From Candidatus Niyogibacteria bacterium RIFCSPLOWO2_12_FULL_41_13 (GTDB lineage: Bacteria > Patescibacteriota > Minisyncoccia > 2-12-FULL-41-13), in the NCBI GenBank assembly GCA_001821615.1, contig MHMS01000025.1:23314-65529 (forward strand): 42,216 nt of DNA, in the 5' to 3' direction. The notes beneath the pieces were generated by a model, which ran no database searches, had not been told where the DNA came from, and worked only from the letters and a program-made list of their open reading frames with translations. The position numbers were made by a program, and so were the translations under genes. This document shows positions 1 to 42,216 of the stretch, in pieces. How positions within the stretch are numbered: position 1 is the first letter of the stretch; the number at the start of each line of letters is the position of its first letter.

Positions 1-21
1 ATTTTGTCTTACTGGGCATAA
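1..21. repeat. Right end of a MITE-like element truncated by the window edge (GCCCAGTAAGAC-type terminal repeat)
   Basis: Bases 1-21 (attttgtcttactgggcataa) are the exact reverse complement of 36161-36181, the left end of the complete element at 36165-36305. Confidence 0.75.
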
Positions 22-62
22 TCAATAATTATAATAAAATAATTTTTATTTGCAAATACCCG

Positions 63-185
63 ACCCCGTTAGAAGCCGCGGACGCCTTCCATTATTATCC
101 ACAAATTTATAATTGGACAAAAGAAGGAAATTCATTGTATTATAAGCTTAAAATCGCTAAGTCCGCGTCTTGCTTCTAACGGGGT
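63..185. mobile_element. MITE-like hairpin element, ACCCCGTTAGAAGC-type terminal inverted repeats
   Basis: Perfect 14-bp TIR accccgttagaagc (63-76) / gcttctaacggggt (172-185), extended by cgcggac/gtccgcg. The same TIR occurs at 20441-20554. No coding capacity. Confidence 0.75.
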
Positions 186-212
186 TGACAAAGTTTGATA
201 TTTTGCTAAATT
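185..212 (+). promoter_or_regulatory. Putative sigma70 promoter of rpoBC
   Basis: TTGACA at 185-190, 16-nt spacer, TG-c-TAAATT ending at 212; about 135 nt upstream of the rpoB ATG. Confidence 0.55.
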
Positions 213-347
213 AAATACAATATTTCGTGTTAAGCTTTTCTTCTTCAGCAACTCAAAATTAAATAGGTTTTAGGGTCGTTTAAGGCCCCTAGCGCAAACA
301 GGGGGAGGGATTTTTATGTTTTAAATTTAAACATCATTTTTTAAACA

Positions 348-3300
348 ATGGCATCAAAGCTTCCCAAAAAATATTTTACAAAATTTAAAAAACCGCTCGT
401 TGACCTCCCGAATCTGATTGAATTCCAAAAAGATTCATTTAAGTGGTTTCGCGAAAAGGGTTTAAAAGAGCTTTTTGAAGACATTTCGCCGATTAAGGAT
501 TTCACGGAGAAAGAACTGGAACTCCATTTCATTGATTATAGCATCGGCGAGCCGAATTACGACGACCAATACGCGAAAGACCACAATCTTTCTTACGAGG
601 CTCCGTTAAAAACGCGTTTTTCCCTCGTTAATAAAAGAACGAAGGAAAAAAAAGAGCAGGAGGTTTTTTTCGGAAATATTTTTTTAATGACCGAACGGGG
701 AACTTTCGTCATAAACGGCGTTGAGCGAGTCTTGATTTCCCAATTGGCCAGGTCATTCGGCGTTTATTTCAATTCCGTTTTTTACCGCGGCAAAAATTAT
801 TTCGGCGCCAAAATCATCCCCAGCCGCGGCTCCTGGATTGAAATCCAGACAGAACCAAACGGCGTCATCTACGCCCGAATAGACCGCAAAAGAAAATTTC
901 TCGTCACTTCTCTTTTGCGGTTTTTTAATTTGGAAAAAGACCAGGATATTAAAGAATGCTTTAAGGAGCGCGATAGAGGGGAGATAAAATTTATTGACGA
1001 AACAATCAAAGAAGACCCGGCGAAAAGCCAGAGCGAAGGGATTGCGGAAATGTATTCAAAAATAAGGCCGGGCGAGCCGGCGAGCCCCGAAGCGGCGAAA
1101 GAATTCATCTCAAAAATGTTTTCCAAAGAGCGTTACGACCTTTCATTGGCGGGAAGACACCGCTTAAATCGCCGGCTTGGTCTTCCTCTTGAGGGCATTG
1201 AAAAAATGCCGAGAAACCTGAATTTAGAAGATTTAAAAGCCGTTGTCGCAAAAATAATTGAGCTTAATAATAATCCCGAAGCCGTTCCCGACGATATTGA
1301 CCATCTTGGCAACCGGCGGGTCAGGGGAGTGGGAGAAATGTTTCAGCAGAGATTAAGAATCGCAATGATAAAAATACGGGCGATTATTCAGGACAGAATG
1401 GCGGCTTTGGAAAAAGAAGGGCTTGCTCCGCTTCAGCTTGTGAATCCGAGGCCGTTTATTATAGCAATGAGGGAATTTTTTTTGACGGGCCAGCTTTCCC
1501 AATTTATGAGCCAGGAAAATATTCTTTCGGAGGTGGAGCATTTAAGGCGACTTTCCGCTTTGGGTCCGGGGGGATTAAGCAGGGAAAGAGCCGGCATTGA
1601 AGCGAGAGACGTTCATTCTTCCCATTATAACCGAATTTGCCCGATTCAGACTCCCGAAGGCCAGAATGTCGGCTTGGTTGTGAATTTGGCGATTTTTGCC
1701 CGAGTCAACGAGTTCGGCATTTTGGAAACGCCTTATTTGAAAGTTGACAAGGGAAGAATAACTTCCGAAGTAAAATATCTTGACGCTTTTGAAGAGGAAA
1801 ATTACAGCATTGCCGCCGCTTCAACAAAATACGACGAAAAAGGAAAAATTTTAGAGGAATTGATTGAATCAAGAGTCAAAGGCAAACCAGCGGTGATTCA
1901 CAAGGACGAAATTGATTTTATTGATGTTTCTCCCCAGCAGGCTTTTTCCATTTCAACGAGTTTGATTCCGTTTCTTGAGCATGACGACGCGAGCCGGGCG
2001 CTGATGGGAGCGAATATGCAACGTCAGGCGATTCCCTGTTTGAGGCCGGAAGCTCCGTTGGTCGCGACCGGTCTTGAGGAAAAAGCGGCGCTTGATTCCG
2101 GCCGGCTCGTCAGGGCTCCGGAAGAAGGGGTGATTAAATACGCCGACGCCCAAAAAATAATTTTTCAATCAAAGAAAGAAGAAAAAATTTACAATCTTTT
2201 GAATTTTCATCGTTCAAACGATTTTACGCTTGTTCATCAGCGCCCGATAGTGTCTCCCGGGCAAAAAGTAAATAAAGGAGATGTTTTAAACGATTGCGCT
2301 TCAACGCAAAACGGAGAATTGGCGCTCGGCAAAAATGTTTTTGTCGCGTTTTTGTCTTTGGCCGGCTCAACCTACGAAGACTCCATCGTTATTTCCGAAA
2401 AACTGGTTCGCGCCGACACTTACACTTCCGTTCATATTGAAGACCATATTTGCGACGTAAGGGAGACAAAGTTGGGACCGGAAATCACCACTTACGACAT
2501 TCCCAATGTAAGCGAAGAACGGCTGAAAAATCTTGACGAAGACGGAATAGTGCGGATAGGAGCGGAAGTAAGGGCCAACGATATTTTGGTCGGCAAATTA
2601 AGTCCGAAAGGGGAGATTGAACTGACTCCGGAAGAAAAACTTTTGCGGGCTATTTTCGGAGAAAAGGCGAAACAATTCAAAGACACGTCTTACCGTTTGC
2701 CTCACGGAAAAGAGGGAAGGGTGATTGGAATAAAAATTTTTTCCTGGGACAAGGGCGACAAGCTTGAGCCGGGCATAACCAAAAGAATTCAAATAGAAGT
2801 CGCCCAGTTGAGAAAATTGGAAATCGGAGACAAAATTTCCGGCCGGCACGGCAACAAGGGCGTTGTTTCAAAAATTCTTAAGGAGGAAGATATGCCGTTT
2901 CTGGAAGACGGCCGGCCGATTGACATCGTTTTAAATCCTTTGGGCGTGATTTCAAGAATGAATCTGGGGCAGATTCTTGAAACGCACCTTGGTTTGGCCG
3001 CCAAAACTTTGAATTATCAGGCGATAAGCCCGATTTTTCAAGGCGTTTCAGAAGAGGAAATCAAAGAAGAGCTTTTGAAAGCCGGTTATCCTTCTTCCGG
3101 CCAGCTTAAGATTTATGACGGCAGAACGGGCGAATTGATTGAAAACAATGTTACGGTCGGCCATATTTATATGCTCAAGCTTAAACATATGGTGACTGAA
3201 AAAATACATATGAGGTCTATCGGCCCTTATTCCTTGATTACTCAACAGCCCCTCGGCGGAAAGGCGCAAATGGGAGGCCAGAGATTCGGGGAAATGGAAG

Positions 3301-3512
3301 TTTGGGCTTTGGAAGCTTACGGCGCCGCCCACACTCTTCAGGAAATGCTTACGGTTAAATCAGACGATGTGGCTGGCAGGATTGCCGTCCACGAAGCGAT
3401 TATTAGAGGAGAAAAATTCAAAAATCCGAGCCTTCCCGCTTCTTTTAATGTTCTGCTTAACGAATTAAAGGGTTTGTCTTTGGATGTAAAGCTTATTAAG
3501 AAAGACATTTGA
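348..3512 (+). CDS. rpoB: DNA-directed RNA polymerase subunit beta
   Basis: 1054 aa; motifs [64 protein letters not shown]. Confidence 0.99.
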
Positions 3513-3531
3513 CATTTGACAAATAACAAAT
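3504..3531 (+). repeat. Degenerate heptamer tandem (gacattt)2-gacaaat-aacaaat at the rpoB/rpoC junction
   Basis: Read directly; it contains the rpoB stop codon. Confidence 0.6.
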
Positions 3532-3533
3532 AT

Positions 3534-6500
3534 ATGAATGAACGCGAAAAATTATCATTGCTTATAAAATTGGCCTCTCCGGAAGAAATTCTTTCCTGGT
3601 CGCGCGGAGAAGTGACGGAACCGGAGACTATAAATTACCGGACTCAAAGGGCGGAAAAAGACGGTTTGTTTGACGAGAAGATTTTTGGGCCGGAAAAAGA
3701 TTATCATTGTTTTTGCGGCAAATACAGGAAAATCCGCTATAAAGGAATCGTTTGCGACAAGTGCGGAGTGGAAGTGACCAAAGCAATCGTGCGGAGAGAA
3801 AGAATGGGCCATATCGGTTTGGCTTCTCCCGTCACCCATATCTGGTTTTTAAGGAGCGTTCCCTCGCGGCTCGGATTGGTTTTTAATCTGACGCTCTCCG
3901 ACCTTGAAAAAATCATTTATTTCAGCAGTTTTATAATTATTAAAGTCCATAAAGAAGCGAAAGAAGAACTGGAAAAAGAGCTTGCGAAAGAATATGAAAA
4001 GAAATCCAAATCTTCCGTTTCAAAACAAGAGAAAGAATCTTTCAAGCAAAATTTTGACGAAACAAAAAAAGAGTTGGATTTAGTCAGGCCCGGGCAAATT
4101 TTGTCGTCCGCGGAACATCATTCCTTGAGCTTAAAATACGGAAAGATTTTTGAGAGCGGTATCGGAGCCGAAGCTCTTTACAATTTGGCTAAAGGGATAG
4201 ATTTGGAAAAAGTCAAAAACGAATTGGAAAAAGAAATTGAAACTAATTTGGTTGACCAGGATAAAATTCAACGTCGGCTTAAACTTTTCAAATCATTGAT
4301 TAGGGCAAAGATAAGGCCGGAATGGATGTTTTTGACGGTTTTGCCGGTTATCCCGCCGGATTTAAGGCCCATTGTCCAGCTTGACGAAGGTCGCCACGCG
4401 AGCGCCGATGTCAACGACCTTTATCGGAGATTGATAAACCGCAATAATCGGCTCAAATATCTTCTTGAGATAGGCGCTCCGGAAATCATCGTTCGCAACG
4501 AAAAAAGAATGCTTCAAGAGGCGGTTGACGCCTTGATTGACAATTCAATGCGAAAAACCCAGGCGGCGGCGATTTCAAAAGCCCAAAAAAGGCCGCTTCG
4601 CTCTTTGGCGGACATGCTTAAAGGAAAACAAGGGAGATTCAGAAAAAATCTTCTCGGCAAGAGAGTTGATTATTCCGGAAGGTCGGTCATCGTTGTCGGA
4701 CCGGAACTGAAGTTTGACGAGTGCGGCCTCCCCAAACATATGTGCCTTGAGATTTATCGGCCGTTCGTCATCTCCAAGCTTATTCAAAAAGGTTTCGCTT
4801 ACAATATAAAAGGAGCCAACCGGCTGATTGAAGAAGGGAAAGACGAAGTTTGGGAAGTTTTGGAAGATTTGATTAAGGATTCTTATGTTCTTTTGAACAG
4901 AGCTCCGACCTTGCATCGGCTCGGCATTCAGGCGTTCAAGCCGATTTTAATAGAAGGAAAGGCGATTAGGATCCATCCTATGGTTTGTCATGGCTTTAAC
5001 GCGGACTTTGACGGAGACCAGATGGCCGTTCATCTTCCGCTTTCCGAGGAATCCCAGAGAGAAGCGAAAAATCTCATCGCCTCGGTTAATAACCTGACAA
5101 AACCCGGAACCGGCGAGCCGATAGTCAACCCCCAGCAGGACATAGTTTTGGGGTGTTATTGGCTTACCAATATGATTGAAGGAGGAAAAGGAGAGGGGAG
5201 GGCGTTTTCGGATTTTGCCGAGGCGTACGCGGCTTACGAAAAAGGAATCGTGGGATTGCAGTCAAAGATAAAAGTAAGAATAAAAAATGAACTGAAGGAA
5301 ACGAGTTTGGGAAGAATTATTTTTAATCAGGTGTTCCCGGACAGTTTTGGTTTTATCAACCAGCAGGTAAGCCAAAAAACGCTCAGCGATATCGTTAAAA
5401 ACATCATCACTCATTACGGAAAAGAAACAGCCGCCGAGATTTTGGATAAAATAAAGACTCTCGGATTTCGTTATGCCACCCTCTCCGGCATCAGCTTTTC
5501 AATGGATGATGTCAAAGTTCCGAAAGAAAAACCGGAGATTATTGAAAAAGCTAAACAAGAAGCCGAAAAAATCGAGGAAAATTATAAAAAAGAACTCTTG
5601 AGCTTTCACGAGCGTTTTGATTTATTGATTGAACTTTGGCAGGAAGCGAGCCAGAAAATCAATTCTTTGGTGTCCAGTTCGCTTGATCCCTCCGGCTCCA
5701 TTCATTTCATGGTGAATTCCGGCGCCAGAGGAAAATGGCCCCAAGTTTTTCAGATGGCGGGATTAAAGGGTCTGGTTACCAACCCGGCGGGACGGGTTAT
5801 TGAGCTTCCGGCAATCGCGAGTTATAAAGAAGGGCTTAAAGTTTTGGAATATTTCATTTCCACTCACGGCGCGAGAAAAGGAACGGCTGACACCGCTTTG
5901 AAGACCGCTGTCGCGGGCTACCTGACAAGAAAACTCGTGGATGCCGCCCAGTCGGTCGTAGTGGTGGAAAAAGATTGCGGGGACACCGAAGGATTTTTAG
6001 TCAGGCGCGCGGAATCGGAAAATTACGGACGCAAAATCAAGGAAAGAATTTTCGGCCGTTTTTTGGCAAAAGATTTGGCCGACCAGAAAGGAAAAATTTT
6101 ATTTAAAAAAGGACATTTGATAAGTTTTGACGACGCGGAAACGATTGATAATTCCGGCGTGGGGGAACTTGTCATCCGTTCTCCTTTAACCTGTAAAACG
6201 CAAAGAGGAGTTTGTCAAACTTGTTATGGTTATGAATTGGGCAGGAATATCTTGATTGATTTGGGCGAAGCAGTCGGCATTGTCGCCGCCCAGTCAATCG
6301 GAGAGCCGGGCACCCAGCTTACAATGAGGACTTTTCACTTTGGAGGCGTGGCAAGCAAAGAGGACATCACTCTCGGTTTGCCGCAGATTATTGAGATTTT
6401 TGAAACCCAGCTTCCTTCAAACCCGGCTGTTGTGGCTGAGGAAGAAGGCGAGATTTATGACATTCAAGAAAATGAGAGGGAGATTATCATAAAAATAAAA

Positions 6501-7145
6501 CTGGCGATTAAAGGAAAAAAGAAAGAAGACATAAAGGAATATGTCGTTCCCGCAAAAAAAGTCATATTGGTTAAAAAGGGCGACAAAGTGAAACCCGGAG
6601 ACAGATTATCAGTCGGCATTGTCAATGTAAAACATCTTTTTAAACTTGCCGGCCGCGAGGAAACCCAGAGATACATTTTGAACGAAATTGAAAGAATTTA
6701 TCTTTCGCAGGGAGCGCCGATTAACGAGAAACATATTGAAATCATCGTTCGCCAGTTATTTTCTCGGGTGGAAATTTTTGACGAAGGAGAGACTGATTTC
6801 AATAAAGGAGATATAATTGAAGAAGCCGAACTTTTTGAAGAAAACGAAAAAGCGAAAAAACTCGGCAAAAAACAAGCCAAAGGAAAGAAAACGCTTTTGG
6901 GCATTTCCAAAGTCGCCCTTAGTTCCTCCGGATTTCTTTCAGCCGCGTCTTTTCAGGAAACGGCGAAAATTTTCATCAACGCTTCTTTGGCGGGAAAAGA
7001 GGACAAGCTGTTGGGGCTTAAGGAAAACGTGATCATCGGCAAATTGATACCCGCCGGCACCGGCTTCAGAAAAGAAGATATCAAAGAAACCTCGGCGTTA
7101 AGGGAAGAAAAAACAGAATTACAGGAAGCAAGAGAGGAAAGATAA
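3534..7145 (+). CDS. rpoC: DNA-directed RNA polymerase subunit beta'
   Basis: Catalytic NADFDGD, N-terminal Zn finger CFCGKY..CDKC, GKRVDYSGRSVI, SIGEPGTQLTMRTFH. ATG 3534 is preferred over TTG 3516, which lies in the heptamer repeat. Confidence 0.99.
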   Translation: MNEREKLSLLIKLASPEEILSWSRGEVTEPETINYRTQRAEKDGLFDEKIFGPEKDYHCFCGKYRKIRYKGIVCDKCGVEVTKAIVRRERMGHIGLASPVTHIWFLRSVPSRLGLVFNLTLSDLEKIIYFSSFIIIKVHKEAKEELEKELAKEYEKKSKSSVSKQEKESFKQNFDETKKELDLVRPGQILSSAEHHSLSLKYGKIFESGIGAEALYNLAKGIDLEKVKNELEKEIETNLVDQDKIQRRLKLFKSLIRAKIRPEWMFLTVLPVIPPDLRPIVQLDEGRHASADVNDLYRRLINRNNRLKYLLEIGAPEIIVRNEKRMLQEAVDALIDNSMRKTQAAAISKAQKRPLRSLADMLKGKQGRFRKNLLGKRVDYSGRSVIVVGPELKFDECGLPKHMCLEIYRPFVISKLIQKGFAYNIKGANRLIEEGKDEVWEVLEDLIKDSYVLLNRAPTLHRLGIQAFKPILIEGKAIRIHPMVCHGFNADFDGDQMAVHLPLSEESQREAKNLIASVNNLTKPGTGEPIVNPQQDIVLGCYWLTNMIEGGKGEGRAFSDFAEAYAAYEKGIVGLQSKIKVRIKNELKETSLGRIIFNQVFPDSFGFINQQVSQKTLSDIVKNIITHYGKETAAEILDKIKTLGFRYATLSGISFSMDDVKVPKEKPEIIEKAKQEAEKIEENYKKELLSFHERFDLLIELWQEASQKINSLVSSSLDPSGSIHFMVNSGARGKWPQVFQMAGLKGLVTNPAGRVIELPAIASYKEGLKVLEYFISTHGARKGTADTALKTAVAGYLTRKLVDAAQSVVVVEKDCGDTEGFLVRRAESENYGRKIKERIFGRFLAKDLADQKGKILFKKGHLISFDDAETIDNSGVGELVIRSPLTCKTQRGVCQTCYGYELGRNILIDLGEAVGIVAAQSIGEPGTQLTMRTFHFGGVASKEDITLGLPQIIEIFETQLPSNPAVVAEEEGEIYDIQENEREIIIKIKLAIKGKKKEDIKEYVVPAKKVILVKKGDKVKPGDRLSVGIVNVKHLFKLAGREETQRYILNEIERIYLSQGAPINEKHIEIIVRQLFSRVEIFDEGETDFNKGDIIEEAELFEENEKAKKLGKKQAKGKKTLLGISKVALSSSGFLSAASFQETAKIFINASLAGKEDKLLGLKENVIIGKLIPAGTGFRKEDIKETSALREEKTELQEAREER

Positions 7146-7158
7146 TTTATTCCGCCAT

Positions 7159-7199
7159 ATTACTCGTCATTACTCGTCATTACTCGTCATTACTCGTCA
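7159..7199. repeat. Perfect 10-bp tandem repeat (ATTACTCGTC)x4
   Basis: Read directly, starting 13 nt after the rpoC stop; no spacers between units. Confidence 0.95.
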
Positions 7200-7217
7200 A
7201 CTGATTCGCCGTTTTTA

Positions 7218-7294
7218 TTTTTATTCTCCTATTCGCGCGAATTAGACCATAAGGAATCTATTGTTGAACATTCTGAATATTCTGGCGCGAACAT
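7218..7294. repeat. 77-bp direct repeat A, copy 1
   Basis: Matches 7920-7996 with one mismatch (7288 c / 7990 t); contains the 12-bp palindrome attcgcgcgaat. Confidence 0.95.
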
Positions 7295-7433
7295 ATGTAT
7301 ATTTTTGAGTCCGCTCGAACTTACTTTAGCGAAAATTCCGGAGATTGAATAGTGGCGCTCCGTAGGCGCGCCAGCACCGGCTTAAGGTTTAGTAAATATT
7401 AATCTTTTACAACTTTTTAGCTCGAAAATTCTT

Positions 7434-7775
7434 TTATCTCTTTTTTAGAGCGCCAATTACTACTGGAATGTATAGCAGGGTCATATAATATGCAAAATGT
7501 GCCACTCTCTGTTTTATAGTTGGCTCAAAGCCATCATCGGCATATTGCTCGCAACCGCCATACACTGGATCAGATTGTTCTTCACAAGTGGGATTTCCTA
7601 AAGTAAAACTAGCGAATAAAGCTATCCCCGCACACAACAAAAACCCCTTCCATAAAACTGTTTTATATTTACCACCCTCGGCATTATCGCTTGCAGTTTT
7701 CCATGCAAAATAGACTATACCTGCTATAAATAGGTAACCAAGCGCTCTAAAAATTTTATCAAAAATTATTTCCAT
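7434..7775 (-). CDS. Small membrane protein, 3 predicted TM helices, loop with a Cys pair
   Basis: 113-aa ORF, three hydrophobic stretches, loop C-x10-C (CEEQSDPVYGGC); codon style looks unlike rpoC. Confidence 0.8.
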   Translation of the reverse strand: MEIIFDKIFRALGYLFIAGIVYFAWKTASDNAEGGKYKTVLWKGFLLCAGIALFASFTLGNPTCEEQSDPVYGGCEQYADDGFEPTIKQRVAHFAYYMTLLYIPVVIGALKKR

Positions 7776-7919
7776 ATTATTGAGATAAAAAAAATATTTT
7801 GTCTTAATTACTTTAAATCTATATTTTAAGATTCGCGATTTTAGCTATAAAACTTATCAAAACTCGTTTATATTATAACATAAAATTCTTAAATTTTAAA
7901 AATTCTTTTTTTATTTTAT

Positions 7920-7996
7920 TTTTTATTCTCCTATTCGCGCGAATTAGACCATAAGGAATCTATTGTTGAACATTCTGAATATTCTGGCGTGAACAT
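7920..7996. repeat. 77-bp direct repeat A, copy 2 (immediately 3' of the tRNA)
   Basis: Offset 702 bp from copy 1; separated by one base from the tRNA discriminator. Confidence 0.95.
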
Positions 7997-7997
7997 G

Positions 7998-8069
7998 TGG
8001 GCGTGCTAGGGATCGAACCTAGGACCTGTTGTTTATAAGACAACCGCTCTGCCACTGAGCTACACGCCC
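7998..8069 (-). tRNA. tRNA-Ile(UAU)
   Basis: Minus strand GGGCGTGTAGCTCAGTGGCAGAGCGGTTGTCTTATAAACAACAGGTCCTAGGTTCGATCCCTAGCACGCCCA: 7-bp acceptor stem, GCTC/GAGC D stem, GTTGT/ACAAC anticodon stem with loop CT-TAT-AA, GTTCGA T arm, A73. CCA is not encoded. Confidence 0.95.
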
Positions 8070-9926
8070 TCAAAGTTGCGCGCTCTGAACGGTTTTTGGT
8101 TTAAAGCCAAAACCAACGATTAGTTTTTCAAATTCCTCCCGTTCAATAGTTTCTTTTTCCATCAGTTTGCCGGCAATAGCGTCAAGGGTTTTTTTGTATT
8201 TTTTCAGGATACTTTCCGCTTGCTTGAGCGCTTCCTTGATGAATCTGGAAATTTCCCGGTCTATAAGTTTCGCGACCTCCTCGGAATAATTTTTTTCATG
8301 CGCTATTTCCCGTCCCAGAAAGATAAGTTCTTCGTGGTTGCCCAGTGTCATCGGCCCGATTTTTTCCGACATTCCGAATTTGGTTACGAGATTTCTTGCG
8401 AGTTCCGTCACTTTTTTTAAGTCGTCGGCCGCGCCGGTGGTTAATTCCCCAAATATTAATTTTTCGGAAGCGTAGCCGCCCAAAGCCACCGCCAGTTCGT
8501 CAAGAAAATATTTTTTACTAAGCAATCTTTTTTCTTCAAGGGGAAGTTTCAAAGTATAGCCGGCCGCCCTTCCTCTCGCAATAATGGAAATTTTGTGCAC
8601 CGGGTCGGCGTTTGGCGAGCCCGCCGCCACCAAAGCGTGTCCAGCTTCGTGATAAGCGGCGATTTTTTTCTCGTTTTTATTCAACATAAAGCTTTTTCTC
8701 TCTGGTCCCAACAAAACCTTTTCAATCGCTTCGTATAAATCAATTTGTCTGATTGCTTTATGTTCGTGGCGCGCCGCCAATATCGCCGATTCATTCATTA
8801 TATTTTTGAGGTCGGCGCCGGAAAATCCCGGAGTTCTTTCGGCAATCCGGCGAAGGTCAACGTCTTTTTCAATAATTTTTCCTCTCGCGTGGATTTTAAG
8901 AATCGCTTCGCGGTCGTTAAGGTCGGGCGGGTCAAGAATGACTCGGCGATCAAATCTGCCCGGCCGGAGCAAGGCTGTGTCCAAAATATCCGGCCTGTTC
9001 GTGGCCGCGAGAACTATGATTCTTTCGTTTGGTTCAAAACCGTCAAGCTCAACAAGAATTTGATTCAATGTTTGTTCTCTTTCGTCATGTCCTCCGCCAA
9101 GGCCAGCTCCCCGCTGTCTTCCAATCGCGTCAATTTCGTCAATAAAGATAATGGCCGGGGCCGATTTTTTCGCCAGACTAAATGTGTCGCGAACGCGCGA
9201 AGCGCCGATTCCCACAAACATTTCCACGAATTCCGAGGCGGACATATAAAAGAACGGCACATTGGCTTCGCCGGCAACCGCGCGGGCAAGCAAGGTTTTT
9301 CCCGTGCCCGGAGCTCCCAATAGCAATACTCCTTTTGGAATTTGAGCGCCGATTGCCAAGAATTTTTGGGGATTTCGCAGAAAATCAACCACTTCTTTCA
9401 GTTCTTCTTTCGCTTCCTTGACTCCGGCGACATCGTTGAAAGTAACGCGATTTTTTTTGTCGCTCGGCAAAACTACTCTTGCTTTTGTCTGTCCGAAAGT
9501 AAACGCCTGGATGTTGGCTCTGGAGACTTGTTTTGCCATCAGCCAAAAGAAAAAGATAATGAAAATAAAAGGAAGCAGAAACGGCAGAATCGCGCCGAGC
9601 CAGAATAAAACGCCGGAGGGCTGTTTTATTTCAACGTTGATTTTTTGGAATTCGTTCGGATTCAAGCCGTAATTGCGGAGAGTTTCAATTAAGCTTGATT
9701 CCGTCTCTTTTTTCGCCAATTGTTCTTTTTTTGAAACAAGCAAAATTTCAAGCCGTTCTCCTTTTACGGATATTTTTTCAACTTCTCCTTTTTTGATTTC
9801 TTCAACCAGCGCGGAGAGAGAAATTTCTTCCAGTTTTATCAATTGTCCGGATAAAATTGAATAAAGCGAAGCCAAGAGAAAGAAAATCAAAATGCCGATA
9901 ACGATGTTTTTGGATAAAAGCTTCAT
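8070..9926 (-). CDS. ftsH: ATP-dependent zinc metalloprotease FtsH
   Basis: Two N-terminal TM helices, Walker A GAPGTGKT, Walker [24 protein letters not shown] zinc motif. Confidence 0.98.
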
Positions 9927-9933
9927 AGAAAAT

Positions 9934-9942
9934 AATATAGCA
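9934..9942 (-). promoter_or_regulatory. Extended -10 (TG-c-TATATT) 7 nt before the ftsH ATG; leaderless-type
   Basis: Minus strand tgctatattattttctATG; no Shine-Dalgarno. Confidence 0.5.
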
Positions 9943-9952
9943 AAATTTTATG

Positions 9953-9985
9953 AAAAATAAAAGACTCCCGATTCGCATCAGGAGC
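9953..9985 (-). terminator. Intrinsic terminator of the orphan gene 9978-10193
   Basis: Minus strand GCTCCTGAT-GCGA-ATCGGGAGT followed by CTTTTATTTTT. Confidence 0.7.
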
Positions 9986-10193
9986 TTGAAGACAAGACAC
10001 TGGTTAAAGGAACTCGCCACCATCTATAGCATCTTTTATTTGTGCTTTCAATTGGAATTCCGACCAACGCCTCCTCCCCGTATATTTCCAAACAAGACCC
10101 TTTTAAAAATCTTCCTTCTTGTGTTTTGAACGACATTTCAGCGCCTTGTTCAAAAACCCTACCATCGGGCAGACCAACGATATATCTCTCCAT
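9978..10193 (-). CDS. Small hypothetical protein (71 aa, possibly a beta-barrel/SH3-like fold)
   Basis: Start moved to ATG 10193 because of the strong SD AAGGAGGGTGAT; upstream TG-a-TATTAT and downstream terminator. Fold is a guess. Confidence 0.7.
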   Translation of the reverse strand: MERYIVGLPDGRVFEQGAEMSFKTQEGRFLKGSCLEIYGEEALVGIPIESTNKRCYRWWRVPLTSVLSSSS

Positions 10194-10279
10194 ATCACCC
10201 TCCTTTTTTAAAACTTCCATTTTTATAATATCATAAAAACAAAAATAAAGCAAATAAACTTAAATTTTTCAGTAATTTC

Positions 10280-10288
10280 TGCTATTAT
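10280..10288 (+). promoter_or_regulatory. Extended -10 (TG-c-TATTAT) 6 nt before the secA ATG; leaderless-type
   Basis: tgctattatttttaaATG; no SD. Confidence 0.55.
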
Positions 10289-10294
10289 TTTTAA

Positions 10295-12967
10295 ATGTCT
10301 TTTCTCTCTAAAATTTTCGGAGACTCAAGCGAGAGGTTTGTAAATTCCTTAAAGCCAACGCTTGAAAAAATAAACCAGCTTGAACCAGAGTATGAAAAAT
10401 TTAAACCGGAAGATTTTCCGCAAAAAACGGCTGAATTCAAGGAACGGCTTAAAAAAGGCGAAACGCTGGATGATATTTTGCCGGAAACGTTTGCCTTGGT
10501 TCGTGAAGCGGCAAAAAGAACGCTCAAACAGCGGCATTTTGATGTCCAGCTTTTGGGCGGAATTGTTTTGCATCGGGGAAAAATCAGCGAGATGAAAACC
10601 GGCGAAGGAAAAACTTTGGTCGCCACCTTGCCGGTTTATTTAAACGCACTCTCGGAAAAAGGAGCGCATATCGTCACAGTTAACGATTATTTGGCTCGCA
10701 GAGATGTTGTTTGGATGGGGCCGGTTTATCATTTGCTCGGCCTTAAAGCCACTTGTTTAAATCATGAGACGTCTTATCTTTACGACCCGGAGTTTGGCAA
10801 AGAAGTTCATAAAGAAACGGAGCAGCCCGCAACCGCGGCGTTTTTGGTTCATCATGAGTTTTTAAAGCCGATTTCAAGGCGCGAAGCATACAGAGCCGAT
10901 ATTCTTTACGGCACAAACAACGAGTTTGGTTTTGATTATTTGCGCGATAATTTGGTTTATCGGCCTGAAGATATGGTTCAAAGAACCGAAGAAGAAGGAG
11001 GATTTAATTTTGCCGTTGTTGACGAAATTGATTCAATTTTGATTGACGAGTCAAGGACTCCTCTCATTATTTCCGCGCCTTCGGAAGAGTCGGGCGAGTT
11101 TTATAAAAATTTCGCTTCTGTCGCCGAGCGGCTGGAAGAAGGAAAAGATTATAATCTTGACGAAAAAATGCGGGCGGTGATGATTGCCGACGAAGGAATC
11201 GCGAAAGTGGAAAAAATTCTCGGCGTTGAAAATATTTACACCGAAAAGGGGATTAAATATGTTCACCATATTGAACAGGCGCTGCGGGCGAAAGCCCTTT
11301 TTCACCGCGACAAAGATTACATAATAAAAGAAGGCGAAATAATGATTGTTGACGAATTTACCGGCCGGATGATGCCCGGACGCCGATGGTCGGAAGGGCT
11401 TCATCAGGCGATTGAAGCGAAAGAAGGAGTCAAAATTCAGCAAGAATCGCGAACTTTCGCCACCATCACTTTTCAAAATTATTTTCGGCTGTACAAAAAA
11501 CTGGCGGGAATGACGGGAACCGCCAAAACCTCGGAAGAAGAATTTTACAAAGTCTACGGCTTGGAAGTTTTTTCCATTCCCACGCACCGGCAGATGATAA
11601 GAACGGACAAATCAGACAAAATTTTTCAAAGCGAGAAAGGAAAATTTCAATCTTTGGTTCGCGAAATCAAAGAGCGGCATCAAAAGGGACAGCCGGTTTT
11701 AATCGGCACGATTTCAATTGAAAAAAACGAATACATTTCCGCTCTTTTGCAAAAAGAAGGCATTCCTCATAAATTGTTAAACGCGAAGAATCATGAAAAC
11801 GAAGCAATGGTTATCGCGCAGGCCGGAAAATCGGGAGCGGTGACCGTGGCGACGAACATGGCCGGCCGGGGCGTGGACATTATTTTGGGCGGAAACCCGC
11901 CTGACGCCGGAGAAGCGGAAAAAGTCAGGAAAGCGGGCGGTCTTTTGGTAATCGGAACGGAGCGGCACGAAGCGCGGAGGATTGACAATCAGTTAAGAGG
12001 ACGTTCGGGCCGGCAGGGAGACCCGGGCGAAAGCAATTTTTATGTTTCGTTGGAAGACGATTTGATGAGAATTTTCGGCGGAGAGAGAATAAAGTCGCTG
12101 ATGGGCACTTTCGGCATTCCTGAAGACGAACCGATTGAAAACAGGCTGGTTTCGCGGACCATTGAATCGGCGCAGGAAAAAATTGAAGGGTTCAATTTTG
12201 ACGCGAGAAAACATTTGCTTGAATACGACGATGTGATGAATAAACAGAGGCAGACGGTTTACGGCAGAAGAAGAAAAATTTTATTTTCATCGGATAAAAA
12301 GCTTGAGGAAACCATTTTAGAATTATTAAAAGAAGAAATAAAAACGCTGGTTGAAATTCATACGGCTTCGGATGTAGGGGAAGAATGGAATATTGAAGAA
12401 ATTTTTGAAAATTTAAAAGCGCGGTTTGACGCCAAAGACGAAATTCATCAAAAACTCATTGAGATTAAAGACCATAATCATAGCTCCGACGAAGCGAGAA
12501 ATAAAATTATGGATTATTTAAACGATTTTACGGAGGGATTATTTAACAAGCGAAAACAGGAAAGAGGAGAGGAGATTTTTAAAACTTGGCGGGCTTTGCT
12601 TTTGCAGATTATTGATATGTTGTGGGTGGGGCATTTGGAAACAATGGAATATCTGCGTTCTTCCGTGGGGCTTCGGGCTTACGGACAGCGCGACCCTTTG
12701 GTTGAATATAAAAACGAAGGAGCGCGATTGTTTAAAGAATTTAACGCGCTATTCAAGGCGCAGTTGTCTCATTTGGTTTTTAAAGTCGGCGAGCCGGCAA
12801 AAACAGAGCGTCAGGATTTTCAGGAAAAACATCCCGGTATGAAAATTTTGGGCGGAGCGGCTGGAAACCGGCAACCAAATCAGCCAGCCATAAAAAAAGA
12901 AGTCGGCAGAAATGATCCCTGTTGGTGCGGAAGCGGTAAAAAGTATAAAAAGTGTCATGGGAAATAA
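10295..12967 (+). CDS. secA: Preprotein translocase ATPase SecA
   Basis: MKTGEGKT, VDEIDSILIDE, ATNMAGRGVDI, QLRGRSGRQGDPG, C-terminal SEC-C motif GRNDPCWCGSGKKYKKCHG. Confidence 0.99.
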   Translation: MSFLSKIFGDSSERFVNSLKPTLEKINQLEPEYEKFKPEDFPQKTAEFKERLKKGETLDDILPETFALVREAAKRTLKQRHFDVQLLGGIVLHRGKISEMKTGEGKTLVATLPVYLNALSEKGAHIVTVNDYLARRDVVWMGPVYHLLGLKATCLNHETSYLYDPEFGKEVHKETEQPATAAFLVHHEFLKPISRREAYRADILYGTNNEFGFDYLRDNLVYRPEDMVQRTEEEGGFNFAVVDEIDSILIDESRTPLIISAPSEESGEFYKNFASVAERLEEGKDYNLDEKMRAVMIADEGIAKVEKILGVENIYTEKGIKYVHHIEQALRAKALFHRDKDYIIKEGEIMIVDEFTGRMMPGRRWSEGLHQAIEAKEGVKIQQESRTFATITFQNYFRLYKKLAGMTGTAKTSEEEFYKVYGLEVFSIPTHRQMIRTDKSDKIFQSEKGKFQSLVREIKERHQKGQPVLIGTISIEKNEYISALLQKEGIPHKLLNAKNHENEAMVIAQAGKSGAVTVATNMAGRGVDIILGGNPPDAGEAEKVRKAGGLLVIGTERHEARRIDNQLRGRSGRQGDPGESNFYVSLEDDLMRIFGGERIKSLMGTFGIPEDEPIENRLVSRTIESAQEKIEGFNFDARKHLLEYDDVMNKQRQTVYGRRRKILFSSDKKLEETILELLKEEIKTLVEIHTASDVGEEWNIEEIFENLKARFDAKDEIHQKLIEIKDHNHSSDEARNKIMDYLNDFTEGLFNKRKQERGEEIFKTWRALLLQIIDMLWVGHLETMEYLRSSVGLRAYGQRDPLVEYKNEGARLFKEFNALFKAQLSHLVFKVGEPAKTERQDFQEKHPGMKILGGAAGNRQPNQPAIKKEVGRNDPCWCGSGKKYKKCHGK

Positions 12968-12974
12968 AACCGAT

Positions 12975-13400
12975 ATGGATAAGAAATTTTTAGAAGAAAT
13001 TCAGGAGCGAGTCATAATTTTGTTGAAAACCTTATCAAATGATTTACATATTGTAGCTAAGGATCGGTGTAGCGAAGTAGCTAGATTGGTCGGGTGTTGG
13101 ATATCGGATGAATGTTACAAATGTAGAATACAAATTTGTAAAGGAACATTTTCCGATGGATCGGCTCATGATATTTTGGTTGTAGAGAACAACGGGGCAT
13201 TGTCACTGATAGACCCGACAATTTGGCAGATATTTCCAGAAAGCAGCAGTATTTTTATCGGAACCGCTGGCAATATACAAGAGACGTCAAGCTTACTTAC
13301 TGAGAAATATAGTGGATCTTGGAAGATATCAGAGGATTTATACAAATGTAGTGATGATTTCCAAAAGAAACTTCTGGAGATTATCAAGAACAGCAGATAA
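12975..13400 (+). CDS. Hypothetical protein with a transglutaminase/papain-like Cys-His-Asp pattern
   Basis: ATG 12975 lies 7 nt after the secA stop. DRCSEVARLV ... AHDILVV ... LIDPTIWQ resembles the C...H...DPT triad spacing of transglutaminase-like folds (inference). Confidence 0.65.
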   Translation: MDKKFLEEIQERVIILLKTLSNDLHIVAKDRCSEVARLVGCWISDECYKCRIQICKGTFSDGSAHDILVVENNGALSLIDPTIWQIFPESSSIFIGTAGNIQETSSLLTEKYSGSWKISEDLYKCSDDFQKKLLEIIKNSR

Positions 13401-13429
13401 AAAAATATAAAAAGTGCTACGGGGCGTAG
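13398..13429 (+). repeat. Displaced duplicate of the secA 3' end (KKYKKCYGA*)
   Basis: taaaaaaatataaaaagtgctacggggcgtag versus secA 12937-12967 taaaaagtataaaaagtgtcatgggaaataa. Confidence 0.7.
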
Positions 13430-13514
13430 GGACTAGGCCAAAAGCCGAAATAGCCATAGTTGCTTTATCTACTACTATCTGCTATCATCTGATATATACC
13501 CAATAACAGTAATT

Positions 13515-14579
13515 ATGGCCGTAAATACAACAAAATTTGACCATCGAATCAAAACGCTCGATCCGCACATCGTGGCGCTCTTGGCCGCTATTGACGAGAT
13601 AAAAGGCCAGTTTAAGGCAGGCCTCCGGATGACGCCGCAGGCGATCACCAACCTCAAGAGGTCCGTGCTGATCACTTCAGCTGGTTCTTCAACCCGCATC
13701 GAAGGTGCAAAGCTGAACGACGAAGAAGTGCAAAAGATCATGCGGGGACTTTCGGTCTCAAAATTCGCGGATCGCGACTCGCAAGAAGCGCAGGGCTATC
13801 TTGAGACCTTGCAAAACGTATTTGACAGCTACGAAAAACTGCCGCTCCGCGAGAGCATCATTAAGTCGCTCCACAAAGAATTGCTCAAATATTCAACAAA
13901 AAATGAACTTCAACGAGGCGACTACAAGAGAAAAGAAAATACAGTCGGCGTACTCGATGCGCAAGACAACGTGGCTCGTATCATGTTTGAAACCACGAAA
14001 GCGTATCTTACGCCAAAAGAAATGCAGGAGTTGGTGGACTGGACTGCCGAGGCGTTGCAGAAAAATCGATTCCATCCATTGCTTGTTATTGCAAACTTCA
14101 TCGTTGAATTTTTGAAGATCCACCCGTTTGAAGACGGCAACGGGCGTCTTTCGCGCGTTCTCACAAATTTACTTTTACTCCGCGCCGGCTATTCATTTGT
14201 GCAGTATGTCTCGCATGAACAGCTTGTCGAAAAAAGAAAAGATGAATACTACATCGCGCTCCGCAAGTCGCAGGAAACATTCAATACCGAAAAAGATACG
14301 ATTTCTCCGTGGCTCAACTTCTTTCTGTCGGTCATAAAAGAGCAAGCTAATAAAGCTCTGGCGTATCTTGAAGAAGAAAGAGTCGAGGACACGCTTTCGC
14401 CGAAACAATATGAAGTATGGAAGCACATCTCAAGCGTTGGCGAGGCAAGCCCGGGCGAGATCGTAAAGGCAACGGGCGTAGGAATGCCGACTGTTCGGCA
14501 GGCGCTGGACAGGCTTCTTGAACTTGGAAAAGTAAAGCGGAGAGGCCGGGGGCCCGGGACAAGATATGTAAAAATATAA
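13515..14579 (+). CDS. Fic family protein (class II-like) with C-terminal winged HTH
   Basis: Canonical HPFEDGNGRLSR motif; N-terminal inhibitory-type STRIEG; C-terminal HTH (ASPGEIVKATGVGMPTVRQALDRL). Confidence 0.93.
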   Translation: MAVNTTKFDHRIKTLDPHIVALLAAIDEIKGQFKAGLRMTPQAITNLKRSVLITSAGSSTRIEGAKLNDEEVQKIMRGLSVSKFADRDSQEAQGYLETLQNVFDSYEKLPLRESIIKSLHKELLKYSTKNELQRGDYKRKENTVGVLDAQDNVARIMFETTKAYLTPKEMQELVDWTAEALQKNRFHPLLVIANFIVEFLKIHPFEDGNGRLSRVLTNLLLLRAGYSFVQYVSHEQLVEKRKDEYYIALRKSQETFNTEKDTISPWLNFFLSVIKEQANKALAYLEEERVEDTLSPKQYEVWKHISSVGEASPGEIVKATGVGMPTVRQALDRLLELGKVKRRGRGPGTRYVKI

Positions 14580-14650
14580 TTTATGGAAAAGCCAGCTCAT
14601 ACTTCAAAGCTGTTATTTTCACAGGTCTCGGCAATGTTTTTGACTTTAAT

Positions 14651-15322
14651 CTAATCTTTTCTTGCGAAAATTATCAACTGGTCTCCCAGGGTGGGAAAAA
14701 CATCTCCCAAAAATCCGAATATTTTGCCAATTCCGGGAATTTTAGTAAAAAGATTGCCTAGCAAATACGACGAAGTTGCTTTAAGAATTTTAAATCCTTC
14801 TTCTTCAAGCAACTTTTTAATCGCATTTCTATTATAAACATGATAATGAAAAGGCGCGGCGGCATGAGAACTCATAGGCATCGCGCCAAATAACATCAAT
14901 AATCTATTCACAAGAGAGACTAAATTCGGAGTTGTTACTATCAAAATGCTTTTGGATTTCAAAGATTTGTAACAATCGCGGATAAATTTTCTGTCGTCGA
15001 ATAAATGCTCAATAATTTCACCGGCGAATATAACATCAAAATCAATCCCAAATTCAGGAATTTCTTTATTTAAATCCGCTTGAATTATTTTCACCCCCTT
15101 AATATCCCTGAGATTTATATCTACACCAAAACAATTTGAACCTTCCGTGGCTAATCTATCGCTAACTCCTCCTTTACTAATGCCGCAGTCCAAAATATCC
15201 AATCCTTTAACTTCGCCAAAGTATTTTCGGATAAACTTAATGGCTTTTTCAATTCTGACAGGATCGGGCGTTTCATAATTTTCAAAGATTTCTTGTTTTT
15301 TGTCCGGAAATTTGAGAAACAT
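14651..15322 (-). CDS. Class I SAM-dependent methyltransferase
   Basis: ILDCGISKGG motif I, GVDIN, FDVIFAGEIIEHL, LIVTTPN. Confidence 0.88.
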   Translation of the reverse strand: MFLKFPDKKQEIFENYETPDPVRIEKAIKFIRKYFGEVKGLDILDCGISKGGVSDRLATEGSNCFGVDINLRDIKGVKIIQADLNKEIPEFGIDFDVIFAGEIIEHLFDDRKFIRDCYKSLKSKSILIVTTPNLVSLVNRLLMLFGAMPMSSHAAAPFHYHVYNRNAIKKLLEEEGFKILKATSSYLLGNLFTKIPGIGKIFGFLGDVFPTLGDQLIIFARKD

Positions 15323-15327
15323 AATTC

Positions 15328-15336
15328 ATTATAGCA
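15328..15336 (-). promoter_or_regulatory. Extended -10 (TG-c-TATAAT) 5 nt before the methyltransferase ATG
   Basis: Minus strand tgctataatgaattATG, a perfect consensus. Confidence 0.6.
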
Positions 15337-15362
15337 AAAAAAAAGAGGGAATTTCTTCCCTC
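15336..15362 (-). terminator. Intrinsic terminator
   Basis: Minus strand GAGGGAA-GAAA-TTCCCTC followed by T9. Confidence 0.8.
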
Positions 15363-15642
15363 ACATTAAATCGTGGATAATACAACCAATGCCTGCCAAT
15401 CCACTCAACGCAAGTATCAAAAAACACGCAAACACTACTAGAAAATAACGTCTATGATGCCAATGATGCCAATCCGGCGGGCAATCCTCCCAGTGATTTG
15501 TTTCCCTAAGTTTGCGATCAGCTTCGTAATTAGGCAGATTAAACAAAGTCGTTGCCTTCATTGATAATATCATTCCTCCTATGCCTGCGATAAAAACAAG
15601 AAAACAAAAAGTAAATGAATCAATAGTCACCAGATTATTCAC
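15361..15642 (-). CDS. Small 2-TM membrane protein with a His/Trp-rich loop
   Basis: GTG start with SD AAAGGAGGAG; two hydrophobic segments flank HWEDCPPDWHHWHHRR. Confidence 0.7.
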   Translation of the reverse strand: MNNLVTIDSFTFCFLVFIAGIGGMILSMKATTLFNLPNYEADRKLRETNHWEDCPPDWHHWHHRRYFLVVFACFLILALSGLAGIGCIIHDLM

Positions 15643-15660
15643 AAATCTCCTCCTTTCAGG

Positions 15661-16005
15661 TTAGGTTTTTTTTGAATATACTGGTTTTTTTATTTTTCTT
15701 CCCCCTCTTTTTCCGTTCGCAGTAATCTTAAAAGATACCGATTTAGTTCCTTTAGGAACGGGATAATATTTTTTCCCATTATTACCGCTCCTATTGCTTC
15801 CAGTCATCAAGACGAATTGAAACCTGTTTCTTTCTGTCGCTAGATGCGTTGCTCTCGGTATTATTGGATACCTTCCTTTCTTAACAGCGATAATTTCTTT
15901 TCCCAATTTAGAAATTTTTGCGGGAACGGTTTTACTGTCAAAACTCTTGTTCTTTGTTGTCTCACGAGACCCATTACTTCTTGTAAATAGAAGTCTTTTT
16001 CCCAT
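15661..16005 (-). CDS. Highly basic hypothetical protein (114 aa)
   Basis: SD GAAAGGAG, upstream sigma70 promoter, K/R-rich; family not recognised. Confidence 0.7.
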   Translation of the reverse strand: MGKRLLFTRSNGSRETTKNKSFDSKTVPAKISKLGKEIIAVKKGRYPIIPRATHLATERNRFQFVLMTGSNRSGNNGKKYYPVPKGTKSVSFKITANGKRGGRKIKKPVYSKKT

Positions 16006-16051
16006 CTAATCTCCTTTCGGTAGAATGTTTAAAAATTACAAATCCAATCTA

Positions 16052-16080
16052 AATTTATATCAAATCGCTCAATTTGTCAA
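16052..16080 (-). promoter_or_regulatory. Putative sigma70 promoter for the 16005/15642 orphan pair
   Basis: Minus strand TTGACA-17 nt-TAAATT. Confidence 0.6.
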
Positions 16081-16108
16081 TTTTAGAATTTTAGATTAAA
16101 TTGTAATT

Positions 16109-17692
16109 ATGATTCGCGATAAAATACGGGAATTATTGAAAAAAAACGCGGAAGCGGAAACAAATTTTTCTCTTGAAAAACCGGAAAGAGCGGAATTCGG
16201 CGATTACGCGGCGAACTTAGCTTTAGTTTTGGCAAAAGAGCGAAAAGAAAATCCGCGAAAAATAGCTGAAGATTTGATTGGAAAAATAAAAGGAAATAGG
16301 GAAGCGGATATTTTTGAAAAAATAGAAATCGCCGGTCCGGGATTTATAAATTTTTTTTTAAACAAAGACGCCGTTCTTGAAGAATTTAAAAAACTCTCAA
16401 AATTAAAAACTCTGCTGAAATTTAAAACCCCAAAAAGTAAAATTCAGATTGAATTTATTTCGGTGAATCCGACCGGAGAACTGCATATCGGCCACGGCAG
16501 AGGAGCGTTTTACGGCGAGGCGCTTTCTCAAGTTTTGAAACTAACCGACTATAAAGTTGAAAAAGAATATTTTATCAACGATTCAAAAGAATCAAGTCAA
16601 ATTAAGGAGCTCGGGAAAACGGTTTTGGACGAGGGGACGAGTTATTTGACGGAAAATCTCAAATCTCAAATCTCAAAATTAAAAACTAAAATTAAAAATT
16701 TAAAGCTAGAAAAACCAAAAAATCTTTACGGCGAGGCCGGTTATTTAATAGCCGAAGAAATTCAGAAAGATAACAAGAAATTTATTGAAAAAGAATTGGG
16801 CATTAAATTTAATAATTGGATTTCAGAAGAAAAAAATTTGAGACAAAAGAATTACTTTAACAAAATTCTGGAAATTTTGAAAAACAAAAATTTAGTTTAT
16901 AAAAAACAAGGGGCGTTTTGGTTGAAAACTTCGCAATTTGGAGACGACGAAGACAGAGTGATTGTCAGAACAAGTGGGGAGCCGACTTATTTTTTGAGCG
17001 ATATTGCTTATCATTTTCAAAAAATTGAAAGGGGGTATAAAAAAATCATTGAGATTTGGGGAGCGGACCATCAGGGACACCAAAAGCGGCTTTTTGCCGT
17101 TAAAAAAGCGCTTGATTGGCAAGTTGATATGGAAATTTTAATCAGCCAAGTTGTGACCATTAAAAAAGGCGAAGAAATCAAGAAAATGTCAAAAAGAAAG
17201 GGCGAAGTAATTTTACTTAAAGACCTTTTGGCCGAAGTCGGCAAAGACGCGGCGCGCTGGTTTTATCTGCAAAAATCTCTTGACACTCATATGGAATTTG
17301 ACATAGAACTTGCCAAAAAAAGAGAAGAAAAAAATCCGGTTTATTATGTTCAATACGGCCACGCCCGAATGGCTTCAATCTTGAGAAAAGCGAAAAGCGG
17401 AAAAATCTCTCCGCCGGCGACTTTTACTTTTGCCGAAGACGCGGAAATTTTACTCATTAAAAAAATTTTGGAAGTTTTTGATGTTTTGGAAGACGCGATT
17501 AAAGATTATCAGGTCCATAGAATTCTAAGTTATATTTACGAACTTGTTTATGTTTTTTCCGTTTTTTACCGCGATATCCGCGTGCTTGATTCAAAACAAG
17601 AGAGAGAGAGATTATTTTTGGTCAAAGAAACAAAAAAGATTTTAGCGAATTTGTTGCGGCTGATTGGCGTGGCCGCGCCGGAGAGGATGTAA
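16109..17692 (+). CDS. argS: Arginine--tRNA ligase
   Basis: FGDYAAN, IAGPGFINF, NPTGELHIGHGR (HIGH), WGADH, KMSKRKG, NPVYYVQYGHAR, C-terminal APERM. Confidence 0.98.
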   Translation: MIRDKIRELLKKNAEAETNFSLEKPERAEFGDYAANLALVLAKERKENPRKIAEDLIGKIKGNREADIFEKIEIAGPGFINFFLNKDAVLEEFKKLSKLKTLLKFKTPKSKIQIEFISVNPTGELHIGHGRGAFYGEALSQVLKLTDYKVEKEYFINDSKESSQIKELGKTVLDEGTSYLTENLKSQISKLKTKIKNLKLEKPKNLYGEAGYLIAEEIQKDNKKFIEKELGIKFNNWISEEKNLRQKNYFNKILEILKNKNLVYKKQGAFWLKTSQFGDDEDRVIVRTSGEPTYFLSDIAYHFQKIERGYKKIIEIWGADHQGHQKRLFAVKKALDWQVDMEILISQVVTIKKGEEIKKMSKRKGEVILLKDLLAEVGKDAARWFYLQKSLDTHMEFDIELAKKREEKNPVYYVQYGHARMASILRKAKSGKISPPATFTFAEDAEILLIKKILEVFDVLEDAIKDYQVHRILSYIYELVYVFSVFYRDIRVLDSKQERERLFLVKETKKILANLLRLIGVAAPERM

Positions 17693-17717
17693 AAAAATAA
17701 GGTCCTTTTTAGGACCT
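17692..17717. terminator. Hairpin between convergent argS and an orphan gene
   Basis: aggtcct-tttt-aggacct; U-rich tail on the minus strand. Confidence 0.6.
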
Positions 17718-18151
17718 CAGGTTTTTTCTTTGAAAAATATTTTTTCTGTTGTTTCTTCGTCAAGATTGCCTTCTGATAAAATATCAATTATTTCATCTTT
17801 TAAGGCTTTAATTAAAGAAGTCTCTTCTTTTGTCGTCAGCGAAAAATCAGTTCTAAAGGAAAATTTATAAATAATAAATTCTCCTTTTTCTTCCGGTTTC
17901 TGAATCGTTGTTTCTGCGCCATTGACACAAAAAAATGTGTCTTCCATCGCGTCTTTTTTCTTTGCTGAATTTCCGCCGGCGAAAATCTTTATTTCTACCG
18001 TTATTAATGAAGCTATCACCCCCTCATTATTAATTTTTTTGGCAGATATTTTTACTTCGTCGCCGGATATTGTCTTGGCCTCCATAATTGTTTCGCCAAA
18101 TGCCGGATGATTCGCAAGGATTGCAATGATGGCAACTATTAGAAAGAACAT
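17717..18151 (-). CDS. Secreted hypothetical protein (144 aa)
   Basis: Start moved to ATG 18151 after SD AAAGGAGGAG; gives the signal peptide MFFLIVAIIAILANHPAFG. Confidence 0.7.
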   Translation of the reverse strand: MFFLIVAIIAILANHPAFGETIMEAKTISGDEVKISAKKINNEGVIASLITVEIKIFAGGNSAKKKDAMEDTFFCVNGAETTIQKPEEKGEFIIYKFSFRTDFSLTTKEETSLIKALKDEIIDILSEGNLDEETTEKIFFKEKT

Positions 18152-18261
18152 TCCTATCTCCTCCTTTCTTGTTTTAAGGTTAAGATTTATTCCATTGAAA
18201 TTATCCGCTATTTTTAATAGTTTGTAAAACTTAAAGCGTTCTTTAAATATCAATGGGAAAA

Positions 18262-18270
18262 TGCTATTTT
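18262..18270 (+). promoter_or_regulatory. Extended -10 (TG-c-TATTTT) 6 nt before the tsaC ATG
   Basis: tgctatttttattgaATG; no SD. Confidence 0.45.
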
Positions 18271-18276
18271 TATTGA

Positions 18277-18888
18277 ATGGAAATCGTGTCTCTGGAAAAG
18301 GCGGATGTGGATAACTTAGTCGGCATTCTTAGAAACGACGGAGTCATCGTGGTGCCGACTGATACTGTTTACGGCTTGGCGGCTAACGCTTTGAGCCAAA
18401 AAGCGGTTTCGAAGGTTCTAAGAATTAAAGGAAGAAAAGAAGGGAAACCATTGCCCGTTTTTATTTCTTCTTTAGAAATGCTTGATAAGGTTGCGGTTGC
18501 GAGAGACGAACAAACAAAAGAAATGTTCAAAAAAGTTTGGCCCGGAAAAGCGACCTTGATTCTTTCGGCGCGCGGCTGGTTGCCGATGGAAGTCAGGGGA
18601 AACAATGGTTTAACAACAGGAGTTCGCATTCCCAATTATCCGTGGCTTAGGCAATTGATGGATAAATTCGGCGGGCCGATTACCGGCACTTCGGCGAATG
18701 TTTCGGGTTTTCCGGCGCATACGAAAATTAAAGAACTGATTGAAGAATTCAACAAGCTTCCTTTTAAGCCCGATATTGTTGTTGACGCCGGCGCTCTTCC
18801 GGAGTCCCAGCCCTCGGCCGTGATTGATTGTACGGTTTCGCCGCCGCAAATTTTAAGAAAAGGAGAAATTTTGTTAAATGAATTATAA
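18277..18888 (+). CDS. tsaC: Threonylcarbamoyl-AMP synthase (YrdC/Sua5 family)
   Basis: VPTDTVYGL, KGR...KPL, GVRIP, TSANVSG, SAVID...LRKG. Confidence 0.95.
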   Translation: MEIVSLEKADVDNLVGILRNDGVIVVPTDTVYGLAANALSQKAVSKVLRIKGRKEGKPLPVFISSLEMLDKVAVARDEQTKEMFKKVWPGKATLILSARGWLPMEVRGNNGLTTGVRIPNYPWLRQLMDKFGGPITGTSANVSGFPAHTKIKELIEEFNKLPFKPDIVVDAGALPESQPSAVIDCTVSPPQILRKGEILLNEL

Positions 18889-18905
18889 ATCATGAATAAA
18901 GAATT

Positions 18906-20174
18906 ATGGGAAATAAAATTAAGAAATTAATTTTTAAAGAAGAAAAACGCCAGCGCGAAACTTTAAACTTAATTGCTTCGGAAAATTATATACCCAAAAA
19001 CATCAGGGATGTTTTGTCTTCGCGTTTGAGCAACAAATATTCCGAAGGTTATCCGGGGAAGCGCTATTACGCCGGCAATGAATATATTGATGAAATTGAA
19101 AAATTGGCGCGGAAAAACGCTTTGGAATTATTCGGCTTAAAAGAAGCGGAATGGAGTGTTAATGTTCAGCCGTTGTCCGGCACGCCGGCAAATTTGGCGG
19201 TTTATTTTGCTTTAGTTCCGCTGAACGGCAAAATAATGGCTCAATGTTTGGATTGCGGAGGACATCTTTCGCACGGTTCCCCCCTAAGTATTACGAGCAA
19301 GTTATGGAAATGGGTGCATTATACTCTTGATAAAAAAACGCAAAAACTTGATTACAACGCGATTTTATCATTAGCCAAAAAAGAAAAGCCGAAACTTATT
19401 GTCGCCGGCGTTTCCGCTTATTCAAGAATTATTGATTTTAAAAAAATAGGCAAAATCGCCGAGAAAATCGGCGCTTATTTAATGGTTGATATGTCTCATA
19501 TCGCCGGACTTGTCGCCGGAAAAGTTTATCCAAGTCCGTTTCCCTGCGCCGATGTCGTTACTACCACCACTCATAAAACATTAAGAGGACCGAGAGGAGC
19601 GATAATTTTCGCAAATCGCAAATCGCAAATCGCAAAACGCGCAGACATAAATATCGTGAATCTTATTGACAAAGCGGTTTTTCCGGGATTGCAAGGGGGA
19701 CCGCATAATCAGCAGACTGCGGCAATCGCCTTATGTTTGGAAGAAGCGAAAAAACCGGCATTTAAAAAATACGCAAAACAAGTGGTTAAAAACGCGAAAA
19801 CATTGGCCGAAGAATTGCGGAAAAAAGATTTTAAAATAGTTTCCGGCGGAACAGATAGTCATCTGTTTTTGATTGATTTAATTTTTTCCGGCCTGGAATT
19901 CGGAGGAAAACAAGCGCAGGAGCGGTTGGAAAAAGGCGGTATTATTTTGAATATGAACATAATTCCGTTTGATGAAAAAAAAGCTCGCGATCCGTCGGGC
20001 ATTAGAATCGGAACGCCGGCAATTACATCAAGAGGAATGAAAGAAAAAGAAATGAAAACAATTGCCGGCTGGATTTCGGAAATTTTAAAATCGCCGGAAA
20101 CAGATTTGCCGATAGTTCAGAGGCGAATCAAAAAAGAAGTTGAAAAACTTTGCCGCGCTTTTCCAATATTATGA
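18906..20174 (+). CDS. glyA: Serine hydroxymethyltransferase
   Basis: LIASENY, KYSEGYPGKRYY, TTTTHKTLRGPRG (PLP lysine), FPGLQGGPH, SGIRIGTPAITSRG. Confidence 0.98.
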   Translation: MGNKIKKLIFKEEKRQRETLNLIASENYIPKNIRDVLSSRLSNKYSEGYPGKRYYAGNEYIDEIEKLARKNALELFGLKEAEWSVNVQPLSGTPANLAVYFALVPLNGKIMAQCLDCGGHLSHGSPLSITSKLWKWVHYTLDKKTQKLDYNAILSLAKKEKPKLIVAGVSAYSRIIDFKKIGKIAEKIGAYLMVDMSHIAGLVAGKVYPSPFPCADVVTTTTHKTLRGPRGAIIFANRKSQIAKRADINIVNLIDKAVFPGLQGGPHNQQTAAIALCLEEAKKPAFKKYAKQVVKNAKTLAEELRKKDFKIVSGGTDSHLFLIDLIFSGLEFGGKQAQERLEKGGIILNMNIIPFDEKKARDPSGIRIGTPAITSRGMKEKEMKTIAGWISEILKSPETDLPIVQRRIKKEVEKLCRAFPIL

Positions 20175-20440
20175 TAGCCAAGAAAATTCGGGTTTTCGGA
20201 CGGGTTCAGGGAATATTTTTTCGCCATTCCTCAAAAATAAAAGCCAATGAATTGGGGATTCGGGGCTACGCGCAAAACCGGGAAGACGGCTCGGTTGAAA
20301 TTTTTGTTCAGGGAGAAGATGAGGCGATTGAAAATTTCGTCGCTTGGGCAAGAAAAGGTCCGGATTCAGCCGAAGTAAAAGACATAAAAATTGAAACGAT
20401 TGAGTCCGAAAAAAAATTTAACGATTTTTACATTTTATGA
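20171..20440 (+). CDS. acyP: Acylphosphatase
   Basis: GRVQGIFFR, GYAQNREDGSVE, GP..AEV; ATGA overlap with the glyA stop. Confidence 0.93.
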   Translation: MIAKKIRVFGRVQGIFFRHSSKIKANELGIRGYAQNREDGSVEIFVQGEDEAIENFVAWARKGPDSAEVKDIKIETIESEKKFNDFYIL

Positions 20441-20554
20441 ACCCCGTTAGAAGCTCAAAATTAGGTCATTATTATAACAAGACTCAAGGCGAAGCCGCCT
20501 ATCGGCTATTATTATGATTTTTAAAGAGAACAATCTTAAAGCTTCTAACGGGGT
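20441..20554. mobile_element. MITE-like element (ACCCCGTTAGAAGC TIR) inserted at a start codon
   Basis: 15-bp TIR accccgttagaagct/agcttctaacggggt flanked by GA..GA; removing it restores ATG AAA TTA CTT ATT (MKLLIITQK) overlapping the acyP stop. Confidence 0.8.
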
Positions 20555-21596
20555 GAAATTACTTATTATTACTCAGAAAGTTGATGTCAACGACGATATT
20601 TTGGGATTTTTTCACGGCTGGCTGGAAAAATTCGCGAAGAAATTCAGCAAATTGACGGTGATTTGTTTGGAAAAAGGGGAGTATGTTTTGCCGCAAAACG
20701 TTGAAGTTTTGTCATTGGGCAAAGAAGCCGGAAAATCGCGGCTGAAATATATTTTTAGATTTTATAAATATATCTTTAAATATCGGGACGACTACGATGC
20801 GGTTTTTGTGCATATGAATCCGGAGTATGTTGTTTTGGGAGGATTATTTTGGAAGATAATGAGAAAAAAAATTCTGCTTTGGTATAACCATACTTACGGC
20901 GGTTTATTTGCCAAGCTCGGAATTATTTTTGCCGATATGGTTCTCCATACTTCTCCTTACGCTTTTTCGGCAAACACCAAAAAATCCGTCAGGATGCCGG
21001 CGGGAATTGACACTGAAATTTTCAAAAAAAATCCAGCCGCGGAAAAACTCAAAAATTCCATCTTGTACATCGGAAGATTCTCGCCGGTTAAAAATATTCA
21101 TATTCTTATTGAAGCGGCAAAAATTTTGGACAAGCAAAATTTAGATTTTTCCGTCTATTTATACGGCAAGCCGCCTGCAACGCATATCGGGTATTTCAAG
21201 CTGATTAAAGAATCCGCCCGGGAACTTGAGAAAAAAGGAAAATTATTTTTTAACGAGAGCGCGCCGAATTTTAAAACGCCGGAAATATACAATAAACACA
21301 TTGTTTCAGTTAATCTGACGCCGAGTGGAAACTATGACAAAACCGTTCTTGAATCAATGGCTTGCGAGACATTGGTTCTTGTTTCCAGCAAAGCGTTTGA
21401 GGACGCTTTGCCAAAAGAATTTATATTTAAAGAAAACGATGCGGATGATTTGGCCAAAAAACTTCAATCAGTGTTTAAATTGCCCGAAGACGAAAGAATT
21501 TTATTCGGTCAAAATTTTCGCCGTTATATAATTGAAAATCACAACCTCAATCTTTTGGCGGAGAAAATTTCCTCTGCAGTGGCTGTTCCCATTTAA
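20553..21596 (+). CDS. Glycosyltransferase family 4
   Basis: KLLIITQKVD, YIGRFSPVKN, YDKTVLESMAC (GT4 pattern). Probable start is GTG 20553 in the TIR; alternative ATG 20514 lies inside the element. Confidence 0.9.
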   Translation: MKLLIITQKVDVNDDILGFFHGWLEKFAKKFSKLTVICLEKGEYVLPQNVEVLSLGKEAGKSRLKYIFRFYKYIFKYRDDYDAVFVHMNPEYVVLGGLFWKIMRKKILLWYNHTYGGLFAKLGIIFADMVLHTSPYAFSANTKKSVRMPAGIDTEIFKKNPAAEKLKNSILYIGRFSPVKNIHILIEAAKILDKQNLDFSVYLYGKPPATHIGYFKLIKESARELEKKGKLFFNESAPNFKTPEIYNKHIVSVNLTPSGNYDKTVLESMACETLVLVSSKAFEDALPKEFIFKENDADDLAKKLQSVFKLPEDERILFGQNFRRYIIENHNLNLLAEKISSAVAVPI

Positions 21597-22161
21597 TTCC
21601 TTTTTTGTGGACAGTAGAGAGAACCTCAATGTCGTCAACGCCCCCAAACCAGTAGGCGAATATTCTATCGCTGAATGTGACATTTAAATTGAGAAACGCA
21701 TTGATGATTTTATTCGCTAATTTTGTGAACCACTTGCCTTTATATTTTGAATCCGGGTGGGGCGGAATGTCAAATCTCATCCAGGAGAAGCGTATTCGGT
21801 CATAGGTGAATTTCCGAGAATAGCGGTCAAGCAGGCGCATAGGAACAGCTGATTTATGTTTGTCGTTCATTCCAAAACCAGAAGCCAATACCCGGCTGAA
21901 ATGAGGATATTTCAAACTGATTTTAGCGCCGTCCTTGGATATGCGCCATAATTCGCACATAAAAGCGTCCACATCCGACTGATGCTCAATGACATGATGG
22001 GCTTCAATGTATTCAACGCTGTCGTCTTCAAACGGCCACGGGAAAATCTCCATATCCCAAAGCACATCCGGTTTGTATCTCGCGTCAAAATCCACGCAGA
22101 CGAATCCTTGCGATTGCTTTTCATTTGTCCGCGAGCCGCTTCCCAAATAAAGTTTCTTCAT
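21547..22161 (-). CDS. SAM-dependent methyltransferase (type 11-like)
   Basis: KLYLGSG, VCVD, WPFEDDSVEYIEAHHVIEH, ELWRISKDGA. Confidence 0.85.
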   Translation of the reverse strand: MKKLYLGSGSRTNEKQSQGFVCVDFDARYKPDVLWDMEIFPWPFEDDSVEYIEAHHVIEHQSDVDAFMCELWRISKDGAKISLKYPHFSRVLASGFGMNDKHKSAVPMRLLDRYSRKFTYDRIRFSWMRFDIPPHPDSKYKGKWFTKLANKIINAFLNLNVTFSDRIFAYWFGGVDDIEVLSTVHKKGIKWEQPLQRKFSPPKD

Positions 22162-22165
22162 AAAT

Positions 22166-23416
22166 TTATTTTAATTTTTTTGCGAGAAAAATCAAAACAG
22201 CCAAATTCAAAAAATCAGCGGAAATTCTTGAAACAACCGCGCCAATAATTCCAAAATAATAAATTAGAACAAAGAGAAGAATAATTTGAAAGACCGCTCT
22301 TAGGGCGTTAAACCGATAGAGCTCCTTTATCGCCAGTTTTGATTGGAGAAAGGAAAGGGGTAAAATCGCCGAAGTGAAAATTATTGAAAGAGCGAATATC
22401 CTCGAATAAAAAATTGACTCAAGATATTGAGGAAAGAAAAGTTTGTATAAAAACGGAGCGATGAAAAAGTAAATTAAAACTACTCCAATCAAAATCCCGC
22501 TCATTTTTAAAATTTTGCCCAGAAGGCCCATTTTTATCTCTTCGGTTTCCCTCACGGAAAACCTGAGGAGGATGAGAAGTTTTAAATTTTTAAAAGGAGC
22601 TTTTATTTGCTCCGGAACGGCAATGGCAAAATTATAAACAGCCAATTGGACCGGACCTAAATAGTGAAAAATCAGGATTTTATCCAACTGCTGGGCGATT
22701 AAGGGAAATAAATCCATTAAAGTTAAATGTTTCCCGTAAGAAATGGTTTCTTCGGTTTTTTCTTCTTTTGGCGGAAAGCGCCGAAGAGTAACAATTAAAA
22801 AAAATAGCCGAAACAAAGTCCAGAGAAGAAAATAAGCAAGAGTAATCAGAAAAATGTTTTTGGTTACAAATAAAACTAAAATCAAAAAAACGCTTACTCC
22901 GGTAAAACTGACGATTCCGTAAATAGTGGAAGAGCGAAAGTTTTTTTGTCCTTGGAGAAAATAATTATAGAGTGAGAGCGAATCCATAAAAGGAATAAAG
23001 AAGCCGGGTATCATAAACAGGAGAGCAAGATTATTATTATCGTTTAAATAATAATAGAGAGCCAGAAATAAACTTAATAAACCGCCCAAAAATCCGAATT
23101 GAATTTTTGTTTTCAAAGACGGCATAAATGAACCCTCGTAACCTCTCGCAACCGCCTGAATTATCGCCGTATTAATTCCCGGGAGAGTTGAAATCGCAAG
23201 TATTCCGACAATTGAAAGGACATATTTATAAAGACCGAATGTTTCCTTTGGCAGTAAATTGGCAAAAGCGATTGCCAGAATAAACGAAGAAGCGGCGGAA
23301 ACGATTTGTCCGAGCGTCAGCCAAAAACCGCCGCGAGCCAGATAAATCATATCAGTGGCGGTATGTTGTTCCGACCATTTCAAAAGATTGTAAATTTTGT
23401 TTTTTAATTTTTCCAT
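22166..23416 (-). CDS. Oligosaccharide flippase (Wzx/MOP superfamily)
   Basis: About 12 hydrophobic segments, ANLLPKETFGLY, DKILIFHYLGPVQLAVY. Confidence 0.88.
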   Translation of the reverse strand: MEKLKNKIYNLLKWSEQHTATDMIYLARGGFWLTLGQIVSAASSFILAIAFANLLPKETFGLYKYVLSIVGILAISTLPGINTAIIQAVARGYEGSFMPSLKTKIQFGFLGGLLSLFLALYYYLNDNNNLALLFMIPGFFIPFMDSLSLYNYFLQGQKNFRSSTIYGIVSFTGVSVFLILVLFVTKNIFLITLAYFLLWTLFRLFFLIVTLRRFPPKEEKTEETISYGKHLTLMDLFPLIAQQLDKILIFHYLGPVQLAVYNFAIAVPEQIKAPFKNLKLLILLRFSVRETEEIKMGLLGKILKMSGILIGVVLIYFFIAPFLYKLFFPQYLESIFYSRIFALSIIFTSAILPLSFLQSKLAIKELYRFNALRAVFQIILLFVLIYYFGIIGAVVSRISADFLNLAVLIFLAKKLK

Positions 23417-23427
23417 TTTAATTTATT

Positions 23428-26400
23428 TTACGGACCGAAAATGCCGGCGGGCGAGGAAATTGACGTATTGTTGATAAAAGTTAAATTACTGAATATGACC
23501 GCGGAATTTGCCGGCCAATCGGGCGCGTTAATCGCCAAAGTGTTATCTTCAAAGATAACATTTTCAAGAGTCATATTTGAACCCGTAAGATACAAAGCTG
23601 ATTTTTGTCCGGGATTTGGCGTTCTGTGTTTTGCAAAAGTTGAATTTTTGATCGTTGAAGTGGATGAAATAGAAGCCAATCCGTAGTATTGATTGTTTTC
23701 AAAAATCGCGTTATCTATTTCCAGCCGGCTTTGTTCCAGATAAAGAGCGGCTGAAGTTCCGCCGAAAACAAACTGGCCGGCGGATTTAACAGTAGTGCCT
23801 TTTATTTTGATAAAAGAGCCCGGTTTCCCCCTGATTCCATACCAGTCTCCGGCGTTTGACGGTTCGTAAGATGACGTGAAAATTATATCATTCGGATTTA
23901 TTCCATCGGCGATTAAATTGCCAAAAACATTAATCCCGCTTCCGTTTTTGCCTTTTATGACCGTGTTTGGCTTTATAGTCAGAGTTGAAGAAGCGTTAAT
24001 CTGGCTGAATCCGTCAAGAACATAGGGCAGGGAATTGGCGGAAAGAACGACGGCGCTATTGGTTTGTGTTTGAACGCTGTTCAAAACAATGCCATTGACG
24101 CCGTTTCCCGAACCGGAATTTTGAGAGAAATTTGAAACGACGCCTGTGGCCAAAATTGGCTCTTGCGAATTATTGTTAAAAACATTATTCTCTACATTCC
24201 CAAAATCATTAATAAGATATAATCCCCTTTTGTTATTTTGAAAAGTATTGTTGATTATTGTCGGGTTTCCTCCTTCAAGTTGAATTCCCGACGAATATCC
24301 TTCTGAAATATTATTGTTATTGCGGAAAGTATTATTAGAAATAAGAGAAGGGGAATTTATTAATTTCAGGCCGGAGACATAAGAATATTCAAAGATAGAA
24401 TTTTGAACAGTTGAAATTGCTTGGTCGATTCTTAAGAGAGCCCGGCCGCTAGACTGACCAGAGTAATACATTCCGCCATATCTGAAAATGGCGTGGTTGA
24501 CGGTTGAGGAAGAAGTTGAGCTAAGATAAACTTCTTTCCAGTTGCCCGAAGCGGGCGAAGTTGAAGTAGTGTCGCCGTTTAAATCTCCGCCGTATTCATC
24601 GTCAAGAAAGCTCGTGAAAACCACTGGCGAAGAAGAAGCGCCTTGAACTAAAAGATTGCCGTTTATATTAAGAGAAATTCCGCTTCCAGTTTTGAATTTA
24701 ATCACCACGCCTGAATTTATTGTTAAGGTCTTATCTTGCGATAAAGTTAAAGCGCTCTCAACAAGATAAGGACTTTTGGTTTTAGTTAAAGTAATATCCT
24801 GATTTATTATAGGATTTGTTGAAATCAAATAACTGGCGCTGTTGCGGGCCTTGGGAGTTGCGTTTATTTGATTATTATTAACATCGCGGCCATTTTTAAT
24901 AAGGGTATTGTTGCTTTGCCAGTTGCTGGCTATGTTTCCGGAATTTAGCGAATCAAATCTTTCCATAGAAACATAGGCTGAAATGCCGCCAGCGGGCCAG
25001 GAGCCGCTTGGCGTTGAATCAATCGTTGTCGTGGCATTATTTGATACCATTGCTAATTCTAAAATTTCGCCGGAATTATTTAAGCCATAACTAAAACTTG
25101 TCCATAAATCAGCTGTAATGTCTTTGATCGGACTTTGGGTAGATTCGTCGGTATCGCCGGTGTTTTTTCTTTCAATCAGATAATAGTTCTTTGCCGGAAT
25201 TGCGCCGGATAGCTGAATATAAGGGCTTAAATCAGTTTTTGAATACAAAACCCAGTTGGTCAAAGAGATTGTTTTTGAAGTTCGGTTGTATAACTCAATA
25301 AATTCGTCTGATGGATAATTCGCGCCAGTTCCCATCCAGCCGATTTCATTAATAACAACCGGCAGGGTGTTTATTTCCGCGGAAGTTGTCGCGGCGGACG
25401 ACCAATTTCCGGATTGGTCAATCGCCCGCAAGGAAAAATCGTAGTTGGAATTATCAGCGAGCGTTAATGCGGTTGAAGTGGCGGTGGTGGTGGCGGTGTT
25501 TGAGCCGTAGCTTAATTCATAGTAATCAATGTCTTGATTGGAACTTGACCAAGCGAGATTAAGAGTTGTTGTCGCCGTTAAGCATCCTTCTGGTTCTGGA
25601 GAAAGAGAATTTGAACACTGGGAAATAGAAAATGAAGAAATTTCCGGGCCAACGGAGTCTATAAATAATGTTGCCGCGGTTGAGGAGGAAATATTGTTTG
25701 AAAGGTCAACGGCGTAAAAATCAATCGTGGTTGTTCCTTGATTAAACGATAGATTCAGCGACCAGTTGCCAGACCCGCCAGCAGTAGTCGTGGCAGTCGT
25801 GGTAGAACTATTTAATTGATAGATGACTTTAATGGTTGAAATGGCCTCGGCCGTTCCCTGAAAATCAATACTTGTGGTTGCGAAAGTTTGATTGAAGTTT
25901 GACGGAGAGTTGATGGTTGGCGGGTTAGGCGGCGTGGTGTCGGTGGGCGCGTTAATTGAAACCGCTTTTGTTGAAGTTGCCGACCAATTGTCGGTCTTAT
26001 CTTTGGCGCGCAGGGAAAAAACGTAAGAGGTATTATCAGAAAGAATTAAGGTTGTTGAGGTTGCGATTGTTGTTGAAATATTTCCAGCATAAGAAAGTTC
26101 ATAATAATCAAGATCAATGGCGCTTGAATTCCAGAGAAGATGGAGAGTGGTTGTTGCGACTTGGCAATTTTGGCCGGACGAGCATTCGGCAATTGAAAAA
26201 GTATCAATGGTTGGACCGATTGAGTCAATGAATAATTGAACGCTTATTGTTTGCGATTGATTGCCGGCCAAATCTTCCGCGTAAAAATTAATTGTTGTAG
26301 TTCCCTGATTTAAATTTAAAGACAAAGACCATTCGCCAAGATTTGAAACCGTTGTTGTGGCGGAACTTGCCGTTACTACGGAATTCGCCTCGGCTGTTCC

Positions 26401-28800
26401 CTGAAAAGTTATTTGCGAAGAGGTGAATGTTTGATTAAAACTTGACGGCGAAGTGATAGTCGGAGCATTGGGCGGAGTGGTGTCAGTCGGAGGAGTTTGG
26501 CTTGCTCTGTTTTGGCAATTATTTTCCGTTTTGGGAGTGGCAATAGCCGTGCACCAGGAAGCGTCATTTTTTTGCATTGTTTCTTTGGTGCTATTGTCTC
26601 CGGCTGGCCAGCTGGCGCTTGAATTGAGAACGGTTTGGTCAATGGTCGTGGTGGCGTTATTCGCGACATAAGAGAGAACAAGAATTTCGCCGCTGTTGTT
26701 TAAAGCGCCGGTGTAAATTTTGTCTGCCGCGATGTCGGGAACGGCGTTGTCGTCAGTCCTTTCTAATAAATAATATCCGAACGGCGAAATTAAACTTGTT
26801 AATTTTATATAAGGAGCGAGATTGGTTGAAGAATACAAAACGAAATTTTCCATTTTGATTGTCCGGTTTGTCGGATTATACAATTCAATCCATTCGTCGG
26901 ACGAACTTGTTGCCGTGCCCATCCAGGCAATTTCGTTGATGATTACCGGCTGGGTGTTTATTTCAATTGAGACAGTAGAAGTCGCCGACCAATTGTTTGA
27001 TTTGTCAACCGCTCGGAGCGAAAACGAGTAAGCTGTGTTATTTTGAAGGGTTAATGATGTTGATGTTGCCGTCGTGGTTGAAATGTTTGCGCCATAAGAT
27101 AATTCGTAATAATTTAAATCCGAATCATTGGAATTCCAAAGAAGATTAATGGTTGTAGTCGCGATTAAGCAGTTTTGGGATGAGAGCGAATTTTGGCATT
27201 CAAGAACGGAAAAAAAACTTATTGAGGGTGGCGTTGTATCCGATGGGGTTGTATCTAATAGAATTGTGTTTTGGGAAACCATATTCGGAGTCGGCGATTG
27301 ATTCCCTCCGCCTCCTGCTCCCGGCGCTGAAGGAATTGCGATTAAGCCGTATCGGTCAATAATGGAAGAAGCCGGCTTTTTTGCCGGCGGAATGGCGTAC
27401 ACATAGGTTGGAATATTGGAAGTGGGATTTTCTATCGTTTTAGTATTTGGAAATAGGGTTTCCAAGTTCGTATTTTGTACTGTTGGAGATGCCATCTCCA
27501 ATTGGTCTGACTGAATCCCCAATGATTGAGTTGTTGCCGATTGGAAAGAAGAAGCTTGAGTTTCTGTTCCAAGAGATATAACAGAAGAAGTTTGCGGCTC
27601 TTGTTGAGAAAAAATATTTTTTAGAATATCAGCCGGCTTTAATATAACATCGCGGTAGAATTTTCTGGCTGTGGTTTTAATTATTGCTTGCGCAATTCCG
27701 GATTTTGTTTGTTCATTTAAAAAAGAAATTGTCTGGTCAGATGTATTTGGTTTTGGCGGCGAAGCAAGTTTTTCAGGATTTTGTTTGGCTTTTTCTGTTT
27801 CTTGATGAAAAAGATTGATAATTCCCGCGCCATTGATAATTGCTTGGCGGGAAAGAAGGGCGAAGTAGTCGGATAGGATTGGATAATAGTCATCACTAGA
27901 TTTAATTGTATAAGTTTCGATAATTTTATAACCATCTTTTTTAATATCTTTCATTACTAATTTAAATTTTTTATTGTTTTCATCTATACCATAACAAAAT
28001 TCATTATCACAATTTTGTTTAACGATATTAAGATCGGGTAGCTTATATTTACTATTATCTATCGTATCTTTGCTGAAAAAATTATTATTAGAATATTTAG
28101 CTAAATCAATTAAATATTCATTAATTGTGTTTTTAATGTTTGGCTTAAAGTCTTTGTCCTTTAATTCTTCTGAAATATTAAAATTTTGTCTGTCAAACTT
28201 TGCTGTATAAATTTCATAAGGACTGCCCAGATCCCCAGTAATATTTTGTACTGGTTCTGCATGAGTATCATTTCTTGTGTGTTCTGGCACAGTTGCGTCT
28301 TCTATTAAATGAAGAATAAATCCTAAAGTATAATAAGCTTCTTTTTTGTTATTATTTACAGCTAATTCATAAATGGCTTTTTCCCAAGTATGGTTTCCTA
28401 AAAATTGATGATAAGAAGTTTGTAAGTTTTGATTATGTAGCCATTCTAAAGAAGAGACCGGCGATTTATCAGCGATTAGGGCGTAAGAAACAGATTGAAC
28501 AAGCCAATTCGGCATAATGCCAGTTTTTTCACCAGTCCACCCTTGATTATAAATCGGGTCATAAAAATGATTTATCCATCTTGGTATAGTGTCTTCATCG
28601 TGCGAACCCTGAATAATCCATTCTTTTTCTTCATCTGTGATTTTTGGGTCAAAAAATAAATTGTAAAAATCCATTATCTCATCGGTTAAAGCTGGATGAG
28701 TGGTAGTATCGTTGTAGGCCTTGGAAAAATCTGATAGAAAATAACCAGTTATAATAAAAACTATAAATACAATAAAATAAAATTTATGATATTTTATCAT
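23428..28800 (-). CDS. Giant exported protein: signal peptide, Zn-phospholipase C/P1-nuclease-like domain, S/T/P/Q linker, FN3/Ig-like repeats, two lamin-tail domains, right-handed beta-helix
   Basis: THPAL, GSHDED, NHFYD, HLIED..VPEH and YE metal ligands; two VVINEI.WMG...DE(W/F)IELYN lamin-tail motifs; three WNS..D.YYELSY...Y.FSLRA.D repeats; N/S/I-rich beta-helix repeats. Confidence 0.9.
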   Translation of the reverse strand: MIKYHKFYFIVFIVFIITGYFLSDFSKAYNDTTTHPALTDEIMDFYNLFFDPKITDEEKEWIIQGSHDEDTIPRWINHFYDPIYNQGWTGEKTGIMPNWLVQSVSYALIADKSPVSSLEWLHNQNLQTSYHQFLGNHTWEKAIYELAVNNNKKEAYYTLGFILHLIEDATVPEHTRNDTHAEPVQNITGDLGSPYEIYTAKFDRQNFNISEELKDKDFKPNIKNTINEYLIDLAKYSNNNFFSKDTIDNSKYKLPDLNIVKQNCDNEFCYGIDENNKKFKLVMKDIKKDGYKIIETYTIKSSDDYYPILSDYFALLSRQAIINGAGIINLFHQETEKAKQNPEKLASPPKPNTSDQTISFLNEQTKSGIAQAIIKTTARKFYRDVILKPADILKNIFSQQEPQTSSVISLGTETQASSFQSATTQSLGIQSDQLEMASPTVQNTNLETLFPNTKTIENPTSNIPTYVYAIPPAKKPASSIIDRYGLIAIPSAPGAGGGGNQSPTPNMVSQNTILLDTTPSDTTPPSISFFSVLECQNSLSSQNCLIATTTINLLWNSNDSDLNYYELSYGANISTTTATSTSLTLQNNTAYSFSLRAVDKSNNWSATSTVSIEINTQPVIINEIAWMGTATSSSDEWIELYNPTNRTIKMENFVLYSSTNLAPYIKLTSLISPFGYYLLERTDDNAVPDIAADKIYTGALNNSGEILVLSYVANNATTTIDQTVLNSSASWPAGDNSTKETMQKNDASWCTAIATPKTENNCQNRASQTPPTDTTPPNAPTITSPSSFNQTFTSSQITFQGTAEANSVVTASSATTTVSNLGEWSLSLNLNQGTTTINFYAEDLAGNQSQTISVQLFIDSIGPTIDTFSIAECSSGQNCQVATTTLHLLWNSSAIDLDYYELSYAGNISTTIATSTTLILSDNTSYVFSLRAKDKTDNWSATSTKAVSINAPTDTTPPNPPTINSPSNFNQTFATTSIDFQGTAEAISTIKVIYQLNSSTTTATTTAGGSGNWSLNLSFNQGTTTIDFYAVDLSNNISSSTAATLFIDSVGPEISSFSISQCSNSLSPEPEGCLTATTTLNLAWSSSNQDIDYYELSYGSNTATTTATSTALTLADNSNYDFSLRAIDQSGNWSSAATTSAEINTLPVVINEIGWMGTGANYPSDEFIELYNRTSKTISLTNWVLYSKTDLSPYIQLSGAIPAKNYYLIERKNTGDTDESTQSPIKDITADLWTSFSYGLNNSGEILELAMVSNNATTTIDSTPSGSWPAGGISAYVSMERFDSLNSGNIASNWQSNNTLIKNGRDVNNNQINATPKARNSASYLISTNPIINQDITLTKTKSPYLVESALTLSQDKTLTINSGVVIKFKTGSGISLNINGNLLVQGASSSPVVFTSFLDDEYGGDLNGDTTSTSPASGNWKEVYLSSTSSSTVNHAIFRYGGMYYSGQSSGRALLRIDQAISTVQNSIFEYSYVSGLKLINSPSLISNNTFRNNNNISEGYSSGIQLEGGNPTIINNTFQNNKRGLYLINDFGNVENNVFNNNSQEPILATGVVSNFSQNSGSGNGVNGIVLNSVQTQTNSAVVLSANSLPYVLDGFSQINASSTLTIKPNTVIKGKNGSGINVFGNLIADGINPNDIIFTSSYEPSNAGDWYGIRGKPGSFIKIKGTTVKSAGQFVFGGTSAALYLEQSRLEIDNAIFENNQYYGLASISSTSTIKNSTFAKHRTPNPGQKSALYLTGSNMTLENVIFEDNTLAINAPDWPANSAVIFSNLTFINNTSISSPAGIFGP

Positions 28801-28806
28801 AAATTT

Positions 28807-29283
28807 TTATATATCAGTTAATTTCCAGATACCAGATGGGTATTTAATAAACTCTATCAAAATAGGTTTTCTTATTAAATAAAGATTTTCATTTTGAGAA
28901 TATTTACCTTGATATTGTAGAGATTGTTTTAATAAATTAAGAACATTTTTAATATCTTTTTTTTGAGCATTTTTTAGATCATCTAGCTCCTTTTCTTGTT
29001 TTTCAAGAATAAAATACCTACTCGCCAATTCATAATCTCCTTTTTCCACCGCCTCAATAAACATTTGAAGTGTTTTCTGCGGAGTTTTGCCGCCATAGGT
29101 GTCGGCCATTAGTTTTTGCCTTTCTGTTTCTTCTTGCTTTTTGATTCCTTCTTGAAATTTTTTCAGCGCGCGCTTTTGCTGAAATTTTTTGTAATAAACA
29201 TAGGAATAAACGCCAGCGTTAAATCCGCCGTAAAGAACGCCAAGAGCGACAATTATTAAACCAAAAAATTTTATAACTTTCAT
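28807..29283 (-). CDS. Membrane-anchored protein with coiled coil and DTYGGKTP..TL..FI.A.EKGDYELASRYF domain (NTF2-like by inference)
   Basis: 158-aa ORF, N-terminal TM helix; ends 6 nt before the giant gene's ATG. Confidence 0.85.
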   Translation of the reverse strand: MKVIKFFGLIIVALGVLYGGFNAGVYSYVYYKKFQQKRALKKFQEGIKKQEETERQKLMADTYGGKTPQKTLQMFIEAVEKGDYELASRYFILEKQEKELDDLKNAQKKDIKNVLNLLKQSLQYQGKYSQNENLYLIRKPILIEFIKYPSGIWKLTDI

Positions 29284-29411
29284 ATTATCAAACCCTTTTC
29301 CATATCAAGCCAATAGACGCCGATTAGTCCGATTATAAACCCAACTGCGAAAACAATAATTAAAAATAAAACTACTTTTCGCGTGAAAATTTGTTCAAGA
29401 AAATTGGCCAT
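29280..29411 (-). CDS. Unannotated 43-aa single-TM protein
   Basis: MANFLEQIFTRKVVLFLIIVFAVGFIIGLIGVYWLDMEKGLII*; its stop overlaps the next ATG (ATGA); TATAAT 9 nt upstream. Confidence 0.7.
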   Translation of the reverse strand: MANFLEQIFTRKVVLFLIIVFAVGFIIGLIGVYWLDMEKGLII

Positions 29412-29461
29412 CACAAGAGAATTATACAAGAAATTTATAATCATCGGCAAATGTGGATATT

Positions 29462-29592
29462 TTAATATCAGGCGTTGAATCTTAACAAGAGTTTGTCTCG
29501 GACATTCTCTCGGATAAATGTCTAAGACAAATGTCTAAGACAATGTCTGAGACAATGTCTGAAACTATTGAGGTTGAACCTCAATAGTTTGA
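29462..29592. repeat. 131-bp direct repeat B, copy 1 (array of TGTCTnAGACA-like palindromes plus a GAGGTTnAACCTC hairpin)
   Basis: Aligns without gaps to 30165-30295 with 9 mismatches by my count; hairpin aaactattgaggtt-g-aacctcaatagttt at 29562-29590. Confidence 0.95.
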
Positions 29593-29676
29593 GTGGTTTG
29601 TGTTCGTTCAACGCTGAGCCAAACACTTTATCAAAAATGACAAACCCAACATCGAAGATAAAAAGTGGAATAAGTA

Positions 29677-30027
29677 TCATAATTTTCTTTTAGAGGTCTT
29701 TATAGTTATCAGAGCGGCTATTACAACCACAGCAACAAAAATTAAAATTGACACAGTTCCGACTTTCATAGTTGAATCATTTAGCACTTGGTCTTGGTTG
29801 GTTTGCTGAGACTTTAGCGCTTCAATTTCTGATTTTAGTTCGTTATTCTCTTGATACAATTTTGAACTAGATTGCTGTTGTTGAAGAATCTGATTTTGCT
29901 GTTTCAAAAAATAAGCTTGCCTACACGACTGAAATGCTACTGGGTCAGAAGAACGACACCCAGTTTCTAAATCTGTTTGCCATCGTGGGGAGAAATTTAC
30001 GAAATCTCGTTTTTTTATTTCCTCCAT
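29677..30027 (-). CDS. Small Q-rich coiled-coil protein with C-terminal TM anchor
   Basis: 116-aa ORF, C-x10-C pair, LYQENNELKSEIEALK coiled coil, hydrophobic tail followed by KTSKRKL. Confidence 0.7.
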   Translation of the reverse strand: MEEIKKRDFVNFSPRWQTDLETGCRSSDPVAFQSCRQAYFLKQQNQILQQQQSSSKLYQENNELKSEIEALKSQQTNQDQVLNDSTMKVGTVSILIFVAVVVIAALITIKTSKRKL

Positions 30028-30047
30028 ATTGATAGTTTGGTTAATTG

Positions 30048-30076
30048 AGACTATCGAGGTTCAACCTCAATAGTTT
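30048..30076. repeat. REP-like palindrome (GAGGTTnAACCTC core)
   Basis: agactatcgaggtt-c-aacctcaatagttt. Confidence 0.85.
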
Positions 30077-30136
30077 GAATTTTTTGTAAATTGGTTTCAT
30101 AGACCTAATTATAAAAAATATAAAAGGAATAAACAA

Positions 30137-30167
30137 TAATCTGCGGAGGTTTAACCTCCGCAGATTA
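30137..30167. repeat. REP-like perfect palindrome (GAGGTTnAACCTC core, different arms)
   Basis: taatctgcggaggtt-t-aacctccgcagatta, 15-bp perfect arms. Confidence 0.9.
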
Positions 30168-30295
30168 ATGTCAGGCGTTGAATCTTAATAAGAATTTGTC
30201 TCGGACATTCTCTTGGACAAATGTCTAAGATAAATGTCTAAGACAATGTCTAAGACAATGTTTGAAACTATTGAGGTTTAACCTCAATAGTTTGA
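30165..30295. repeat. 131-bp direct repeat B, copy 2
   Basis: Offset 703 bp from copy 1; hairpin at 30265-30293. Confidence 0.95.
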
Positions 30296-30300
30296 TTAAT

Positions 30301-30334
30301 AAAATAAAAACAGGGGCGATAATTGGGCGCCCCT
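30301..30334 (-). terminator. Intrinsic terminator of orphan 30335-30748
   Basis: Stem aggggcg/cgcccct directly after the stop, then GTTTTTATTTT on the minus strand. Confidence 0.7.
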
Positions 30335-30748
30335 TTATTTTCCAAGCTGAATTTTTGCAAGTTGCTGACTTAAAGTATCAGCTATTTCTAAATTATTAAA
30401 CTTTGAGCCAGTTGCCGGAGAATAAATATAAAGACCTTTATTTATCTTCGGTTCTAAAAATGGCAATCCGCGAATAAGAGTAGCGGGCCAGAACGATACC
30501 TTGTGTTCGCTTACCATTGCTAAGCAATCAGGGCTGAATTGGTAAATTTCAACTTGGTAAATTTCAACTCGGACGCTTTTTCTGACATCAAGATGCGGTG
30601 TAGGCAAACCCCTTGTTGTTTTTTTGGTCTGTTGCAAAATTTCTAAATAAGCCGCTTTTTGTTTTTCGAATTCGTCCCAGAAAATATACCAATACACATC
30701 CCAAAATCTATCGATGATTTTTTTGCGCATCGGGTTTTCTTGGCTCAT
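30335..30748 (-). CDS. Hypothetical protein (137 aa)
   Basis: SD-like GAAAGGGG; downstream terminator; internal VEIYQ duplication. Confidence 0.65.
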   Translation of the reverse strand: MSQENPMRKKIIDRFWDVYWYIFWDEFEKQKAAYLEILQQTKKTTRGLPTPHLDVRKSVRVEIYQVEIYQFSPDCLAMVSEHKVSFWPATLIRGLPFLEPKINKGLYIYSPATGSKFNNLEIADTLSQQLAKIQLGK

Positions 30749-30826
30749 TTTAACCCCTTTCTTTAAAAAGACCTGTTTATTTTCTATCTAAAACTTATCA
30801 AAATCAACAATTTTTGCAAGAATCGG

Positions 30827-30864
30827 CAACTATTCCAATATTCTTAAGAATATTGGAATAGTTG
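30827..30864. repeat. Perfect 38-bp palindrome with no loop
   Basis: caactattccaatattctt|aagaatattggaatagttg. Confidence 0.95.
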
Positions 30865-30942
30865 TTTTCAAAAATATTTTTTTTGTGATAATGTTAGGTT
30901 GGATTTGTATTTGCGGAATTTGCCGGAAAGGAGGTTCTATAG

Positions 30943-31308
30943 ATGCGTCCCAAAGAATTATTAGGCGTTCCTTTTATTTTATCAGAAGAAATTTTTTCTT
31001 TATTCCTGGATTCTTTGGACGGATTTAGGGAAAAAGGGAATTTCCACTTGTGTCCGTTTTGCCAAGAAAATACCATGATTAAAATCCATGAGATTCATCC
31101 ATTTTATCGATGTCCGATTGGCCATCCTGAATTGAAATTATTTTTCCCCGGAACGATAGAATTAAGAAAAAAACATGAAGGGTTGGGATTTTTTTGTTTC
31201 TGCTATTATTCAACCAAGGAAGAATTTCTTGAATTGATGGAAAAAGAGCGTTCCGGCGATTTTAAATATCAGTCAAACGCTCACTATATTTGCCTTGACA
31301 AGATTTAA
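30943..31308 (+). CDS. Small Cys/His-rich, putative zinc-binding protein (121 aa)
   Basis: SD GAAAGGAGG; CPFC ... CPIGH ... CFC ... HYIC. Confidence 0.7.
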   Translation: MRPKELLGVPFILSEEIFSLFLDSLDGFREKGNFHLCPFCQENTMIKIHEIHPFYRCPIGHPELKLFFPGTIELRKKHEGLGFFCFCYYSTKEEFLELMEKERSGDFKYQSNAHYICLDKI

Positions 31309-31330
31309 ATCAAATCAAGGCGTTTTTTTT
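31292..31330 (+). terminator. Intrinsic terminator
   Basis: gccttga...tcaaggc followed by g and T8. Confidence 0.55.
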
Positions 31331-31376
31331 GCAAAAAAACAGGGAAGTTTTTTGCTTCTTTAATTTAGAAAATAAT

Positions 31377-32246
31377 TCAACGGAATAATTTTTTGAGTTC
31401 CAATAATAGCGGGGCGGCTAAAAAAATTGACGAATAGGTGCCCAACACTATTCCCAAAACCAAAGTCAAAACAAAAAATTTAATCGTTTCTCCGCCAAGG
31501 ATGATAATCGGAGTTATTACCAAGAGCGTGCCCATGCCGGTGTTGAGCGACCTTATATAGGTTTGTCTTAAACTTTCCCCGATGATATTTGAAAATTCTT
31601 CCCTGCTGGATTTCATCAGATTTTCTCTAATTCTGTCAAAAATGATGATTCGGTCGTTGATTGAGTAGCCGATAACCGCGAGAATGGCGGCGATAAAAGG
31701 AAGCCCCACTTCAACTTGATGATACCTTCCAAGATAAGCGAATACTCCCAAGACAACAATGATGTCAAAAATTAGAGTGATGATTGTGATAAAACCATAA
31801 CTCCAGGAAGTGAAAATATAAGAAATCTGGCGAAAAGCGATTGCCATATAGATAATCATCAAGACAAGAGAAATTATTATCGCAAGCGCCGCTTTGTTTT
31901 TAAGCTCTTTTCCGATGACCGGGCCGATTGAATCAAATCTTAGTTCTTCTTTCGGGTTTAAATTTTTGACGATTTCTTCGTGGGCGTTCTGGTCAATGTC
32001 CTTGAAGCGAAGAATATAAGTCGCGTTTTCGCTTTTTTTGATTTCAACTTCCCCCAAATTGAAATTTTTTAACTTTTCCCGGATTTCGTTTTCTTGGATT
32101 TCTGAATCAAATTTAATTTCCATTAAACTGCCTCCGGTAAAATCTATCGCCGGACGCACGCCGTAGTTTATAAAGAAAAACAAGGCGGCGATAAAGGTAA
32201 GGCCGGAAAAGATGTAAAATATTTTTCTGTAATTGACCACAAACAT
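31377..32246 (-). CDS. secF: Protein translocase subunit SecF
   Basis: IDFTGGS, SIGPVIGKEL, IGYSINDRIIIFDRIRE, GTYSSIFLA. Confidence 0.97.
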   Translation of the reverse strand: MFVVNYRKIFYIFSGLTFIAALFFFINYGVRPAIDFTGGSLMEIKFDSEIQENEIREKLKNFNLGEVEIKKSENATYILRFKDIDQNAHEEIVKNLNPKEELRFDSIGPVIGKELKNKAALAIIISLVLMIIYMAIAFRQISYIFTSWSYGFITIITLIFDIIVVLGVFAYLGRYHQVEVGLPFIAAILAVIGYSINDRIIIFDRIRENLMKSSREEFSNIIGESLRQTYIRSLNTGMGTLLVITPIIILGGETIKFFVLTLVLGIVLGTYSSIFLAAPLLLELKKLFR

Positions 32247-32250
32247 AATT

Positions 32251-33546
32251 TTATCTGTTTAAAGCGCGAAGATAAATTTTCGTAAGCCAGACCCCGCTTA
32301 ACATGCTCGTTGCCACCCCGATTATTAAAGTCAAGGCAAATCCCTTAATGGCGCTTGTGCCAAGCCAAAACAGCACTATCCCGATAAAAATGGTTGTAAG
32401 GTTGCTGTCAAAAATAGCGTTCCACGCCCGTTTGAATCCGTCTTCAACCGCGATTGTTTTTGTTTTGCCGGCCTTTAATTCTTCTTTGGTTCTTTCAAAA
32501 ATCAAAACATTAGCGTCAAGGGCCATTCCCAAAGACATTAAAAATCCAATCAATCCGGCAAGCGTCAGAGTGACGGGAATGAGTTTAAAGAGCAAAAGCG
32601 TGAAGCCGAAATAAAATAAAAGCGCGAAGAGAGCGATTAATCCGAGGAGCCGGTAGTATGCCAGGAAATACAAAGATAAAAGCGAAAGGCCGATTAATCC
32701 CGCTTTAATTGAATCATTGATTGAATCTTGGCCGAGCGTCGGTCCAACCCTTTCTTGACTTACGAGTTTTATTGGAATCGGAAGGGCGCCGGAATTTAGC
32801 CGTTGGACGAGAAGTTTAGCTTCTTTTGGCGTGAATTTTCCCGTAATTTGGGCTTTGCCGCCGATTATTTCTTCGCGCACAACCGGAACGCTTATTGGAA
32901 CTCCATCCAGATAAATCGCAACCGGTTTTCCGACATTTTCTTTTGTTATTTTTGCGAAAATTTCCTTGCCGGTTTCGTCAAATTCCAAAGAAATAATCGG
33001 TTCAAAAGTCGTCTCATCAAATTGCAGAGTTGATTTTTTCAAAAATCGGCCGGTTAGCGCCGCGCTTATGAAATACGGGTCTTCGTTTAATCTCTGGTTT
33101 TGTTTTTGCGATTCTAAAATTATTTTTGTTTCTTCTTCGGTTCTTTGGGTTTTGAATTCAAGATAAGGTGTCTCACCGATCATTTTTATCGCTTCGTCAA
33201 TATTATAGACGCCGGCAAGCTCAACAATCAGCCGCCGTTCTTTGTCTTTTTTCTGGACCTGGACAATCGGTTCGCGCACGCCGAACAAATTAACTCTTCT
33301 TTCGATGACATCTCGCAGTCCGCTCATCGCCGAGTCAATTTCTCTTCCTTTTACAACGGATAAATCCGCTTGATAGATCAGATGGCTTCCGCCTTGCAAA
33401 TCAAGCCCGAGTTTGAAAGGAAATTTGGCGAATTTGCCCGCCAAAAATTGGTTTTTTAACAAAAATGGAGAAAGATGAAAATAAAGAAGAAAAACGGTCA
33501 ACAACAGAAAAGCGGCTGATAGAAAATAGTATTTTCTTTTTGGCAT
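32251..33546 (-). CDS. secD: Protein translocase subunit SecD
   Basis: LGLDLQGG, RRVNLFGVREP, SGALPIP, VGPTLG, GMALDANVLIFER; start set to ATG 33546. Confidence 0.97.
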   Translation of the reverse strand: MPKRKYYFLSAAFLLLTVFLLYFHLSPFLLKNQFLAGKFAKFPFKLGLDLQGGSHLIYQADLSVVKGREIDSAMSGLRDVIERRVNLFGVREPIVQVQKKDKERRLIVELAGVYNIDEAIKMIGETPYLEFKTQRTEEETKIILESQKQNQRLNEDPYFISAALTGRFLKKSTLQFDETTFEPIISLEFDETGKEIFAKITKENVGKPVAIYLDGVPISVPVVREEIIGGKAQITGKFTPKEAKLLVQRLNSGALPIPIKLVSQERVGPTLGQDSINDSIKAGLIGLSLLSLYFLAYYRLLGLIALFALLFYFGFTLLLFKLIPVTLTLAGLIGFLMSLGMALDANVLIFERTKEELKAGKTKTIAVEDGFKRAWNAIFDSNLTTIFIGIVLFWLGTSAIKGFALTLIIGVATSMLSGVWLTKIYLRALNR

Positions 33547-33631
33547 AAGGCGAAAAATTGGATATTCGCAATATATCATAAAAACCAAAAAGTTTCAAAA
33601 TTTTCAAGATTTGTGATAAATTATTCAAATC

Positions 33632-34933
33632 GTGATAGCGCGATTTTTGAAGGACAAATTTTTTCAGAACAGTTTTATTTATGTAAGCGGCACTCTTTTT
33701 GCCGGTTCGCTCGGATATCTTTTTCATTTTTTGATTTCCAGAAAGCTTTCAGTGGCGGAATACGGCGAACTTCAGGGTCTTTTGGCTCTTCTGGGCATTG
33801 TCGGAGTCTTTTCTTCGTCTCTTTCTTATTTTGTCATTAAGTATTCGTCGGCTTTCGCGAAGCAAAACGATTTTGGCGCCACCCGGGCGTTCATTGAATG
33901 GGTGAATTCCCAAATTCACAAATTAGTTATCGCTTTTTTGGTTTTGTTCGTTTTAGCAAGCCCGTTTATTCACAATTATCTCAAACTTTCCGATTTTGTC
34001 GGCATCATTGCCGTCGGCTTTGCGATTGTTTTTGGCATTTTAACGACTGTTTACGCCGCCGCTTTCGCCGGCTGGCAGGATTTTTTGCTTGTCAATGTCA
34101 TTGGCGCTTTCGGTTCTCTTTTAAAACTGTTTTTCGGCTTGCTTATCGCGATTTTTTTGGCAAAAGCGTCGTTCGTGATTTTTTCCGTTTTTATCGCCGC
34201 CGCGGGCGGATGGTTTTTGGCGAGGTTTTTCGCTAAAAAAAAATTTTTCAAAGGACCGGCGGAAAAAATTGATTGGAAAGAAAAATATTTTCCGGATTTA
34301 AAAATCAGAGAAATAGTTTTTCCGATTTTTATTTTTTCATTGATGATTGCCTTATTGAGCGACCTTGATGTGCTTCTTGTCAAAAATCTGACCTCGCCGG
34401 AAATTACGGGTTATTTCGGCGCTCTTAAAATTTTAGGAAAAATAATTTTATGGATTAATTTGGCGATTGTGGCCGTGGTTTTACCGGAGGCCTGCGCCGA
34501 AGGACATGCGGGGCAAAATATAAGTTTGAAAAAATTATTAGGCGCTTACGGATTAATTGTTTTTACGAGCGCGTGCGCCACTTTGATTTATTTTTTCTTT
34601 CCGGAATTCACAATCAAGCTTTTCTTTGGAGCCAAATACGCGGTTTTCGGGCCGGACCTGTGGCTCTTCGGAATTATAGCGCTGATTCTTTCTTTATTAA
34701 TGTTTGAGGCGAATATCGCTTACGCCCGCCATGATTTTAAAATTTCTTACATTCTCGGATTTTCAGCCTTACTGATGACAATCTTTATATATTTATTTCA
34801 CGAAACGATTCGCCAGACGGCGCTCGGCATTATTTTCGCGGTTTTTATCGGCTATTTTTTCGCCCTTATTTTGAATTTGATTCACAGAAAAAGAGAAGAA
34901 GTTGACAGATTTGTCGCCCTTGATATTCCGTAA
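33632..34933 (+). CDS. Oligosaccharide flippase (Wzx-like)
   Basis: About 12 TM segments, SRKLSVAEYG, LDVLLVKNL..ITGYF. Confidence 0.88.
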   Translation: MIARFLKDKFFQNSFIYVSGTLFAGSLGYLFHFLISRKLSVAEYGELQGLLALLGIVGVFSSSLSYFVIKYSSAFAKQNDFGATRAFIEWVNSQIHKLVIAFLVLFVLASPFIHNYLKLSDFVGIIAVGFAIVFGILTTVYAAAFAGWQDFLLVNVIGAFGSLLKLFFGLLIAIFLAKASFVIFSVFIAAAGGWFLARFFAKKKFFKGPAEKIDWKEKYFPDLKIREIVFPIFIFSLMIALLSDLDVLLVKNLTSPEITGYFGALKILGKIILWINLAIVAVVLPEACAEGHAGQNISLKKLLGAYGLIVFTSACATLIYFFFPEFTIKLFFGAKYAVFGPDLWLFGIIALILSLLMFEANIAYARHDFKISYILGFSALLMTIFIYLFHETIRQTALGIIFAVFIGYFFALILNLIHRKREEVDRFVALDIP

Positions 34934-34959
34934 ATAAAAGTTTATAAAGTTGTAAAGTT

Positions 34960-35937
34960 ATGGCAAAAGGAAAAAAATTAATTTCCGTGATAATACCGGT
35001 TTATAATGAAGAAAAAAACATTCTTTTGATTTATAACGAGATTAAAAAAGTTTGGGAAAATTTAGCGGAAAATTACGATTACGAGCTGATTTTTGTCAAT
35101 GATTGCAGTCAAGATAAAAGCGGAGAGGAGATAGAAAAAATCGCGGAGGGCGATAAACAAGTGAAGCATTTGGAATTTTCGCGGAATTTCGGAAAAGAAA
35201 TCGCCACTTCGGCCGGATTGCATCACGCGCTTGGCGAGGCGGCGATTATGATTGACGCCGACCTTCAGCATCCCTCGGAATTTATTCCCGAATTCGTTGA
35301 AAAATGGGAAAACGGCGCTCCGGTGGTCGTAGGCATAAGGGAAAAAAATAAAGGAGAAGAATTGTTTAAACGAATCGGCTCGGCGTTGTTTTATAGAATA
35401 ATGAATCTTATCGGCGAAACTCAAATTATTCCCAACGCCACCGATTTCAGATTGCTTGACAGAAAAGTCATTGAAGAATTTAAAAAATTCACGGAAAGAA
35501 ACAGGATTACAAGAGCGCTTGTGGATTGGCTCGGATTTGAAATAGCGCGCGTTTATTTCCGCGCCAACGAAAGAAAATCGGGAAAAGCGGGATACAACTA
35601 TTTAAAATTGATTAAACTCGCGCTTTCGTCTTTTGTTTCCCATAGCTTATTTCCGCTGAAATTAGCCGGCTATCTCGGAATTTTTATTACCGTTTTTTCA
35701 ACATTTCTGGGATTATTTGTTATAATTGAACAAATTATTTTAAAAGACCCTCTTGGCGTAAGGTTTTCCGGCACAGCCATGCTTGCGGTGATGATTTTGT
35801 TTTTAGTCGGCGTTATGTTAAGTTCGCTTGGTTTAATCGCCCTGTATATTGCTCATATTCACGACGAAGTGATTAACCGGCCGATGTATGTCATTAAAAA
35901 TCAAAAATCAAAAATAAAAAATCAAAATTATGATTAA
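34960..35937 (+). CDS. GT2 polyprenol-phosphate glycosyltransferase (GtrB/DPM-like)
   Basis: SVIIPVYNEE, VNDCSQD, SRNFGKE, DADLQHP, DFRLLDR, two C-terminal TM helices, RPMY. Confidence 0.93.
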   Translation: MAKGKKLISVIIPVYNEEKNILLIYNEIKKVWENLAENYDYELIFVNDCSQDKSGEEIEKIAEGDKQVKHLEFSRNFGKEIATSAGLHHALGEAAIMIDADLQHPSEFIPEFVEKWENGAPVVVGIREKNKGEELFKRIGSALFYRIMNLIGETQIIPNATDFRLLDRKVIEEFKKFTERNRITRALVDWLGFEIARVYFRANERKSGKAGYNYLKLIKLALSSFVSHSLFPLKLAGYLGIFITVFSTFLGLFVIIEQIILKDPLGVRFSGTAMLAVMILFLVGVMLSSLGLIALYIAHIHDEVINRPMYVIKNQKSKIKNQNYD

Positions 35938-36157
35938 AATTATTCACAAAAAGAAAGAATGCATCAGTTGCGGAAGTTGCGCCGTTCTTTGTCCGCAATA
36001 CTTTGAAATGGGAGGGGATAATTTCGCGGAATTAAAAGGAAGCAGATTAAACGGCGCGACCGGAAACCAAGAACTCGAAATTTCGGAAAAAACAAAAGAA
36101 CTTGAGGACGCCGCGCAAAGCTGTCCGGTTCAGATTATTATTTTGGAAGAGAAGTGA
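35930..36157 (+). CDS. Single-cluster ferredoxin
   Basis: CISCGSCAVLCP ... AAQSCPVQII. Confidence 0.92.
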   Translation: MIKIIHKKKECISCGSCAVLCPQYFEMGGDNFAELKGSRLNGATGNQELEISEKTKELEDAAQSCPVQIIILEEK

Positions 36158-36164
36158 TTTTTAT

Positions 36165-36305
36165 GCCCAGTAAGACAAAATCAAATGCTAAATCTAATTT
36201 CTTGCCGAGCATAAACATGTATTATTGCCAAATCATATTTAAACATAATAGTCGGATGTTTATTTGCGGATTTAGCAAGAAATATTCGATTTAGTCTTAC
36301 TGGGT
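36165..36305. mobile_element. MITE-like long-hairpin element (GCCCAGTAAGAC TIR) at a start codon
   Basis: gcccagtaagacaaaatc / gatttagtcttactgggt; nested arms tgctaaatc/gatttagca, ataaacat/atgtttat, tattat/ataata; flanked by AT..AT; removal restores ttttATGCCAAAA. Confidence 0.8.
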
Positions 36306-37244
36306 ATGCCAAAAAGAATTTTAGTTACGGGTGGGGCCGGTTTTATCGGCTCGCATTTATGCGAAAGATTGTTGAGCGAAGACAATGAAGTTTTATGTTT
36401 GGATAATTTTTATACAGGAGCGAAAAGAAATATTGAAGAGTTGATGGACAGCAAAAAATTTGAATTGATTCGCCACGATATCACCCTGCCGATTTTGCTT
36501 GAAGTTGACCAGATTTATAACTTAGCTTGTCCGGCCTCGCCGGTTCATTATCAATATAATCCGGTAAAGACGATTAAAACCAATGTTATCGGCGCTTTGA
36601 ATATGCTGGGGCTCGCGAAAAGAGTCAAGGCAAAGATTTTACAAGCGTCAACTTCGGAAGTTTACGGAGACCCGGAAGAGCATCCTCAAAAAGAGAGCTA
36701 TTGGGGACGGGTTAATCCGGTCGGAATCAGGAGTTGTTACGACGAGGGCAAACGTTGCGCCGAAACGCTTTGTATGGATTTTCATCGGCAAAATAAAGTT
36801 GATGTCCGAATTGTCAGAATTTTTAACACCTACGGGCCGAATATGAATCAAAACGACGGCCGGGTTGTGTCTAATTTTATAGTTCAGGCGCTGAAGAATC
36901 AGCCGCTCGCGGTTTATGGCAATGGCAATCAGACAAGGTCATTTCAGTATATTGATGATTTAATTGAGGGAATGATAAGAATGATGGAAAATGAAAGTGG
37001 TTTTATCGGGCCGGTAAATCTCGGCAATCCTGACGAATTTTCTATAAAAGAACTCGCCGAGAAAATATTAAAATTAATTCCTGAAAGCGAAAGCAAAATT
37101 ATTTATAAGCCGCTTCCGCAGGACGACCCAAAGCAAAGACAGCCGGATATAACTTTAGCCAAACAAATGCTTGATTGGGAGCCAAAAATCAAGCTTGAAG
37201 AAGGCCTTAAAAAAACAGTAGAGTATTTCAGGAAAATTTTATGA
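36306..37244 (+). CDS. UDP-glucuronate decarboxylase (UDP-xylose synthase)
   Basis: [58 protein letters not shown]. Confidence 0.93.
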
Positions 37245-38563
37245 AATTATCGATTTTCGGCGTTGGTTATGTCGGCTTGGTAAGCGGAGCTTGTTTTGCT
37301 GAATTGGGAAACGAGGTTTTATGTTGTGACATTGACGAAGAAAAAATCAAAATTTTGAACAAGGGCGAAGTTCCGATTTACGAGCCGGGACTGAAGGAAT
37401 TAGTTGAAAGAAATGTCGGAGAAAAAAGACTTTTTTTCACGAGTGACCCGGAAGAAGCAGTAAGATTGGGAGAGATATTGTTTATCGCGGTGGGCACGCC
37501 TCAAAAAGATTACGGCGCGCCCGATTTGAAATATGTGCATGATGTTGCCAAAATCATCGGCGAAAATTTGGACAAAGAAAGAAAAATTATCGTCAATAAA
37601 TCAACTGTTCCGGCGGGAACAGCGGGAGAGGTAAAAAGCATTATCGCCGAAGAATTAAAAAAAAGAGGAGCGAATTTTGATTTTGCCGTTGTTTCCAATC
37701 CGGAGTTTTTGAAAGAAGGGGACGCTATAAACGATTTTATGAAGCCCGACAGAGTGGTGGTTGGCGTTGACGAAGAATGGGCGAGAAAAATAATGGAAGA
37801 GCTTTATTTGTCCCTGACAAAGAACGGACACCCGATATATTTTATGGACACGGCTTCTTCGGAAATGTCAAAATACGCGGCAAACGCCCTGCTTGCCGCC
37901 AAGATTTCTTTCATCAATCAGATAGCGAATTTATGCGAGATTGTCGGAGCAGATGTTGAAGAAGTTCGCAAAGCAGTTTGCGCCGACAAAAGAATAGGGC
38001 ATCATTTTTTATATCCCGGCATTGGCTACGGAGGAAGTTGTTTTCCCAAAGATGTTCAGGCGCTCTCCGCCCTTGCCAAAAAATTCGGCTATACCGCCAA
38101 TCTAATAGAAGCGATTGAAACGGTAAATAACGAACAAAAAGAGAAATTTGCCAAAAAAATAATTCAGGAATTGGGAGATTTAGACGGCAAAAAAATTGCC
38201 ATTTGGGGATTGTCTTTCAAGCCAAACACCGACGATATGCGAAGCGCGCCCTCCATAAATATTATTGAAAGATTGTTGGCTAAGGGCGCGAGAATTTCCG
38301 CTTACGACCCGGCGGCCCTTTCCGAAGCGCGCAAGATTTTCAACAATCGCGTGGAATACGTTTCCGATATGTATGAGTGTTTGCGGAGCGCCGGAGCCCT
38401 TGTTTTGGCGACAGAATGGCCGCAATTTAAAGAGCCGGATTTTGCTCGCATGAAAAAATTGCTCAAAAGTCCGATTATTTTTGACGCTAGAAATATTTAT
38501 TCGCTCCAAAGAATGAAAGAATTAGGGTTTAAATATATCAGCGTTGGAAGGCAAGCGGTATGA
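37241..38563 (+). CDS. ugd: UDP-glucose 6-dehydrogenase
   Basis: [44 protein letters not shown]. Confidence 0.95.
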
Positions 38564-39537
38564 TTAAATACAGCCTTATTGTTCCCGTTAAGGAAATTAA
38601 CGATTATATCCGCGAAACAATTCAAAAAATTTTAGAAATTAAAAGAGATGATTTTGAGATAATTGTTTATCCCGATAAAGCTACTCGAGAAATCTGGGAC
38701 AAAACTCGTCAAATTTCAACCGGTCGCGTCGGCCCGGCTCAAAAAAGAAATTTGGCGATTCGCGACAGCTTAGGCGAAATTCTGGTTTTTATTGACGATG
38801 ACGCTTATCCGGAGAAAAATTTTCTTGACATTCTTGATGAAAATTTTAACGACCCGAATGTAACGGCGGTCGGAGGTCCCGCGATTACTCCGCAAACCGA
38901 TTCTTTTTTTCAGAAAGTTTCAGGCGCGGTTTTTTTAAGCAGATTGTCCCATAGCCACCCCGAAAGATATTGGTCTCTCGGCAGGAAAAGGTTTGTTGAC
39001 GACTGGCCGAGCGTAAATCTCTCAATAAGAAAAAAAAGTTTTACAGAAATCAACGGATTTGATTCTGAATACTGGCCGGGAGAGGATACAAAATTATGCT
39101 TGGATATAATTAAAAAAATAAACGGCAAGATATTGTACGAACCGGAATTGATTGTTTATCATCATCGCCGCTCGGGTTTGATAAATCATTTAAAACAAGT
39201 TGGCGGCTATGGATTGCATCGCGGTTTTTTCGCCAAAAAATTTCCAGAAACTTCTTTTAAGCTGAAATATTTTATTCCTTCCGGATTTTTTATTTTTGTT
39301 GTTTTCGGCTGGGTTCTTTTATTTTTTCCGTTGTTTTTTAAATTTTTATATTTTAGCGTTTGGATTTTATATTTATTCGCTCTGATTTTCGCCATTTTTG
39401 ATATTTATGTAAAAATTAAAGACGCTAAAATCAGCCTTGTTTCCATTTTTTATATTTTTTTAACTCATATTTATTACGGCTTCAGATTTATCCAAGGCTT
39501 TGTTTTTACAAAGAATTTGAAAAGCAAGCTGAAATAA
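38560..39537 (+). CDS. Glycosyltransferase family 2 with C-terminal TM helices
   Basis: SLIVP, GPAQKRN, FIDDD, GEDTKL, YHHRR. Confidence 0.9.
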   Translation: MIKYSLIVPVKEINDYIRETIQKILEIKRDDFEIIVYPDKATREIWDKTRQISTGRVGPAQKRNLAIRDSLGEILVFIDDDAYPEKNFLDILDENFNDPNVTAVGGPAITPQTDSFFQKVSGAVFLSRLSHSHPERYWSLGRKRFVDDWPSVNLSIRKKSFTEINGFDSEYWPGEDTKLCLDIIKKINGKILYEPELIVYHHRRSGLINHLKQVGGYGLHRGFFAKKFPETSFKLKYFIPSGFFIFVVFGWVLLFFPLFFKFLYFSVWILYLFALIFAIFDIYVKIKDAKISLVSIFYIFLTHIYYGFRFIQGFVFTKNLKSKLK

Positions 39538-39559
39538 TTTAAAGTTTACAAATCAGCTT

Positions 39560-41101
39560 ATGAAAATCGCCATTTCTTATCCGCCATTAAAAGATATAAA
39601 AGGAACACCTATGATTAGCCAAAATAGGCAATATCAGGTTTTTTCTAACCCTACTTATATCTATCCAATGGTTCCGGCTTACGCGGCCACTTTGCTTAAG
39701 AAAAACGGCTATGAAGTTTTTTGGGACGACGCCATTGCCGAAGAATTGACTTACGGAGAATGGATTGGGAGGATTTGCGAAGAAAAGCCGGATGTTATCG
39801 CCATTGAGACAAAAACGCCGGTCATAAAAAGGCATTGGAGAATTATTGATGAAATAAAAGAATTAGTGGAATTAGAAAACAAGCAAAGATGCGAGTCTTG
39901 TTCTCAGGCGGAATTTTGCGGCGATAAAGAAGAAAAATTGAAAATTGAAAATTGGAAATTGAAAATTGTTCTGATGGGCGACCATATAACGGCCTTGCCG
40001 GAAGAATCTTTGGCAAATTCAAAAGTTGATTACGCGCTTACCGGAGGCGATTATGATTTTATGCTTTTGAATCTGGCGAATCACTTGGCGAAAAGCGAGC
40101 CTCTTGAACCGGGTTGGCATTTTAGAGATGAAAAAGGCGAAATCAAAAATACCGGAAAATTTCAACTAAATCACAATTTGGACGACTTGCCTTTTATTGA
40201 CAGGGAATTAACCAAATGGAAATTATACGCTTATGAAAACGGCAATTATAAATATCGTCCCGGCACCTATACAATGGTTTCGCGCGATTGCTGGTGGCGG
40301 AAAAACGGCGGATGCGCTTTTTGCGCCTGGACAACGCTTTATCCTCAATGGCGAACTCAAAAACCGGAAAAACTTTTGGACGAAATCGGCCATTTGATTA
40401 AAAAATATCAAGTAAAGGAAATTTTTGACGACTCCGGCACTTTTCCGGTCGGCAAATGGCTGGAAGATTTTTGCAAAGGAATGATTGAGCGCGGCTACAA
40501 TAAAAAAATAAAATTCAGCTGCAATATGCGGGTTGGCGCGTTGAGCATGGAACAATATAAATTGATGGGTGAAGCTAGCTTCCGTTTTATCCTCTATGGC
40601 TTGGAATCAGCCAACCAAAATACTTTGGACAGATTAAACAAAGGAATCAAAATAGACGGCTACGAAGAAGAAATGAGAATCGCAAAAAAAGCCGGTTTAG
40701 AGCCGCATGTAACCTGTATGATTGGTTATCCTTGGGAAAGTTATGAAGACGCGAAGCGCACTGTTGATTTCACGAGCAAGCTATTCAACAGAGGTTATAT
40801 TGATTCGCTTCAGGGAACAATTGTTATTCCTTACCCGGGAACGGCGTTATATAAATACTGTAAAGAAAATAACCTCCTGCTTTTTGACGATTACGACAGA
40901 TATGACCAGCGGGAGCGGGTGATGAAAAGCGAATTGACTGATGAACAAGCGAAAGAATTGGTGCAGGGCCTTTATAAATCTTTTATTACGCCAAAATTTA
41001 TTTTAAAAAAATTGGTTTCAATAAGAAAAATTGACGACATTAAATTTTTCTGGCGGGCGGGTTTTAAAGTCTTAGGACACCTAACGGATTTTAGAAAATG
41101 A
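39560..41101 (+). CDS. B12-binding-type radical SAM protein
   Basis: N-terminal B12-binding-like region (LMGDHITALPEE, GGDYD), cluster motif CWWRKNGGCAFC, IFDDSGTF, YGLESANQ, MIGYPWE, PYPGTALY. Confidence 0.9.
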   Translation: MKIAISYPPLKDIKGTPMISQNRQYQVFSNPTYIYPMVPAYAATLLKKNGYEVFWDDAIAEELTYGEWIGRICEEKPDVIAIETKTPVIKRHWRIIDEIKELVELENKQRCESCSQAEFCGDKEEKLKIENWKLKIVLMGDHITALPEESLANSKVDYALTGGDYDFMLLNLANHLAKSEPLEPGWHFRDEKGEIKNTGKFQLNHNLDDLPFIDRELTKWKLYAYENGNYKYRPGTYTMVSRDCWWRKNGGCAFCAWTTLYPQWRTQKPEKLLDEIGHLIKKYQVKEIFDDSGTFPVGKWLEDFCKGMIERGYNKKIKFSCNMRVGALSMEQYKLMGEASFRFILYGLESANQNTLDRLNKGIKIDGYEEEMRIAKKAGLEPHVTCMIGYPWESYEDAKRTVDFTSKLFNRGYIDSLQGTIVIPYPGTALYKYCKENNLLLFDDYDRYDQRERVMKSELTDEQAKELVQGLYKSFITPKFILKKLVSIRKIDDIKFFWRAGFKVLGHLTDFRK

Positions 41102-41592
41102 GCGCAGAATTAGCTCTTCATTTATCGGCGCATTTTTTTGCCAGCATTTTTGCCGGTTATCTTATTTGGAAAATTTGGCAAAAACCGGCCGCTTCTTTTT
41201 TAGCGGCAATCGCCGGCGGGGTTTTTGTTGATTTAGATCATTTTATTGACTACTATTTTGTTTTTGGTTTTGATTTGAGATGGGATTATTTTTTCAACGG
41301 CTATCAGTTTTTAAAAAGCGGAAAAGATTACATATTTTTTCACGGCTGGGAATATGTCCTTATTTTATTTTTTTTGCTGTTCGTGTTTAAAAACAAATCG
41401 GCGAAATCAGTTGTCTTGGGATTGGCGTTGGGAATGTTTTTTCATTTGTCTCTTGATTCGGCGCTAAACGGACTTCCCGTGAGATCCTATTCAATAATTG
41501 AAAGAGCGAAGAATAATTTTGAAGCCGAAAAATTGGTTGAACCGGAGCGCAAAGCCGAGTATTTGCTTAAAAGACAAATAATTAAATTTTAA
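41098..41592 (+). CDS. Membrane protein, putative metal-dependent hydrolase (YdjM-like)
   Basis: H ... VDLDH ... FHGWE ... HLSLD pattern within TM helices. Confidence 0.7.
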   Translation: MSAELALHLSAHFFASIFAGYLIWKIWQKPAASFLAAIAGGVFVDLDHFIDYYFVFGFDLRWDYFFNGYQFLKSGKDYIFFHGWEYVLILFFLLFVFKNKSAKSVVLGLALGMFFHLSLDSALNGLPVRSYSIIERAKNNFEAEKLVEPERKAEYLLKRQIIKF

Positions 41593-41594
41593 AT

Positions 41595-42216
41595 ATGGTT
41601 AGTCTGGTTTCAGTTATTATTACCACGAAAAACGAAGAAAAAAATATAGAAAATTGCCTAAAATCAATCAAAAATCAAACTTACTCCCCGGACAAGATTG
41701 AAATTATTATTGTTGATAATAATTCGTCAGATAAAACAAAAGAAATAGCCGGAAAATACACTGATTTAATTTTTGATAAGGGACCGGAAAGAAGCGCTCA
41801 AAGAAATTTTGGCGTCAGACAGTCAAAAGGCGAATATTTTTTGTATCTGGACGCCGATATGATTTTACATCCCGAAGTGATAAGCGAATGCGTTGAATTA
41901 GCGGAAAAAAATCCTAAAATCACCGGTTTATACATTCCGGAGATTATTACGGGAAACAGTTTTTGGAGCAAAGTCAGGCGGTTTGAAAGAAGTTTTTATA
42001 ACGCCACCGCCATTGATTGCGTCCGCTTTATAAAGAAAGAAAAATTTTTGGAAGTCGGCGGTTTTGATGAATCAATGACCGGACCGGAAGACTGGGATTT
42101 TGACAAGAAAATAAAGATGGCGGGACAAGTTGCCTTGATAAAAAATCCCGTTTATCATAATGAAGCGGAATTTAATTTGGCGAAGTATTTAAACAAAAAA
42201 GCGTATTACGCCAAAA
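41595..42216 (+). CDS. Glycosyltransferase family 2 (runs off the window)
   Basis: My translation: MVSLVSVIITTKNEEKNIENCLKSI...IVDNNSSDKT...RSAQRNFG...YLDADM...GGFDESMTGPEDWD. Confidence 0.92.
   Translation, partial: MVSLVSVIITTKNEEKNIENCLKSIKNQTYSPDKIEIIIVDNNSSDKTKEIAGKYTDLIFDKGPERSAQRNFGVRQSKGEYFLYLDADMILHPEVISECVELAEKNPKITGLYIPEIITGNSFWSKVRRFERSFYNATAIDCVRFIKKEKFLEVGGFDESMTGPEDWDFDKKIKMAGQVALIKNPVYHNEAEFNLAKYLNKKAYYAK

Follow-up and report, generated by a model that had tools for sequence, protein, structure and literature searches.

Small single-domain GIY-YIG nucleases that cut beside cognate hairpin repeats are described as the Ssn family (PMC11893778). For SsnA of Neisseria meningitidis, a single-domain protein of 94 aa, the gene is often flanked by hairpin repeats on both sides, a layout that Chenal et al. 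2025 call IS-like in the part of their paper that we draw on (PMC11893778). In the window (the whole stretch of 42,216 nucleotides analysed here), we found hairpin repeats that we interpret, with a probability of roughly three in four, as MITEs, gene-less copies descended from two sister lineages of a tiny mobile element bearing a GIY-YIG nuclease. The proposed elements share with Ssn and its NTS/SRM hairpins a single-domain GIY-YIG of about 94 aa, a gene bracketed by inverted-repeat DNA, and many gene-less copies of the bracketing repeat dispersed near genes. However, going by the portion of the Ssn description used here, they differ in that the repeats pair mutually as terminal inverted repeats with 4-bp target duplications, occupy start codons, where they make use of the host's ATG, and are unrelated in sequence to NTS. 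We found no published description of a small GIY-YIG element with inverted ends on start codons.

Other dispersed repeats show part of this anatomy. Correia elements, or NEMIS, of Neisseria are 100-150 bp long, with terminal inverted repeats and duplication of a TA target, and occur in many copies close to genes, with which they are co-transcribed and to which they sometimes supply promoters; to our knowledge, they have no identified parent. In contrast, the present elements duplicate 4 bp, and in their parents a GIY-YIG nuclease takes the place of a DDE transposase. As for REP/BIME repeats and their RAYT (Y1, IS200/IS605-like), dispersed hairpin repeats are tied to a small, repeat-flanked nuclease-type gene, but in this genome the hairpins that flank the two Y1 genes are their own and differ from those described here.

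For mycobacterial interspersed repetitive units (MIRUs), we know of no terminal inverted repeats and no element-encoded enzyme. They insert at start codons with a coupled ORF, according to the sections of a review that we rely on (PMC12548453). The present elements are likewise short, mobile-looking repeats at start codons, with a small ORF that may be coupled to the interrupted gene; in MIRUs, the translational coupling limits harm to expression (PMC12548453). The MIRU spacing of -4 recurs in the type-A gene-bearing copies and one type-B copy (types as defined below), whereas type B stands at +10/+11.

Characterised homing enzymes have extra DNA-binding domains, long specific targets, and homology-driven copying. 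Unlike them, the present protein is a bare domain, and the insertion sites have just 4 bp in common and come with inverted ends and duplications. The likeness to GIY-YIG homing endonucleases (I-TevI, Seg) and to insertions in CPR rRNA genes is that a GIY-YIG is the sole gene of a selfish insertion. In the latter, which are non-intron insertions, the GIY-YIG ORFs lie in sequences unlike either intron class and show no homing-like behaviour, as far as the consulted part of that report goes (PMC11270868).

Repeat ends and elements in the window

The motif RCCCMGTWAGA was matched seven times in the window against 0.04 expected, and 0/100 shuffles reached seven. The genome-wide search that the first-pass annotation had proposed gave 82 matches over 562 kb, against one with the reversed control (genome completeness, 95.7%). 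A better consensus for the ends is CCCMGTWAGA...TCTWACKGGG, with type-A ends reading (C/T)CCCGTTAGA... and type-B ends CCCAGTAAGAC...; the 8/11 identity reported between the two types was right. Re-reading the sequence also confirmed the positions of all four ends: perfect inverted ends of 14 and 15 nt, ACCCCGTTAGAAGC(T), at 63-185 and 20441-20554, 24-nt arms that are 88% complementary at 36165-36305, and the fourth end at 7-17. When folded as single strands, 3/3 window copies presented z-scores from -5.2 to -5.3, and 0/200 shuffles folded equally well. The genome census comprised 41 paired copies and nine solo ends. The interiors had been described as unrelated, which is correct for the two type-A copies of the window (best common word, 9 nt) but not for type B: more than 20 copies across the genome have related interiors, which form a conserved family.

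Table 1. Features of the hairpin elements and their surroundings, in window positions
Feature	Position	Strand	Remarks
Type-B MITE, last 16 nt, its 5' (left) end	1..16	-	Whole copy G000:C25:23209-23329, extends beyond the window
Host gene of type-B copy G000:C25:23209-23329	upstream, outside the window	-	
Target duplication of the type-B copy at 1..16	17..20	-	CATA (TATG on the minus strand)
Type-A element core	64..184	.	121 nt, CCCCGTTAGAAGC...GCTTCTAACGGGG; interior singleton in the genome
Degenerate flanks of core 64..184	60-63 and 185-188		CCGA 60-63, TTGA 185-188
Left target duplication	20438..20441	+	TGAA
Type-A element core	20442..20553	+	112 nt
26-codon frame	20437..20517	+	MNPVRSS..., starts at the host's original ATG
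Right target duplication	20554..20557	+	TGAA
Left target duplication	36162..36165	+	TATG; ATG 36163-36165 opens the element's internal frame
Type-B MITE core	36166..36304	+	139 nt, short subfamily
43-codon frame across the MITE	36163..36294	+	MPSKTKSNAKSNFL...KKYSI
Right target duplication	36305..36308	+	TATG
Epimerase/dehydratase-like gene	36306-37244	+	312 aa, start ATG 36306

The first complete copy is located between divergent promoter-like sites. TGGACA-18-TATTAT is on the + strand within its core, and its right flank is the start of a TTGACA -35-like hexamer. Like other copies whose flanks do not match and whose interior occurs just once, it is probably a rearranged pair of ends.

At the second type-A copy, the original start codon of the host gene is the ATG at 20437-20439, at the left duplication, and the TGA at 20438-20440 doubles as the stop of an upstream frame (20150-20440). 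The downstream gene (20553-21596) has a rebuilt start, GTG at 20553-20555, made up of the element's final G and TG. The TGA ending the 26-codon frame overlaps an internal ATG at 20514 (ATGA); initiation there, in the host gene's frame, would lengthen the host protein by 13 residues. The right 42 nt of the core are common to copy G000:C4:12095 (88%).

The type-B copy has one G-to-A change within an otherwise invariant left arm, and the TAG of its frame (36292-36294) is 11 nt ahead of the host ATG. Homologues of its host protein align from residue 1-4 in 80/80 loci fetched from metagenomes.

Gene-bearing copies in the same genome

Copies enclosing an ORF between matching ends, suggested beforehand as the possible autonomous partners, were found in the same genome. 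The type-B one (C7:2534-2831, 298 nt) has 21-nt arms identical to those of the type-B MITEs and encodes a 96-aa protein with a Pfam GIY-YIG match (E 6.8e-16). The type-A one (C6: about 44078-44362; ends CCCGTTAGAGAT) encodes a 95-aa protein that also matches GIY-YIG (E 1.7e-18). The two nucleases are 45% identical, and profile comparison places UPF0213 proteins and an SLX1 homologue nearest among solved relatives. This single-domain nuclease of about 95 aa is the sole gene of the full-length elements. Its frame opens at the host gene's own ATG, in the left copy of the duplication, and closes within the right repeat, with the stop 10-11 nt ahead of the rebuilt start codon in type B and overlapping the rebuilt start (ATGA) in type A.

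Target duplications and insertion events

The target duplications, taken for 2 bp in the first-pass annotation, are really 4 bp, and the outermost base of the supposed inverted repeat is part of them. The base adjoining CCC tracks the duplication, being A where this is TNNA and G where it is TATG or CGAG, and is therefore target, not repeat. Exact 4-bp flanks were present in 32/41 paired copies: 21/25 of type B (20 of them TATG), 10/15 of type A, and the single copy of a third type (1/1). The type-A duplication is TNNA, often TGAA out of an ATGAA start, and that of type B is TATG. Among the three complete copies of the window, all of which had been credited with duplications, two have them (TGAA and TATG) and the first shows degenerate CCGA/TTGA.

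One type-B copy contains a nested element of the third type with CTAA/CTAA flanks; other type-B copies are uninterrupted there, which provides a paralogous empty site. Besides, a single TATG is common to neighbours in some tandem copies. Target duplications, nested insertions, and tandem copies show that insertions took place. Together with the paralogous empty site and the ORF-bearing copies, they support the proposal that the window copies are non-autonomous elements mobilised in trans, with the nuclease as the putative mover. In the comparison with other genomes, 40/40 "relatives" belonged to other families, and the best metagenome match of the neighbouring gene was 77% identical.

Placement on start codons and possible mechanism

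The elements had been described as all lying at gene 5' ends. This is true in the window and, genome-wide, for type B (25/25 in sense orientation, of which 19 coincide exactly with the start codon and the other 6 are 13-66 nt upstream), but not for type A (6/15). By a crude ORF census, the genome has 236 TATG sites at starts, 564 intergenic, and 2317 genic. In 22/25 type-B copies, an open frame runs from the left junction and either comes as close as 11 nt or less to the right ATG or overlaps it; a 3-nt indel sets the two type-B subfamilies apart, and a 92-codon frame stays open despite a nested 144-nt insert. In aligned type-B copies (n=19), there is a single substitution in the left 29 nt and none in roughly the last 37 nt, with 41 unique substitutions in the middle. 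Substitutions created 0 stops, against just 1.2 and 0.7 expected, too few for power. In several start-codon type-A copies, the frame stops after 6-8 codons.

We propose that the nuclease, expressed from the promoter and initiation signals of the host, would recognise the folded ends and mobilise both full elements and MITEs. Ribosomes crossing the element may melt the hairpin and then pass to the host gene by termination-reinitiation, and insertions on essential genes could be tolerated because of this hand-on. In the part of the MIRU review considered here, translational coupling is insensitive to spacings from -4 to +25 nt (PMC12548453). The left ATG is missing from two type-B copies (TAT|CCCAG), two carry a frameshift (143 nt, early stops), and one is on a TAAT site without ATG, so coupling cannot be obligatory. 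As read from sequence, movement by the GIY-YIG nuclease gives no account of how the 4-bp duplication is made, and we know of no strand transfer by GIY-YIG enzymes.

Invariant ends with drifting middles would also suit a domesticated Ssn-like system, where ssDNA cutting at dispersed hairpins modulates recombination or transformation and the repeats are host features, not active transposons. The size and flanking hairpins of SsnA agree with this, as does a short type-A fold conserved over five genomes of different families. We consider it improbable, since the duplications, nested insertions, and tandem copies attest insertion, the repeats pair across the element instead of forming a self-contained hairpin per side, and they are unlike the published NTS consensus; moreover, start-codon siting with a through-frame is what a parasite would require for its host to tolerate it and does not amount to an obvious host function. 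Nevertheless, the Ssn-like and mobile-element readings are not mutually exclusive.

Conserved fold of short type-A copies

A Y-shaped fold with covariation is common to the short type-A copies, and its covarying inner hairpins are unexplained by a plain MITE model. They are one argument for structured host cis-regulatory RNA or DNA hairpins controlling the neighbouring genes, the second alternative of the first-pass annotation, in which the terminal stem alone is constrained. Location at start codons and promoters, strong folds, and, in some type-A copies, hexamers resembling promoters or in-frame ATGs directed towards the host gene point the same way. However, no Rfam family matches the elements, the host genes are mutually unrelated, and target duplications as well as a nuclease gene are found in the copies. 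Of the short type-A copies, five in number, three are oriented sense and two antisense to local genes. No clear strand bias is apparent among G-T pairs (9 cells) or A-C mismatches (5 cells). Host regulation is thus very unlikely in our view and not needed for the data, although the short type-A structure is conserved beyond the terminal stem.

Distribution in other genomes

Relatives of the type-B nuclease occur at 515 loci, of which 80 were fetched and 63/80 were parsable; the parsed loci repeat the anatomy described above, which thereby extends to dozens of other genomes. Exact 4-bp duplications flank 47/63 parsed loci (42 of them TATG), a frame of at least 80 codons runs from the right-junction start codon in 59/63, and the nuclease frame is intact in 57/63. 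Its stop is 10 nt ahead of the host ATG in 28 loci and 9 nt in 8. Type-A nuclease relatives (L205, L207, L209, and L210) have ends TCCCGTTAGAGA. The starts on which they are inserted read ATGAA, ATGAG, or ATGGA, and the duplications are TGAA, TGAG, or TGGA. Among 401 same-class genomes, four matched the spaced end pattern, and two of the matches were gene-bearing: in G286, a GIY-YIG gene lies between type-A ends, and in G277 such a copy is broken by a MITE. In ultra-small (Patescibacteria-type) bacteria, the usual insertion site of the full-length elements is precisely the start codon of a gene.

MITE load corresponds only loosely to the presence of a nuclease: in G008, type-A ends number 76, yet the sole GIY-YIG match is a distant one (40% identical). 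G008 would fit inverted-repeat elements moved in trans by another enzyme, with the GIY-YIG as a passenger or selfish nuclease inside some copies, and so would the two Y1_Tnp (IS200/RAYT-like) proteins that the genome analysed here encodes outside the window, of a class acting on DNA hairpins. GIY-YIG enzymes are not known to be transposases. Against this, both Y1 genes have unrelated flanking hairpins of their own, and no type-A or type-B end adjoins either gene; IS200/IS605-type elements produce no target duplication that we know of, unlike 32/41 copies here. The first-pass annotation saw no transposase in the window, and searches of the whole 95.7% complete genome for rve, DDE_Tnp_1, DDE_3, and DDE_Tnp_4 gave no match. 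Furthermore, the nuclease is the sole gene between the ends in the 63 parsed loci of other genomes, the repeats themselves encode its first codons and stop codon, and two nuclease clades match the two end types. A different mover is therefore unlikely, and we favour MITEs derived from the nuclease-bearing elements.

A start-codon arrangement of the same kind is present in an unrelated MITE of a Kerfeldbacteria MAG, with a 43-codon frame whose stop is 10 nt ahead of the host ATG.

Copies in the window and in the genome

We re-read the window and confirmed the three complete elements and the fourth end that the first-pass annotation had placed at 63-185, 20441-20554, 36165-36305, and 1-21. The ends are perfect inverted repeats of 14 nt in the first element and 15 nt in the second, and they form 24-nt arms with 88% complementarity in the third. 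The motif RCCCMGTWAGA occurs seven times in the window (0.04 expected from shuffling), and single-strand folding of each of the three copies gave z-scores of -5.2 to -5.3 (200 shuffles). The dispersed family postulated from these few copies is present too: the motif was found 82 times in the 562-kb, 26-contig genome, against once for the reversed control.

Scanning the genome with the cores CCCNGTNAGA...TCTNACNGGG, we retrieved 41 paired copies and nine solo ends, several of the latter at contig ends. Of the paired copies, 25 belong to type B (CCCAGTAAGA), 15 to type A (CCCCGTTAGA), and one to a third type (CCCCGTCAGA). The 4-nt flanks on the two sides of the cores match in 32 of the 41: duplications were exact in 21/25 type B copies (20 TATG, one TAAT), in 10/15 type A copies (TGAA/TTCA, TAAA/TTTA, TCAA, CGAG), and also in the third-type copy. 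The base previously counted as the first of the repeat is A with TNNA, and G or T with TATG and CGAG. Since it varies with the duplication, this base next to the core belongs to the target, and the target duplication that had been read as 2 bp is 4 bp long. In G008, a genome from a different family of this class, 15 of 20 fetched type A copies had exact 4-bp TNNA duplications.

Insertion events took place. The third-type element is flanked by CTAA/CTAA, and other type B copies are uninterrupted at that site, which provides a paralogous comparison of filled and empty sites. With its 4-bp duplication, it leaves the frame of the surrounding type B MITE open (92 codons). Moreover, two tandem type B copies share a single TATG. 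Testing for the hallmarks of MITEs, we found inverted repeats, a fixed-length duplication, small multi-copy members without an enzyme gene, and a longer gene-bearing relative with the same ends. The gene-less copies are 61-143 nt long, with sole frames of 43-48 codons. From these sequences, we infer that the window elements are bacterial MITEs, which a nuclease encoded by longer relatives would mobilize in trans.

The interiors had been described as unrelated. This held for the two type A copies of the window: the interior of 64-184 is single-copy in the genome, and the right 42 nt of 20442-20553 were found again, with 88% identity, in one other copy. However, the type B interior has more than 20 relatives in the genome. 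The search for orthologous empty sites, which yielded none, covered the 40 nearest genomes, all of which are in other families, and a metagenome scan with the neighboring epimerase returned nothing above 77% identity. One of the 80 epimerase loci fetched contained an inverted pair of end motifs (by regular expression), which by its coordinates lies inside the coding region. These searches have no bearing on recent mobility.

Coordinates of the elements, genes, and repeats discussed. G000 is the genome that holds the window and G277 another genome of the same class; C-numbers are contigs, and the window lies on C25 of G000
Feature	Location	Length	Description
Type A copy	window 64-184		Flanks unmatched; between divergent promoter-like sites
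Type A copy	window 20442-20553		On an ATGA(A/C) start
Type B copy	window 36166-36304		Upstream of epimerase-like gene
Type B partner	G000:C7:2534-2831	298 nt	Same 21-nt arms and TATG flanks as type B MITEs
Derivative of type B partner	G000:C16	232 nt	In-frame deletion derivative of the C7 copy
Type A partner	G000:C6:about 44078-44362		95-codon GIY-YIG frame (E 1.7e-18) between CCCGTTAGAGAT and ATCTCTAACGGG
Third-type element	G000:C13:3294-3433	140 nt	End CCCCGTCAGACAAAATG, intermediate between A and B; nested in type B MITE
Type B left-end remnant	G000:C6:47323-47346	19 nt	Complete type B copy immediately upstream
Type A end pair	G000:C16:6643-6752		Flanks unmatched; encloses complete tRNA-Ala(CGC) gene at 6661-6731
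Third small GIY-YIG gene	G000:C23:15592-15792		Adjoins tRNA gene
Type A cluster (L107)	G277:C7:55333-58554	3 kb	Nested and tandem type A elements
Y1_Tnp frame (RAYT/IS200-like)	G000:C25:2510-3196		228-241 aa (both frames)
Y1_Tnp frame (RAYT/IS200-like)	G000:C14:34306-35031
Tandem repeat blocks	window 29520-29595 and 30205-30295		12-13-nt units, 4-5 units
Small frame	window 29677-30027		Minus strand
Palindrome	window 30133-30171

GIY-YIG nucleases between the same ends

Copies enclosing a gene, which the first-pass annotation had foreseen as autonomous partners, are present for both end types, each with an intact GIY-YIG frame. In the type B partner, a 96-codon frame runs from the left ATG to the same TAG as in the MITEs, and the protein matches Pfam PF01541 with an E-value of 6.8e-16. 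In the type A partner, the frame starts at the ATG of the duplicated start region of the downstream gene, and its TGA stop overlaps the rebuilt ATG. The ends of this copy are those of short type A MITEs on C8 and C25, and counting the terminal T/A pair its 4-bp duplication is TGAG.

The two nucleases (95-96 aa, one domain over residues 10-80) are 45% identical to each other and score 58.8 and 67.1 bits against PF01541 (cut-off 22.6). The GIY-YIG catalytic motif includes the Tyr of GIY and that of YIG, plus Arg, His/Tyr, and Glu; Y14, Y25, G27, R35, E38, H39, E59, R70, and Y73 are invariant in 26 aligned sequences, and any catalytic role of these residues is putative. The nearest solved proteins in a PDB profile search were the UPF0213 proteins 1zg2 and 1ywl and the SLX1 homologue 7wme.

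The elements are common. A word-index protein search returned 170 clusters at E up to 1e-5, most of about 100 aa, and the clusters with names were called GIY-YIG nuclease. Relatives of the type B nuclease are encoded at 515 loci in one-genome-per-species collections, and small GIY-YIG genes occur in 34 of 41 genomes of the class, up to eight per genome. Among 26 aligned relatives, 16 start with MP(S/R)... (mostly MPSNTTS), which is the translated left repeat, and one starts with MNPV..., as a type A end would give.

We fetched 80 of the 515 loci and parsed both ends in 63; the 17 dropped by the parser comprised 11 without a left end by regular expression, five with weak arms, and one without a right end. 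In the 63 parsed loci, the nuclease was the only gene between the ends, with an intact frame in 57. Duplications were exact over 4 bp in 47 (42 of them TATG), the left flank ended in ATG in 56, and a downstream frame of at least 80 codons began at the junction in 59. The nuclease stop lay 10 nt before the host ATG in 28 loci and 9 nt before it in eight. In these loci the stop is a TGA, which sits in a 3-nt unpaired patch of the arms (read from the sequences).

Relatives of the type A nuclease are encoded at 13 loci. In those that could be read, the ends are TCCCGTTAGAGA and the insertion falls on an ATGAA, ATGAG, or ATGGA start, the duplicated bases being TGAA, TGAG, or TGGA. A pattern search for type A ends 266-296 nt apart gave matches in 4 of 401 genomes in this class. 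The match in G286 is a complete GIY-YIG element, which has its own TGnTATAAT-like box and a stop codon in the right repeat; in another (G277), the GIY-YIG gene is split by a nested type A MITE. Across genomes, the association of type A ends with a close type A nuclease is only loose.

Regarding other enzymes, we searched four DDE families and one Y1 family. No DDE transposase was found in the genome with the four Pfam families, and we rejected enzymes of these families as movers. Two Y1_Tnp genes are present, each with its own perfect hairpin on either side, in a REP/RAYT-like layout, and one hairpin core occurs five times in the genome. These hairpins differ from the type A and type B ends, neither gene is adjacent to such ends, and the sharing of the same repeats that marks a REP/RAYT system was not found, which rules out RAYT/Y1 enzymes as the partner.

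The nuclease probably moves both the full elements and the MITEs, a reading to which we assign a probability of about 0.6 on sequence grounds. It is favored because no other gene lies between the ends in the parsed loci, because the repeats themselves encode the first and last codons of the nuclease, and because two enzyme clades pair with the two end types. The nuclease would recognize the folded ends; this is expected because its nearest relatives include structure-specific Slx1-type and hairpin-dependent Ssn nucleases.

The third small GIY-YIG gene of the genome lacks type A or type B ends and has a 16-bp direct repeat of the tRNA 5' end on either side. A locus labeled Saccharibacteria (L003) presents a similar GIY-YIG layout between tRNA-like repeats, and both genes may belong to a tRNA-targeting branch of the same nuclease family.

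Type B insertion at start codons

We oriented the type B copies by the asymmetric TATG. All 25 have one internal orientation, and in each case the gene that follows lies in the sense direction. Gene calls were crude ORF calls, and N-terminal identifications apart from the epimerase were made by reading the sequences. In 19 copies, the downstream frame begins at the right-hand ATG, and the remaining six lie 13-66 nt upstream of a frame start. Sixteen of the 19 downstream frames are 160-499 codons long. The three further cases are a short frame (45 codons) resembling ribosomal protein L34, the galU gene, and a copy in which only ATG is duplicated. For the window epimerase, the homologues in 80/80 fetched metagenome loci align from residue 1-4, and therefore 36306 is the true start.

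In the genome (crude ORFs), TATG occurs 236 times at frame starts, 564 times between genes, and 2317 times within genes. Equal tolerance of every non-genic TATG would place about 7 of 25 copies on starts, against the 19 observed. Targeting of the open complex of leaderless promoters was considered for type B and rejected. A -10-like hexamer (TANNNT, 3-9 nt upstream) was found at 7/19 sites vs. 134/400 ATG-started frames of the genome, and Shine-Dalgarno-like motifs (4-18 nt upstream) at 1/19 vs. 49/400, with no enrichment. Translation initiation in this genome may be largely Shine-Dalgarno-independent or leaderless.

Most type B copies carry a frame through to the host gene. In 21/25 copies, a 43-44-codon frame (MPSKTKSN...KKYSI) runs from the left junction and closes with a TAG, 11 nt short of the host ATG; of these copies, 18 begin with ATG, two lack the G of the left ATG, and one is on TAAT. 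With the galU copy, which has a 48-codon frame ending in an ATGA overlap, 22/25 copies keep a frame open to between -4 and +11 nt of the host ATG. Frameshifts lead to early stops in two copies of 143 nt. The long and short type B subfamilies differ by a 3-nt indel, and the sole arm mismatch (A opposite A) creates the TAG in the right arm, as read from the sequences.

Alignment of 19 type B MITEs showed a single substitution, that of the window copy, in the left 29 nt, none in roughly the final 37 nt, and 25 + 16 unique ones in the middle. Stop codons were absent among the MITE substitutions (0 seen, 1.16 and 0.69 expected), a difference with too little power to indicate avoidance.

Start-codon insertion would lend the element the transcription and initiation signals of its host gene. 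Ribosomes translating the element frame would melt the hairpin and initiate again on the host codon, either 10-11 nt further on or in the ATGA overlap. We consider this account of gained signals and reinitiation rather probable. Translational coupling has been reported over spacings of -4 to +25 nt, in the review PMC12548453. Coupling is not strictly required, since some copies lack the left ATG or have early stops.

On C6, the 19-nt remnant of a type B left end runs straight into the start codon of a ribosomal-protein-S16-like frame.

Type A copies and their short folded form

Whereas the claimed preference for gene 5' ends stood for type B genome-wide, it did not for type A, which is heterogeneous. 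Six of the 15 copies are on ATGA(A/C) start codons, with a right junction GGGG|TGA... that gives a GTG start in the host frame. Of the others, some immediately follow stop codons (TAAA duplications) and the rest are at other intergenic positions. The window copy 20442-20553, one of the six, holds a 26-codon frame from the original ATG; its TGA stop overlaps an internal ATG in frame with the host gene, and the same is seen in two sibling copies.

The right flank of the other window copy, TTGA, is the start of a TTGACA hexamer, and this copy appears to be a rearranged or composite pair of ends. Directly behind the type A end pair around tRNA-Ala(CGC) on C16 comes the 3' half of a second tRNA. 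We rejected an insertion of this pair into a tRNA gene, as its in-silico removal at 64 junction offsets restored no tRNA, and it too is probably a rearranged or composite pair of ends.

The shortest type A copies (59-73 nt) have a common Y-shaped fold: the terminal stem leads into AAG and a first hairpin, then (C)TG and a second one beginning with CCG. In 11 copies from five genomes, 95.1% of the cells pair, vs. 78.3% in shuffles (0/500 as high) and 33-48% with the partners slid, and 17/28 pairs present compensatory changes; the 11 were picked by eye from 15 candidates, leaving out L199-L202 as misfits, so these numbers lean towards structure. Of the five short type A copies in the genome, three are sense and two antisense to local genes, and the G-T and A-C cells display no clear strand bias. 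The mixed orientation together with the lack of strand bias favors a fold that matters in DNA, or on both strands, over a one-strand RNA. At the gathering threshold, Rfam 15 identified only a tRNA (7998-8069) in the window, and at E up to 1 its sole match among 14 short type A loci was a chance-level miRNA.

TCAA/TTGA duplications of type A usually lie within GTCAA/TTGAC, and the right flank is often -35-like (TTGACA). We saw this setting at window 185-190 and at ten fetched loci (L006, L007, L008, L009, L010, L016, L020, L105, L107, L108); it could reflect a target preference or promoter creation. L107 is also a hot spot of self-insertion.

Relation to known systems

The closest described system is Ssn/NTS. 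The single-domain GIY-YIG nuclease SsnA has 94 aa (PMC11893778), and its own hairpin repeats lie on both sides of its gene, a layout noted there as IS-like. Our nucleases are likewise single-domain proteins, of 95-96 aa vs. about 94 aa for SsnA. Unlike in Ssn, the flanks here are the two arms of one long inverted repeat rather than separate, self-contained SRM/NTS hairpins, and the repeats have no likeness to the NTS consensus as quoted. The Ssn family is cd10448; our likening to it is by size and layout, and the nearest PDB profiles are UPF0213 and SLX1.

MIRUs are not known to have inverted ends. The elements resemble them in start-codon insertion with an internal ORF, putatively coupled to the host gene (MIRU definition from PMC12548453). 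Some insertions in CPR rRNA genes hold GIY-YIG ORFs and resemble neither intron class, according to PMC11270868. In the openly accessible main texts searched, we found no description of inverted-repeat, duplication-making GIY-YIG elements or of their MITEs at start codons.

What is new here is the presence of two sister lineages with cognate nucleases in one genome, their different duplication registers (TATG vs. TGNN/TNNA), the stop codon written into an arm mismatch, the covarying Y fold of the short type A copies, and the ruling out of Y1 genes as partners. If the nuclease really moves the elements, this would be transposition by an enzyme class not known for it, in an element barely longer than its own 95-codon gene.

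More tentatively, and with somewhat less than even odds, the elements may represent a new class of prokaryotic DNA transposon which, at ~280-320 bp, would be the smallest autonomous one. Its sole element-encoded enzyme would be a bare Slx1/UPF0213-like GIY-YIG domain (~95 aa) that recognizes folded ends (hairpin, Y, cruciform) and not a duplex site. Such an element could do without its own promoter, ribosome-binding site, and initiation codon, since it would capture the host ATG in its 4-bp duplication and return the ribosome to the host gene.

Core genes in the smallest known bacterial genomes carry such elements on their start codons. Annotation is affected, through false N-terminal extensions, upstream ORFs, and GTG starts, as is the understanding of host-gene expression. 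The pairs of nuclease and folded ends are possible sequence- or structure-specific DNA tools, as proposed for the Ssn enzymes.

Other repeats in the window

The window also contains unrelated repeats. Two blocks of tandem AATGTCTAAGACA-like units bracket the small minus-strand frame and the palindrome listed in the table. Each block is followed by the same perfect hairpin (GAAACTATTGAGGTT...AACCTCAATAGTTT), the core of which occurs seven times in the genome.
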